Part shown: positions 1-64,000 of the stretch, piece by piece
How positions within the stretch are numbered: the stretch's first letter is position 1
Layout: each line of letters begins with the position of its first letter
Assembly (NCBI RefSeq): GCF_004010195.1
Contig: NC_057755.1
Coordinates: 11,187,928-11,251,927, forward strand
Source of the DNA: Chiloscyllium plagiosum
Taxonomy: Eukaryota
DNA: 64,000 nt
Direction of reading: 5' to 3'
Notes under the pieces: generated by a model
Databases searched by the model: none
What the model saw: only the letters and a program-made list of their open reading frames with translations
Told to the model about the DNA's origin: nothing
Made by a program: the position numbers and the translations under genes

Positions 1-877
1 ATCTGTCCCTCATCACTTTGATATCAGGCATTAAACTCCCATCAACAGCAGTTGGCAGATTACTTCTCTGGCATTCTTCTCACAACACAGTCAAAATTCT
101 GCTGCCATCCCAGCTGCGATCCCACCCACATACAAGTGGGCATTCAAAACCCTCACCAGTTACATACCTGGCATCTTGGCACCCTAACCACCTTGCACCC
201 TATGAAAAAGTTCTACATTGTATGAAGGCCAATTTTGACGGCATTAGGCAAGAACTTTCAAAAGTTGATTGGGGGCGGATGCTCACAGGTAAAGGGAAAG
301 CTGGAGAATGACAGGTTTTCTGGTGAGTGTGTTTCTCACATGGGTTGCTACATCAGGTGCCATAAATTACGACCCACCTGGCACTTTATTCTTACAACAC
401 TGTCAAATCACACTTACGTTGTGCATTATAAGACAGTTCTAGCCAGGAAAGATCTGTCAGGATGGAAGTACGGTTCCACATTCCTGAGGGTAACACTGAA
501 TGAGAATCTCCTCACAGAAATGCAGAGCTCTGTTCTTTCATCAGAAAGAAAAGGGCCTAATAGCAATCCGTGTGAGATTCCCACTCACTAGAAAACCCGT
601 GCCAGTATTTTGTTGATTTTAAAAGGCGATAATGAAGGAACAGTGACATCTCAGTCTGGTACAGAATAGCTTTATTGCAAACTGTAGTGTATGGTTCTAA
701 CTTTCAAAGATATTTCACATCTAAATTTTTAAATTTTAACTTTGTCTCATTATTTTCTACTTAATACGAAGAAGAACTGTAATGTTTTGAAACTGACCAT
801 TTGTACCGAAGAAACTTTGTACCTAAGATGTCCATGGGAACTCCACTTTTCACTGTACTCATGTACTTCTGTTAATA

Positions 878-1161
878 TAGGAATAGGAGGATAGAGCAGA
901 TGAATGTATGGTTGAGGAGCTGGTGCAGAGGAGAAGGGTCCACGCTTTTGGATCATTGGAATCTCTTCTGGGGTAGAAGTGACCAGTATAAAAAGGATGG
1001 ATTGCACCTTAATTGGAGGGGGACTAATGTACTGACAGGGAGATTTGCTGGAGCTGCTCAGGAGGATTTAAACTCATTAGGTTGGGGGAGCCCTGGGAGG
1101 TAGTGAGGAAAGAGATCAATCTGAGTCTGTATGGTTGAGAAAAGGAGCAAGTCAAGCAGTC
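878..1161 (+). mobile_element. CR1 ORF1 3' fragment in opposite orientation to the adjacent LINE
   Basis: LDHWNLFWGRSDQYKKDGLHLNWRGT carries an SGNH-type DGLH motif. Inverted homolog at about 2320-2585. Confidence 0.8.
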
Positions 1162-3480
1162 TCAAATACTCTTACCTCTCCCTCGTTACCCTTTTATCCT
1201 TAATGTATTTATAGAATCCCTTTGGATTCTCCTATTTGTCAAAGCTACCTCATGTCCACTTTTTGCCCTCCTGATTTCCCCCTTAAGTATACTCCGACTG
1301 TGTTTATACACTTCTAAGGCTTCAGTCGATGTCTGGTGCCTATACCTGACATTTGCTTCCTCCGTGTTCTCATTGAAAACCTCAATTTATCCAGTTATCC
1401 AATGTTTCCTCCACCAACCAGCCTTGCCTTTCACCCTAACAGGAATATATTGTCTGTGAACTCTTGTTTTCTCATTTTGAAGGCTTCCCATTCTCCAGCT
1501 GTCCCTTTATCTCTGAGCATCCGGTCCCAATCAACTTTTGAAAGTTCTTGTTTAATACCGTCAAACTTAACATTCCTTCAATGTAGAACTTTAAATTTAG
1601 ATCCGGTCTATCCTTTTCCATCATTATTTAAAACAAAAAATAGACGTATGGTCTCTGGCCCCAAAGTGCTCCCCCACTGACACCTCAGCCATTTATTCTG
1701 CCTTATTTCCCACAAATAGGTCAAGTTTTTGCACCTTCTCTTGTAGGAACAAACACAAACTGACTCTAAAAAACTTCCTGGTACACACCTGACAAATTCC
1801 TCTCCATTTAAACCCTTAACACAATGGCAGTCCCAGTCTATGTTTGGAAAGTTAAAATCCCCTACCATAGCCACCTTATTATTCTTAAAGATAATGAGAT
1901 CCCCTTAAAACATTGTTTCTCAATTTCCTGTTGGCTATTGGGAGGTATATATTATAATCCCAAAGAGATGATCATCCCTTTCTTATTTCTCATATGTAAA
2001 TAAAACTGCCTGGATGCATCCTCAGGAATATCCTCCCTAAGTACAGCCTGAATGCTATCCCTTATCAAAAACTCACAGCATTAAGATTTACTCCCCCTCC
2101 GCTCTTGCCCCCTTTCGATAGCATTTGCATCCTGGAACATTCAGCTTCCAGTCCTGTCCATCCCTGAGCCACGTTTCTGTAATTGTTATGATATCCCAGT
2201 CCCATGTTCCTAACCATAACCTAAATTCATCTGCTGATTCTGTGAGGCCTCTTGCATTGAAATAAAGGCAGTTTAATTTATCAGTACTACCTCATTCTTT
2301 GTTTTGTTCCTGTTCACCCTGACTGTTTAACTTGCTCCTTTTTCCAACTGTACCAGTCTCACATTGATCATTAACTCCCACATCCCCATTTTACTAGTAC
2401 AAATCTTCCTGAGCAAATCTCCTTGTCAGTATATTAGTCCACTTCCAACTGAGGTGCAATCCATCTTTCTAATACTGGTCACTTCTACCCCAGAAGAGAT
2501 TCCAATGATCCAAAAAGGTGAACCATTCTCCTCTGCACCAGCTCCTCAACCTCACATTCATCTTCTCTATCCTTCTAGTCCTACCCTCACTAGCTCGTAG
2601 CACTGGGAATAATCCAGATATTCGTACACTTCAGGACCTCCATTTTAAATTCCTGCCTAACTCTCTGTAATCTCCCTTCAGAATCTCATCCTTTTCCCTT
2701 CCAGTGTCATTAATTCCAATGTGTAGAACGATCTCCTGCTAGTCCATCTCCCCTTTGAGAACATTCTGCACCCTCTGTCAGACATCTTTGATCCTGATAT
2801 CAGGGAGACACCACACCATTCTGATTTATCACTGTCGGAAGCAGAATTGTCTAAATGTACCTCTGACTAGAGATTCCCCTATCACAATCGATCGCTTGGA
2901 ACCTGACATATCCATCGTTAATGAGAGCCAGTCTCTGTTCCAGCAACTTGTCTGTTCGTGCTACATTCCCCTATGAGTCCATCACCTTCTCCATTTTCTC
3001 AAACAGCATACTTATTTGAGATGGGAATAAACACAGGAGACACCAGTATTATCTTCCTCACTCTTCTACCCTTTCTGGAGTTAACCCATCTATGTGACAG
3101 TATCTGTTGTTTTTCTCCCTTCCTATAACTGCCATCCAACACACTCCCAGCTCCTGTAAATTCCCCATTGCCTCTAACTGCCTCTCTAACCCATCCATGC
3201 AATCTGACAGAATTCTCAACGAAAGACGCTTCCTGGAGACATAACCATCAGGAACATGGGAACTCTCGCTACTGTCCCATATCTGACAGGAAGAGCACAT
3301 CAATCTTCCAAAGAACATCTCTGCTCCTTAACAATCGACAGACCCAGAAAGCAGCACCGTCTTAATGCTGTAAAAAATATCGCACTCCAGGCAAACTCAG
3401 CACCTATGTTTTATATATTTAAAATTTAGTCAAGACATGGATCTCAATAAAACATATAATCAAAAAGAATTCACTCCAAG
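1162..3480 (-). mobile_element. Decayed CR1-clade LINE, 5' half (ORF1 esterase-like region and APE endonuclease)
   Basis: Minus-strand MVGDFNFPNIDW endonuclease motif. ORF1-like sequence homologous to 20560-21250(+) and 59000-59750(-). Confidence 0.82.
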
Positions 3481-4199
3481 CACCGACTTGGCACTTTACT
3501 CTGACCGCACTGTCAAATCAGACTGGCTTTGTGCAAAATAAGATGGTTCTAGCCAGGAATGATCTGTCAGGGTGGAGCGCACTGTTCTGTCTTTCAAAAA
3601 TATTTCAAAACAAGTCTTTTCAGTTTTAACCTATTGTTTCTACTTGATGCTGAATATGGTGACATTGTACAGTTTTCACTCTATTCATGTACGTCTGTGC
3701 TTGAGTGCTGAGAACAATACAATCTAATTCTAATTCTAATTCTCATGAAATTAATGGCAACTTATTTTTCAAAATAGATTCCATTGCGCAATAGCCCTCA
3801 GAGGAAAATGTTAAATTTGCTGCTTGTTCAGATTCCTGCAACTAGTGTAATTAGTGTTTCAACCAGATTTATTGTCTCACTGGATATTTCGCTTCCAAAT
3901 AAAATGAAGCTGTGTTGACAATATTATTGTGTTCTGACGTGCAGAATCATTGACTCCACAGGAACAGACAGGCCTGACTGGGACAGAATGAAATGCCCAG
4001 CAGTCTTACAGATAGCATGTATTTACTACCCGATATTTACAGCTGTTAGCATTATTGATACGTCCCTAAAACCAGTTTTGTTTGCTTAACAAGAAGAGAA
4101 TCTGGGGGAAAGCTCAGCAGATCTGGCAGCTTCTGGGGAGAGAAGTCAGAGTTCACATCGTGGATCCGGTATCCCTTCGTCAGACCTTTCCCAGCAATT

Positions 4200-5530
4200 C
4201 TGGATTAGTGGAAGAGCACAGCAGTTCAGGCAGCATCCGAAGAGCAGTAAAATCGACGTTTCAGGCAAAAGCCCTTCATCAGGAATAAAGGCAGAGAGCC
4301 TGAAGGGTGGGGGTGGGGAGAAAGTAGCATAGAGTACAATAGGTGAGTGGGGGAGGGGATGAAGGTGATAGGTCAGGAAGGAGGGTGGAGTGGATAGGTG
4401 GAAAAGAAGATAGGCAGGTAGGACAAGTCATGGGGACAGTGCTGAGCTGGAAGCTTGGAACTAGGTGAGGTAGGGGAAGAGAAAATGAGGAAATTGTTGA
4501 AGTCCACATTGATGCCCTGGGGTTGAAGTGTTCCAAGGCGGAAGATGAGGCGTTCTTCCTCCAGGCGTCTGGTGGTGAGGGAGCAGAAGGACATGGTTGA
4601 AGAGCTTCAGGGCAGAGGAAATGACCTGGGAGTTGCAGTGGGAGAGGGACTCCCTGAGATTCTTGTAGAGAGAGGAGGAAAACTTCGTCAAGGCAGGCAT
4701 CCTTGCAAGAGGATTCGCAGTAGGGTTTAAATCAACGAGGTAAAAACAATGACTGCAGATGCTGGAAACCAGATTCTGGATNNNNNNNNNNNNNNNNNNN
4801 NNNNNNNNNNNNNNNNNNNNNNNNNNNNNNNNNNNNNNNNNNNNNNNNNNNNNNNNNNNNNNNNNNNNNNNNNNNNNNNNNNNNNNNNNNNNNNNNNNNN
4901 NNNNNNNNNNNNNNNNNNNNNNNNNNNNNNNNNNNNNNNNNNNNNNNNNNNNNNNNNNNNNNNNNNNNNNNNNNNNNNNNNNNNNNNNNNNNNNNNNNNN
5001 NNNNNNNNNNNNNNNNNNNNNNNNNNNNNNNNNNNNNNNNNNNNNNNNNNNNNNNNNNNNNNNNNNNNNNNNNNNNNNNNNNNNNNNNNNNNNNNNNNNN
5101 NNNNNNNNNNNNNNNNNNNNNNNNNNNNNNNNNNNNNNNNNNNNNNNNNNNNNNNNNNNNNNNNNNNNNNNNNNNNNNNNNNNNNNNNNNNNNNNNNNNN
5201 NNNNNNNNNNNNNNNNNNNNNNNNNNNNNNNNNNNNNNNNNNNNNNNNNNNNNNNNNCTTTTCCACCTATCCACTCCACCCTCTCCTCCTTGACCTATCA
5301 CCTTCATTCCCTCCCCCACTCACCTATTGTACTCCATGCTACTTTCTCCCCACTCCCACCCTCCTCTAGCTTATCTCTCCACCCTTCAGGCTCTCTGCCT
5401 TTATTCCTGAAGGGCTTTTGCCCGAAACGTCGATTTTACTGCTCCTCGGACACTGTCTGAACTGCTATGCTCTTCCAGCACCACTAATCCAGACTCTGGT
5501 TTCCAGCATCTGCAGTCATTGTTTTTACCT
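4200..5530. mobile_element. Internally deleted Penelope-like element with inverted terminal copies (spans N-gap)
   Basis: About 4200-4410 and 5258-5495 are reverse complements. Minus strand encodes a PLE-type C-terminus (RRLEEERLIFRLGTLQPQGINVDF). Flanked by ACCTTTCCCAGCAATT (4184-4199) and ACCTTTCCCTGCAATT (5527-5542). Confidence 0.8.
4251..4286 (-). ncRNA. Minimal hammerhead ribozyme motif (PLE type)
   Basis: Minus strand reads uuc CUGAUGA A GGGC UUUU GCCU GAAAC GUC ga. Core, stem II and GUC cleavage triplet are intact; stem I is very short. Confidence 0.7.
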
Positions 5531-6381
5531 TTCCCTGCAATTGCAGTTTTTGATTCTGATGTACAGAATCCACAGTTCGTTCTGTTTTTACGTTTGTGTA
5601 AAGCCGAGTGAACTCAACTCCCTCATTCTTTGACAGATTTTCCCTGGCTTTGGTTGTTTCCAGTCTACGTTTTCCGAGTGGTTTCACCAGTAGTTCAGTT
5701 TTATTGTTGCGTCCTTGCATCTGCCGAAGCAGGTTGATTTATAAATGTTTTACAGAGAATTTAGTTCCAATGCCAAGCAGGCTGAGTCAGCATTTATTCC
5801 CCATCCAGAGTTATACTACAGAAGGTGGTGGTGAGCTGCCTTCTCAAACCGCTGCAGACCATTTGGTGTAAGAGCACTCGCATAGAGTCATAGAGCACGG
5901 AAACAGACCCTTTGGCCCACTCATCCATGCTGACCAGGTTTCCTAAATTGAACTAGTCCTGTTTCCCAATATTTGGCCCAGATCCCCTTTACTTTTCCTA
6001 CCCATGGAGCTGTCCAAATGTCTTTTAACTGCTGCAGGAACACTGAAGGAATGGTGATATGTTTCCAAGCCAGAAAAGTGAGTGTCTTGAAGGTAACTTG
6101 CAAGTGGTGTCATTACCATGAATCTGCTGCTTCTGGACAGTAGCGGTTGTGAGGGTGAGAGGGAGCTGTCTGAGGAACATTGGTGAGCTGCTGCAATGTG
6201 TCCTGTAGCTGAGTTGAAAAATGTGGTGCTGGAAAAACACAGCAGGCCAGGCAGCATCCGAGAAACAGGAGAATCGACGTTTCGGGCACAAACACATCTT
6301 CAGGAATGAGGCTGGTGTGCCAAGCGGGCTGAGATAAAAGGTAGGGGGAGGGAATTGGGGGCAGGGGTGCTGGGAATACGA

Positions 6382-6655
6382 TACAAGGAAGAGGCTCTCC
6401 TCCTCCCTCTACAAGGAAGAGGCTCTCCTCCCTCTACAAGGAAGGAGCTCTCCTCCTCCCTCTACAAGGAAGAAGCTCTCCTCCTCCCTCTACAAGGAAG
6501 AGGCTCTCCTCCCTCTACAAGGAAGGAGCTCTCCTCCTCCCTCTACAAGGAAGAAGCTCTCCTCCTCCCTCTACAAGAAAGAGGCTTTCCTCCTCCCTCT
6601 ACAAGGAAGAAGCTCTCCTCCTACATCTACAAGGAAGAGGCTCTCCTCCTCCCTC
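6382..6655 (+). repeat. 28-bp minisatellite (TACAAGGAAGAGGCTCTCCTCCTCCCTC), left block, about 10 units
   Basis: Direct tandem repeats, some shortened to 25 bp. Confidence 0.95.
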
Positions 6656-7373
6656 TTATGCGGAATATACAGGGTTAACGGTAGGGTTCTTAGTGAGGTG
6701 GAGGAACAGAGGGATCTTGGGGTCTATGTTCATAGATCTTTGAAAGTTGCCACTCAGGTGAATAGAGCTTGTAAGAAGGCCTATGGTGTATTAGCATTCA
6801 TTAGCAGAGGGATTGAATTCAAGAGTCATGAAGTGATGTTGCAACTGTACAGGACTTTGGTTAGGCCACATTTGGAGTACTGTGTGCAGTTCTGGTCACC
6901 TCACTTTAGGAAAGATGTGGAAGAGTTGGAGAGCGTGCAGAGAAGATTTACCAGGATGTTGCCTGGAATGGAGAATAGGTCGTACGAGGATAGGTTGAGA
7001 GTGCTAGGCCTTTTCTTGTTGGAATGGCGAAGGATGAGGGGTGACTTGATCGAGGTTTATAAGTTGATCAGAGGAATGGATAGAGTAGACAGTCAGAAAC
7101 TTTTTCCCGAGTGCAACAGAGTGTTACAGGGGACATAGATTTAAGGTGAAGGGTGGAAGGTATAGGGGAGATGTCAGGGGTGGGTTCTTTACCGAGAGAG
7201 TGGTGGGGGCATGGAATGCGCTGCCTGTGGGAGTGGTAGAGTCAGAATCTTTGGTGACCTTTAAGCGGAAATTGGATAGGTACATGGATGGGTGCTAGGA
7301 CAAATGTTCGGCATAACATTGTGGGCCGAAGGGCCTGTTCTGTGCTGTATTGTTCTATGTTCTATGTTCTATG
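6656..7373 (+). mobile_element. 5'-truncated, little-decayed CR1-clade LINE inserted into the minisatellite
   Basis: ORF 6698-7138 carries the CR1 ORF2 C-terminal motifs RDLGV, LYRTLVRPHLEYCVQFWSP, LESVQRRFTRM and RGDLIEVYK. (TTCTATG)n tail at 3' end. Confidence 0.93.
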
Positions 7374-7995
7374 TACAAGGAAGAGATTCTCCTCCTCCGT
7401 CTAAAAGGACAAAGCTCTCCTCCTCCCTCTACAAAGAAGAGGCTCTCCTCCTCCCTCTACAAGGAAGAGGCTCTCCTCCTCCCTCTACAAGGAAGAAGCT
7501 CTCCTCCTCCCTCTACAAGGAAGAGGCTCTCTTCCTCCATCTACAAGGAAGAAGCTCTCCTCCTCCATCTACAAGGAAGAAGCCCTCCTCCTCCCTCTAC
7601 AAGGAAGAGGCTCTCCTCCTCCCTCTACAAGGACGAAGCTCTCCTCCTCCCTCTACGTGGAAGAGGCTCTCCTCCTCCCTCTACAAGGACGAAGCTCTCC
7701 TCCTCCCTCTACAAGGAAGAGGCTCTCCTCCTCCCTCTGCAAGGAAGAAGCTCTCCTCCTCCCTCTACAACGAAGAAGCTCTCCTCCTCCCTCTACAAGG
7801 AAGAGGCTCTCCTCCTCCCTCTACAAGGACGAAACTCTCCTCCTCCCTCTACAAGGAAGAGGCTCTCCTCCTCCCTCTACAAGGAAGAAGCTCTCCTCCT
7901 CCCTCTACAAGGAAGAGGCTCTCCTCCTCCATCTACAAGGAAGAGGCTCTCCTCCTCCCTCTACAAGGAAGAGGCTCTCCTCCTCCATCTACAAG
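7374..7995 (+). repeat. 28-bp minisatellite, right block, about 22 units
   Basis: Same unit as the left block. The 28-aa periodicity in three ORF frames matches a 28-nt unit. Confidence 0.95.
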
Positions 7996-8075
7996 CACCT
8001 CTCCTATTCCCAGCGCCCCTCCCTCAAATTCCGTTCCACTACCTTTTATCTCAGCCCACTTGGCACACCAGCCTC

Positions 8076-8112
8076 ATTCCTGAAGAAGGGCTTATGCCCG
8101 AAACATCGATTC
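8076..8112 (+). ncRNA. Hammerhead ribozyme motif, slightly decayed
   Basis: auuc CUGAAGA A GGGC UUAU GCCC GAAAC AUC gauu. G>A at the CpG of ACGU breaks the helix III palindrome. Confidence 0.55.
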
Positions 8113-8954
8113 TCCTGCTCCTCGGATGCTGCCTGGCCTGCTATGTTTTTCCAGCACCACATTTTTCAACTTTGTACTCCAGCATCTGCAGTCCTCACTT
8201 TCTCCTAGTGTCCTGTAGCTGGTCCACCCTGCTATTACTAAGCGACAGTGGGGGAGCGGAACAGATTGAAGGTTTGTGGATGTGGTGGCAATCAAGTGGG
8301 CTGATATATCCTGGAATAAAGGTAAACTACTGCAGATGCTAGATATCTGCAATAAACAAAGAAAATATTGGATAAACTCCGCCAGTTTGACAGTTTCAGT
8401 GGATGGAGAAAGACAAGTTAAGATTTTGAATCTGGTCTGACTCTTCTCCAGAATTCTCCATGGTCCTGGATGGTGTGGAGGTTCTTGAGTTGTTGGTGGA
8501 GCTGCACCCATCCAGGCAAGTGGGGGGAAGGGGTATTCCCCCACACTTCAGACTTGTGCCTTATAGATGGTGGGACAGGCTTTAGGGAGCCAGGAGGTGA
8601 CTTTTTCACAGCAAGATTCCTAACCTCTGACCTGCTATTGCAGCAAAAATGCTTACATGGCTAAGCCAGGGTTGATTTGGTCAATGGGAATCCCCAGGAT
8701 ATGGATAGTAGTGGATTCCATGATGGCAATGTCATAGAATACCAGAGGGTGATGGTTAGAATCTCTTTTGTTGAAAATAATACATTTGTGGCACTTGTGT
8801 GCATCAAATATTGTTTACTACCGCTCCATAAGATCGTAAGGACATAAGATACAGGAGCAGAATGAGACCATTCAGCCCCAATGAATTTGCTCCACCATTA
8901 AATTTATGACTTGCATGTTTCTTAGCCCCATTCTCCTAACTTCTCCATGTGTCC

Positions 8955-9956
8955 AAAGTTTGTGAGAAGATTTGTAGCTCAGGTGTTCGTTGTTGTGGTT
9001 CTGTTCGCCGAGCTGGGAATTTGTGTTGCAGACTTTTCGTCCCCTGTCTAGGTGACATCCTCAGTGCTTGGGGGGCTCCTATGAAGCGCTTCTGTGATCT
9101 TTCCTCTGGCATTTGTAATGGTTTGAATCTGCCGCTTCCGGTTGTCAGTTCCAGCTGTCCAAACTCTGGGTCAGATATGTGGATGACACCTTTGTAATCA
9201 TTAAAAACACAGAAATAGAGAACACACACCGGATCATCAACGCCACACTCACTGGAATCCGATTCACTAGAGAGGAAGAAAAGGACAACCAACTCCCATT
9301 CCTAGATGTGATGGTACAGAGAACACCTAATGGAGAATTCACCACAAAGGTATACAGGAAAGCCACACACACAGATCAAGTCCTGNNNNNNNNNNNNNNN
9401 NNNNNNNNNNNNNNNNNNNNNNNNNNNNNNNNNNNNNNNNNNNNNNNNNNNNNNNNNNNNNNNNNNNNNNNNNNNNNNNNNNNNNNNNNNNNNNNNNNNN
9501 NNNNNNNNNNNNNNNNNNNNNNNNNNNNNNNNNNNNNNNNNNNNNNNNNNNNNNNNNNNNNNNNNNNNNNNNNNNNNNNNNNNNNNNNNNNNNNNNNNNN
9601 NNNNNNNNNNNNNNNNNNNNNNNNNNNNNNNNNNNNNNNNNNNNNNNNNNNNNNNNNNNNNNNNNNNNNNNNNNNNNNNNNNNNNNNNNNNNNNNNNNNN
9701 NNNNNNNNNNNNNNNNNNNNNNNNNNNNNNNNNNNNNNNNNNNNNNNNNNNNNNNNNNNNNNNNNNNNNNNNNNNNNNNNNNNNNNNNNNNNNNNNNNNN
9801 NNNNNNNNATATACCGACCACTGCAGCGGACAGCTGGAACTGACAACCGGAAGCGGCAGAGACAAACCACTACAAATGCTGGAGGAAAGATCACAGAAGC
9901 GCTTCACAGGAGGCTCCCAAGCACTGAGGATGTCACCTAGATGTCTGCAACTCAAA
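8955..9956. mobile_element. Second-family Penelope-like element with inverted end and RT fragment (spans N-gap)
   Basis: RT motifs RYVDDTFVII and LPFLDVMV at about 9173-9385. About 9045-9158 is an inverted copy of 9829-9941. Exact 14-bp TSD TTCTCCATGTGTCC at 8941-8954 and 9957-9970, interrupting a minus-strand CR1 3' fragment. Confidence 0.88.
9028..9067 (-). ncRNA. Hammerhead ribozyme motif, family 2
   Basis: Minus strand reads gca CUGAGGA U GUCACCU AGAC AGGGGAC GAAAA GUC ugc. Stem I GCA/UGC, 7-bp stem II with one mismatch, one substitution in helix III. Confidence 0.6.
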
Positions 9957-10416
9957 TTCTCCATGTGTCCCTTTATCCACTTATTTAGAAACTATCTCTT
10001 TCTTAAATACACTCAGTGACCTGGTCTCCACAGCCTCTCTGTGGTAATGTGTTCCACAGATTCACCATCCTCTTTCTGAAGAAATCCTTCCTCATCTCAG
10101 TTCTAAGGGGTCATCCCTTCACCCTGAGGCTGGGCAGAAGGATCCTGATCTGTCCTGTTAGTAGAAACATCTTGTCCACCTCCACTCTATCCAGGTCACT
10201 CGGTGTTCTGTAAGATTCAATCAGATTCCTCTTCTTATTTGTAAACTCCATTTACTGATCCAGTGTTGTCAATCACTTCTGGAGTGACAAGCCCTTCATC
10301 ACGTGGACCATTCCTGTGACCCTCTTCTGAGGTCCCTTCAAGTCCAGCATATCCTTCCTTTGACACGCGGCCCAAAACCGCTCACCACATCTTGAGTAAG
10401 GTGTTGATTATCTGCT

Positions 10417-10492
10417 GATGAGTACATGAAACTAATGAGTGCATGAAAGTAATGAGTACATGAAACTAATGAGTACATGAAAGTAATGAGTA
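10417..10492 (+). repeat. 17-bp tandem repeat (TAATGAGTACATGAAAC/G), about 4.5 units
   Basis: Direct repeats visible, followed by a short inverted echo (TTTCATTTACTC). Confidence 0.85.
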
Positions 10493-11029
10493 GTTTCATT
10501 TACTCTTGACTACCATGGCCAATCCACCTAATTAGCACGTTTGGACTGAAAGGGGAAACTGGAACATCCCAAAGAAATCCACTCACTGGGAGAATGTGCA
10601 AACATCAGACTGAGGGGTGACCTCACAGAGGTTTATAAAATCATGTGAGGTATAGATAAGGTGTAGAGCAAAGGTACTTTCCCTAAGGTGGGGGAATTTA
10701 CGTGACTGTAAATAGAAAGGAAAAAGATTTAAAGGAGACTTGAGGGGCAGGCTTTTCACACAGAGGGTGGTTCGTATGTGCAACAAACTGCCAGAGAAAG
10801 TGGTCGGTGCAGGTTCAGTCACAGCATTTTAAATACATTTGGAGAGGTACACGAATAGGAAAGGTTTAGAGGGAAATGAGCCAAATGCAGGTAAATGGGA
10901 CTTAGATTGGCATGGATGAGTTGTAGCAAAGGTTCTGTTTCTTTGCTGTATGATTCTATAACTCTATGATTGAAAAACAGTGCAAAACTTAAGATGTTTC
11001 ACATCTGGCTGTTCTGAGGGCACAGGTAT

Positions 11030-12395
11030 GTTTTGCTCCTGTCCCGTTTGCAAGGGAGTAACTTTCATGTGATCTACATGTTTGTTTGGGACCGTCTCAC
11101 TTACCCAAACTATCTACATCACCGGACCTGACATAACATCAACTTCACCTCGTGCCCATGCAAGGCGATTTTTGTGGTTTCGACACCAAACTTCACCCCC
11201 TGAAGTAAACTATCTATCTCCCTTAGAGGAGGCATGTGGCTGGTATTGGTGTCCCTGATGCTGTTTCACCCTCGCCCTTGATCTGGGAGTATCAGGTTTA
11301 ACCTGGCGCAGAGTCTACTCTCCACCAGCAACTCTGCTGGAGCTATCCTTGTTGTTGTGTGAGGGGTGGTCCTACAGTCGAACAGGACCCTGGAGTGTTT
11401 GGTATCGAGTGAAGCTGTTGGCTGTTTGTTTAAACCTGCAATCGATATTTTGACTGTTCTTTCCACCAAAACATTGAGCAGTGGTTGTTATGGAGCCATA
11501 TAAATATGCTGAATGCCATTCGATGTCTGGAAATACTGGAAATCTCTGCTGGAAAATGACGTCCCATTGTCCGTGACCAGTACAACTGGTAGTCCCTGTT
11601 TTGCAAACGATGCTCATAACTATTTAATTATCATCTCTGAATCTGACAAATTAACTCTATGCCCACCCAACTACTTTGAATGAGGGTCAATACTGAGGGA
11701 GTGCCGCACTGTCAGAAGGTCAGTATTGAGAGAGTGCCGCACTGTTAGAGGGTCAGTACTGAGGGAGTGCCGCACTGTCAGAGGGTCAGTACTGAGGTAG
11801 TGCCGCAATATCACAGGGTCAATACTGAGGGTGTGCCACAATGTCAGAAGGTCAATATTGAGGGAGTGACGCACTGTCAGAGGGTCAGTACTGAGGGAGT
11901 GATGTACTGTCAGAGGGTCAGTACTGAGGAAGTGCCACACTGTCAGAGGGTCAGTACTGAGGAAGTGCCACACTGTCAGAGGGTTCGTACTGAGGGAGTG
12001 CTGCACTGTCAGAGGGTCAGTACTGAGGGAGTGCCACACTGTCAGAGGGTCAGTACTGAGGGAGTGCTGCACTGTTAGAACGTCAGGACTGAGGGAGTGC
12101 AGCATTGTAAGAGTGTCAGTACTGAGGGAGTGCCGCACTGTCAAGTGATCAGGACTAGGAATAACCTTGTTTGTTCTGACCTTGTTCTTCAGTCGGAGAC
12201 AGATAGAGGGAGCGGGATTGAAACTCACAGTGCGGGGGCTGTGTAACATCCTCCTGAGAGAAAAGAAGTGAGATTGTGTCATATATTCCCTCACATTAAT
12301 CATTATCATGGGTAGAGATCGCATAGCCTCAAAACCGAAGAGCTCCATGTCAACCTGGAATCAAGTCTGTAAAGAGTTACTGCCTATAAATGTGG
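11030..12395 (-). mobile_element. Decayed Gypsy/Ty3 LTR-retrotransposon pol (integrase region) remnant, interrupted by a minisatellite
   Basis: Minus-strand VERTVK...SRVLFDCRTTPHTTTRIAPAELL resembles the Gypsy integrase core end (YRTTPHSTTGxSPAELL). Frames are broken. Confidence 0.7.
11683..12143 (+). repeat. 33-bp minisatellite (GTCAGTACTGAGGGAGTGCCGCACTGTCAGAGG), about 14 units
   Basis: Tandem units, with 11-aa periodicity (TDPLTVRHSLS) in the ORF track. Confidence 0.95.
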
Positions 12396-12419
12396 GGATT
12401 GTCAGAGGGTCAGTACTCT

Positions 12420-12930
12420 CCTTACTTGAGAAATAATGTACTGGCACTAGAAGGGGTGCAGAGGAGGTTCACTAGGTTGATTCCAGTGTTGACGGAGTTG
12501 GCTTATGAGGAGAGGCTGAGTAGGTTGGGATTATATTCATTGGAATTTCAAATAATGAGTGAGTAATCTTATAGAAACATTTAAGATTATGAAGAGAATA
12601 GGTAAGAAAGAAGCCGAGAGGATGTTACTACTGGCGGGTGAATTAGGACAAGAGAGCTTAGCCTCAAAATGAGTGGGGACAGATTTAGCACTGAGTTGAG
12701 GAGGAACTTCTTCACCTAGAGGGTTGTGAATCCGTGGAATTCCCTGCACAGTGAAGTGGTTGAGGCTTCCTCGGTAAATGTTTTTAAAGCTAAGATAGAT
12801 AAATTTTTAAACAGTGAAGGAGTTAAGGGTTGCGGTCAGAGGGCGGGTAAGTTGAGCTGAGGGCACGAAAAGATAATCCATGATCTTATTAAATGGTGGA
12901 GCAGACTTGAAGAGCCAGATGGCCTACTCT
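12420..12930 (+). mobile_element. CR1-clade LINE 3' fragment
   Basis: LEGVQRRFTRLIP-like coding remnant plus a typical 3' UTR. Confidence 0.75.
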
Positions 12931-14723
12931 TGCTCCACGTTCTCATGCTCTAGAATGGAAACCCTACAGTGTAGAAGAGGCCATTTGGCCATCAAGGGCA
13001 CACTTACCTATTCTGACCCTCCTTGCCAATGCTATCCTCGCATTTCCATGGCCAACCCACCTAACCTTCATATACTTGGACGTTGTGGACTATTTAACAT
13101 AACCAATCCACCTAACCTGCATATCTTCGGACAGTGGGAGGAAACCCAGACACACAGGGTGAATGTGAAAAAAAAACTCTACATAGTCACCTAAGGCTGG
13201 AATTGAACACAGCTCCCTGGTTCTGTGAGGCAGCAATCCTAATCAGTGAGCCTCAGAATCACCCAAATCCTATGTCCTGTCACTAAGTCAATTCTGGATT
13301 CATCTTGCCAAGTTACCCTAGATCCCACGAGCTTTTAGCTTCTATATCAATTTCCCATGTGGAGCCTTGTCAAAGGCCTTACTGAAATCCATATAAATTA
13401 CATCAACTGATCGTCCCACACCTAGCCACCTCATCGAAAAACTCATTCAAATTTGTTCGAACATAGGAACATCAGAACATGGAGCAGGAGTAGGCCCTCT
13501 GGCCCTATGAGCATGCTCTGCCTGTGAATAAGATCATGGCTGACCTTTTTGTGGCCTCAGCTCCAATTACCCACCCTCTCACCATAAGCCTTAATTCCTT
13601 TACCGTTCAAAAATCTATCTTTCCATCAAGAGCATTCAACAAGATAGCCTCAACTGCTTCACTAGGCAGCGAATTCCACAGAATCACAACACTTTGGGTG
13701 AAGAAGTTCCTTCTCAACTCTCTCCTAAATTCTTTTCCCTCTTGTTTTGAGGCTATGCTCCCTTGGTCTAGTACACCCACGGAAACAGCCTCCTTGCTTC
13801 TATCTGATCTTTTCCCTTCATAATTTTATATGTTTCTGTTGTATGCCCCCTCACTGTTCTAAATCCCATACAGTACAATCTCAGTGTACTCAACCTCTCC
13901 TCATAAGCCAACCTTCTCAACTGCAGAATCAACCTAGTGACCCACTTCTGCACTCCCGGTCAGTGCCAATACATCCTTTCCCAAGTAAGGAGACCAAAAC
14001 TGTACATGGTACTCCAGGCACAATAAACTCCCTGTTTTTAAATTCTATCCCTCTAGGAATGAAGGACGATATTCCGATGGCCTTCTGAATTCCCTGCTGC
14101 ACCAGTAAAACAATGTTTTATGATTCATGAAGGAGACCCAGCATGCTGCAATTTTTCACCATTTAAATAATAGACATGACTTCCCTGAATTAAGGATCCC
14201 TCAAGCAATGCCGATATATTTCCCCGATTCCATACATTCAAGACCAGGTTGAAAGGGATCGACTTCAAATGAAAATGGAGTTGTGCAACATCCAACCCTT
14301 TACCTTGGTCTCCTGCTTTCTGCTGAGTCAGTAAATGATGTGACAACTGAGCGGACATCTCTCTCTCTCTCTCTCTCCTGGTCGACAAAATATTTCCATA
14401 GGACTTTGCAATAGAGGAGCAGAATTAAGCTATTTGGCCCTTGTAGTCCACTCTGCATTTTCGATCCTGACTGATATATTTTTCAAGCCAATTCTCCTGC
14501 CTTGATACACTCGATCCCCTCACTAATCAAGAAACTTGCTCCTATCTTTGACCCACACCTCCACGATGGGCTGAATGGCCGTCTTTTACTTTCCATCATT
14601 CTATGTTCCACAACTTCAGTTGTTGCAAGTGTTTCCTCTGTAAAATAATAATTTCCTCAAGTCACAGGTTGTACCATTCTAATAACTTACTCCCTACAGA
14701 GAGAATTCATTCCATTTTGATGC

Positions 14724-15258
14724 TGTCATGGAGGTGTAGGTGTGTACTGTACCTTTAAGAGAAATAGGAAGTCAGCAAGGACTGATTGAAAGCACAGAGA
14801 ATTTTGAACAAGGTATAAATGTAACGGTTGGCTGACCAAATAGCTGGAGTTGTCATGGAAAAAAAATCCAAACTCAGCCAATCAGTTTAAATTATGCTCC
14901 AGATTCCAAAAATCCAATCAAATTTGAATTTAGTGTTTTGATGACATGAAACCAGTAAAATGATCCGATGTTTTGGGGTATAAAACCAGACATTTTGAAC
15001 CATTAGGGGGAGAACTGTCAAGCACCAACAAGTATAGACTGCTAGCCAAACAGCTCTCTGAAACATAGCTGTCCAGAAGAAATGTTGTGCAGCAGAAGAG
15101 GCAACCCAGGAAAACCGAGAGGGGAATTTACAGAGGAAAATTGAAAAAGCTGACTGGTTTTGAAATGTGAATTTGTTTTTTTGTAAATCTTAATCAGGGT
15201 TTTTTTCTTAAAGAAAATGGACCAGTATTGTGAAGTAGGAGGTAAAAGATACGTTTAG
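14724..15258 (+). mobile_element. LTR-like element, truncated by a CR1 insertion
   Basis: Starts with TG, has CCAAT boxes and TATAAAA near 14978, and is homologous to an inverted copy at 63310-64000. No internal coding sequence seen. Confidence 0.55.
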
Positions 15259-15259
15259 A

Positions 15260-17790
15260 ATGAAAAACAAAGAAAATTTACAGCCCAGGAACAGCCTGTG
15301 CCGATCCAATCCACTGTCTAAACCTATTCTCCATTTCCTAAGAATCTGTATCTCTCTACTCTCCACCTAGTATTGCATCTGTCCAGGTGCACCTTAAACG
15401 AATCTACCTTGCCTGCCTCTACTACCTCTGCTGGCAATGTGTTTCAGGCACCTACCACCTTCTGCATAAAACACTTGCCGTGTTTTCACCTCTCACCTTA
15501 AATGCGTGACCTCTCGTTATTGAATCCCATACTTTGGGAAACAGCTCATCTCTATCAACCCTGTCTATACACTTCATGATTTTGTAAACCTCAATCAGGT
15601 TCCCCCCTCAATCTCCTTTATTCTAATGAAAAAAATCCGAACCTACTCAACATCTCTTCATAGCTAGCACCTTCCATACCAGGCAACATCCTCGTAAACC
15701 TTCTCTGCATCGTCTTCAAAGTGTCCACATCCTTTTGGTAATGTGGCGACCAAAACTATACACAGTATTCTAAATGCAGCCTAAACAAATTCTTGTACAA
15801 TTTTAACATGACCTGCCAGCTCTTGTACTCAATACCGCGTCCAAGGAAGGCAAGCATACCATATACCTTCTTGACCACTCTATCCACCTGTGCAGCCACC
15901 TTCAGGGTACAATGGACCCGAACTTCCAGATCTGTCTGCTTATCAACTTTTCCCAAGGCTGTTCTATTTTTGGAATAGTTTGCTCCAGAATTAGACTTCC
16001 CAAAATGCATCACCTCACAGTTGCTTGGATTAAACTCCACCTGCCACTTATCCTCACAATTCTCCAGTCTAACTATATTCCCCTGCATTCTTTTTCACTC
16101 CCCTAAGCTTTCTGCTTCTCCACCAATCTTCGTGTCATCTGTAAACGTACTGATAAGATCATTTATGTATATCACAAACAACAACGGTTTCAAAACTGAT
16201 CCTTGTGGAACACCACTGGTCAGCTTTCTCCATTTTGAGAAACTCCCTTCTACTACTACACTCTGTCTCCTATTGCTCAACCAGTTCTTTATCCACCTAG
16301 CTAGAATACCCTGCACACCATGTGACTTCACTTTCTCTATTAGTTTACCATGGGGAACCTTACCAAACGTCTTACTAAAGTTCATGTATCTGACAGCTAC
16401 AATCCTTCCTTCATCAATCAACTTGGTCGCTTCCTCAAAGAACTCTATTAAGTTGTAAGGCACGATCTCCCTGGCACAAAACCATGTTATCTATCATTGA
16501 TAAGTCCATTCTTTTCCAAATGTGAATAGATTTTATCCCTCAGTACATTCTTCTGCAACTTTCCCACCACTAATGTCAGGCTCACTGGTCTGTCGTTACC
16601 TGGAATATCCCTACGACCCTCTTGTACAGGAAGATGACATGAGCAACCCTCCAGTTCTGTGAAACTTCACCTGTGTTTAAGGATGCTACAAAGATATCTG
16701 GCAGGTATTTCCTCTCTCGACTCCCTCAGCAACATGGGATAGATCCTATCCAGTCTTGGGGATTTGTCCACCTTAATATAATTTAGCCTACCCAACACAT
16801 CTTCCCTACTTATGTCAACGTGATCCAGAGTGAACAAACTTCTATGGCTAATCTCACCATTCGTCATGTCCCTCTCCTCAGTGAACAATGATGTTCAGTA
16901 ATCATTGAGAATTGCACCCATTTTCTCAGGTTCGACACACAACTTTCCTTTCTTATCGCTTAGCGGACAAACACTTTCTCTAGTTACCCTCTTGCTTCTT
17001 ATATTTGAATAAAAGTCCTTGGGATTCTCCTTAATTCTTCTCGCTAAATTTATTTCATATAGTTATTTTATAAAGTTATCTTTAGCCCGCTTGATTCCTT
17101 GTTTAAGATTGGTCCTTCCCTCTCGTTATTCCTCCATGGCCCATTCTGTTCTTAGCTGCCTGAACCTTATGTATGCTTCCTTTTTCCTCTTGGCTAGTTG
17201 CACAATTTCTCCTGTAATCCATGGTTCATGAATCTTGCCTTTCCTATTCCGTTTTTATTTTCAAAGGGACATGCCTACCCTGCACTCTCTTCATCCTATC
17301 TTTGAAAGCCTCCCACCTATCAAATGTGGACTTTCCTACAAATAGCGGCCTCCAATCCACATTTCCCAACTCCTGCTGAACTTTGATATAATTGGCCTTG
17401 GTGCAGTTTAGTACTCTTCACTTAGGACCACTTTCATCTTTGTCTACGAGTATTCCAAAACTTAAAGAATTGTGGTCACTATTCCCAAAGAAATCCGTAC
17501 ACAACTTCAACCACCTGGCCTGACCTATTCCCCAACACCAGGTCCAATATGGCCCCTTCCCTTGTCGTACTATTGGCATACTGCTCTATAAATTATGCCT
17601 GGGCATTCCTTACAAAGTCTGCCCCATCCAGGCCTCTGACACTAAGTGTATCCCAGTCAATGTTGGGAAAATTAATATCTCCCATCACCACCACCCTATT
17701 GCCTCTACATCTTTCCATAATCTGTTTACCAATTTGTTCTTCTACCTCATGCTCTCTTTTTGGAGACCTGTAATGCCCACCAATATAACT
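15260..17790 (-). mobile_element. CR1-clade LINE ORF2 (endonuclease end, RT, 3' tail), decayed
   Basis: NLIEFFEE, KVPHGKL, SGVPQGSVL, LFVIYINDL, FTDDTKIGG and HLEYCV in the minus-strand ORFs. Tail matches the 49428-50048 family. Confidence 0.92.
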
Positions 17791-18940
17791 GCATCCAAGA
17801 CATTGAATATATTTAGAACGGAGATATATCGTTTCTTGTTGATTTAGGCAAGCAAGGGTTGTTGAGGGGAAGGCGGACGAATGGGGTTGAGAAACGTACC
17901 AGCCATGACTGAATGGTGGAGCAGACTCAATGGGCTGAATGGTCTAAATGTGTTCCTATATCTTATGGTCTTACTGTCTTGTTGACTGTAGCGATTGGAG
18001 AAGGCAGCTTACTGTCTCAGGGACACTTCGGCAAATGCACTAAAGGCTAGGAGGTTTATCGTGTGGAGTCTTCTGTTCCAGTTGGAGGAGATGTGTCACT
18101 GAGTTGCTCGGAATTGTGGAACTATTTTCAGAATTGGAATTTAGGATAACCTGCAATCCATAGTCAGAATAATTAATGACAGAATTAATCTCCCCAAGTC
18201 ATGAATCAAGCTCTGAGTCTTTGGAACGTTCTGTCACACAGAGCTGGAGGGGCAGAGCGCTTGTGTATGTTCAAGGCTGAGATTGCTAGATTCTTCATCA
18301 ATCGGGGAATACACGGTTGTGGGGAAGGCAAGTTCAACGGACTGCTCAATTCCTCATGGATGATCCGGTGGGAATTCGGATGCTGCATTCTAGCTACAAA
18401 CAGGTTGTTGCATTGGCTGATCAGGCATGATCCTACTGAACAAAGGGGCAGACTGGCGGGACTGAATGGCCTACACCTGTTCCTATTGCTTACGGTCTTA
18501 CAGTCTAAATGCAACAAAGGCTGGTCAGTGACAGCTGTGTGAGAGAGTCTGGAATATCTGGAATGTAATGGCTGACCAGTCACTTAGGGCTGGTCTGAAA
18601 TAATATGTGATCCAGAGCTGAAACAGATCGTGTCCAATGCAACAACCTGTTTGTAGCCAAAATGCAGCATCCAAATTCCCATTGGACCATGCATGAGGAA
18701 CTGAGAAGTCTGTAGAACTCTCCAAGCGAAAATCCAAAATTCACCTCATCACAAAAGGGACACAGCTCGATGGTGTCATGTGTTTGTTCAAAATACTGTG
18801 GAGAATTCACATGTTGCAACCACCAATTCCCGTGGCACTCCCACTGTGTTTAAATGGAAGATTCTGGAAAAGTACACCCACAGAGCTTCATCCAGAGAAA
18901 TCACCAGCATCGCATTGTGACAGGATAATTCAAACAGAAA

Positions 18941-19007
18941 ATGCAGGAAATATTTAAAATCGTCGACAAAATATTCTACTTGATTCTTGCGGTTGTCGGT
19001 GTGCCTG
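18941..19007 (+). CDS. Exon 1 of GPR139/142-like orphan GPCR (gene A): MQEIFKIVDKIFYLILAVVGVP plus 1 nt
   Basis: ATG in AAAATG context with an in-frame upstream TAA (18926-18928). Encodes a hydrophobic first half of TM1 and ends at a G|GTGAGT phase-1 donor. Splices in frame to 25090, giving VP-V-NVLAIVIL. Too short to appear in the ORF track. Confidence 0.85.
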
Positions 19008-19374
19008 GTGAGTAATTATAACCACTGGAGTTGTGGGAGGGAGCTGTTTCTGTTCGATGGCTGGTCAATATTTTATCCCCATGTTCTGGTCACCAATATC
19101 TAAATACCTGATCAACGTTATCATCAAGTCAAAAGTTTTCAATTAGCTTGGCAGTTTTGTTTTATTTTCTCAAATAAGAATCAAAGGAAAAAAAACTGAA
19201 ATTTACAGCTGACCTTATAGAGACCTCACTATTTGAGTTACTGACTGCTGGGAGTGGTGGGATTTCTTTGAATAGCTCAGTGTTTAAGATTTATAAAATT
19301 TATAAATCTTGATTTTTTTTTTGGAAATCGATAAAAGTGAGTAGAGTGACGGTTTTAAAAATGTTATAATGAGA

Positions 19375-20205
19375 TCTGTCATAAATTCATAGAGCACTGA
19401 AACAGGCCCTTCAGTCCATCTCGTTCATGCCAATCAGATTTCCTAAACTAAACCTGTCCAATTTGCCAGCATTTTGCACGTATCCCTGAAAAACCTTCCT
19501 ATTCATATACCATCCAGATGCGTTTTAAATGCTATAACTGTACCAGACTCCAACACTTCCTCTGGCAACTCATTCCATACATGCACCACACTCTGCAATC
19601 AAATGTTCTCCCTTTTTCACTTTTAAATCTTTCGCCCCTCACCTGAAAGCGATGCCCTGTAGTTCTGGACTACTCCATCTTGGAAAAAAAAAGACCTATC
19701 TGTTTATCCTGTCCATGCCCCTCATGATTTTTTAAACCTCTTTAAAATCACCTCTCATCCTCCGACGCTCCAGGGAAAGCGGTCCCAGCTTATTCAACCT
19801 CTTCCTATATGTCAAAACCTCCATCCCTGGCAACATCTTTGTCAATCTTTATTGAATGCTTCTCGTTTCACAACATCCTTCTGAAGGAGACGAGAGTTGC
19901 ATGCAATATTCCAACAGTGGCCTAACTAATGTTGTGTACAGCCACAACATGACCTCCCAACTCCTATACTCAATGCTTGGACCAATAAAGGTAAGCATAC
20001 CAAACACTTTCTTCGCTGTCCTATCTACCCGTGACTCTACTTTCAGGGACACATGAAACTGCACCCTAGTGTCTCTTTATTCCGTAATACTCACCAGGAA
20101 CTGACCATTAAGTTTATACGCCGTATCCTGATTTGCCTTTCCAAAAATGAGCACCTCACGTTTACCTAAACTAAACTCCATCTGCCACTCCATGGCCCAT
20201 TGGTT
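19375..20205 (-). mobile_element. CR1-clade LINE 3' fragment in gene A intron
   Basis: LYTTLVRPLLEYCMQ motif and CR1 3' UTR. Confidence 0.85.
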
Positions 20206-20224
20206 CCCACTGGCTTAAATTACT

Positions 20225-23200
20225 TTACTACAAAATGTATGTATTAAGTTATTCTAGAGCAGTGTTTTCCGAATGGTAAGGCTGTGCTGATGTCTGGGTC
20301 TGTCGATTAAGGAGCTGAGATGTTCTTGAGTGAAGTGATGTGCTCTTCCTATCACACGTGGGAGATGAGCAAGAATCTCCATATTCCTGATGATTATACT
20401 GCAGGAATTGTCTATGGTTGGGAACCCTAACAGATCACATGGAAGGATTAGAGCAGCAGTTAAAAGCAGTGGGAAATTTACAGAAGGTCTGGAATGAGAT
20501 GGATAGCTGTTATAGGAAGGGAGAAAAACCATAGATAAAGTCAGATAATGGATTGCCTCCAGGAAAGTAGAAGAAGGAAGCAGTTAATGTAGAATCTTTT
20601 GTTGCCATTCCGATCTCAAACAAGGATGTTGTTTTGGAAAATATAGGGGCTGATGGACTCTCAAGGTAATGTAACATGAACCGCCAATTTTCTGGCACTG
20701 AGACTGGCTCTAATGTAACAATGTATATGTCAGGCTCCAATCAATCGATTGTGACAGGAGAATCTCTATTCAGAGGAACAAACAGACGGTTCTGCTGCTG
20801 ACAGTGAGAAATCAGAATGGTATGCTGCCTTCCTGGTATCATGATCAAGGATATCTCGGAGAGGATGCAGAATGTTCTCAAAGGGGAGAGGGACCAGCAG
20901 ATGGTCATTGAAAAGACTGGAACTAAAAAGGTAGGAAAAGAATGGGAGAGGATCTGAACAGCGAATATAGGAAACAAAACAGGAGGTTAGTAGTAACTGG
21001 ATTAATCCTGGTGCCGTGTGCTAGTGAGAGGAGGAATAGGAAGGGAGAACAGATGTATGTGTGACTGAGGGGTTGATACAGGGGACAGGAATTCACATTT
21101 CTGAATCATTGCAATCAATTCTGGAGTAGAAGGGAGCAGTATAAGAAGGATGGGGTGCACCTGAATTGGAAGGGTGTCAGTATCCTTGCAGGGAGTTGTG
21201 CTGATGCCACTGAAGAGGGTTTAAACAAGTCCGCAGGTGGGGTTGGTCCCAGGGAGGTAGTGAGAAAAGGGAGAAGTCATATCCATTCTGTCAGAGGTCT
21301 CATGACACCAGGTTATAGTCCAACAGGTTTATTTGAAATCACAAGCTTTCAGAGTGGTGCTTCTTTGTCAGGTGAAAGGTCAAGATTAATTTAGGATACC
21401 TGGTCTGCATGGACAAGTTGGATCAACAGATCTGTTTCTGTGCTGTACACCTCTACAACTGCAAATTGTCAAGGCAGTCAAGAGCAAGGCAGAGAACAAG
21501 GTCAGACTGATTAATTAAACTGCATTTATTTGAATTCAAGATGCCTGACAGGCAAGGCAGATGAACTCAGGGAATGGTTGGGAACATGGGGGTGGGATAT
21601 CACGCCAATTACAGAGACGTGGTTCAGGGATTGACTGGACTGAAAGCTTAATGTTCTCAGGGCAGAGATGTGAAAGGAAGGATAGAAAGTTGGAGGGGGG
21701 GGGGCGCAGAGAGGAGGGGCAGTGGCGTTTTAGGTTTGGGATAACATCATGGCTGTACTTAGGAAGGATAATCTTGGGGGGGTGTTATTTCAGTGGAACT
21801 GAGAAGTAAGCAAGTGATGATCGCATTGTTGTGATGTACTATAGAACCCTCCCCCAATAGTCAGAGGGAAATTGAGAAATGAATTTGTGAGGGTATTGCA
21901 GTTATCTGTAAGACTGATAGAGCTGTAATTTGAGGGGATTCTAACTTTACACAAGACAAGCACATAGATTGGGACTGTCAAGAGTTTGGATAGTGAGGAA
22001 TTTAAGTGAGAATGAGGAAATTTCCTCATTCAGTATGTGGATGCACTTTTTAGAGAAGGAGCAAACCTTGATGTACTCTTGGCCATAGCAAGCGATTGAA
22101 GTGACAGTGGAGCAGCATTTTGGAGCCAGTGATCATAACTTATGGAAAAGACCTTGTCGAAAAGTTGAAGTTCTAAATTGGAGGAGAGCCAATTTTGATG
22201 ATATTAGGCACGAACTTTCAAAAGTCTACTGGGAGAGGCTATTCCCAGGTAAAGACACGATTGGAAAGTGGGAGGGTTCAAAAATGAGATAATGATAGCC
22301 CCGGAGCACTATGTTCATATTAGTGTGAAGGGGAAAGCTGGGAATTGTGGATGGCTAGAGAAATTGGGGCTCCGGTCAGGAAAAAAAAAGATGACTTATG
22401 GCAGTTATAAATATTGAGATTGAGGAACTCCATCCAGGAGGCTGAGGGCAGTAGGAGTTCACACAAAAGGGAACTCAGGAAGGCAAAAGGGGGCCATGAG
22501 GTAGCTTTCGCAAATAGGGTTAAGGGGAATCAAAAGAGACAGTACAAATACACTAAGGGCAAAAGGTAACGAGGGAGAAAATCGGGATTACTTAAAGATC
22601 AAAAAGGCTGCCTATGTGTACAACCACAGGAGTTAGGTGAGATATAAACTGAGTATTTCCATTCAGTATTCATGGTGGAGAAGGATATGGAAGCTAGAGC
22701 ACTTGGAGAAATATGCAGTGAGATCTTGACAAGTGGGAGCAAGTAAGGACTGCAGATGCTGGAGATCAGAGTCAGGAGTGTGGTGCTGGAAAAGCACAGC
22801 AGGTCAGACAGCATCCAAGGAGCAGGAGAATCGACTTTTCAGGCATAAGGACGTGCTTGTCTTGATAATCTAAATATCTTGACAAGTGTCCATTTTACAG
22901 AGGTGGAGGTGCTGGATGTCTTAAAGCACATCAAGTTGGATAAATCGCCTAGACCTGATCAGATGTGCATGAGAACTCTGTGGGAAGCTAGGGAAGTGAT
23001 TGATGGGCTCTTTGCTGAGATAGTTGTATCATCGATAGTCACAGGTGAGTGCCGGAAGACTGGAGTTTGGCTAACATGGTGCTGTTATTTAAGAAATGGG
23101 GTAAGGAAAAGCCAGGGAACTATAGACGGGTGAGCATGCTGTCAATAGTGGTATGTTGTTGCAGAGGATTCAGATTGAGAGGATTTACATGCATTTGAAA

Positions 23201-23410
23201 AGACAAAGACTAATTAGGAATAATCAACAGCATGGGACATTGTGTCTCACTAACTTGATTGAGTTTTTTTGAAGAAATGCTAAAAAAGATTGATGAAAGC
23301 AGAGTGCTGAACATTGTCTCTACAGGCGTCAGCAATACGTTTCACGCGGTGGACTCGTTAGCAAGGTTAGGTCACATAGAATCCAGGTAGAGCTAGCCAT
23401 TTGGATACAC
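20225..23410 (+). mobile_element. Decayed CR1-clade LINE (ORF1 esterase-like, endonuclease, start of RT) in gene A intron
   Basis: CCLPG and DGVHLNWKG ORF1 remnants, GASDHN endonuclease motif and LDKSPRPD linker. Confidence 0.85.
22736..22875 (-). mobile_element. Short solo PLE-end insertion within CR1
   Basis: Homologous to the PLE ends at 6212 and 8100. Exact 13-bp TSD ATCTTGACAAGTG at 22723-22735 and 22876-22888. Confidence 0.8.
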
Positions 23411-23416
23411 CCAGTC

Positions 23417-23668
23417 TCACCGCTGTAACGCTGCATTTTCCATGGCTAACCCAACTAGCCTACATATCCGTGCAACACTATTGGGCAATTTAGCATGGCC
23501 AATCCACCTGACCTGCACATCCTTTGACTGTGGGAGGAACCAAGAGCTCCCAGAGGAAACCCACACAGATACAGGGAGAATGTGCAAACTCCACACAGAT
23601 AGTTGCCTGACGGTGGAGTTGAACCCAGGTCGATGGTACTGTGAGGCAGCAGTGCCAACCACTGAGCT
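23417..23668 (-). mobile_element. tRNA-derived V-SINE (HE1-like)
   Basis: Reverse complement of the 30201 element, with the V-domain-like TGTGTGGAGTTTGCACATTCTCCC. Confidence 0.85.
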
Positions 23669-24158
23669 ACTGTTCTGTATTTAATCTTACTAACTAGTCT
23701 ACCATGCATAACCTTGACAACGGCTTTCCTAAGTAAAAAGCATCTACTGCTCTGCCCTCATCAATCTTCTTGATTACTAGCTCAAAAGAAAACTCAGTCA
23801 AGTCTGTGAAATATGATTTCCCTCACATGAAATGCTGCCATATTGGATGTGCTCATGAGCAGTATTCAAAATGTAGATGATTTTATTAAGTATTTCGATG
23901 GACTCAAAGTAACACAGTTTTTAATTTGTATTTTAACTGTAATCTAAGAATAAAGTGTGTTTTCCTTAAGGCCTGATGGTTTGACCAATTGAGTCACATC
24001 TGGAACACAGCACCTCGTACTTACATTTACAACATAGAACATAGACCATTCCAGAGCAGTGCAGGCCCTTTGGCCCTCGATGTTGTGTCGACCTGTGAAA
24101 CCAATCTGAAGCCCATCTAACCAACATAATTCCATTTCCGTCCATAGGACTATCCAAT

Positions 24159-24465
24159 GGCATGGTGGTTTAGTGGTTATCACTGGTGCTTTTCAGCACC
24201 AGCGTCCCAGGTTCGATTCTTGCCTCAGGCAACTGTCTGTGTGGAGTTTGCACATTCTCCCCGTGTCAGCGTGGGTTTCCTCCGGGTACTCTGGTTTCCT
24301 CACACAATCCAACGATGTGCAGGTCAGGTGAATTGGTCATGCTAAATTGCCCATGGTGGTAGGTGGAGAGAAATGGGCATGGATGGGTGACTCTTTGGAG
24401 GGTCAGTGTGGACGAGTTGGGCTGAAGGGCCTGGTTCCACACTGTAGGGAATCTAATCTAAACTA
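24159..24465 (+). mobile_element. V-SINE (HE1-like) nested in a minus-strand CR1 3' fragment (about 24030-24920)
   Basis: A/B-box-like head (GGTTCGATTC), V-domain and CR1-like tail ending in AATCT repeats. Confidence 0.85.
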
Positions 24466-25089
24466 AATTACTTTAAAGCCGGTGACTCTATTACTGTATA
24501 TTCCCCTACTACTCTCTGAGTAAAGAAGCTACCTCTGTCATCTGTCCTATATCTATGACCCCTCAATTTAAAGCTATGTCCCCTTGGATTAAACATCGCT
24601 ATCTGAGGAAAAAGGCATTCATAGTCCACCCTATCTAGTGCTCTGATTATCTTCTATGTCTCAATTAAGTCACATCTCAACCTTCTTTTCTCCAATGAAG
24701 TCAGCCCCAATTCCCTCAGCTTTTCCTCATTTAGGCCTTCCCTCCATACAAGGCAACATTCGAGTAAATCTCCTCTAAAACCTTTCCAAAGCTTCCACAT
24801 ACTTCCCTAAATGCGGTGACCAGAACTGTACGCAATACTCTGAGTGCAACCACTCCAGAGCTTTGTACAACTGTAGCATGACCTCATGGTTTTAAACTCA
24901 ATCCCTCGACCAATAAACGTGAACACTCTCTACTAATAAAAAACTGAAATAAGAAAGAAGTTAGGGTCTTAGCAAGCTCCTTGATATATTTTGAGGAGGC
25001 TTGTTCTGGTCCATAATAATACAGACTGTGTTGGATGCACTGAATGTTCAATCATCAACTTCCAGACCTTTCCTTCTTTTCTCTTACAG

Positions 25090-26000
25090 TTAATGTATTG
25101 GCGATTGTGATTCTTTCCAAGGGAAAATGCGGCCTCTCCACATGCACCACTAATTACCTGGTGGCCATGGCAGCAGGGGATCTACTGGTCATTATCACTG
25201 AGGTCATCCTGAACCGGCTCAGGAATTATTACTTCCCACGATGCTTCTTGGATATCACCCCTGTGTGCAGTGTGATCAATGTCCTACTGTGTGCAGCCAC
25301 TGACTGCTCTGTCTGGTTCACTGTCATGTTCTCCTTTGACCGGTTTGTGGCTATTTGCTGCCAGACACTCAAAAGAACGTATTGCACGGAGAGAACGTCA
25401 ATTATGGTTCTAACAGTAACTGGTGCTCTGCTATTTTTGAGAAACATCCCCTTCTACTTTGCAATTGACCCTGGGGAGGTCATCAGCAACATGCCATGGT
25501 TCTGTTACCCAAAGCCAGGCTACTACAGTGAACCAGGTTGGAAAGGATTTGATTTATTCGATAAGATCTTGACCCCGTTGCTCCCGTTTGCTTTAATTCT
25601 GTTGCTTAATGCCCTGACAGTACACCATATTTTAGTGGCCAGTCGAGTCCGCAAAGGACTAAGGGGTCAGAGCAAGGGATCGAATCACAGAGACACAGAG
25701 ATGGAGAGCAGAAGGAAGTCGATGATTTTACTCTTCACCATATCTGGCAGCTTCATCCTTCTTTGGTTAGTGTATGTCATCGATTTTCTGTATTATAAGA
25801 TAACAGGAGAAAAACCAATGTATTATAATAATGTCCGAGTAGTTTTCCAACGGGTTGGGTATATGTTACAGACTTTAAGTTGCTGCACAAACACATTTAT
25901 TTATGGGGCAACTCAATCCAAGTTCAGAGAGCAGGTCAGGAACGCTGGGAAATATCCATTTGCTTTAATTACTCATTTCACTCAGAGAGGAAACAATTAA
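25090..26000 (+). CDS. Exon 2 (main 7TM exon) of GPR139/142-like orphan class A GPCR (gene A); spliced product 325 aa
   Basis: Polypyrimidine tract and TTACAG acceptor ending at 25089. Open frame with TM1 N, TM2 LVAMAAGDLL, TM3 CSVWFTVMFSFDRFVAICC, TM5 LLPFALILLLN, TM6 FILLW, TM7 SCCTNTFIY and helix 8 SKFREQ. Family assignment is by recalled similarity, not by search. Confidence 0.9.
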
Positions 26001-27004
26001 CTTCTTCCCGTTGTACCAGGCCTTGAGTGAAACTTTTCACTGAAATTCCCAACAGACATAGCAGTCCACCAGGAGGCAAGAGCTGACGGCTGGAGGATTG
26101 GCACTAATGGTGATGGGGCAGAGACAGAGAGCTGAGGACCAGAGGGGAAACAGCAGCCACAGTCTCCCATTCACCAGTTCCATTCTCGCCGCCTCATCTC
26201 TGCTCGTGGGGTTTACTTGAAAATACTTTGGCGAATTCCTCTCCCTTCGAGGAATCAGAGTAAATTCGAAGATCAGGAGTAGGCCATTCAGCCTCACAGT
26301 CCTGTTCTGCCATTCAACATGCTGATGGCTGATCATTGAGGTCAAGTCCATAAACCCCTCCTCTCCCATATCGCGATCTCCTTAGCCACAAAAGCTATAT
26401 CTAACTGCATTATAGACATAACAAATGTTGGGCCTTAACCACTTTCTCTGGGAATGAACTCCACCAGACAACTACTCTCTGGGTGAAGATGTGTCTCCTT
26501 ATCTCAGTCCTAAAGGATTTCCTCCTTATCCTTAAGCTATGACCCCTGGTTCTGGATTCCCCCACCATTGGTAACATCTTCCCTGCATCGAAGCCATTTT
26601 GCTCTGCCTGAATTTTGTGTTGTGTGATTATCTCCTTACTCTTCTAAACTCCAGTGAATACACTCCTAACTGACTCGACCTCACCTCTTGCTATATCAGG
26701 GATTAGTTTGGTAATCCTTTCCTGCACACCTTAGATGGCAGGAACATCCTCAGATAACGAGATCAAAACAGCACACAATATTCCTCTGGGCTGATGCTTC
26801 AACTGCCCTCACTCACTGTGTCTCAGACATACTTTAACACGTCTGGTGTGTGTTCCTCTCTGGACAAGGCCCATGTGGTTCTTATTTGGGTAAACCTCAT
26901 CCCAGGCAATGGTTTGTGGCCTGGCACAGCAACGAGGACACTATGATGAAACATTTGCTTGGTTAGAGCTGCTTAATTTTACATCCTGCTCCTCCAAACG
27001 TGGT

Positions 27005-27395
27005 CTCTCAATCTCTGACTCGCTCTGTCCCTCTCTTTCTCACTCGCTCTCTTTCTGTATATCTTTCTCCTTCTTTTTATTTTTATTCTATCTTTGTCCC
27101 TCTTTCTCTCTCTCTCTGGCTCTCTATCCCTCTTTCTCTGTCCCACACTGTCACTTTCTTTCTCCCTCTCCCTTCATCTCTGTCTCTCTTATGTCTGCCT
27201 CTGTCTCTCTCTCTCTCTGTCTGTACGTCATGATGTCTCACTCTCTCTGTCCCTTTCTGTTTCTCTCTTTCTGTCTTTCCATTACTCTCTGACTTTCTTT
27301 CTCTCTCTTTCCCTGTCTCTCTTTCTCTCTGTCTCTATCTCTCTCTCTGGCGTTGTGAGTGTCTCTCTCTCTCTATCTATCTGTGTGTGTGTGTG
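27005..27395 (+). repeat. CT-rich low-complexity tract followed by (GT)n
   Basis: Direct inspection. Confidence 0.9.
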
Positions 27396-28944
27396 GTCTG
27401 GCCAACCTTTGAATGTGTTGCGATTTTCTCAAACTGTGTCCCTGTTCCCTTCTCTCTGTTTCATGGTTTGGAGTTCAATATTGTTTCACAATGCTCCTGC
27501 AAATTGCTTTCAGTTGATTCGATGTGGAAAATAAAAATTAAAACTGTTGTTGCTAATTCTGCCGCAGTTTCCATCATACTGTCTTTGTGTCTTTCTGAGT
27601 GTTTCTTTCTTAACTGAGTTCAAAATCTGATATCTCTTCCTAACAATGAACAAAACTTCAACATTAAATGCTATGGGCAAATTCTGACAGCTAAATCTAA
27701 CCCAAATGTCACCAATCCTACTGAACCTTACTCCTCCCACTATTACATTATTAACCTTCACCCTATAGTGAGAAAAATAGGCTTTTAGACAAATTCCAAA
27801 CCTGAATATGTTCCTAATCCTAATCTAAACTCTAAATCTATTTACTTATTAACTTGATAAAAGTTGGACCAGTGCCCTAACATTAAGCCTAAATGTAAAA
27901 CTGAACCCAGCACGAACCCTGATGCTAAATTTCTAAATTCAAACAGCAAAAAATGCTAATTCTAGTCCTAAACTCAGCCTTAAATAACCCAAAGGCCGAC
28001 TATAATCTTAACTTTAAAATTAAAGTGAATTGGAAATCTCAGCATGACAAAATTCTGTGTCCCTCATCGTAACACAACTCACACCATGGCAAAAACGTGA
28101 ACAATACTTCAAACTCTTACCCTAGCATTGAATCTAACCCAAACTTCAAAGTTAATCTCCAATTGATTGAAAGTCCCAGTGGCATTCTAGCTTGCATTGA
28201 AATGAATGTGGGGCATGAGCTGACCCGGAAGCTGACCATCCAGCTGCTGTGAAGTGACCGCCTCACTTGTCACATGATGCTGACCAGGTGGACCTGTGTG
28301 ACCCCAAGGTCATCTCGATGTCAACTACAACTATAGGGAACGGGCAGGTAAATGGGTGTGAAGGAAGGACATTATTTACAGAGATGGACTGGAGAAGGTA
28401 CTTTTAATTCTCTGGGTGGAGTGAGTTTCGAGAGGAAATTTGATGTAGATGTTGAAATTGATAAGAGGTATGAGACTGGGGGAGTGGAGATACTTGCTCC
28501 CATTGGTGGAGTGATCAAACACCAGAGGACCCAGCTTGAAGGTAGTTGAAGAGGGAATCAACAACGAAATGATGACAATCTAATTTTCCGCTTTGAATGG
28601 TTAGTGTCTGAAATACAACACCTGTCAATGAGCTGCACCGAGATTCATTCATGTAGTTTGAAATGAAATAATCGAGCGTTTGAAACGATAATATCTGAAC
28701 TGAAACTTTGAAACAATGAGATGTGGCTGGATTGTTAATCCCAGGTAATGTTCCTAGATTCCGGGTTCAAATCCTGCCATAATGGTATTGGAATTCAATT
28801 TTTAAAATCTGGAATAAAGACTCTGACGATGACCATGAATCCATTGTCAATTCTCGGAAAACCCATCTTTGAATGCAGAGCCACAGCATGTGAATGCCAA
28901 TTAACTGCCCTCTGGATAATTAGGGTTGGACAATATATGCTGAC

Positions 28945-29480
28945 CTGGCAATTTTGGGTCCACTGTCTCAGGGAGGATGTGTTGGCTCTGGAGCGTGTTC
29001 AGAGGAGGTTAACCGGAATGGTCCCAGGAATGAAAAGCTTAACAAATGAGGAATGTTTTATGGCTCTGGGTTTATCCTCGATAGAGGTTAGAAGGATGAG
29101 ATTGGATCTGATTGAAACATACAGACTACTGAATAGTCTGGACAGAGTGGACGTTGGAAGATGTATCCACTAATAGGAGAGTTTTGGACCCGAGGGTAGA
29201 GCTTTAGAGTAAAGGGAAGATCTTTTAGAACGGAGATGAGGAGAAAGTTTTTCAATCAGAGAGTGATAAATCGGTAGAATTCATTGCCAGAGAGGGGTGT
29301 GGAGGCCAGTTCATTGAATATATTTAAAACGGAAATAGATAGGTTCCTGACTGTCACGGGGATGTAAGGATGCAAGGGAAGAAGCAGGAGAATGGGGTTG
29401 AGAAAAATATCAGCCATGATTGAATGGTGGAGCAGACTCGAGGGGCTGAATTGCCTAATTACTTCTCTTATTGTCTTCTG
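28945..29480 (+). mobile_element. CR1-clade LINE 3' fragment
   Basis: QFWVHCLREDVLALERVQRRLTGMVPG and DLIETY. Confidence 0.8.
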
Positions 29481-30200
29481 GTCTAAAGGCTGTAGTTGAA
29501 AAATCACCAGAGCTAACTGTCACCTGCCAAGAGATAACAGGTCTCAGTTTTTAGAGAAAGCACCATCCCTTTACCGCAGTATCTCAGCACTCCATCTAAA
29601 TTCCTGGCAGAAAGATCGACAGAGAAAACACTCCTGATTCAAAGATCAGTGCAGAAGAGACAGAACGTTCTGGAAGACACATAAACTAGCTATAATTTTG
29701 AGAGACTAAATTGTATTGATTTGAGATATAAGTGGGACTTGTATTTATTGGAACAGCATACCATTAGAATCGTGCATTCTTTCGGATAGTTAATACTTCG
29801 AGGGGAATTATTCAGTCTGGGTAAATAAATTGTTTCTTGTGGATTGTAACTCAGATTTTTTTTCGTTAAACATGAGAAGATTCTGAAAAAGATGGATTAC
29901 AACCCTCCACACACTCTTCTTAAGCTATAATAGCGTGAGGCACTCCCCTTTGGATGATTAGGTTTGAATTCTCGGGGGCTGGAGTATCAAGCTCCTCTTT
30001 GTAATACTTCCCCAACAGCACAGCAGCTCCAGGATTACGTCTTAAGCTGAGGAATTCAATAAAGCAGCGATCTGAATCCCGCCTGCCACCTCAGAGAGAA
30101 AACCAAGTGAAAACAGAATAAATTAACTAACTTTTAACCAGATCTTTCATCAACCCGCACACCTGATAAACTGGCAAAAATCTATGCCTTAATCTCTTGT

Positions 30201-30505
30201 GGGTGGCACAGTGGTTAGCACTGCTGCCTCACAGCACCAGAGACCTGGGTTCAATTCCCGCCTCAGGCGATTGTCTGTGTGGAGTTTGCACATTCTCCCC
30301 GTGTCTGTGTGGGTTTCCTCCGGGTGCTCTGGTTTCCTCCCACAGTTCAACAATATGCAGAATTGGCCACGCTAAATTGCCCGTAGTGTTAGGTGATGGT
30401 GTAAATGTAGAGGAATGAGTCTGGGTGGGTTGCTCTTTGGAGGGTTGGTGTGGACTTGTGGGGCCGAAGAACCTGTTTCCACACTGTAAGTAATCTAATC
30501 TAATC
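30201..30505 (+). mobile_element. tRNA-derived V-SINE (HE1-like), near full length
   Basis: GGCACAGTGG and GGTTCAATTCC pol III box-like motifs, V-domain and (TAATC)n tail. Family name is from recall. Confidence 0.88.
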
Positions 30506-32839
30506 ATGATTTACTGTGATGTTGGAGCATTGATGGTGGAACTAAAGTATAACAGCGATGTGCTTACCCCTGTGTTATAGTTCTATTCTATACTGTGTGT
30601 TTTTTAGGAAGTGTGTTGGTGATTTCCTAATATTGAGGGATTTCTCGATTATCCAGAATATGTGATCATCCCGTACATCTTGTCCATTATGCCAGTTAAT
30701 AAAAGGTTGTTGAACTTGGAAATGAACATAGAGGTCGAACTGGAGCACAGTTTCTGAGGTGTGTAAATAAAGTCGCAGCAGCATGTGACATTCACAGGTT
30801 TTACTGGTTTCTCCTTCTCAGTCGGCGAACTGTGCAAATTTGCAAAATGTGCAAATTTGCTGGAGGGGTATCTTTCCCATGGAACATTGTTGTGAGGGAT
30901 GTGCTGCATATCCAGACACAAACAGGGAATGGTGAGATACTGTCACTAATAGCTCAAGGGGATATCATATCGAGACATGGCGTTACAATTACAATTGCAC
31001 AGCATGGCATGGTATTGTTGAGGACTGCTCCTTCAGTGTACAAGGTGAGGAAGATGTAAGGAACGATGTTGATGCAAGTGAGCAAATGATAGGCTCGGAG
31101 TGTTATTGCTAATTCAGAGACCCAGTTGATGCTCTGGAGACCCGGGATCAAATCCTGCCAATGGCAAATGGTCAAATCAGACAGTAATAAATACATGGAA
31201 TCAATTCATAAGATGCAGGAGTGGAATTAGGCCATTCAGCCCATTGAGTCTGCTTTGCCATTTGATAAAGGCTGAAATGCTCCTCACCCCTGTTTAACGG
31301 CCTTCTCTTCATAACCCTTCAATTAAAAATCTGTCTCACTCCTCCTTAAATACACTCACTGTCCCAGCATCCATCACAAAGTCCACCCTTTTGGAAATGC
31401 AATTTCACCTCAAGTCAATTTTAAATTTGCCAACCCCTCTCCTGAGCCTGTGACCTCTCATCTTAAAATGCCCACAGGAGGAAGCATCTGCTCCATATCT
31501 ATTTTGTCCACATCTTATATCATCTTGAAAACCTCAACTTGATAGCCCCTCATTCTTGAATCTGACCATAGCTCCCTTGCTGTTAGTGGGGACAAAAAGG
31601 ACATCTCATTCACCAATGTGCTTCAGGGAAGGAAATCTGTTGTCCTTAGCTGGTCATGTCTACATATGATGCCAACAAGCAGGCAGAGCTAACTTAATTT
31701 GGAGGTAGGCAAGTCAAGGATCTTTATTACTCAAGGTGTTTTCTATCGTTACATAATCATCAAAACATATCAATTATCTTATTTTAATTTGCCATTCGAT
31801 AATCACTGTGGCTCAATGGGATCAATACATTTCACATTTTCATCAGCTTCTAGTCTTTTCTCAGCCCTGTTCTCTGGTATCTGGTAACTTTTCATGATGG
31901 GTAAATCTCCTAAAACAAGATGCAAATGTTTTCTTCAATAAAACAAAGAACTACAGATGCTGGAGATCTGAGACAAAAACAGAAATTGCTGGAGATTCTC
32001 AACAGGTCGAGCAGCATCTGTGGAGAGACATCAGAATTAACATCGTGAGTCCAACTGACTTTTATTGAGTACAGGTTCTGAGTTTCTCCAGCAACTTCTC
32101 TGTTTGTATTTCGCCCTGCACTTGTGTCACTTTCGAATTGATGGCCCTGCCCCATTCTCACTCTCCAGACCCGAATTAATCTTTCAGTTGTCCTTCAGTC
32201 CTGCTCATTCCCCATCGATCTGTCATAATCCTAAATCGATCCTATTTCTCTTGTCTCTCCCTGTAGAACCTATTTAATCACAGAACAGTCAACTACCTAT
32301 AAACAATCAATAAATCTGCATCACTCCAAATAAGAAAGATCCAGCTATCTCATTTTCACTGTGAGGCACTCACTCCAAAAATTGCAGTGTTTTACAACAG
32401 AGACGTCTGTTCAGCCTGCATTCGTACTAATGGCACCCATGATCCTGTAGTGCAATATCTATCCTTAATAATTTCACATCCCTCCCTATCAACAATCCCG
32501 ATTCAGTCCCAATCTAAACCCGCAGTCCAGCTCGCTGTCCAAAATAGAAAGAAAATACTGTGGATTCTGGAGATACGAAACAAACACAGAGAATGCTGGA
32601 GAAACTCAGCAGGTTTGGCAGCATCTGTGGAGAGAGAAACAGATTTAACGTCTCACATCCTGTGTGAGTGTTCCTCGGAACTGAATTGTACCAACGAGTT
32701 TGTACTTATTTGTTCAGAATCGATAGAGAAGCACCTTGTTCCAGAAATGGAAGCCTCTCTCAAGGCGAGCTTTCTGAAGAGACCAGTGCTGAGCAACCAC
32801 TCTGAAAAATATCGGGATGGCAGGAATCAGCAAGGGGAG

Positions 32840-33800
32840 ACAGCGGTGTTGTAGCGATTTCACTGGGCTAATCATAATCCGAGAGCCCAGGACAAAGTTC
32901 TGGGCCTTAGGTTTGCATCCCACTATGACAGATGGTGAAATTCGAATTTAAAAGAATACAGGAATTAAAACCCAATAGTCATAAACACGTCTGATTCTAT
33001 CTTCAATTCGGGAATTCACCCAAAGATTTGAGTGAAGGAGGCAGGACGGGGTGAGAGAGTAGTTACTGACGCGTACAGCTCTATTAATCAGGGCACTGAG
33101 TACAAGAGCAAGGAGGTGGTGTTGAAGTTATATTAGACCCTTGTTCAACCTCAGCTGGAGTATTGGGTACAGTTGTGGGCTCCATACTATAGGGAAGATG
33201 GGAACACATTGGAGAGAGGGCAGAGGAGATTGACAGGAAGGTTTCCAGGGATGAGAAAGGTCAGTGATGAGGATACATTGAAGAGGTTGGGACTGTTCTC
33301 CTCACAGCGAGGAATGCTGAGAGATTTGGTAGGAAGTTTCAAATTCACGACTAGGCTGGACAGAGTAGATAAGGGGAAGCTATTTCTGCTGACAGAGGAC
33401 AATAGAATAATATGGGATCAGTTTAAAATGATGTGCAAATGAGGGAAGGAGAATGGGAGGGAAAAACTGTTTTCAATCAGTGAGGAGTTAGAGTGTGGAA
33501 TGCAGTACCTGGAAATGTGGTGGTGAGTGGGTCTATTGAGGCATTCAAGAAGCCACTGGATGGGCACTTGGACAGGAGTGGTGTACAGGGATATTGGGTA
33601 AAGCAGGAGATTGGCACCAGGGGATAGTAGCGGGGCAGGAATGATGGGCTGAATAGCCTGTTTCTGCTGGCTAATAGTTCTGTGATTCTATTGTGTGATT
33701 CACTTTCAGGGAATGAAATCTGCCGTTCTCACCTGGTCTGAAGGATGTGTGACTCCAGACCCACTAGGCCCTGACCTGCCCTCTGAAATGGCCATGGTGA
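32840..33800 (+). mobile_element. Second tRNA-related SINE family copy split by a CR1 3' fragment (about 33040-33690)
   Basis: SINE head at about 32840-32990 and continuation at about 33700-33800. Related pieces at about 28725-28940, 31090-31200 with 31600-31690, and 41200-41330. CR1 motif EYWVQLWAPYYR lies between the halves. Confidence 0.6.
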
Positions 33801-34384
33801 GGCAGTCAGGTCAAGGGCCATTACATATTGGCCATACAGAGACCACCACATCCCATGGTCAGGTTAACACCAATGCTCATTGCCTCCCCCAACTACCGAG
33901 CAGGAACCAGTTTCATGGGGTTCCCCATGACCTAGCAGGAATCGAGGGAAGGGGCTAGCCTTTGGTTTCAGAGCAGAAGAGGGTTCCTCCGTTGTCATGG
34001 GCTGACTGTGTGCTGTTCAAGCCTTTTGCATGTTTGGCCAAGACAGTGACAGTGTGTCAGAGACAGAAGGAAACCTGGAGGAAATGCCACAAACAATTCC
34101 CTACTTTTCCACAACCCGGGCTGCATAGAATGGTTCGACGTTGGGAGGACAATTGAGGAGAGGTCCAGCTGGAGATTTCCCGCTTGACAGTTTCCCGATG
34201 AGGTAATGCCAGAGGGTTGTCAAACAGAATGGGCACTGGCCTAGATATCGGGTGGAGGCAGTGAGAACACAGTGCCCGCTAAGACTCTGCCTGCACCTTC
34301 TGAAGGTGCTAGAGCTGAAAAGCTGGGCAGTTTGTCTCGGGAGGTCAGTATTGGTCCCTGTCCATCAGTATCCACAGATCAGGG

Positions 34385-35385
34385 AGTTTTACCGCAGCAT
34401 CAGGATGAGAGATAACAAACTGGTCCAAAGTTCAGCAGCGGGAGAGTGCTCTGATTGGAAGGGAGCAAGGAAATAGAACCTCACAAACAAAACTTTGTGG
34501 ATAGTGTGGGCTGCTATAAACTCCAACAATGAGGCAGGAAAGTGGATGATGGATTTTAACTCTGGCAAGTGTGCGGTAATGCATGTAGGGAGGTCAAACA
34601 ATGAAAGAGAGTACACAATAAACGGTAATACAGTGAGAGTGGTAAAGGAAGGGCAAGATCTTGGTGTGCAAGTGCACAGGTCCCTAAAGGCAGCAGTAGG
34701 GGTCGATAAGGTTGTAAAGAAGGCAGAGATATGGAATACAAAAGTAGTTATATAATGATCGAACTGTATAAGACACTGGTGAGACTGTAACTGAAGTATT
34801 GCGCACAGTTTTTGTCACCACATTGCTGTGGGGAGGGTATAGGGGAGATTACCCGGAACGTTACCAAAGCTGGAGAATTGTAACTATTGGGAGAGATTGG
34901 GGTGGTGTTCCTTTGAACAGAGGAGGCTGAAGGGCAACGTGATTGATGTTTGTAAAACTGTGATAGAGGGCTGGAGGAAGCTCAAGGGGGCATTGGTTCA
35001 AGCTGAGTAGCAGAGGATTAGACAGCACATGAGGAAAAGCATTTGTTCCCACAGACTGCGGTTGGCGTCTGGAATTCACTGTGGAATTTGTTGTCAAGGC
35101 AGAGACCGTAAACTCCTTAAAAATAATACCTGGATCCGAGCTCGACAGGTTCCCAATGAGGTAACGCCGGAGGGTCCTCAAATGGAATGAGCACTGCCCG
35201 AGATGTCGGGGTGAAGGCAGTGAGAACACAATTCCTGCTTCGGCACTGTCTGTCCGTGCTGGAGTGGGGTGGTGATGAGACAGGAAGATGGGATTAGAAA
35301 GGGCATCTGAGTGCCTCTGTGTCATTTTGGCAAGATGGGCCGAATCGAACCCATCTGTTCTGTAACACGTTTATGGATCTATGGA
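34385..35385 (+). mobile_element. Decayed CR1-clade LINE RT C-terminal part and tail
   Basis: WMMDFNSGKCAVMHVG and DLGVQVH. Confidence 0.8.
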
Positions 35386-38374
35386 TTACGCTTGGAGTAC
35401 CAGATGTTATAAATTACTGAATACGAGCAGGAAATTCCAAAGCTTTCACTGAGCTTTCACCGTTCTGGGGTGCAAGAAAGCAAGCTTTGAAGGGAAACAC
35501 CAATTTACTCTGAGTGACAATGGTGTTCACTTTGTGAATTTCACTCGGGTGTGTGCAAGAAGCTGTATTTAAAAGGGACGTTGCTTTAATCCTACTTTTT
35601 AGAAAGAGAGAGAGAGAGTTACAACTAATGGTGGCTTAACCTGAGGGGCACCATGTTTCAAGTGAGGGGTCAGGAGGAGTAGAAGACTCCTTCATGGTGA
35701 CCTCTGTCAGTGCAGGGATTGAACCTACACTGGTGGTATTGCAAACCAGACATCCAGCCAACTGAGCTAACCAACCCCTCCAGAATTACAGACAAGACCC
35801 CGGGCTGTGTTGATAGTGGGGTCTGCGCATGCTTTGCACATTTTTCACTGAAAAATGGTCAAGGTGCCTCTGAATTCTGCCTCAATCCCCATGGGAACTC
35901 ATTGACCAATCAGCGCAGCCTTCCCTGGACTGGTTTTAATGAGCTAGTTCTGTCTGACAGTTGGTAAATCCAACTGGATCTCCATTCCAACAAAACAAAT
36001 CCACGTCATCTCCCTGTGCTGCATGTACACGCTCCATATGGTATGGGCAGAGGTTCCAAACGATTGACAAGATCCCAGATACTGGAGGACAAGTGAACTC
36101 TCCAGGATTTTCCCAACAGTAAGTGTTAAGGAGAAATGAGGGCACAGCTCTGGGAAAACGTGAGAATGTTTTGACAGAGTTTTAAATGGTGATAACTCAG
36201 AAAGCGTCTTTGGAGATCTTAATGGGTTCTAAGTCATTAGGAACATTTTAGAAATCACAAAGACGATTAAAACCACTGATTTTAAAAAAATCTACAGTAG
36301 AGAAAACGAGTTTTGAATAATATATGATTAAAGTGTTATATGCATTTATAACACTTTAATTAAAGTGTCATAAATGCATATAAATTATGCTGCAATGCAA
36401 TGATGTGTGATAAATGATTATATGTTGTAACAAAGCACAGGTTAAGTGCTGGCAAATAGGACAAAATTAGTTTAGGATATCGGGTTGGCATGGACGCGTT
36501 GGACCGATGGGTCTGTTTCTGTGTTGTACATCTCTATGACTCTGTGTGGTTGACTCTAATCTGTCCTCTGGGCATTTGTGGATGAGCAATAAATGCTGGC
36601 CTAGCCAGCGATTCCCTCATCCTGTGACAGAATTAAAAAAAAACAAATATATTATGATAAATAATGACTGGGATTGTCAACAATGTCACAGGAATTTTCC
36701 AAGAGTGGTAAGATTGTAATGTGCAGTAAATTGTTCCAGACGAATTTGAATTTTTATAAAGGGTTGTGTGTTGTCGTGAAGTATTAATGGTTATGAAGGA
36801 TTGTATTGAACTAAAATATTTCAAATTAATATAAAGGATTACATAAAATGATACATTCTCTGAATAATTGCGAGATTATTAATCAAGCGCACAACTTGAC
36901 AAAGGAATGGGTCTCGGTGGGATAATATTTGCAGAGTCGGTGTGGATTTGGGCCGAGGGGCCTGTTTCCACATTGTAGGGCTTCCATAAAAGAATCAACC
37001 AAGCTCCGTAAGACGACAAGAAATAGGAATAGGAGTAGGCTGATTGTCCCTCCAGCCTGCTCCTCCCTTCATTTGGACTATGGGTAATGTGTAAACCCCA
37101 CACCTCTCTGTGACAAGGCGTTCAAAGACTCACAATCCCATGAGAGAAGAAATCCCACCCCATCTCACAATTGAGCTAATTCTGGTTCTATTTCGTAACT
37201 TGTAAATGAAGGAAAAGACAGTAAAGGATTGGGAAATCCTAGAAATGATTATGAATTGTTATAAATGGTATAATGCATTTTATATTGTTTATAAACAATT
37301 TTAAAGGGTTCTATTGATAAATTAAATAAGGTTAATGTGGAATGATTAGGCATTATAAAGCTTTAAAGTAGATGATAATTCTTTGTGCAAAGTTATCATG
37401 ATCATCATTGGAACATGAGTGTGGAAAGTATTATAATGGGTTTAAAAATAAAGAATGGTTATGGTCTTTTTGATGTATTTGAAACGTGAGCAAGACACTA
37501 TATAATGCTATGGATTGTTACAAACATTGTAAGGTCTTCAAAGGATCATGAGAGGTTAGAAAAAATGCAAAGTGCTATAAATGTTTGCAACATTTCTGAA
37601 AACCTTGCAGAGGGTCGTGAATACATTAAAGAAAAACTTGGACAATATTGCGAAGAGCATAACAAATCCCTAATGGATTGGAAATTATCAGAAACACAGT
37701 CTGCCACAAAGTTTGGCTGTGTCAATTCCTTGTGAAAACATACAGAGGATCACTGGAACAGTTATGCTGGAGGAAAGACTCCTCAGGAATGCAGATGTGA
37801 TGCATGCTGTATGACACACACCTGCACAGGTACACGACACAGTTTTGCCTGAGGAGAACGAGGCACATTTTGGATACTTTACTGAATACACTGGGGGGAT
37901 CTGATAGTTTGTGGTGAAAACAGCGTTTAGTGTCTGTCCCTTTCTTTCCACTAGATGGTAGCGGTGAGCCATTTCTTCAACAATTACAATGGAAATAGTC
38001 TGACTGAAATTCTCTTGACACATTCCTGTGCACTGTCCTGAATAAATCCAGTCTTTCCTCCCTTTCTAATTCTGCAATAGTAAACATTGCGCAGGACTGA
38101 TCAACAAGTGACAGTGGGGAGCTTCAGGGAGTTGGAGATTCATCTTCTCCACGTACTTGTGATGATAGATGTTGCAAAGATAAGACGAGTAAGAGCAGAG
38201 AACCAAAGATCAAGAAGTGGCTACTCTAGAGGGACATTTGTAGGTTTGGGATCACAATCATTCCACAGGCTGCAATCTTTTTTTTCCCACTTATTGTTCC
38301 CTGTGATGTGGTTGTAGCTGGCTTTGCGATATTTATTGCCAATCTTTATGCGTCTTTGGGAGGGCGGCGCTCAG

Positions 38375-39425
38375 CTGCCTTCTTGAACCAGTGAACTATG
38401 TCAATGGAAAACTGATGATAGATGGAGTTAAATAGAAGAGAGTGTGAGTTAATTCCTTTTGGACTGAGGAACGATAGATCAGCGACTTTCTCCATGTAGG
38501 AAAATAAATATAATGGCTGCACAAATAGGGTTTAAGCTTCAGGTGCACAGATCTTGAAAATGCCCCACGCAGGCACAGAAAATAACCCAGTACGTTAATA
38601 CAATGCTGGCCGTCATATCTAGAGGATTTCAGTACAAGAATGCAGGAGACATGCTGCAGTCATACAGGACCCTGGTTAGACTCCACTCAGATTACGTCAT
38701 ACTTGGGTGACCATACCTCAGGAATAATATGTTGGGGGGAGTGCAACATAGGTTTACATGAACCTTACCTGGACTTCAGAGCTTATGTCACGTGGATAGC
38801 TTATGCAAATTAGGAATGTTTTCTCTACAATTTAAAAGGTGAAAAGACAATCAGATCCAAATAATCAAGTATAAACAGGAAAAGATTGAGCAGGTAAGAA
38901 TAAATGATTCCCACTGACTGGGGATTCTAGAACAATAGAAGAGCCAGACAATTAGGGCCTGTGCATTCAGGACAGATGTTAGGAAGTGTTCCCACACACA
39001 AAGGATGGTACAGGTCGTTGTCGTGTAAAGTGACAGCTTGCGTTTCTCTGTGACCTCGCGCTGTAGAAAGTTGCGCTTTAGAAGATCACTATAGGAAATC
39101 TCTATGCCCGCTCAGCAGAAAGTTTGTGTTAGTCAAACAGCCTCCACAATTCGTCAATTGTGTTATAGCCAAATCGTGCTGATGAAACACGCGTTGCAGC
39201 AGAACGACCTGTAGACTTTTGGAACGCACATCCACAAACGGCTGTGGATACTACATCGGTTGTTAATTCTAAATCTGAGAAAGATAAATTTCATGGTAAA
39301 CAAAGGTATTTAGAGATATAGGCCAAGGTCAGGGATATGAAGGTAGGCCCCTGATCAGCAATGATCTCATTGAATAGCAATAGAAATTCGAGGGGCCAAA
39401 TGATCTCCTCGTGCTCCTATGTTCC
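38375..39425 (+). mobile_element. Old CR1-clade LINE 3' part hosting a MITE
   Basis: Degenerate LQSYRTLVRLHSDY motif. 3' UTR similar to 46590-47285. Confidence 0.7.
39011..39211. mobile_element. 201-bp MITE (Tc1/mariner-pogo/Tigger type)
   Basis: Terminal inverted repeats CAGGTCGTT...AACGACCTG with TA on both sides. Removing it restores the host CR1 sequence GGTA|GACTTTTGGAAC. Confidence 0.85.
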
Positions 39426-39713
39426 TAAGTCCCTGTACACCCATCAGACTATTGGAACGGGTGTAACACAATTTGGATCCAGGGTGAATGAGGGATTGGG
39501 GTTCTGAATGGACACATGGGTGAACAGATATACGATCTGATTGGCTGTTTAAACAGGATGGTCTATGTCAAAGACTGAGGATTGGGCTTGAGGAGAGAGA
39601 CCAGGGATAATTTACCTTCACTGCAGACAGATATGCTGCAAATTGTAACATCACTCAGAAGGTTATTGGTCCTGGAACAACACCAGAAACACGATTTGAG
39701 TGACTGGAACATG

Positions 39714-40578
39714 GTTGAAACTTTATTGCTGGAACAGCACAGCAGGTCAGGCAGCATCCAGGGAACAGGAGATTCGACGTTTCGGGCACAGGCCCTTCTT
39801 CAGGAATGAGCAGAGAGTGTTCAGCAGGAGAAGATAAAAGGTAGGGAGGAGAGACTTGGAGGAGGGGCGTTGGAAATGTGATAGGTGGAAAGAGGTCAAG
39901 GTGAGGGTGATAGGTCGGAGTAGGATGGAGGCGGAGAGGACAAGAAGAAGACTGCAGGACAGGAAGGCAGTGCCGGGCTGGAGGGATCCGGCTGAGACAA
40001 CTGCCTTGTCAGATCCACACCCCCCCACCGACCCAACCTCCACTCCCGGCACCTTCCCTTGCAACCACAGGAGGTGCAACACTTGCGCCCACACCTCCCC
40101 CCTCACTTCCCTCCAAGGCCCCAAAGGAAACTTCCATACCCGCCACAGATTCACCTGCACCTCCACCCACATCATCTACTGCATCCGCTGCAGCCGGTCT
40201 GGCCTCCTCTATATTGGGGAGACAGGCCGCCTACTTGCGGAGCGATTCAGAGAGCACCTCTGGGCCACCCGGACGAACCAACCCAACCAACATGTAGCAC
40301 AGCATTTCAACTCCCCCTCCCACTCCACCGAGGATATGCAGGTCATTGGACTCAACCACCGCCAAACCACAACAACCCGACGGTCGGAGGAGGAGCGTCT
40401 TATCTTCCGACTGGGAACCCTCCAACCAAAGGGGATGAACTTGGACTTCACCAGTTTCTTCATCCCCCCTCCCCCCACCTTGTCTCAGCCGGATCCCTCC
40501 AGCCCGGCACCGCCCTCCTGACCTGCAGTCTTCTTCTTGACCTCCCCGCCTCCACCCTACTCCGACCTATCACCCTCA
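39714..40578. mobile_element. Penelope-like element: inverted end plus GIY-YIG endonuclease domain
   Basis: Plus frame reads CNHRRCNTC...IIYCIRCSRSGLLYIGETGRLLAERFREH...EERLIFRLGTLQPKGMN. About 39901-39999 and 40480-40579 are inverted repeats. Confidence 0.92.
39772..39807 (-). ncRNA. Best-preserved minimal type I hammerhead ribozyme motif
   Basis: Minus strand reads AUUC CUGAAGA A GGGC CUGU GCCC GAAAC GUC GAAU. 4-bp stem I, 4-bp stem II, full core and loopless palindromic ACGU helix III. Confidence 0.8.
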
Positions 40579-42195
40579 CGAGAATGGGATGGCGTTTTTA
40601 CAGGGGGCAGGATGGGAGGAGGTGTAGTCCAGGTAGCTGTGGGAGTCGGTAGGTTTGTAGTAGATGTCTATGGTACTAGGGGCAGCAGTGTTAGGTTAAT
40701 GCAAACTGAGGGGAGATTGGAGGTGAGATACCAGAATGTCAGGGGTGGAGGGGAGAAGGTGGTTTCTATTTTGAAATGTTGTGTGATCCCTTTATATATC
40801 AATTCAGGAGACAGGAAGCGGAGGGGGCGGGGGGGAGGGTGTCCAGGGATCATTCAGGAATCCGTCAATATTCCAAAGTGAGTATATACAGATTTTTAGG
40901 GAGTGAAGGAGAGAGAGGGAGCAATTCCAGGAAGTGTCTCCGGTATAGAGATGGGTTCATGATCCTGCTGCAATAGGCTATCACGATTTCACACAGGAAG
41001 GATGCCAGTGTCTGCCGCATTGTCGCTTTGTTGGAAAACTTTATTTCCGGCTTTGTCGATGTAAGGAATTAGAATCAAATGGATAGAGAATGGAGGACGT
41101 AATACATCTTTTCCAAACATTATCCTTCCTAGGATACCATGACTGTCTTCTCCCCCCCCCCCCCCTCCCCAACTTCCTTTATGTCCGATACACCAAAGGG
41201 GTAGGGTATGGTGACTCAGTGTTAAGAGCGCTGGGTCAGCTATAGAGAGACCTCAAACCCACGCACATCCCACCATAGAATTTAAATACAATTCATGAAG
41301 AAAACCATTTGTAATTGCATTTTGGTCTCTGTCATGGTATCTGTCTACGTTTAATCCATTGTTGGGGGAGGACCTCTGGGTAATGTCCAATAGGGGGAGC
41401 TGATGGTCCAATTGCTGGGTAATGGGACCAGTGTGGGCACAGTGAATGTTCAGTGATGCACGCTCGATGGGCCAAAGGGCCTCCTCTGTACTATATGATT
41501 CCACTATGAGGGAAGGGACTGGTTTGGGTTTCTTTGACTGACAGATCCCTACGGGAACATAGGAACCCGGTAACACTCCACGGTCCTTCGGAAGAATCGA
41601 AAGTTACCAATATCTCTGTCCTTGCAGCAGTATGACACCCCATCCCACTGCATTTACTCATCGCCAATCATTCAGGATCACATCCTGGTCTCTTCATGGT
41701 CTCTCCTTTTAAAAAAAAATAAGGGATGCGAAGGTCCTGGGTTGACTCAGTAGTAATGGCCTACCCATCTGTTCAGAAAGTCAAGCACATTGATGCCAAC
41801 CTGGAGTCCTGGGTGGTCCTGATTGGAGAAAGATGGTAGAGCTCCTTCCCTGGACAACATCAGTGAACTGGATGGTTTTTATAACGATGGTTAAAAGGTC
41901 ACCATTACACCAACTTTTTCCTGCATCACTCCATCAGTTCTTTATCTCCAGACCTTGCATGTTCAATTCTCAAGCTCTTACCCACTATTCTTCGTCATGT
42001 GACTACTCCCCTTTCAATCAGGAATAGTTCCTGGCCGAAAGGAGAGGGCTGCACTCTAACCCTCACTGACAGTCCCTGGGCGTATCCAGGGATCCTAAGC
42101 CCTTCTCGTCTTAATTCAATATAGAGACGTGAAGGAGATATAAGATAAATCTAAGTTTCCCTTGTTGGTAAAATTGGGTTTTCTCTGGGTTGTTC

Positions 42196-42820
42196 CTAGT
42201 TCTCTTTAGTAACTAAGCATGTCAATAATGCGGATGGATATTTCAACGTGCTTTTGAAATGGTCTCTGAACTTGGACTGGGTCACTGTATAAATAATTTG
42301 TTTGTTGCAGCAACTTAACCCCACCAGCATAAGTCCAGCATGCCGGAAGCTTTGTACAGAACCACTGTAGTAGTTGAGATTTGTTCCTGCAATGTAATAA
42401 TGTATGAAGAATAGAACGAATACGAACTACTGGAGCATAAAGTTGCCGGATAAAGAGAAAAGTATAATCATTGACCTCCTTCTACTCTCCACTTCCGGGT
42501 CATTTTGATTCTGTCTTTGTTCTGATCCTTCAGCCCATTAGGGACACGACTGGCCACTAAAATACATCTGACTGTCAGAGTGTTGAAAAACAGAATTAAA
42601 CAAATGGGCGCAATGGGGTAAAGCTGCCTCAAACAAGTCAAATCCTTTCCAAGCAGGTTCAGTACAATGACTTAATCACACAGAACCATGATACATGGTT
42701 GATTATTTTTACAGGTTCAAATGTCACATAGAAAGGGATATTCTTGATGCAGAGCTGCAAACAAGTCATTGACAGAGTCAGAGCAGCAGTTTTCGCTGTG
42801 CAGTATTTTGCTTTGAGCTT
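42196..42820 (-). pseudogene. Pseudogene of the same GPR139/142-like family (gene B), ICL2 to C-terminus only
   Basis: Manual minus-strand translation gives KLKAKYCTAKTAA, KNIPFY, WFC, EPAWKGFDLF, LILFFNTLTV, ESRRRSMIILFSLSGNF and TQSKFRD. Several frameshifts, and TAG at the TM6 Trp. Homology stops above about 42820. Confidence 0.88.
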
Positions 42821-43289
42821 TTACTTAAGGCAAAGATGTATTATTATTTAAGTGATTTATACTGTAAGTAAACCATAGCAGTGATGTGCACACCTTCTGA
42901 ATTATGTTTTTATTGCTTAATGTTTGTTTTTACATTGATTATGCAGACCTCTTACGTATCTAGAATATTTGATCAACTCCTGGTCTCATAACCGTTGGCG
43001 AATCATGGTCTTTATGAAGGCTGTACATTTCTGACTACATCGATTTCACAGTGACCTGATTGAACCCATACCTCTCACAACGTCCCCTACAATGAGTGAT
43101 CAGAGCCTTCACCTGTGATCCAATCCATTCTGGGGATCGGAGCAATGGAAGAGATCATCAGGGATCAAACCAAGTTTGGGATTTAGGGACAATAAGGACT
43201 CCTGTATTTGTATTTCTTCCTGCATTTGTTGTTCCTCGAATATCATCCCGCACCCAAACACATACAACATTTCATCTTATATCATAAAC

Positions 43290-43420
43290 AATTCCTGATG
43301 AAGGGCTTTTACCAGAAATGTCGATTCCCCTGCTCCTTGATGCTGCCTCACCTGCTGTGCTTTCCCAGCACCACACTCACGACTCTGATCTCCAGCATCT
43401 GCAGCCCTCACTTTCTCCAT
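43290..43420 (+). mobile_element. Solo PLE-end fragment with decayed hammerhead motif
   Basis: ATTCCTGATGAAGGGCTTTTACCAGAAATGTC followed by the conserved TGCTGCCT...CCAGCATCTGCAG tail. Confidence 0.75.
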
Positions 43421-43539
43421 ATGGGCCAAGGGTTGGGAAATGGATTATAACAGTTCGGTGGTTGTTTTTGGCCGGCACAACCTCAATGGGCAGAATAGTC
43501 ATTTTCCATCTAAACCTAAATGCCAGTGCCCAGTTCACT

Positions 43540-44610
43540 GGATACAAATACACATTTTCAGGTGACGGTAGACCCGACCCCACAACGACTAAACATAATC
43601 TCATCCTTTCTAAGAGGATTTTAAAAATCTGGAGAATTAGACAGGGCAGACTTCCAAAATATGAAACCAGATGGATCCAACACACCACGCTTCTGTGGTT
43701 CTATGGATAACCAAAATTACACAAACCTGGCGACCCTCTCAGATCCATAGTCTCTCTACTTGGTACACCAGCATACAGACTAGCCAAGGAATTCTACCAG
43801 AAATTAAAACAGCTAATTGAAAATTCACTCCACCCAAGATTTCATGAACCCCAAGACACCAAGATAGAAGAAGATGTTTCCTTTACATCAATGGTCTCCT
43901 TTGATGTTACAGCCTTTTTTACATCGACCTGGCCAAAGAAATACTGGCCTCACTGCTCGGATAACCAAGGCTACAAACACCAGACAGCACAAACTTCATC
44001 AGCAAAGATAACATCCTCAAGCTAGTGAACCTGTGCCTCACCAGCCATTTCACATTCAATAGCAAGATGTACAAACAAGTCAGCGGAACACCCATGGGAT
44101 CACCAATATCAGGGCTCACAGTGGAAAAAAAAGTAATGCAGAGACTTGAACAAGCTGCCCTCCCATCCATCCAACCCAAATTTTGGGCCCACTTTGTGAT
44201 GACACCTTTGTCGTCACGAAACGGAACAAAATAAAGGAAACATGCAACACCGTCAACAATATCCTGACCAGCATGAAATTCACAAAAGAGGAGGAGAGCA
44301 ACAACAGACTCCCATTCCTAGACATGACTGTTGAATGTACATATAATGGAGAGCTTCGAACCAGCATCTAAGAGAAAATAAAGCAAACACAGACCAAATA
44401 CTTAACTCCAGTAGCAATCATCCCAACACCCACAAACCGAGCTGCATCAAGGCATTATTTCTACGAAGTACATCACACTGCAGGACCCAAGAACTACAAA
44501 CAGCAGAAGCAAAACATCTATACAACCTTTTCAAGAAAAACGGGTACCCAATAAACACAATCTGCCGATTCCACAGAAACAACTCAAACAAGCAGCCAAA
44601 ACACAACCAA
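43540..44610 (+). mobile_element. Decayed Penelope-like reverse transcriptase region
   Basis: FYG*PKLHKP, MVSFDVTA, YKQVSGTPMGSPISG, DDTFV and LPFLD motifs across frameshifts. Confidence 0.9.
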
Positions 44611-45164
44611 AAAAACTATTTGGTTGCCCCTATTTGGTACGAAACGTTTGCCCCTCAGGACTCTTTTAGATCTTTCCCCTCTCACCTTAAACCTACGCCC
44701 TCTAGGTTTGAAACCTTTACCCTAAGGAAAAGACCTTGTCTGTTTATCCTATCCATGACCCTCATGATTTAAAAGGTGATCTATAAGGTCACCCCTCAGC
44801 CTCTGATGATTGAGGGAAAAACATCCCAGCCTATTCAATCTCTCACTAGAACTGAAACTTCCAGCCCCAATAACAGACTTGGTTGGTTAGGGGATCAATT
44901 GTTATGGAGACAGGCAGAAGAATGGGGCTGAGGGACATTTCAGCCATGCTCAAATGACAGAGCAGTCTCGATGGGGGCTGAATGGCCTCATTTGCTCCTG
45001 TATGTTATGGTGTTTTGGATTTTTCATGGTGTGTTAATGTTTTAGCATATATCAGATATTGTGTTCTTCCATCAATTTCATTATTAACTGTACTCTCTGC
45101 CTCAGACAGACTCACACACATCAGACCCATCTGCACACCGCACATTTTTTTCTGTGAGAACACA

Positions 45165-45810
45165 ATGTCATAGAGTCATAGAGATGTACAGCACAGAAAC
45201 AGACCCTTCGGTACAACTTGTCCATGCCAACCAGATAGCCAACCTAATCTGGACCCACCTGCCAGCACCCGGTCCATACCCTTCCAAACCTTTCCTATTC
45301 AAATGCCCAGGCAGATGCCTTTTAAATGTTGCAATCGTACTAGTCTCCATCACCTCCTCTAGCAGCTCAGTCTATATATGTCACACCCTCCGCGTGAAAA
45401 CGTTTATATCTTTCCCCTCTCACCCTAAACTTATGCCCTCTAGTTCTGGACTCCCCGACCCCAGGGAAAATACTTTGCCTATTTATTCTATCCATGCCCC
45501 TCATGATTTTATAAACCTCTATAATGTCCCCCCGCCCCCCCCCTCGTCTCCAACCCACCAGGGAAAACAGCCCCAGCCTGTTCAACCTCTCCCTGCAACT
45601 GAAATCCTCCAACCCTGGCAACGTTCTTGTAAATCTTTTCTGAACTCTTTCAAGTTTCACAACACTATTCCAATAGAAAGGAGACCCGAATTGCACCTAG
45701 TATTCCAACAGTGGCCTAACCAATGCCCTGTACAGCCACAACATGACCTCCCAACTCCTGTACTCAATACTCTGACCAATGAATGAAAACATACCAAACG
45801 CCTTCTTCAC
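45165..45810 (-). mobile_element. CR1-clade LINE 3' fragment
   Basis: LERVQKRFTRTLPG and RGDIIEVYKIM, with CTATGA-like tail. Confidence 0.88.
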
Positions 45811-47384
45811 TTGACTTGAAACATTTATCGTTGCAATTATCCTAATCTGCTTTCCTTCTCCATAGCTTTCCAGGAGGAGATTGCTTTGTTTAAAATCAAC
45901 ATGAGTCTATTTGAATAAAATGCATTATCTGCGATTGCCCCAGTGCTGATTCCAACCAATAATATAGTTTAAGTCAATTCAAACTCCCACCCCCATGCCG
46001 AAACTCAACCTGATGCAATGCCTCAAACTGACAGAACAAGATCTCTCAAAACAGGTCGGGCCTTCTATGAATGCAGCACTTTCAGCAGAACCCATAAGGG
46101 CCATTCGGCCCATTGAGTCTGATCTGTCATTCGATCATGGCTGATAGGTTTTACAACACCATTCTCCTGCTTTCTCCCCATAACATTTAATCCCCTTGGC
46201 AATCAAGGGCCTATCTGTCTCTGTCTTAAGTGTACTAAATGACCTAACCTCCACAGCCCTCTGTGGCAAAGAATTCCATCGATTCCCCACTCTCTGGCTG
46301 GAGAAGGTTCTCCTTATCCCCGTTTTAAAGGGTCTTCCCTTTACTCTAAGGCTGTGCCCTCACGTCCTCGTCTCTCTTGCCAAGGGAAACATCTTCATAA
46401 TATCCACTCTGTCCAGGTCATTCAGTATTTTGCGAGTTTCAATTACATTCCCCCCACCCCATTTTTCTAAATTCCAGATCCACAGTTCTCAAATATTCCT
46501 CACATGTTAAACCTTTAATCCCTGGGACCATTCTCGTTCAGAAATACTCCAACTGAGAAAGGATGGATCAGAGTACTTTCTCGATGATAAGAGTTTAAAT
46601 ACAGTGAATGTTCAAAGAGATTTGGTCATTCAAGTGCATGGATCAGTACAATGTCAGGAAATAATCAAGGGAGTTCCTGGAAATCTGGCCTTTATAACTG
46701 GAGAACTAGAGTACAAGGATGTGGAAATTATGCTGCAGTTATACAAAACCCTGCTTAGGCCCACTTGGAGGCTGTGAGGAGATATGGGCATAGATCGGTA
46801 TTGGAGGGAATGCAATGAAGGTTTCCAAGAATGATACTGAGATGTTAAAGAGGGGAGATTATGCAAATTATGTCTGCTTTCTCTATAACTTAGAAGGTTG
46901 AGGGGTGGTCAGATCAAAATATTCAAGATATTGACAGGAAAAGATGGGAGAGATAAAGATTCCCACTGTTTGGAGATTCTCGATGGAGAGGGAGCAGAGT
47001 CTGAGAATGAGGGCCCAGAGAGTTCAGAAGAGATGTTAGGAAGCACTGTGACACACAGAGGAAGAGAGAGGTTTGGAACTCTCTTCTATAAATGCCAATG
47101 GATACAGGGTTAGTTGTTAATTTTACATCTCAGGTAGATGTAAATAGTTTTTTTGCTCAGAAAAAAGTATGAAAGGCATTGTATCAAAGGAAGGCATATG
47201 GATTCAGGCCATAGATCAGACATGTTCACGATTAATGATTGAAAAGGCTTGAGGGGCAGAATGGTCTCCTCCTGTTCCTCATTCCATTGAGACTACTTAT
47301 GGTCTTCGAAGCCTCAGTTTAATTTTGTTTCATAATGATTTATCTACAAAGTAAGAGGAACAGAAAACAAGAGAAGTGTGGATG

Positions 47385-48110
47385 TTGTACACTGGAAATT
47401 GCTGGAAAAGCTCAGCAGGTCGAGCAACATGCGTTCAGAGAAATCAGAGTTAATATCTCGGGCCCAGTAACCCTTCCTCAGTACTGATAGTAACTGGGGA
47501 AATGCCAGTTTATATGCAGAAAATAGGGTGGGGCGAGGGGTTAAAGAATAAATGATAGATGGGGATAGACCCCAAAGAGAGAAGGGCAGTTGGTTAGAAA
47601 AAGGAGCTGGTAATGAGCTGCCTTGGAGGGAGAACAGCTGTTAATGAAGACTGCCAGTGTCAAGCAATAGGTCATGTGTAATAGCAGACTACATGATAAC
47701 GAGGCCTTTTGTGTATGGTAGGGGGATAGGGCATGGGAGAGTACAAACCCTCAAATTATCGAACTCAGTATTGAGTCCAGAGGGCTGCAGGGTCCCCAAA
47801 TGGAAAATGAGGTGCTGTTCTTCCAGCACGCACTGAGCTTTGCTGGAACACTGCAGCAAACCTGAGACAGAAATGTTGGCCAGGGAATAGGGTGGTGGGT
47901 GAGAGTGGCAGGCAACTGGAAGCTCAGGTCCTTTTTTGCAGGCAGAACGTAGGTGGTCTGTGAAGTGATCACCTAGTCTCTGCTTCATTTCCCCCATGTA
48001 CAGGAGATCACACTGTAGAATGCGGTAGACTAGATTGTGGTAAGTGCAGGTCAATCAAAGCTTCACCTCAAAGGTGAGGAGGGAGGAGGCAAATGTGTTT
48101 GTGGGAGAAG
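47385..48110 (-). mobile_element. Old Penelope-like 3' fragment (GIY-YIG and end) just downstream of GPCR gene C
   Basis: NLVYRILQCDLLYMGEMKQRLGDHFTDH and EEQHLIFHLGTLQPSGLN. Confidence 0.85.
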
Positions 48111-48425
48111 GTGCCGTGGGGCTGTGGGGGATGGTGGCGTTGGGAGTGAAAGGAAGAGTAGATCAGATTGTCCCAGAAGGAACAATCCCTGTAGGAGCTT
48201 CAGGGCAAGCCAACTGTGCCTCAGCCTTCCGAGTCAGTCACAGCTCTTCAGAGTTTCAACCGCTACATTCCTTCCTCCCACTCTCACTTTGACCCAGGTA
48301 TTGTCTCATTGCACTTATAAACTGACATTGAAAGGCCTAATCTCCTGTATTGGTCTCGTATATAGATGCCCTTCCATTAACATGCCCCAAACATTGCTGA
48401 AACGAATCAGTTGGTACAATTTAAT

Positions 48426-49351
48426 TTATGAACAGGAGGCACAAGGTTTACATCTCTGGCTTCCCCATCGGGGTTTATCTCGATGATATCTCAGTGCAGC
48501 CTTGAGCTGCTCTCTGAACTTGGACTGGGTCATCCCATATATAAATGTGTTAGTGCAGCAACTTACATTCACCAACATGACTCCGACTTGTTGGAATAAG
48601 ATTGAGGAATGATTGTCAGCTTTAGAATCTGATCTAGGAATTATGTTAGAAATGAAGTTTATCACATATATCAACCACAAAAGGAGAAAGTTGCCCGATA
48701 TGGCAAAGAGTAAAATCACAGATTTCCTCCTGCTCTCCATCTCTGGGTCTCTGCGATTCTCTCCCTTGCTCTGACTCCTCAGTGCCTTACGGACTTGGCT
48801 GGTCATTAAAATGTGTCTGACTGTCAGGGTGTTGAACAGAAGAATTAAAATGAAGGCAAAGAAAGGGGTTAAAGCTGTGTGAAACCACCTGAATCCCTTC
48901 CAAAGGGATTCAGTGTAATAACTTGACTTTGAAATACAGAGCCATGGTATATTGTCTACGATTACATAAGGCTTATATCGAAAGTAGAAGGGCACATGGA
49001 GTAAACAGAACAGAATACAGGTTGTTGCTAAAACAATAGCTGTATTTCTCTCTGTGCAATATTTAGTTTTTAGTTTCTGGCAACAAATGGCGATGAATCG
49101 ATCAAATGTGAAAGTGACAGTGAACCAAACAGAGCAGGATGTCGCTGCTACAGACAGGACATAGACTACACTGCACACTGGAGTGATATCCAAGAAGGAA
49201 AGTGGGAGATAATAATTGTTAATTTGCCTCAGTATGACCTCCGTGATAACGACCAGTAGGTCTGCTGTTGACATGGCCATCAGGAAACGAGTGATGCCCG
49301 TGGAGAGACCGCACTTTCCTCTGGACAAGATCACAATTGCCACAAGATTAA
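48426..49351 (-). CDS. Main 7TM exon of a paralogous GPR139/142-like GPCR (gene C); first exon not located
   Basis: Minus-strand acceptor TTTTTTCTCCCCTGCAG|TT AAT CTT at the same position and phase as gene A. Uninterrupted frame with ADLL, FTFDRFIAICC, MESRRKS and SCCTNTFIYGMTQSKFREQ, clearly homologous to gene A. Confidence 0.85.
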
Positions 49352-49427
49352 CTGCAGGGGAGAAAAAAAAGAGAAACTGAAAATTTCTGTTCAAGTATTC
49401 TTCACATTTCGTCCCAAGCAAACATTT

Positions 49428-50048
49428 GAGTATACTTGAGCATAAGAGCTGACAGATCATGTTAAAATTGTACAAGACATTGTATCGGATGCATTTAGAA
49501 TACTGTGTACAATTCTGGGTGCCACATGACCAAAAGAATGTAGATGTTTTGGAGAGGGTGCAGAGAAGGTTTACGCGGATGCTGCCTGGTATGGAAGGTG
49601 CTAGCTATGAAGAGAGGTTGAGTAGGTTAGGTTTAGTTTCACTAGAAAAAAAGGAGATGGGGTGGGACCTGATTGAGGTTTACAAAATCATGAAGGGTAT
49701 AGTCAGGGTGGATAGAGACAAGCTTTTTCCCAGGGTGAAGGATTCAATCACGAGAGGTTATGCTTTCAAAATGAGAGGTGGAAAGTTTAAGGGGGATACA
49801 CACAATAAGTGCTTCACATAGAGGGTGGTGGGCGTTTGGAACGCATTGCCAGCAGAGGTGGTAGAGGCAGGCACGGTGGATTCATTTAACATGGGTCTGG
49901 ACAGATGCATGAGTGGGGGGAGCAGAAGGATACTGATGCTTAGGAATTGACCGACAGGTTTAAACTGTAGATTTGGATTGGCTCAGGCTTGGAGGGCCGA
50001 AGGGCCTGTTCCTGGGCTGTAAATATTCTTTGTTCTTTGTTCTTTGTT
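49428..50048 (+). mobile_element. CR1-clade LINE 3' fragment next to the splice acceptor of gene C
   Basis: HLEYCVQFW, LERVQRRFTRMLPG and DLIEVYKIM, with (TTCTTTG)n tail. Confidence 0.92.
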
Positions 50049-50189
50049 TTGGCAACAAGAAAGTGGTGGGCTTTGGGCAGATATTAAGTTAACTGCGCAA
50101 AGTTCTTAGTTCATTTCCAGGTTTGCATGACACAAGGGAAGATTGCCTTCAGAAGGCTATTTCACGTGTCAGAATTACTATCAAACCGA

Positions 50190-50995
50190 AAGCACGTATG
50201 TTCACTTTAAACTAGAAACTTTTTCCTGAATTTTGAAGTCAAGTGCAGGCTCAGCTGCCCAAATGGAAGGGCTGGGACTTGGACTGTAACAAAATAGATG
50301 CATGTAACAAAATGGTTGTGAAATGGATTCCTGATTTTCGGTTGTTGTTTTGCCAACAATTCAAATTTAACCAATTAGTTTACATTGTGCCCAGGATACT
50401 AACCACAACCGAGTTTGAATTTATTACTTTCACATCATCGGACCAATGAGATGGTACAATGGGTGCATGAAAAAGACGAGCATTTTGAAAATTGGCCAGA
50501 GAGAGCAGCTGCCATCGATCAGCTGAGCAATTGCCATAGAACCAGACAGCTAACTACCCATCTAACGTCTTGGTCTCGAAGATATTAGGAAACACTCTCT
50601 ATCAAAGGCACCTTTTCATACTCGCAATAAAAAGAAAGAAAATGACCCAGGGCACTCAACAGATGGATGATTGAAGGCAGCAGAGAAGGCAGAGACTGTG
50701 TGGTCTTGAGATTAAGTTAATGTAATGTTTAACAATTGTTTTATTGGAACAGCATTAGTGTAGCGGTTGGGTAAGATAGTAAATAGTTAATAGAAGGGGT
50801 ATTTGATTCATGTATAGCTTCTGATTAGTGTTCACTGTTAGAGTTAGGAAAATAAATTGGCACACTTTCTTTAAATGATGAAAATAATAAGTTCTCTGTT
50901 ACTCACTTACATTTTAAAAGATTGCGAGGCGAGAGGAGTTTCTCTGGGGACTGGTTTGAATTAACAGAGGGGATTGACCTTCCAAATTGGAACAG
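50190..50995 (+). mobile_element. Possible solo LTR, diverged relative of the 14724/63310 family
   Basis: Shared short motifs (CCAAT, TTTGAATTTA, CATTTTGAA), AATAAA and an end in AACA. Weak. Confidence 0.4.
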
Positions 50996-51835
50996 TATGG
51001 TTTAATGAAGGCTGTTAACATCTGAGGGAATTTGGTTTTGGTATTTAACATCTGTTGGAAAGCAATTCTCTTTTTCGGGGAATGCAGAAGCTGAAGTGCA
51101 GTCTGCAGAGATGAGGGGGGAATAGAAGCACCTTAAACACATAACCTGTGTGTCTGCAGGATCGGAGTTTAGTTCTCTTGGCATCGTAAACCGTATTCTC
51201 TGCAGATTCCCCAGATCTCAAAGGCCCATGTTGTTAATTTGGTTTCATGTTTGAATCATATCAGCTTGTGGCCATTGGATAACCGTCATAAGATATAGGA
51301 GAACAAAGAAACCTATTCATACAATTAAACAGTTACTCAAGAATCAGAGTCTGAATGAGAGATAAACTTTTAAAAAAACAGGAAGTAACGATCAAGTGGC
51401 AATTAGAGATAAGAATGCAAGGAGTGAGGATGACACCAAACATCTGCCGGAGGATGTGGATAGGTCAACTGAAGAAGCAAAATGAAGAAGGGTGCAGAGA
51501 AATGCAAGATTATGCCCTTTGGCCAGCAGAATAGAGGAGCTGAATATCATTTAAATGGAGAGAGGCTGCAGAAAGCTACAGCACAGAGGGATTTGGAAGT
51601 CGTCGTGCGCAGATCACAAAAAGTAGTTTCCAGGTTCGCAGGGAATAGGGAAAACAAATTAAATGTTTTTTTTAAATTTCAAAAGTAATGGAACATAAAT
51701 GTAGGGATGTTTTGCTAAAATTAAACAAGGCACCAGTCAGTGCACAGCAGGAAAACCGTGAAGGTGATTGATCTCCTTACCGAAGGAAAGATACATTGCA
51801 GTGGAGAGTGTCCAATGGAAATTCACTCAGTAAGT

Positions 51836-52365
51836 GTGAGGTTTCCTCCCACTTCCTCCAGACCAAAGGGGTAGCCATGGGCAAACGTATGGGCCCCAGC
51901 TATGCCTGTCTCTTTGTTGGCTACGTAGAGCAGTTGATCTTCCGTAATTACACCGGCACCACTCCCCACCTCTTCCTCCGCTACATTGAATGACTGCATT
52001 GGCGCCAGCTCGTGCTCCCACGAGGAGGTTGAGCAATTCATCAACTTCACCAAAACATTCCACCCTGACCTTAAATTTACCTGGACCATCTCTGACACCT
52101 CCCTCCCCCTCCTGGACACCTCCGCCCTCAGACCCCACCCCTCCAACCGTAACAAGGACAGAACGCCCCTGGTGCTCACCTTCCACCCTACCAACCTTCG
52201 CATAAACCAAATCATCCGCCGACATTTCCGCCACCTCCAAACATACCCCACCACCAGGGATATATTTCCCTCCCCACCCCTTTCCGCCTTCCGCAAAGAC
52301 CATTCCCTCCGTGACTACCTGGTCAGGGCCACGCCCCCCTACAACCCACCCTCCCATCCTGGAAC
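51836..52365 (+). mobile_element. Penelope-like RT fragment with internal deletion, next to a CR1 fragment
   Basis: FLQTKGVAMGKRMGPSYACLFVG and LFLRYI/DCIG. The LPLLD motif is joined directly to the linker DRTPLVLTFHP. Confidence 0.87.
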
Positions 52366-53855
52366 TTTACTGTTGTAAACAGGGAGGTTTATAACAGGAA
52401 GGGTTTTCAGGAAGCTGGAGAGGAGGGGGAGCTGAAGGAAGTGGCGCAAACAGGAAGGGTTATTGGAAATGTGTGAGGTTTTAGAGAGCCCGCAGCGGTC
52501 GGATCTGGAGCAATTCTTGGAACATGGAGGTGGTTTTACAATGACTGAGAGTCTCGAGCCACAGGAGATTACAGAAGTAAACACGTGGAGTGGACTGAAA
52601 GGAACCGGGGATGGAATCACACAATAGCCAACTGGAGGTAGACGTTTTAAAGAAATCATTCACCAATTAACCAATCATACGACAGCCAAATCGCAGTGAT
52701 GAAACGCGTGTTATAGGCGAATGACTAGTATCAGTCAGGGACGAGCTGGATTGGCTTTACTGGGAGCTTGTACAGACACGTTGGTTCAAAGGCACCCTTC
52801 TGCCTGCCCTGAAGTGGCATATAGGTGCATGATTCCCCTTATTCTGAGATGATTCCCTAAGTCCTAGACTCTACCACTCAGGGGAAACAACCTTTCAACT
52901 TTTATGTCATCAAGTAGCTGCAAGAATCTTGTCTGTTTCAATAAAGGTGCCTCTCATTCGTCGAAACTCAAGTAAGCATGTTTCCCCTGCTGCAAGGGGA
53001 GTAAGCCCAATTGCTTTAATCTTTACTTACACCCGGAGCATATAAAGAAGGAATTAGCCATACACGTCTACAAATCATTGGTCAGACTGCATTTGGAATA
53101 GTGTGTTCTCTTCTGGGCACCTTATTGAAAGAAGGATGTTAAAGCCTGGGAGAGACAGTTCAGAGTAGATTTATTGGATTTGCACGGGAATTACTCAATT
53201 CGTCTTCAAGGTATCCTATCTGGAACTGGTGCCTTCTCTACCTGGAGTGTTGCCCGTCTATTTAGCATCTCTCCTTTGTCTGTCAGTATACTGTTTATTT
53301 GCTCAACACGTGCATTTAGAGCTGGGTCATTATCACCATTTTCTGATTTGGTAAAAACATAAATAAAGTGCTAATTTTGTGTCATCTTTCCAAACCCTTT
53401 ACTTCAGTTCATAGCTTACCATGCCTGTTCGTTCTGAGCCACAGTCTATCATTTGCTCACCTTTTACGACTAACAGGCTTGAGGAACATTTTGCTATTTG
53501 TTTTGGCATAGCATGAAATCCTTTCCTCATGCTTCCTCTTAACCTATCTTATTCCACCCTCATCCTTGCTACTGCCTTTGAGATAATCGTTCTAATTTTT
53601 ATTGTTATTCTTATTCTGGTGTGCATCATGCACATCCTGTTTGTTACTTATTTTCCCATCCGTATCCTTCACCATCCCAATACGCTAGTTTTGGACACTG
53701 CTATTTATTACTCTAATGTACCCAGGTTGCTCCCTATTCATCTCTTTTTTGAAATCTCCCCATTCGTCATCCATGGCTTTCTTCACCAACATGTGTTTCA
53801 AATCAACCTGACCACTTCAATTTTTAAATCCTTACAAACTGCTCTTTTCCAGTCT

Positions 53856-53999
53856 TGATTTGGAGATGCCGGTGTTGGACTGGTGTGCACAAAGTTAAAA
53901 ATCACACACCAGGTTATAGTCCAAGAGGTTTAATTGGAAGCACTAGCTTTCGGAGTGACGCTCCTGTTGGACTATAACCTGGTGTTGTGTGATTTTTAA
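53856..53999. mobile_element. Short fold-back element (family 3 PLE-end-like)
   Basis: Internal inverted repeat AAAGTTAAAAATCACAC..CCAGGTTATAGTCCAA / TTGGACTATAACCTGG..GTGTGATTTTTAACTTT. 12-bp flanking direct repeat CTTTTCCAGTCT at 53844-53855 and 54000-54011. Confidence 0.75.
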
Positions 54000-54944
54000 C
54001 TTTTCCAGTCTGGAATCTTAATCCTTGACTGATCTGTATCCTTTTCCAACTTCGTATTGAATCTGTATTAGGATGACTATTTCAAAAATACTCCTGCAAA
54101 TCAGAATTTCAACACTTTGCGTCATTTCCAAGGACTACGTCCAATACAACTCCATCCTTGGTAGGACTGGAAAGATATTATTTGAGCAAGTTTTCCTCCA
54201 TACACTGCAGGATATTCTTCACTTCAATCCTCCCCACTCTAACCTTTTCCCAGTCTACCAACGGATAATTGAAATCAACATCTATTATAATCCTACTTTT
54301 CCTGCAGATTTCCATAATCTGCCTACCAAAGCTCTCGTCTATGTCCTCCCCAATATTAAGAGGTCTATAATAAATATCCAACTGCTCAGGAGCAGAGAGT
54401 TTATAAATTCATACAGCGAAGAAACAGATACTTTGATCTTACTCTACTATGTTGGCCGTGTTCCCTCAAACTGAATTACTCCTGTGTGCCTGTATCTGGT
54501 CCATATCTGTCCAAACATTTCATATTCATGTACCTGTGCAAATGTCCTTTTAGATGTTGTACATGTATCAGTCTCTACCACTTCCTCTGGCAGCTAGTTC
54601 CATCTACACACCATCCTCTGTGTGCAAATTTTGACACTCAGGTCCGTTTCCCCTCACACATTCAACCTATGCCCTCTATGTTTAGACACGCCTACCCTGG
54701 ACAGAAAGTTATATGGACTTGGCAGCAAAAGCAAATTGGGAGGCTGGTACAATTACACCATTTAGAAGTCCTTGGCTGGGTGCATGAAGAGGAAACGTTT
54801 AGAGGGTTGTGGCAAAAGTCATGGCAAATGGGACTCGATTGATTTAGGATTTTTGCTTGACATGGATCAAATGGTCTATGCCTGCGCAATGCATCTCTAT
54901 GGCCCTATATTAGTGATTATCATGACGACCAAAATATTTTTTAA

Positions 54945-56570
54945 TCACGTATTTGTCTAAATGTTTTTTAAATGTTGTAACTGCCCCTGCATCCACCACT
55001 TCCCCTGGAAGTTCATTGAATACACGGACCACCCTGTGATTAAAAAGAAAATGCCCCTCATTTATTTTCAATTCTTCCTCCTATTACCTTGAAAATATGT
55101 CCCTTCGTTTGAAATCCACCACCCTGGCGAAAAGACAACTGCAATTCACATTATTTACATCCTTCATGATGCTATAGATCTCTATAAGGTCACTTCTCAA
55201 CCTCCAGTGCTCCACTGAATAGGTCTCAGCCGATCCAGCCTCTCCTTATAAGTCAAACCTTCCCTTCCAGGCAACACCCTGGCATGTCTCTTCTGAACTC
55301 TCTCCAGCTTCATAATATCCTTCCTACAACTGGGTGACCCAAACTGGCCATGACACTCCAGAAGACGCCTCACCAACATCATACACAACCTCAACATAAC
55401 GGCCCAGCTCCTATACTCAATGGTCTGAGCAATGAAGGCAAACATGCTCAAATCTCACCAGCTCATGCCTGATAAAGAGGTTATGCTCTAAATGTCGACT
55501 CTCCTGCTCCTCAGATGCTGCCTGACTGGATGTGATTTTCTAGCACCACACTTTTTGAAACACGCTCAATGGCTTCTGACCCACCCTTCATAAATGTGAT
55601 GTAAAGTGCACAGAACTATGCTCGTGAAACCCTGCTCTTCAGCACAATGATCCAATTATTTAAGATTTGGAGATGCTGATGATGGACTGGGATGTACAGT
55701 TAAAAATCACACAACACCAGGTTATAGTCCAACAGGTTTAATCGGAAGCAATTCATCAGGTGGATCAAGGAGCAGTGCTCTGAATGCTAGTGCTTCCAAT
55801 TAAACCTGTTAGCCTATAACCAATTACTTAAGACCTCTTTGCAATCTTAGATAAACTTCATTGTTCACTATACCAGAAATCTTGCTGTCAACTGCAGATT
55901 TACTCACCATGCCTTCTATATTCTCATCTATATCATTCATATAAATGACAAACAAAAGTGAACCCAGCAACAACCCCTGTGATCACAGGCCTCCAGTCAA
56001 AAAAAAATCCCTCCACCATATATCCCTCTGTGTTATGCCATTAAGCTAATTTTGTATCCAATTGGCAAGCTCACCCTGAAATCCGTAGGATATAACTTGC
56101 AGTCAACAATGTGGAATTTTCTCAAAGGTTTTACTAAAATCAAAGTAAACAATGTCCATCACCCCACCCTCATCTATATTAGAATACAGAGTCAGAGAGA
56201 CGTAAATCATTGAAACAGACCATTCGGTCCTACTCGCCCATGCTGACCAGATATCCTAATTTAATCTAGTCCCATTCGCCAGCACTTGGCCCATCTCCCT
56301 CAATGCCATTCCTGTCCATATAGCGATCCAGATACCTTTTCAATGTTGCATTTGTACTAGCCTCCACTACTTCGTCTGACAGCTCATTCCATACACACAC
56401 CATCCTCTGTGAGAAAAGAAATGCCCTTTTGGTTTCTGTTAAATCTTTCAGCTGTCACCCGAAACGTATGTCCTGTAGTTCTGGACTCCCCCAACCCAAC
56501 GAAAAGACCTTGTCTATTTAACCTATCTATGCCCCTCATGATTTTGTAAACCTCTATCAGGTCACCCCTC
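54945..56570 (-). mobile_element. CR1-clade LINE fragments with nested small insertions
   Basis: LERVQKR and RGDLIEVYKIM. RT remnant at about 55840-56175. Confidence 0.8.
55666..55819. mobile_element. Second fold-back copy of family 3
   Basis: Same sequence family. Flanking CCAATTATTTAAGA (55652-55665) and CCAATTACTTAAGA (55820-55833). Confidence 0.72.
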
Positions 56571-57084
56571 NNNNNNNNNNNNNNNNNNNNNNNNNNNNNN
56601 NNNNNNNNNNNNNNNNNNNNNNNNNNNNNNNNNNNNNNNNNNNNNNNNNNNNNNNNNNNNNNNNNNNNNNNNNNNNNNNNNNNNNNNNNNNNNNNNNNNN
56701 NNNNNNNNNNNNNNNNNNNNNNNNNNNNNNNNNNNNNNNNNNNNNNNNNNNNNNNNNNNNNNNNNNNNNNNNNNNNNNNNNNNNNNNNNNNNNNNNNNNN
56801 NNNNNNNNNNNNNNNNNNNNNNNNNNNNNNNNNNNNNNNNNNNNNNNNNNNNNNNNNNNNNNNNNNNNNNNNNNNNNNNNNNNNNNNNNNNNNNNNNNNN
56901 NNNNNNNNNNNNNNNNNNNNNNNNNNNNNNNNNNNNNNNNNNNNNNNNNNNNNNNNNNNNNNNNNNNNNNNNNNNNNNNNNNNNNNNNNNNNNNNNNNNN
57001 NNNNNNNNNNNNNNNNNNNNNNNNNNNNNNNNNNNNNNNNNNNNNNNNNNNNNNNNNNNNNNNNNNNNNNGCTAATCGCTCTCG

Positions 57085-57740
57085 GCTCAGTCCCAAGGCA
57101 GGGCCCTGTTGTCAGTGACTCAGTTCTGAGGCAGGGCCTCATTGTTGGAGGGTCAGTCCGTATGGAGTGCCTCATTTCAGGGAGTAAGCGTTGAGGGTGT
57201 GCATCACAGTTTGGTGGTCAGTATTTGATATTGATGCTCAATCAGAGGGACAGTATTGAAGGACTGCCTCACTGTCAGAAGGTTAGTTTTAAGTGAAGGC
57301 CTCATTTTCTGAAGGGAACTATTGTGGGAGTGCATTATTGTCAGAAATTCACTCCTAAACATGTTCCACTTTGAGAGAGGATTCGTTCTGAGACAGTACC
57401 TCAACGTAATACGGTCAGAACTGAGGGAGAGCAACAAGATGAGAAGATGAGATGAGGACTGAGGAATTGCAGGTCTGTCAGAGGGTCAGATCTTCGGGAA
57501 TGTGCTGTGGTGGGGGCCAATACTAACAAAGTGCTTTACTATGAGGGTGCCAGAATTGAAGGAGTTCCACCCGTTCAAAAGGTCAGTCCTGTGGCTTGCT
57601 GCACTGTCAGAGGGGCAGTTCTGTGGGATAGCCTCATGAGCAGACCATCAGTATTGATGCAGTGCCTCATGGCGGATCCCTTCTGAGGCAGTTTCTCATT
57701 GTAAGGGGTCAGACTGCCTCATTTTTGGGGTTCAGTCTCC
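57085..57740 (+). repeat. Older, degenerate array of the same 33-bp minisatellite
   Basis: Recurrent GGGTCAGT-CTGAGG-AGTGCCTCA-TGTCAGA variants, starting just after an N-gap. Confidence 0.75.
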
Positions 57741-57744
57741 ACAG

Positions 57745-59935
57745 TAAAATTGTTATAAAATATTCGTTAATTATCTCCCTCATTTCCTGTGCTCCCACAC
57801 GTCGGCTGCCTTGCAAATCTTTGATGGCAGATATTAGCCTTTGGCATTAGTGTATTAAATAATCCATTTGGAATCTCCTTAATGCCATCTGCTAAGGCTA
57901 TCTCGTGTCCCCTTTTTTGCCCTACCTGATTTCTCTCTGAGCTATACTCCTGTTGGCGTTATACTCTCTTAATCTTGATCTCCACTGTCTACACTTCACG
58001 TATGCTTTCCAGCATTTTTTAACCAAACACTCAATTTCTCCAGTTACCGAGCATTCCCTGCACCAACCAGTCTTTCTTTGCACACAAACAGAAGGATACA
58101 ATATCTCCACTCTTTTTTATCTCATTTCTGAAGGCTTCCCACTTTCGAGCCGACGCTTCACCTGCAAACCTCTGCACCCAATCAACTTTTGCCCAATACG
58201 GTCAAAATTGGTCTTCCTCAATATAGAGCTTAACTTTAAGATCAGGTCTATCCATTTCCATTACTATTTTGAAACTGAAATAAGTCTGAGCGCTGCCACT
58301 AAAGTGCTCCCCCATTGACACCTCAGTCACCCGCTCTACCTTACTTCCCAAGAGTCGGTCAAGTTTTGCACTTTCTTTGGTGGGAACATCAACACAGCAA
58401 ATCAGAAAATGTTCTTGTACACATGTTACAAGTCATGTCCATCTAATCCCTTAATATTATGACCGTCCCAGTCTATATTTGGAAAGTTAATATCTCCTAC
58501 CATAACCACTCTATTATACTTACAGAGAACTGAGATATATTACAAATTTGTTCCCCAATTTCCCAAAGATTATTGGGGAGTCTTGTCATATAATCCCAAT
58601 AAAGTGATCATCCCTTTCTTGTTTCTCAGTTCAAACCAAAAAACTTCGCTGGATGTAACCCAGGAACATCCTTCCTAAGTAAAACGGTAAAGCTGTCCCT
58701 TGTCACAAATGCCACAAACCCTTCTTCAGTTGCCCTCCTTTTCTGTTATTCCTAGAACATTCGTATCCTTGAAAATTAAGCTGTTAGTCCTGTCCATCCA
58801 TGAGCCACGTTTCTGTAAAGGTTACAATATCCCAGTACGATGCTCCTAACGATACCCTGAGTTCATCTGCCTTCCCTGTTAGGTCTCCAGCAGTGTAATA
58901 AATACAGTTTAATTTTCCAGTCCTACTTCATTCTCTGCTTTGTCCCTGATGATACCACTCTATGAATCGCTCATTTTCCCAACTGTACCAGGCTCAGACT
59001 GATCACTTTCCTTCCGCTCTCCCTGGGTTCAACACCCCCGCGCACACCTTGCTAGTTTAAATGCTCCTGAGCAGCTCGAGAAAATCTCTCGACCAGTGTA
59101 TTCGTCCCCTACCAAATCAGGTGCAAACAACCTTCTTAGACAAGTCACTTCTACTCCAGAAGAGATGCCAATGACACAAAACTCTGAACCCTTCTCCCCT
59201 GCACCATCTCCTTCACTACTCCATCCTCGTATTTCCTCGCTCACTCTCTCGTAGCATTGGGAGGTATTTTCACACTGGAGAATTTCCTTCAAAATTTCTG
59301 ACTAACTTTCTATATTCTCCCTTTTGAATATCATTACTTTCCCTTTCTATGCCACTCGTTCCAATGTGTACATTGAGCTTCTGCTGGTCCCTCTTCCCTT
59401 TGAGTACACTGTGCACTCTCTCGGAGATATCCCTGATTCTGCCACCAGGGAGGCAACACACAATTCTGATTTCTCGCTGCAGAAAACGTCTGTCTGTAAA
59501 TCTGACTGAATATTCCCCAATCATAAGCGATGACTTGGAACTTGACATAACCTTTGTTACATTAGGGTCAGTCTCGGTACCAGAGACTTGGATTTTCGTA
59601 CGACGTTCCACCGAGAGTCCATCATCCGTTACATTTCCCAGAACAGAATACTTGTTTGAGATGGGGTTAGCCACAGAAGACTCTTGCACTACCTGCCTCC
59701 CTCTCCCACCTTTCCTGACTGCATCTGTCATTTTCTTCCTTCCTATAAAGTTCAATCATCAAACTCCCTCGCTCATTTAAATCCCTTTTATCTTGTAACT
59801 GCTACTCCAAACGATTCATTCGATCTGATATGATTTGCAACTAAAGGCACATTCTGCAGACATAATCTTCAGTAACATGGGGATCTCCATCAACTCCCAC
59901 ATCCAAAAGGGAGAGCACATCCCTCTTTGCTCCTG
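57745..59935 (-). mobile_element. Decayed CR1-clade LINE 5' half (ORF1 SGNH-esterase-like and endonuclease)
   Basis: ORF 59270-59755 has ISNKYSVL, VCCLPGGRIRDI and VHIGT. Collinear with 1162-3480. Confidence 0.85.
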
Positions 59936-61282
59936 TCCCGATGTGCAAATATGCAACAGAGTCAGGAAGCATCAGTCTGGGTTGTGGCTACCACGGGTGT
60001 ATTTCTTCTTGTCCTCACAGGACTGTGTGTTCTCTTTGTGAAACACGAAACTTTGAAAAAGTATAAACGTGCAGTATAAACATTTGAAATTGACTGTTGT
60101 TCAAAAGATTTTCTTTTCCTGAATTCACTCACTGTTTGGCAAGTGAAGAAAAAAAACTCAAACCAATTGATTAATGTCCCTGCAATTATGTATTTATTCA
60201 ATGAAAGTTTGGAACCACATGTCAATAAATCTACTTAATAATTTTTACAAATTTCTGGTTTCAATTTGCAAATAGTCCACCGATTATATTTTCCTTTTGC
60301 CTCACGATTCGAGCACGCTGATCATTTTAAAGTTTTGAAATATGCTCGTCGCTGAAATGCCATATTCAGTAATTTTGCTGAAAATTGGGAAGGTATTCAG
60401 TATTTTTTGTCTGTATGCTTGCCTTTCAGAATACTCTCTATGGATATAATCGAATCACTAAAAAAATGATTCAATCCATACTTGGTTCACAACGCCTGGA
60501 TCATATACAACTTAATAAAACACAAAATGAAAGCATTCCATATGTAACAGAAGTGCATTGTGACCGTTAATGGCAACATTGCAATCATCTCCTCAATTTC
60601 CAAAACAATCAACAGCACAGAGGAAATTATTTCCATCATACAAATACAAGGATGGGGCTACTTCGGATGCAGTACCGTGCAAAAGACACATTTAGATTCA
60701 TACAGATGTACAGCACCGAAACAGACCCTTCAGTCCAACCCGACCATTCCGACCAGTTATCCCAACCCAATCTAGTCCCACCTGCCAGCGCCCGGCCCAT
60801 ATCCCAACAAATCCTTCCTATTCATATACCTATCCAAATGCCTGTTAAATGTTGCATTTGTACCAGTCTCCATCACATCCTCTGGCAGCTCATTTCAAGC
60901 TCACGTTGTGAGAATATTTTGAAAAGAAACGTCCATCAGAGGAACAAGTGGAAACCGTTGAGCCCCTTGAGTTTGCTACTCCATTCAAAAGGATCATGGC
61001 GGATACTCTGACTCTATTCTCGCGCTCTCCACTTAATTGTGCTGTTGGATTGGTCACCCGAAAACAATGATTAGTTCTGATCACTGTGGGTAATGTATAA
61101 TCATTGGAGATGTGGTCACGCAGCAATAACGCTTTTCCTTCCAACATCAGCAGCTCCAATCACAGATCTCACATTCAATTCTGTGAGATCCAAACCCAGT
61201 TTGATGATCAATTCACTGAACGTTCATTTCGAGCTTATAATGCCCCTGGGTTTAACCAGGGCAGTTAGACAACGTGGATCGG

Positions 61283-61595
61283 GCGTCAGCACAGTGGCTC
61301 GGTGGTTAGCACTGATGCCTCACAGTACCTGGCACCACGGTTTGATTCCACCCTCGTGCCCCTGACTGTGTGGAGATTGTATTTACTCCCCACGTGTGCA
61401 TGGACTTTCTCCAGGTGCGCTGGTTTGCTTCCACTGTCCAAAGGTATCCAGTTGGATTGGCTATGCTATTCCTGTTCAGGGTCCTGCAGGTTAGGTTGGT
61501 GAGCCATGGTTATGGACGGTCGGGAATTGGGATGTTTTTCAGAAGTTTGATGCAGACCTTAATGGACTGAATAACGTCTCTCTGTCCTGTACGAA
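61283..61595 (+). mobile_element. Degenerate V-SINE
   Basis: Homologous to 30201-30505. Confidence 0.75.
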
Positions 61596-62069
61596 TTTCA
61601 TGCTTTAAATAGTTTTTCAACTCAATAGACCACATAATGTCAAAAGGCTCGTCATTTCACGTGAATTTGAGGAAAAGGAGAACGATGGAGTGTGAGGGAG
61701 GAGTGGGGAAGTGACCTGGAACGAGAGAACGTAAGAGCAAGGAACAGCATGAGACCATTCAGCCCCTCGAGCCTACTCCGCCGATTTGATATGACCATAG
61801 CTGACCTCATCTCTGTCTCACTCTCTTGCCTGCCATCCACAACCCTTTAAACTGTTAATTAAAAATGTCTTTGGCCTCAAACCTTTCTGTGACAGAGCAT
61901 TCCTCAGGCTCTCCACTCTCTGGGTGAAGTCATTTCTCCCAATCTCAGTCTGCAATAACCTACCCCCCGTATCTTCAGACTGTGACTCCTCTGGTTCCAG
62001 ACACATCGCCAGTGATCAGGAACATACTTCCTGCGTTTTGTTCACAAATTATCCTCGGATCATTCTTCT

Positions 62070-62525
62070 CAATTCTCTCTCTGTCATCCATGTGGCTCCC
62101 TCTTGCTGTCTTTCCGTCTCTCTCTATCTCCATCTGCTTTACTTTCTCCTTCATTGTCTCTCTCTCTGTTTCTTTTTCTCTCGCTGTGGCGCTGTCTCAC
62201 TCTCTTACATGCTCCCTCCATCGCAATCTGTTACTTTCCTTTTTCCCTCCCTTCGTCTTTCCCTCACCTCTCCATCCCATCTCCTCTGTGCTCACTCTTG
62301 CAATCCATCTCTTCTTTCAACTTTCTTTCTTTCATTCATTCGCCTCCTCTGATGCATTCTCTCTATTGCTCTCTCTCTGTCTTACACACACGCACTCTCG
62401 TTCTTTTCCTCCCTTTCTGACTCTCACTCACTACCTCCCTTGTTCTCCCTATCTCTCTCACACACTGTCCTATTCGCTTGTTCTCTTTCTCCCTCTCTTT
62501 CTCTCAATCACTCTCTCGCTCAATC
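62070..62525 (+). repeat. CT-rich low-complexity tract
   Basis: Direct inspection. Confidence 0.88.
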
Positions 62526-63309
62526 ACTCACGAAACAAACGTTGACATGTCATGTCAGCAACAGTTGTCGTTGTGAAGCCTTATTCAGAATCTGTCACAG
62601 AGTTTTCAGACTGTTCAGTGGTGTCAGGCCCGAAAGCAAGAACTTATAAAATTGGACAGCATCCTATTCTGGCTTCGAAATTTGTGTTGTCTGAAAACAG
62701 AAAAAAAAACTGCATTTAATTAACCCCCCTGGATGTGGTGATATACCCCACAAACCTGTGTTTGTCGGAGAGGTGGTGTATCTGTGCGTCTGTGTATATT
62801 TCTGATTGGAGGTGAGTGAGAAATGCTCGACAACTCTGTGTGCTTGTGTGAGATTATGTGAATTCATATCAGTGTGTGAGTGCACAACTGAGTGTGTTTG
62901 TGTATGTGTGACACAGATGAGCAGCACAGAAACATACCTTTCAGTCCAACGTCTCCATGCCGATCAGATTTCCACAATTAATATAGTTCCATTGGCCAGC
63001 ACTTGGCCCATATCCCTATAAACTCTTCCGATTCAAATATCCATTTTGATTCCTTTTAAATGTTGCAATTATACCAGCCTCCACCACTCCCTCTGGCAGC
63101 TCCTTCCATAGACGTACCATCCTCTGTGAGACAAAGTTGCCCATTAAGTCCTTCTTAAATCATTCCCCTCCCTCGTTAAACGTATGCCCTCCAGTTCTGG
63201 ACTGTCCCACCCAAGGAAAATGACCTTGTCTATTTACTGTGTCCATGCCCTCATGATTTTATAAACCTCTATAAGGTCACATCTCCGCCTCTGACGCTAC
63301 ATGGTAAAA

Positions 63310-64000
63310 ATGGAATTGACCAGCCAATTCAGTCTCTCCCTGTGGGTAAACCACTCAGCCACTTTATATCTAACAGACAGAAAAGGTCACCCCGTTCTGT
63401 ATTCTGTTAAATCTCAAGAGGCAAAAAACTATTCCAGGTTTCACTATTGAATCTAAATACTAACAATTTATTCATTGCGTTCAACAGAGAGCATTAAAAC
63501 CACTACTACTACCTACTCTTTTCTCTTAAACCTATATTTTATCTCTCACTCTACAATACTGGTCTGATTAAAAATAAACTAATGAAGATTTACAAAAATA
63601 AATCTCGTTTCTAAACCAGTCAGCTGTATAGATTCACCTTTGTAGAGTTTCCTCTGTATTTTCCGATGTCATCGTTTCTTTCAATTACTGCTGCACAACT
63701 TTCCTTCTGGACAGGTACGTTTCAGAGATCTATTTGGCTAGCAGTATGAACTTGCTGGTGCTCTTTGCAGTTGGTCCCATTAACTGTTGAGAATGTCCGG
63801 TTTTATATCCCAAAACCTCGGATCAATTCATTGGTTTGTTGGCAAATTCAAATTTGATTGGAATTTGGTCTCTGCGGCATAATTTAAACCAGATGGCCAA
63901 ATACGAATTTACTTTTGTACCATGGCAACACAGCACCAGCTATTTGTGTCAACTAAATGTATTTTTTAGTGTTCAGCACACACAATGCTTTCAGTCCTTA
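63310..64000 (-). mobile_element. LTR-like element of the same family as 14724-15258, running off the window
   Basis: Reverse complement shares GTTTAAATTATG, CCAATCAAATTTGAATTT, TGATCCGA-GTTTTGGG-TATAAAACC and CTGCTAGCCAAA-AG-TCTCTGAAAC. Confidence 0.6.

Follow-up and report, generated by a model that had tools for sequence, protein, structure and literature searches.

The ribozyme-bearing repeats dispersed over the window, i.e., the whole 64,000-nucleotide stretch of Chiloscyllium plagiosum DNA that was analysed, are, with a probability that we put at about 85%, 3' ends, truncated on the 5' side, of autonomous Penelope-like retrotransposons (PLEs) belonging to at least four lineages. Every lineage has a minimal type I hammerhead, with cleavage predicted only upon the pairing of two copies. 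The repeat unit consists of the hammerhead and then a tail, for which there are two fixed end points, separated by 32-38 nt. A sequence-only reading of the window had listed 18 ribozyme sites in four families, and 17 of them are recovered: those of family 1 (8/8), family 2 (2/2) and family 3 (3/3) are complete, while in family 4 four of the five are present, all on the minus strand, with the site near 8420 giving no match at E<=1e-3 in the window search. By BLAST, four extra family 1 pieces are found, at 4738-4781(-), 17909-17957(-), 29421-29450(-) and 40393-40579(+). The features are as follows, with signed numbers giving positions along the repeat.

4089..4187, minus strand: family 4 copy, -4..+96, CpG-decayed
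4197..4556, minus strand: family 1 copy, TTTT subtype, -300 to +82; hammerhead 4282-4255, C11.1 changed to U
4611..4781, minus strand: tail end +83..+127 (4738-4781), then about 115 nt of PLE 5' body (4611-4724)
5258..5530, plus strand: family 1 copy, TTTT subtype, -147..+127; CUGAUGA box at about 5405 lacking 3 letters
6218..6391, minus strand: family 1 copy, -88..+86; hammerhead 6303-6276, 5' strand of helix II mutated and helix II broken
6382..7995, plus strand: 28-bp satellite, arrays 6382-6656 and 7374-7995
7996..8206, plus strand: family 1 copy, TTAT subtype, -84..+126; hammerhead 8080-8107, G16.2 changed to A, letters GAAACAUC
8954..9161, minus strand: family 2 copy, -97..+111; hammerhead 9064-9031, core intact, C15.2 changed to A; letters of the copy GAAAAGUC
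9809..9941, plus strand: family 2 copy, -115..+18, truncated after +18; paired head-to-head (right arm), N run between the arms
17909..17957, minus strand: family 1 tail fragment, +73..+122
21305..21374, minus strand: family 3 copy, -3..+67, decayed
22736..22849, minus strand: family 1 copy, +11..+125, 5'-truncated inside the hammerhead
29421..29450, minus strand: family 1 tail-extension fragment, +91..+121
31944..32053, minus strand: family 4 copy, +15..+125
32525..32687, minus strand: family 4 copy, -9..+150, decayed
39704..40000, minus strand: family 1 copy, CCTGT subtype; hammerhead 39803-39776 intact, tail of the short form
39982..40579, plus strand: PLE fragment with CX4CX2C linker, GIY-YIG domain and stop codon, then the initial ~80 nt of the 3'UTR
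43291..43418, plus strand: family 1 stub, -4..+125, decayed, helix II and G12 mutated
47395..47486, minus strand: family 4 copy, -5..+87
51844..52369, plus strand: PLE reverse-transcriptase fragment, residues 475-739 of the 893-residue reference frame
53856..54003, both strands: family 3 head-to-head pair, 53856-53965(-) being +7..+122 and 53963-54003(+) being +44..+87; first core box missing in both arms
55462..55554, plus strand: family 1 stub, -7..+86, decayed
55664..55821, both strands: family 3 head-to-head pair, 55664-55750(-) with the core internally deleted and 55763-55821(+) being +2..+61

It is noted that several of these pieces belong together. The minus-strand pieces 4197-4556 and 4611-4781 jointly form a non-coding, internally deleted PLE derivative, where the end of a PLE reading frame (last codons, 4469-4576) and the 3'UTR stand upstream of the hammerhead. 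The right arm of its head-to-head pair is 5258-5530(+), with an N run between the arms; the three letters missing there agree with the core deletion that had been noticed at 5407(+). The copies 6218-6391(-) and 7996-8206(+) are the left and right arms of another pair, with the 28-bp satellite lying between them. The satellite unit resembles the PLE 5' body at 23 of 26 letters. In a third pair, the left arm 39704-40000(-) continues upstream for about 200 nt and enters the end of the PLE reading frame, and the right arm 39982-40579(+) has lost its own hammerhead. A diverged PLE endonuclease fragment (47761-48072) lies on the same strand as the family 4 copy 47395-47486(-), about 300 nt upstream of it.

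The assignment to PLEs is based on the position of the hammerheads relative to coding sequence. The window itself contains a GIY-YIG domain with the CX4CX2C linker, and at locus L061 an 893-residue open frame with RVT_1 and GIY-YIG is followed about 160 nt on by a family 1 hammerhead. Among the 20 loci fetched with the PLE protein, 11 have an intact family 1 hammerhead that follows the reading-frame match on the same strand, and families 2, 3 and 4 likewise stand downstream of diverged PLE reading-frame pieces. The hammerhead-tail sequence sits roughly 170-215 nt downstream of the RT/GIY-YIG matches, and the PLE tail continues directly into the PLE 5' region. With the C-terminal half of the protein a first look gave 213,778 PLE candidates, and with an N-terminal part 16,182; both are lower bounds and not copy numbers.

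It could be supposed instead that the families are independent non-autonomous retroelements (SINE-like or non-LTR retrozymes) that have their own hammerhead and borrow the PLE enzymes. Consistent with this are the discrete 100- and 130-bp units with target-site duplications, the occurrence of internally deleted units and tandem hammerheads, and the derivation of animal retrozymes from PLE terminal repeats, as argued in the cited part of a 2026 preprint (10.64898/2026.07.22.740005). However, the short copies are collinear and near-identical with the ends of coding PLEs and grade continuously into copies reaching the GIY-YIG frame, with 14 of 61 extending at least 100 nt upstream; they have neither a separate head sequence nor a promoter module of their own; most are single or head-to-head rather than head-to-tail tandems; and the deleted derivatives are about a hundred-fold rarer (898 junctions versus 86,254 family 1 motifs). 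We thus regard independent elements as improbable.

The claim of non-autonomous ribozyme-tipped families therefore holds only for a minority of internally deleted mini-elements and tandem units, most copies being identical to the 3' ends of autonomous PLEs. In the deleted units, 50-200 nt of the 5' body are fused to the final 4-25 nt of the 3'UTR, and the tandem units, at 224-nt spacing, carry at least two hammerheads. The junction 27-mer has 898 matches, among which the 224-nt spacing is recurrent, and tandem hammerheads occur at 205-320-nt spacing. Some copies are thus true non-autonomous, retrozyme-like derivatives, one of them in the window at 4197-4781(-).

As predicted from their letters, the motifs are Penelope-type minimal type I hammerheads, with an unpaired base after A9, the G10.1-C11.1 pair and a loopless palindromic helix III, in line with the earlier identification. 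The statement that the stems differ between families with the core and pairing kept is also borne out: the core is invariant across five families, and compensatory changes are seen in helix I (AUUC/GAAU, AGUU/AACU, CAC/GUG, GCA/UGC, CCA/UGG) and in helix II (GGGC/GCCC, GGGUC/GACCC, GGAGC/GCUCC, GUCACCU/AGGGGAC, GUUACCU/AGGUAAU). Of 11 genomic family 2 copies, 8 have C directly behind GAAA, which makes the palindrome ACGU, and the other three have U there. When core and flank are compared with the nearest reference in unselected family 1 copies, 7 of 427 cells differ in the non-CpG core versus 399 of 3,247 in the tail, and at the four CpG positions 39 of 195 differ; the decay of dispersed copies falls at two CpGs. 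The intact family 1 copy of the window, taken alone, has a predicted fold of helix I plus helix II, and in cofolding the hammerhead dimer is not the predicted minimum-energy structure. It is likely that the ribozyme is maintained by selection in the source elements, possibly for cutting multimeric transcripts, and that it would be dispensable for, and mostly inactive on, the RNAs that are copied into DNA.

The expected very high copy number is found, with 86,254 exact genome-wide matches for family 1, 18,482 for family 3 (with the very consensus that had been reconstructed from partial copies), 9,753 for family 2 and 355 for family 4, and with 0 matches of the reversed pattern in every count. 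A structural descriptor, one of the proposed checks, gives 18 motifs versus 0 in the reversed sequence in 424 kb of unselected DNA, and 183 versus 0 in 937 kb. The Rfam hammerhead models have no match even at E<=10; a loose pattern applied to the window only, taken alone, is not above chance (10 matches versus 6.3 expected). Genome-wide, the motifs are far above chance and chance is excluded.

The insertions also have the form known for PLEs. The 3' ends of family 1 cluster at about +94-99 and +125-130, and in families 2 and 3 there are likewise two 3' ends, separated by about 37 nt. Adjacent family 1 pairs are head-to-head in 54 cases and tail-to-tail in none (361 pieces), and in families 2-5 the corresponding numbers are 26 and 1. 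An automatic search finds exact flanking repeats of 8-18 bp at 13 of 47 solo short copies, where two of the 13 rows are one spurious internal match counted in overlapping loci and those of 8-9 bp may be chance; longer target-site duplications of 10-15 bp are visible by eye. The cited parts of two papers describe 5' truncation, an adjacent inverted copy and a 30-40-bp tail for PLEs (Craig et al. 2021, PMC8557442), and reverse transcription that initiates internally at two sites and extends both strands (Frangieh et al. 2024, PMC11167929). With their 5' truncation, two 3' ends, target-site duplications and head-to-head pairs, which are published PLE hallmarks, the repeats are ends of a known kind of element. 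By analogy with the lizard PLE in vitro, the reverse transcriptase would start within the tail, on nicks in both DNA strands, and would usually halt early or run off the RNA 5' end.

The 5' ends were sampled in 61 family 1 copies from 424 kb of unselected DNA. At -8..0, the 5' edge of the hammerhead, 18 copies start (about 30%; binomial p = 1.5e-12 against an even spread), while 14 start at -100 or further upstream, 6 at -99..-9, 11 at +1..+24, 1 at +25..+34, the bin containing the cleavage site, and 11 beyond +34. Families 3 and 4 have the same 5' edge at the hammerhead, and the few short copies seen of family 2 start near -65 rather than at the ribozyme edge. After allowing for target-site duplications, the 5' ends are spread over -5 to +1, and some carry additional letters; 14 of 35 copies have an additional G at -5 (p = 0.01), such as a copied cap could leave, with many such G belonging to the partner arm. 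Across the edge in families 1 and 4 lies an initiator-like word (TCATTCC, TTATTCC, TCAGTTC). The RNA 5' end is likely to be a transcription start 4 nt upstream of the hammerhead. With such a start, the 100- and 130-bp stubs would each represent the whole terminally redundant leader; many of the short repeats are likely to reproduce in full just the initial 100-130 letters of the element RNA, and the ribozyme, at the extreme 5' end, would trim the leader. A full-length copy with its 5' end in place was not found, the longest 5' regions being truncated or abutting N runs. In poly(A) single-cell RNA data, both strands of the tail are covered by reads with no preferred start or end, which fits passive read-through.

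It is possible, although we consider it somewhat unlikely, that the edge, rather than being the RNA 5' end, marks a place where RNA structure or a bound protein makes the reverse transcriptase stop or switch template. In families 1, 3 and 4 helix I begins at this edge, the 5' ends are scattered over about 6 nt, and the varied internal-deletion junctions just upstream of the hammerhead suggest frequent template switching at that place. However, a polymerase coming from the 3' side encounters the ribozyme fold before the edge, not after it, and both head-to-head arms share one edge, as expected for run-off on a common RNA end; the initiator-like word across the edge also argues for a start site.

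A further alternative is descent of the copies from ribozyme-cut or circular unit-length RNAs, the rolling-circle retrozyme model proposed, in the cited part, by Cervera and De la Pena 2014 (PMC4209133). Through the palindrome ACGU or AGCU, pairing could occur between two hammerheads of the same transcript, and tandem 224-nt units exist. Against this, the cleavage-site bin holds the start of a single family 1 copy out of 61, head-to-tail arrays are rare, and hammerhead mutants leave PLE insertion in vitro unchanged according to the cited part of Frangieh et al. 2024 (PMC11167929). The family 3 copies apparently starting at the cleavage site proved on inspection to be internal deletions. To descent from such RNAs we give little credence.

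HDV-like ribozymes lie at the 5' ends of R2, RTE and L1Tc, and the genomic copies of these begin at the cleavage site. If transcription starts 4 nt before the hammerhead, the present ribozyme would likewise be at the extreme 5' end of its RNA; it differs in ribozyme class and in the rarity of cleavage-site starts (1/61). Animal non-LTR retrozymes were reportedly described by Cervera and De la Pena in 2020. Unlike retrozymes, the copies here are mostly single stubs or head-to-head pairs and not tandem arrays, both in the window and in the genome sample. The minority units here resemble the animal non-LTR retrozymes in the cited part of the Li et al. 2026 preprint in being non-coding, 205-320 bp long and tandem, with one type I hammerhead per unit from a PLE terminal repeat.

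The closest likeness is to the PLE minimal hammerheads, as far as the cited part of PMC4209133 describes them: the CUGANGA ... GAAA ... UH core with one unpaired base after A9 and the G10.1-C11.1 pair, the short helix I, no helix III loop and palindromic 15.2/16.2, several covarying consensus families per genome, and most copies single or close together on opposite strands. Unlike the hammerheads in that part, helix II has only 4-5 bp here in families 1, 3 and 4; the copies are far more numerous (86,254 exact matches to a single family versus about 4,000 in coelacanth and 9,000 in Xenopus); and cartilaginous fish are not named there among the hosts. With the endonuclease-bearing PLEs in the cited parts of PMC8557442 and PMC11167929 the repeats share heavy 5' truncation, an adjoining inverted 5'-truncated copy, an optional 30-40-bp tail matching two internal RT start sites, assembly trouble at the structures and the Neptune-type CX2-5CxxC linker. 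In the lizard PLE (PMC11167929, cited part) the frame starts inside the hammerhead, whereas here a 5' region of about 1 kb or more lies between the tail and the start codon. The sharp 5' edge at the ribozyme, with its class of 100/130-bp stubs, goes beyond the accounts in the cited parts of PMC4209133, PMC8557442 and PMC11167929, the latter two of which do not describe such an end or stub class.

The minimal hammerhead motifs that a sequence-only reading had assigned to four families of small Penelope-like elements (PLEs) are indeed present in the window, and the family assignment is correct: recovery was complete for family 1 (8 sites), family 2 (2 sites) and family 3 (3 places), and for family 4 it reached 4 of 5 places, the exception being the one near 8420. 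The states ascribed to single sites also agree, with the core deleted at about 5405, the copy at 22849 truncated and those at 43295 and 55469 decayed, and only one copy, at 39803-39776 on the reverse strand, carries a perfect family 1 motif. It is noted that the loose pattern CTGAWGA..GAAA was rejected as evidence, since its 10 matches in the window, with 6.3 expected by chance, are not above chance, and for this reason exact patterns with controls were applied to the whole host genome of 3.56 Gb. This gives 86,254 matches for family 1, 18,482 for family 3, 355 for family 4 and 9,753 exact matches to a 30-mer of family 2, while the reversed-pattern controls for the four families give 0 each, so that the exact counts lie far above chance.

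A structural descriptor, set to the core boxes, a loop of 3-8 and a G-C-closed helix II of 4 bp or more, finds 18 motifs, with 0 in the reversed sequences, in an unselected sample of 424 kb that consists of the window and 36 arbitrary 10-kb stretches. With a relaxed descriptor 183 motifs are found in 937 kb, with 0 in the control, and among these is a fifth family. In the unselected 424 kb the density of family 1 is one piece per 7 kb, which extrapolates to a genome total of about 5x10^5 pieces.

Helices of the five hammerhead families
Family 1: helix I AUUC/GAAU (GAUU in some subtypes); helix II GGGC/GCCC
Family 2: helix I GCA/UGC; helix II GUCACCU/AGGGGAC (one A.G)
Family 3: helix I CAC/GUG; helix II GGAGC/GCUCC
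Family 4: helix I AGUU/AACU; helix II GGGUC/GACCC
Family 5: helix I CCA/UGG; helix II GUUACCU/AGGUAAU; minimal hammerhead at L053:54-87, L100:3617-3650 and L181:162-195, three loci elsewhere in the genome; absent from the window

The features of the minimal type I hammerhead of metazoan PLEs recur here: CUGANGA, GAAA and a UH cleavage site are present in all five families, which have in common one unpaired base, helix II, a palindrome ACGU or AGCU and the site GUC, GUU or CUA. Between A9 and G10.1 the unpaired base varies, families 1, 3 and 4 having A, family 2 having U and family 5 either C or U; the closing pair of helix II, G10.1-C11.1, is G-C in families 1-4 and G.U in family 5. Helix III is loopless, with positions 15.1-16.1 palindromic (ACGU in families 1, 2, 4 and 5, AGCU in family 3), and this palindromic pair is kept in 15 of the 18 unselected motifs. 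Between families 2 and 5 there are double compensatory changes, U-A to C-G in helix II and G-C to C-G in helix I, and the earlier claim that pairing is kept while the stem sequences differ holds for the five families, as compared by eye rather than by a covariation statistic.

The degree of conservation was counted on the unselected family 1 copies, each compared with the nearest of eight references. At the non-CpG positions of the core 7 of 427 cells differ from the nearest reference, compared with 22 of 309 in helix II, 20 of 179 in its loop, 399 of 3,247 in the tail and 168 of 1,178 in the upstream region, the difference of the flanks being largely subtype divergence because few subtypes are represented among the references. 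In this comparison, for which the first reading had called, the core is better conserved than the flanks. At the four CpG positions (C11.1, G12, C15.2 and G16.2), 39 of 195 cells differ, and because of this CpG decay the old families, namely family 4 and most copies in the window, read CCCAAAAC, GAAACAUC or GAAAUGUC. Within the family 1 tail, two blocks at about +45..+53 and +69..+76 (counted from the C of CUGA as 0, with minus upstream and plus into the hammerhead and tail) are nearly invariant and recur, by eye, in family 4 copies; they may be inferred to be a candidate recognition site of the PLE protein.

The intact copy of the window, taken alone, is predicted to form helices I and II and to leave the core unpaired, and cofolding of two monomers did not return the hammerhead dimer. 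The Rfam hammerhead models gave no match at the gathering score in the window and none at E<=10 in four loci with intact motifs, likely because these models expect a helix III hairpin.

The families can be tied to parent elements. Window positions 39982-40494 encode the C-terminus of a PLE, in which a CX4CX2C linker is accompanied by a GIY-YIG domain that exceeds the Pfam cut-off of 22.6 with 26.5 bits. An open frame of 893 residues at L061, a locus elsewhere in the genome, contains RVT_1 (33 bits, cut-off 29.6) and a GIY-YIG match of 21.2 bits, just below 22.6, and a family 1 hammerhead stands about 160 nt downstream of this frame. The linker cysteines read C-NHRR-C-NT-C in the window fragment and C-NRRR-C-NT-C in L061. 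A CX2-5CxxC linker before the endonuclease is a feature of Neptune-type PLEs (PMC8557442), and by this motif the two elements appear to be endonuclease-bearing PLEs of the Neptune type. The nearest named relatives of the window fragment are uncharacterized proteins of two shark species. Another abundant repeat adjoins PLE copies, at L061:5162-5457 and in the last 600 nt of the reverse strand of locus L169; it opens with (GATTA)n and reads ACAGTGTGGAAACAGGCCCTTCGGCCC...

The 3'UTR of the window PLE C-terminus is identical to the sequence upstream of the adjoining inverted hammerhead copy. In 11 of 20 loci fetched with a shark PLE protein, the reading-frame match is followed, on its own strand, by an intact family 1 motif, and in the other 9 none was found under the pattern used. 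Families 2 and 3 lie downstream of diverged PLE reverse-transcriptase/endonuclease pieces (loci L157, L166 and L168), and in the window an endonuclease fragment of 37% identity is followed, after about 300 nt, by a family 4 copy. With hammerheads of all of families 1-4 standing downstream of PLE frames, what look like families are terminal repeats that belong to different PLE lineages. A first look yields at least 213,778 candidates for the C-terminal half of the PLE protein and at least 16,182 for an N-terminal part, lower bounds that are not copy numbers and that fit strong 5' truncation. Between the repeats of the window there are also two intronless frames with a rhodopsin-family 7TM receptor domain (E~4e-21 each), of 318 residues at 25044-26000 on the forward strand and 392 residues at 48426-49604 on the reverse strand, which are likely a pair of related receptor genes.

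The tail belongs to the PLE 5' end: in one long copy its positions +78..+129 are continuous with about 1 kb or more of 5' region up to the start codon. No full-length copy with an upstream terminal repeat was found through N-terminal protein loci, a far-5' motif or the extension of one locus, all copies seen by these three approaches being 5'-truncated or abutting N runs. The 27-letter junction of tail and 5' body occurs 898 times. Twenty fetched junction loci include long tandem forms (3'UTR, hammerhead, tail, 5' body) and many different internally deleted forms. In the latter, a stretch of 50-200 nt from the 5' body passes directly into the final 4-25 nt of the 3'UTR and on into a second hammerhead. 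The hammerheads in these loci are spaced 193-320 nt apart, with 224 nt recurring. Such internally deleted or tandem forms are genuine non-coding derivatives, like retrozymes in kind. One of them occurs in the window, at 4197-4781 on the reverse strand, and no tandem hammerhead pair was seen among the copies of the window. The description of the set as non-autonomous elements holds only for this minority.

A 28-bp satellite at 6382-6656 (about 10 units) and 7374-7995 (about 22 units) lies between the family 1 copies at 6275 (reverse strand) and 8080 (forward strand), and with 23 of 26 letters of its unit like the PLE 5' body it may have been born from a retroelement fragment. In the CpG-rich 5' region of family 1 PLEs, at locus L130 (G000:C10:5887852-5889477) and L135, a 36-bp tandem repeat varies from 1 to at least 14 units between copies, and TGACGTCA words stand upstream of the start codon.

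In 43 copies anchored on the exact family 1 motif, the right ends cluster at about +94-99 and +125-130 and the left ends at -4 to -7, and 13 of the 43 directly abut an inverted copy. A second set comprises the 61 tail-containing family 1 copies of the unselected 424 kb.

5' starts of 61 unselected family 1 copies
-100 or further upstream: 14 of 61
-99..-9: 6 of 61
-8..0: 18 of 61
+1..+24: 11 of 61
+25..+34, the bin with the cleavage site at +28: 1 of 61
Beyond +34: 11 of 61

Between -100 and +91 there are 47 starts, 18 of which fall in one 9-nt bin (binomial p=1.5e-12). Exact flanking repeats of 8-18 bp were found by automatic search for 13 of 47 solo short copies, a count in which two rows are one spurious internal match in overlapping loci and the 8-9-bp repeats are possibly chance; allowing for flanking repeats, the first base of the element lies at -5 to +1, with a few extra letters in some copies. 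Two alternative 3' ends about 37 nt apart are also found in families 2 and 3, and families 3 and 4 likewise include copies whose start lies only a few letters from the hammerhead. In family 3 this edge, no more than 8 nt from the motif, is the end of at least 8 copies, a larger automatic count being inflated by the short reference, and copies of this family that apparently start at the cleavage site are in fact internal deletions. The two short copies seen of family 2 begin near -65 instead of at the hammerhead edge.

Among 361 family 1 pieces, adjacent pairs are head to head (reverse then forward strand, tails outward) in 54 cases and in the opposite arrangement in 0, the numbers for families 2-5 being 26 and 1. 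Sub-threshold Rfam matches to microRNA and scaRNA models, at L167:1625-1723 and 2020-2149 and at L153:1813-1983, were rejected as long hairpin-forming stretches; the best of them, with 53 bits against a gathering score of 330, covers a head-to-head pair of family-1-like tails, and such stretches could pass for hairpin RNA genes. Runs of N occupy 4782-5257, 9386-9808 and 56571-57070, the first two exactly between the arms of head-to-head PLE pairs, and N runs adjoin PLE reading frames in many fetched loci; they represent assembly gaps at inverted repeats or, alternatively, sequence that was withheld.

These arrangements can be compared with the lizard PLE, for which it is reported (PMC11167929) that the purified protein nicks and extends both DNA strands, that reverse transcription begins at two adjacent internal RNA sites, giving the "tail", that only a short RNA around the junction of terminal repeat and ORF is needed, and that insertion is equally good with a mutated hammerhead. 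The two fixed 3' ends, the head-to-head pairs and the almost complete lack of cleavage-site starts are the same signature.

The sharp 5' edge calls for a further explanation. Transcription starts inside PLE terminal repeats have been described for Drosophila Penelope and a Chlamys element (PMC8557442). The word TCATTCC, TTATTCC or TCAGTTC spans the hammerhead edge in families 1 and 4. We take this word to resemble the initiator consensus. Based on our proposal, each transcript would carry a reverse-transcriptase start site about 100-130 nt from its own 5' end, and initiation at this 5'-proximal internal site would produce the stubs, the short copies of 100 and 130 bp, as full-length run-off cDNAs; their 5' end would then show where transcription begins, 3-5 nt ahead of the hammerhead, for at least three lineages. 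We give this reading a probability of roughly 0.4. Its main rival is that reverse transcription stops, or switches template, at the hammerhead edge. If the run-off reading is true, the ribozyme would lie at the extreme 5' end of the RNA, where self-cleavage would take off the cap, the hammerhead and tail would form a terminally redundant, R-like region, and some half a million pieces in one genome would be accounted for.

An additional 5' G, such as a copied cap might leave, is seen in 14 of 35 copies, a count confounded by partner arms. Two further readings were rejected. In the lizard PLE the reading frame begins at an ATG within the loop of helix II; here such a frame stops after 26 codons in our own reading of the copies, and this ATG is absent from the TTTT and CCTGT subtypes of family 1. 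Drosophila virilis Penelope has a splice acceptor at the corresponding place, but the ribozyme edge here lacks the AG that one would need.

The RNA runs used were poly(A) single-cell reads and contigs. Words of 31 letters from the window copy were found in runs under four organism labels, and no RNA dataset was listed for the stretch. From one raw-read run, 626 reads matched the copy, on one strand or the other; neither their starts nor their ends favoured any position, the ends at the copy boundaries being loose, and the other run gave 0 matching reads. This is the pattern expected of a dispersed repeat in read-through transcripts, and it is silent on cleavage and transcription start.

No paper on Penelope, sharks and hammerhead ribozymes together came up in the literature searches made; PMC6155905 has all three terms, with "shark" denoting a motif shape only, and a 2026 preprint samples one cartilaginous fish for retrozymes (10.64898/2026.07.22.740005). 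For the annotation of shark genomes, repeat masking should treat as PLE the stubs, the hairpins made by head-to-head pairs and the 28-bp satellite derived from PLE sequence, and none of these should be called a SINE, a microRNA precursor or a new ribozyme gene.

Elements of this kind are already known, the copy number is exceptional, and one modest, testable addition concerns where PLE RNAs begin. The value of the pieces is that of a very large natural record of PLE insertion events: they record the start of reverse transcription, at two fixed sites per family, its end, at a sharp edge on the 5' side of the ribozyme, and the copying of RNAs uncut by the hammerhead, and they give a testable position for PLE transcription start. 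Compared with the animal non-LTR retrozyme, with its head-to-tail short non-coding units of one hammerhead each, that organization is found here in a minority of loci elsewhere in the genome, where the units are spaced at 205-320 nt. The terminal-repeat hammerhead, the 5' truncation, the adjacent inverted copy and the 30-40-bp tail are all found in the shark PLEs, and the record is consistent with the sole biochemical study of a PLE, the scope of which it widens to a second vertebrate group.

What the first reader, a model, noticed from the sequence alone, without database searches (positions are those of the whole stretch)
18941..49351. Birth-and-death cluster of orphan GPR139/142-like receptors with non-canonical activation motifs
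Seen: three paralogs within about 30 kb, two open and one pseudogene, in mixed orientation. Both open copies have DRF instead of DRY, no TM6 CWxP proline (FILLWLVY, FLLLWLIY) and NTFIY instead of NPxxY. Intracellular loops are conserved (GKCGLST, MESRRKS) while ECL2, ECL3 and the TM tops differ strongly. Known: mammalian GPR139 and GPR142 are single-copy aromatic amino-acid sensors. Inference: this pattern fits a lineage-expanded, ligand-diversifying repertoire, possibly chemosensory and functionally uncharacterised.
Basis: partly seen in the sequence, partly recalled or inferred. Interest (0 to 1): 0.75.

Follow-up and report, generated by a model that had tools for sequence, protein, structure and literature searches.

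The report
Overlooked giant shark receptor repertoire
Two open receptor genes and one dead copy here belong to a GPR139-related family with at least a hundred annotated copies in the horn shark and predicted ligand pockets that differ from copy to copy, so they likely form an overlooked set of chemical sensors in animals thought to have very few.

Summary
The window (a bamboo-shark relative) carries copy A (two exons, 325 aa, intact), copy B (open second exon; first exon not in the window) and a 3' pseudogene fragment, in mixed orientation. They are not GPR139/142 orthologues (24% identity to human GPR139). They belong to a huge paralogue family seen only in cartilaginous fishes: 2,245 clusters at E<=1e-50, at least 101 distinct full-length horn-shark copies, and chimaera members. 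Its sister is an apparently single-copy amphibian/sturgeon gene. At similar divergence, horn-shark paralogues share 50% of predicted pocket residues and 90% of the inner transmembrane half; amphibian orthologues share 98% and 84%. That pattern suggests a ligand-diversified repertoire with fixed signalling, most likely chemosensory. The 'non-canonical motifs' are overstated: GPR139 itself lacks P7.50 and Y5.58, core switch residues are nearly invariant, and only the TM6 proline loss arose inside the family. Expression, ligands and positive selection are untested (A/B dN/dS 0.30). Ten paper searches found no description; gene catalogues list the copies as 'probable GPR139', and earlier notes of this scan flag the same family.

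The parts
18941..19007 (+). Copy A, coding exon 1 (22 codons + 1 base; short N-terminus and first half of TM1)
   Evidence: ATG to GT donor; exon-1 profile of 43 relatives hits only here, E=3e-8
19008..25089 (+). Copy A, phase-1 GT-AG intron (6,082 nt) inside TM1, rich in repeat-like sequence
   Evidence: Donor and acceptor read from the sequence; splicing not tested with reads
25090..26000 (+). Copy A, exon 2 (rest of TM1 to the stop); spliced product 325 aa
   Evidence: Pfam 7tm_1 E=3.9e-21; AlphaFold pLDDT 87.9, seven helices and an ECL2 hairpin; 86% to whale-shark P0001
42196..42820 (-). Copy C, pseudogene fragment (about ICL2 to C-terminus): four frameshifting deletions, stop at the W6.48 codon (42429-42427), 5' half not clearly present
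   Evidence: tblastn E=5e-34; family profile and DNA alignment; stop codon
48426..49351 (-). Copy B, exon 2, open reading frame (308 aa) after an AG acceptor; exon 1 not located in the window
   Evidence: Pfam 7tm_1 E=2.2e-21; 96% to Chiloscyllium punctatum P0302, whose model carries a family-type exon 1

Best explanation
Copies A and B are class A G-protein-coupled receptor genes of a very large GPR139-related family found here only in sharks, rays and chimaeras, and the family likely works as a chemical-sensing repertoire in which each copy would bind different small molecules or peptides and pass the signal to a likely shared G protein. Shown: gene structure, family size, range among named hits, seven-helix fold, nearly invariant inner half and switch residues, hypervariable predicted pocket, pseudogene. 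Inferred steps: (1) an ancestral single gene, kept as one conserved receptor in amphibians and sturgeon, began to duplicate in cartilaginous fishes, probably before the chimaera-shark split; (2) copies changed the residues facing the ligand while keeping the cytoplasmic face, so a single transduction pathway (Gq/11-type by analogy with GPR139) reads many ligands; (3) many copies carry acidic residues deep in the pocket (D/E at 3.37 in 208 of 231 and at 5.42, the H187 site of GPR139, in 154 of 231), which suggests amines, basic amino acids or basic peptides as a major ligand class, while copy B has S and H there and would prefer other ligands; (4) the cells are most likely chemosensory cells of the nose, mouth, gill, skin or gut.
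For: Family size: 2,245 of 3,319 candidate clusters (90% identity) reach E<=1e-50. All 120 listed hits in each are named cartilaginous fishes. 101 of 103 listed horn-shark proteins are under 95% identical to each other over the core, with 102 distinct pocket strings. Range: 22 of 24 family representatives looked up carry a chondrichthyan name, 2 show no taxon, and 2 are Callorhinchus milii. Sister lineage: 20 amphibian clusters, each with a different representative species, and one sturgeon protein (25 hits of 1,675 candidates) join the family at 100/99 support. Pocket contrast at similar divergence: horn-shark paralogue pairs (77% overall, 3,910 pairs) share 50% of pocket, 71% of other outer-helix and 90% of inner-helix positions; amphibian orthologue pairs (81%, 79 pairs) share 98%, 81% and 84%. 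Pocket positions vary more than neighbouring outer positions (p=0.002-0.004), the reverse of amphibians. Switch residues are nearly invariant. A/B dN/dS is 0.30 overall, so both frames were under purifying selection. Precedents read as passages: the nematode srw family expanded from related neuropeptide receptors and is proposed to sense environmental peptides (PMC2576165); Asp5.42 binds amines in teleost TAARs (PMC4695389); GPR139 senses L-Trp, L-Phe and tryptamine mainly through Gq/11 (PMC7318219).
Against: No expression, cell-type or ligand data were obtained. dN/dS above 1 is not shown: pocket dN over global dS is 0.63 and ECL3 about 1.1 from a single saturated pair, so relaxed constraint is not excluded. 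In catshark nearly all olfactory neurons are TRPC2/Go microvillous cells that fit the V2R repertoire (PMC10116579, passages), and the 50 most specific genes of a brain-plus-nose library held no GPCR (PMC11979771, passage). Pocket positions were taken from recalled generic class A numbering anchored on motifs, not measured on the model. The family sample is biased to horn shark and to hits near A and B. Monophyly of the family alone is weakly supported (81/55), and no GPR139 or GPR142 row was available for the tree. Gene models may include mis-joined or unexpressed copies.
Confidence: 0.52

Rival explanations
1. The family is a ligand-diversified repertoire that works inside the body, like MRGPRs or formyl-peptide receptors: immune cells, mast-like cells or nociceptors would use it to detect microbial, parasite or host cationic peptides.
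For: The same variable-pocket, fixed-inner-face pattern fits. The predicted pocket is net negative in 179 of 231 rows, which suits cationic peptides. The model has a peptide-receptor-like ECL2 hairpin with a conserved cysteine pair, and the structural neighbours after GPR139 are peptide receptors. Cartilaginous fishes are reported to lack MAS1-related receptors (PMC8455134, passage), which leaves that niche open.
Against: A hundred or more copies per genome is far above the MRGPR and FPR family sizes I recall (not checked here), and the nearest studied relatives sense amino acids. No immune expression data were seen.
Confidence: 0.25
2. The copies multiplied passively through repeat-driven segmental duplication, and the receptor works without a specific ligand (constitutive, modulatory or partner receptor), so the pocket drifts while the signalling face is kept.
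For: The window is full of retroelement debris (a GIY-YIG fragment at 39925-40521). The pseudogene is present. dN/dS above 1 is not shown. GPR139 shows constitutive activity and modulates other receptors in cells (PMC7318219, passages). P6.50 is lost.
Against: Pocket-facing positions vary more than neighbouring outer-helix positions (50% vs 71% identity; p=0.002-0.004), which simple drift does not predict. Over a hundred full-length copies are kept in one genome, with purifying selection between old paralogues (dN/dS 0.30). Some pocket sites stay fixed (W6.48, D/E3.37).
Confidence: 0.13
3. The repertoire serves reproduction or cell recognition (sperm guidance, mate or kin peptides, neuronal identity codes) rather than sensing food or danger.
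For: The wider clade includes insect sex-peptide/MIP receptors (PMC8514136, passages), and some catshark V2R genes are testis-enriched (PMC11979771, section 13). Otherwise inference.
Against: No direct evidence; no sex-linked or gonadal data were examined.
Confidence: 0.1

Closest known systems
GPR139 (human; PDB 7vug, 9m42) and GPR142
   Same: Best PDB match by sequence (E=5e-11), by family profile (E=2e-26, the only protein under 1e-22) and by fold. Shared NxxxY without P7.50, N at 5.58 and W6.48. Both have two-exon genes (PMC7318219, passage).
   Different: Only 24% identity, whereas zebrafish GPR139 is 70% identical to human. Of six GPR139 pocket residues A keeps 1 and B keeps 2. P6.50 is lost. 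The family has a longer ECL2 with a TM3-ECL2 cysteine pair that is not seen in the GPR139 alignment. It has a hundred or more copies instead of one.
Uncharacterised amphibian/sturgeon 'probable GPR139' gene (e.g. Pleurodeles XP_069092602.1, Acipenser EOD39_13109)
   Same: Sister lineage (100/99). Same very short N-terminus in the amphibian proteins, ECL2 cysteine, N5.58, RRxS in ICL3, no P7.50.
   Different: Apparently one copy per species with an invariant pocket that keeps F3.33, W6.48 and N7.39 of GPR139. Keeps DRY and P6.50; has S1.50 and N2.50.
Non-mammalian GPR139/142-related orphans of bony fishes (GPR210A, GPR210B and a third set; Rinne et al. 2019, PMC6504862, passages)
   Same: Same wider clade. 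The coelacanth and silverside proteins found here also have F3.51 and lack P6.50 and P7.50.
   Different: About 28% identity and a separate branch. That survey's main text has no mention of sharks. Whether my two proteins are its GPR210 sets was not tested.
Nematode srw putative chemoreceptors (Thomas and Robertson 2008, PMC2576165, passages)
   Same: Large birth-and-death family derived from myosuppressin/FMRFamide-type receptors, the invertebrate kin of GPR139/142. Srw-bearing clusters are among the Atlas neighbours.
   Different: An independent expansion: no Srw Pfam hit for A or B. Vertebrate lineage; different motifs.
Vertebrate chemoreceptor families OR, TAAR, V1R/ORA, V2R, T1R, T2R
   Same: Pattern of evolution: clusters, pseudogenes, variable pocket. 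Asp5.42 recalls clade III TAARs.
   Different: Not a member of any of them by sequence. Cartilaginous fishes average 43.8 (20-62) complete olfactory receptor genes (PMC10869828, passage), fewer than the 101 horn-shark copies counted here.

Membership tests
Class A (rhodopsin-like) GPCR | 7tm_1 domain above the curated cut-off | tested here: met
   76 and 77 bits against a cut-off of 30.5
Class A (rhodopsin-like) GPCR | Seven-helix fold with helix 8 | tested here: met
   AlphaFold pLDDT 87.9, pTM 0.84; Foldseek TM about 0.70 to 7vug
GPR139/GPR142 clade (wide sense) | GPR139 is the closest solved receptor; shared NxxxY without P7.50 and N5.58 | tested here: met
GPR139/GPR142 clade (wide sense) | Tree placement together with true GPR139 and GPR142 rows | not tested
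   No GPR139 or GPR142 sequence was among the stored proteins used; the trees lack them
GPR139 orthologue | High identity to human GPR139 (70% even in zebrafish) | tested here: not met
   24% in the structural alignment against 70% (PMC7318219)
GPR139 orthologue | Trp/Phe pocket E108, F109, H187, W241, R244, N271 | tested here: not met
   A has L,C,D,W,Y,Y and B has S,V,H,W,Y,V; 179 of 231 rows keep one of six and none keeps more than three (mapping)
GPR139 orthologue | Conserved synteny and the same intron position | not testable with these tools
   No flanking gene was recognised among 16 window ORFs scanned; the review gives two exons but no intron position
Chemoreceptor repertoire (functional class) | Large family with birth and death and pseudogenes | tested here: met
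Chemoreceptor repertoire (functional class) | Hypervariable ligand pocket with conserved G-protein face | tested here: met
   50% vs 90% in paralogue pairs; reversed in the amphibian control
Chemoreceptor repertoire (functional class) | Positive selection on pocket sites | tested here: inconclusive
   Only one codon pair available: ECL3 dN/dS about 1.1, pocket dN over global dS 0.63
Chemoreceptor repertoire (functional class) | Sparse expression in sensory cells | not tested
Chemoreceptor repertoire (functional class) | Activation by external chemicals | not testable with these tools
   Needs a ligand screen
Nematode srw family | Pfam 7TM_GPCR_Srw match | tested here: not met
   No Srw hit at E<=0.01; a weak Srx hit in B is below its cut-off

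The most novel reading that the evidence does not exclude
Cartilaginous fishes have their own, unrecognised chemoreceptor family beside the six known vertebrate ones: hundreds of GPR139-related receptors, larger than their V2R repertoire, expressed a few per cell in nose, taste buds, skin or gut and tuned to amines, amino acids and peptides. It would repeat, in a vertebrate, the route by which nematode srw receptors arose from neuropeptide-type receptors, and overturn the view that sharks smell well with only about 40 receptors.
Probability: 0.4. Interest if true: 0.92.

Novelty: new variant of a known kind. Interest (0 to 1): 0.72.

Why it matters
Published surveys give cartilaginous fishes the smallest olfactory receptor repertoire of any vertebrate group (mean 43.8 genes, PMC10869828) and speak of a paucity of GPCRs (PMC8455134), despite large olfactory organs. 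A family with over a hundred intact, pocket-diversified members in one shark, hidden under the automatic label 'probable GPR139', makes that puzzle directly testable with existing catshark and bamboo-shark transcriptomes. If the family is sensory, it is a new vertebrate chemoreceptor class; if immune or nociceptive, it is a shark counterpart of MRGPR/FPR surveillance. The conserved amphibian sister gene offers a handle on the ancestral ligand, and the family is a natural experiment on class A activation without the TM6 proline.

Tried and rejected
Genome-wide count: no whole genome is held for this window, so copy number in this species was not counted. Expression: no RNA holder listed; the one read-laying run returned no data, so expression and splicing stay open. 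Coding DNA of more paralogues for dN/dS: the metagenome scan gave 243 pattern matches and 0 confirmed relatives. Exon 1 of copy B: tblastn, a splice-motif scan, a 43-sequence profile and the N-terminus of the C. punctatum counterpart all failed to find it. Supplements: the catshark atlas supplement was too large to read; 12 of 24 whale-shark supplementary files were searched with 0 hits for GPR139/142; Hara et al. 2018 is not held. Unseen supplements may list or discuss the family. Rejected: GPR139/142 orthology (identity, pocket); a recent tandem burst within this window (A and B each sit with another species' copy, and forcing them together is rejected); broken activation machinery or pseudogene status for A (switch residues conserved, dN/dS 0.30); the labels 'capa receptor-like', 'cysteinyl leukotriene receptor 1-like' and 'vasopressin V2 receptor-like' on some members, which are automatic names on proteins of this family. 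A 26-base satellite upstream of the promoter, noted in an earlier finding for another genome, was not seen in 13000-19100.
Full report
OBSERVATION. The window holds three related receptor sequences and no fourth. Copy A (+) has a 67-base coding exon at 18941-19007, a phase-1 GT-AG intron of 6,082 bases inside TM1 and a second exon at 25090-26000; spliced, it gives 325 residues without a stop. A profile of first exons from 43 of 56 relatives in which the junction motif was found hits this exon at E=3e-8 and nothing else below 0.9. Copy B (-) has an open second exon at 49351..48426 behind a proper acceptor, but its first exon was not found by four methods; it lies beyond the window, in the 500-N gap at 56571-57070, or is lost. 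Copy C (-), 42820..42196, is a 3' fragment with four frameshifting deletions and a stop at the W6.48 codon. Splicing and expression were not tested with reads.

WHAT THE GENES ARE. A and B score 76-77 bits on Pfam 7tm_1. The AlphaFold model of A's second exon (pLDDT 87.9) has seven helices, helix 8 and a beta-hairpin in ECL2. Human GPR139 is the best solved match by sequence, by family profile and by fold, but at only 24% identity, whereas even zebrafish GPR139 is 70% identical to human (PMC7318219, passages). B is 96% identical to a Chiloscyllium punctatum model and A is 86% identical to a whale-shark model, so the window comes from a bamboo-shark relative (inference). A and B share 174 of 288 residues; the three copies share 63-67% of bases over their common part. 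A and B each group with another species' copy at 100/100: the local copies are old paralogues, not a fresh tandem burst.

FAMILY SIZE AND RANGE. With A as query, 2,202 of 3,148 candidate clusters (90% identity) pass E<=0.001; with B, 2,245 of 3,319 pass E<=1e-50. Only the best 120 of each are named, and all are cartilaginous fishes. The best bony-vertebrate hit among the 150 listed representatives has E=7.6e-28, so the 1e-50 set is very probably all family (inference). I collected 103 horn-shark ids: all are full length, 101 are under 95% identical to one another over the core, and they give 102 different strings at 26 predicted pocket positions. This is a floor for one species. Of 24 family representatives looked up, 22 carry names of sharks, rays, skates or the chimaera Callorhinchus milii (2), and 2 show no taxon. 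The two chimaera proteins sit in different parts of the tree (one clade marginally rejected, p-AU 0.048, a group named after seeing the first tree), which suggests that duplication began before the chimaera-shark split.

ORIGIN. The nearest outside relatives are 20 amphibian clusters, each with a different representative species, and one sturgeon protein (25 hits of 1,675 candidates). They join the family at 100/99 support; the family's own monophyly is weak (81/55) (36 rows chosen from the 77). Coelacanth and silverside proteins form a further branch. Rinne et al. 2019 (PMC6504862, passages) report three non-human GPR139/142-related sets in bony fishes, and their main text never mentions sharks. 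No true GPR139 or GPR142 row was available, so the position relative to them rests on scores, not on the tree.

THE MOTIFS. In 231 full-length rows (229 of 357 stored proteins plus A and B; partial, outside and under-36% rows dropped), D2.50 is kept in 230, R3.50 in 227, P5.50 in 221, F6.44 in 227, W6.48 in 228, N7.49 in 230 and Y7.53 in 229; the TM3 and ECL2 cysteines are kept in 224 and 222. Human GPR139 itself reads NFFLY and has N at 5.58, as do 228 of 231 family rows, so these departures are inherited. F3.51 (207 of 231) is conservative and also present in the coelacanth and silverside proteins. P6.50 is present in GPR139, in 20 of 20 amphibian rows and in 10 of 231 family rows, mostly early-branching, so it was lost inside the family; an extra proline at 5.47 (219 of 231) was gained. 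The switch looks maintained rather than broken. Generic position numbers and the pocket list are recalled conventions anchored on motifs, checked against the GPR139 alignment.

POCKET VERSUS SIGNALLING FACE. Mean entropy is 2.22 bits at pocket positions, 1.66 at other outer-helix positions and 0.68 in the inner helix halves (p=0.004 and 7e-10); 58 representatives under 70% identity give the same order. In 20 amphibian orthologues the order is reversed: 0.05, 0.46, 0.42. At similar divergence, 3,910 horn-shark paralogue pairs (77% overall) share 50%, 71% and 90% of these positions, and 79 amphibian pairs (81%) share 98%, 81% and 84% (pairs are not independent). Of the six GPR139 residues that bind Trp/Phe (PMC7318219) A keeps one, B two, and the amphibian gene three. 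The predicted pocket is net negative in 179 of 231 rows, with D/E at 3.37 in 208 and at 5.42 in 154; B lacks both. Asp5.42 is an amine contact in teleost TAARs (PMC4695389, passages). Between A and B, dN/dS is 0.30 overall, 0.20 in the inner helices, 0.72 in ECL2 and about 1.1 in ECL3, with dS near 0.9: purifying selection is shown, positive selection is not.

HOW IT MOST LIKELY WORKS. I commit to a sensory repertoire: many receptors with different pockets feeding one G-protein pathway, probably Gq/11-like as for GPR139, in chemosensory cells, with amines, amino acids and peptides as likely ligands (0.52). That the family is ligand-diversified in some role I put near 0.85; where it acts is open. 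Rivals are internal surveillance of the MRGPR/FPR kind (0.25), ligand-independent receptors amplified passively (0.13) and reproductive or recognition roles (0.10). Against a nasal role: catshark olfactory neurons are nearly all TRPC2/Go cells that fit V2Rs (PMC10116579, passages), and no GPCR was among the 50 most specific genes of a brain-plus-nose library (PMC11979771, passage and section 13), although low per-gene expression would hide a large family from such a list.

WHAT IS KNOWN. Gene catalogues list the copies as 'probable GPR139' or under stray names. Ten full-text searches gave no paper describing the expansion; 'GPR139' with 'shark' returned 4 papers and 'GPR142' with 'shark' 6, none about it by listing (two also read as passages). 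Term searches in the whale-shark and zebra-shark genome papers and the catshark chemoreceptor paper (passages) showed no mention. The library lacks most subscription papers, Hara et al. 2018 was not held, and several supplements were not seen. Published counts give cartilaginous fishes 43.8 (20-62) olfactory receptor genes (PMC10869828, passages) and a 'relative paucity' of GPCRs (PMC8455134). The closest analogue is the nematode srw family (PMC2576165, passages), an independent expansion from related receptors. Three earlier AI notes of this scan describe the same family, two with about a thousand copies per genome or more; I could not check those counts and do not treat them as support.

VERDICT. 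Real, correctly seen, and part of something much larger than the window: an apparently undescribed, very large receptor family of cartilaginous fishes with the sequence signature of a ligand-diversified repertoire. It is a new variant of a known kind; its function is untested. Interest 0.72.

Noticed in passing
P0234, P0278-P0297 (stored proteins): An apparently single-copy orphan receptor of amphibians and sturgeon, labelled 'probable GPR139' but only distantly related to it, with an invariant pocket keeping F3.33, W6.48 and N7.39 and unusual S1.50 and N2.50; no amniote or teleost hit among 25. A good deorphaning target.
   Followed up: partly
P0245, P0249, P0271 (stored proteins): Coelacanth and silverside GPR139-related proteins lack both W6.48 and P6.50 and read ERF. 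The longer coelacanth model P0271 has an insert right after the TM1 proline, which suggests an intron at the same place as in the shark genes.
   Followed up: partly
window 6382-6656 and 7374-7995: Arrays of a 28-base unit (10 and 22 copies) that give long stop-free frames (ORFs 7304-8083, 7371-8342); a minisatellite, not evidence of a gene.
   Followed up: no
window 11682-12143: 33-base tandem array, 14 copies.
   Followed up: no
window 39925-40521: GIY-YIG endonuclease fragment (Pfam E=7e-6), probably from a Penelope-like element (recalled association).
   Followed up: no
window 4782-5257, 9386-9808, 56571-57070: Three assembly gaps of 476, 423 and 500 N; the last could hide exon 1 of copy B.
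   Followed up: partly
window 48426-48500: Copy B ends in a different C-terminal tail from the family (helix 8 followed by a Cys-rich end), shared with its C. punctatum counterpart P0302.
   Followed up: no
P0001, P0002, P0004, P0129, P0148, P0162: Many database models of the family have long foreign N-termini or two receptor-like stretches, likely mis-joined exons; the modal intact length is about 325 aa.
   Followed up: no
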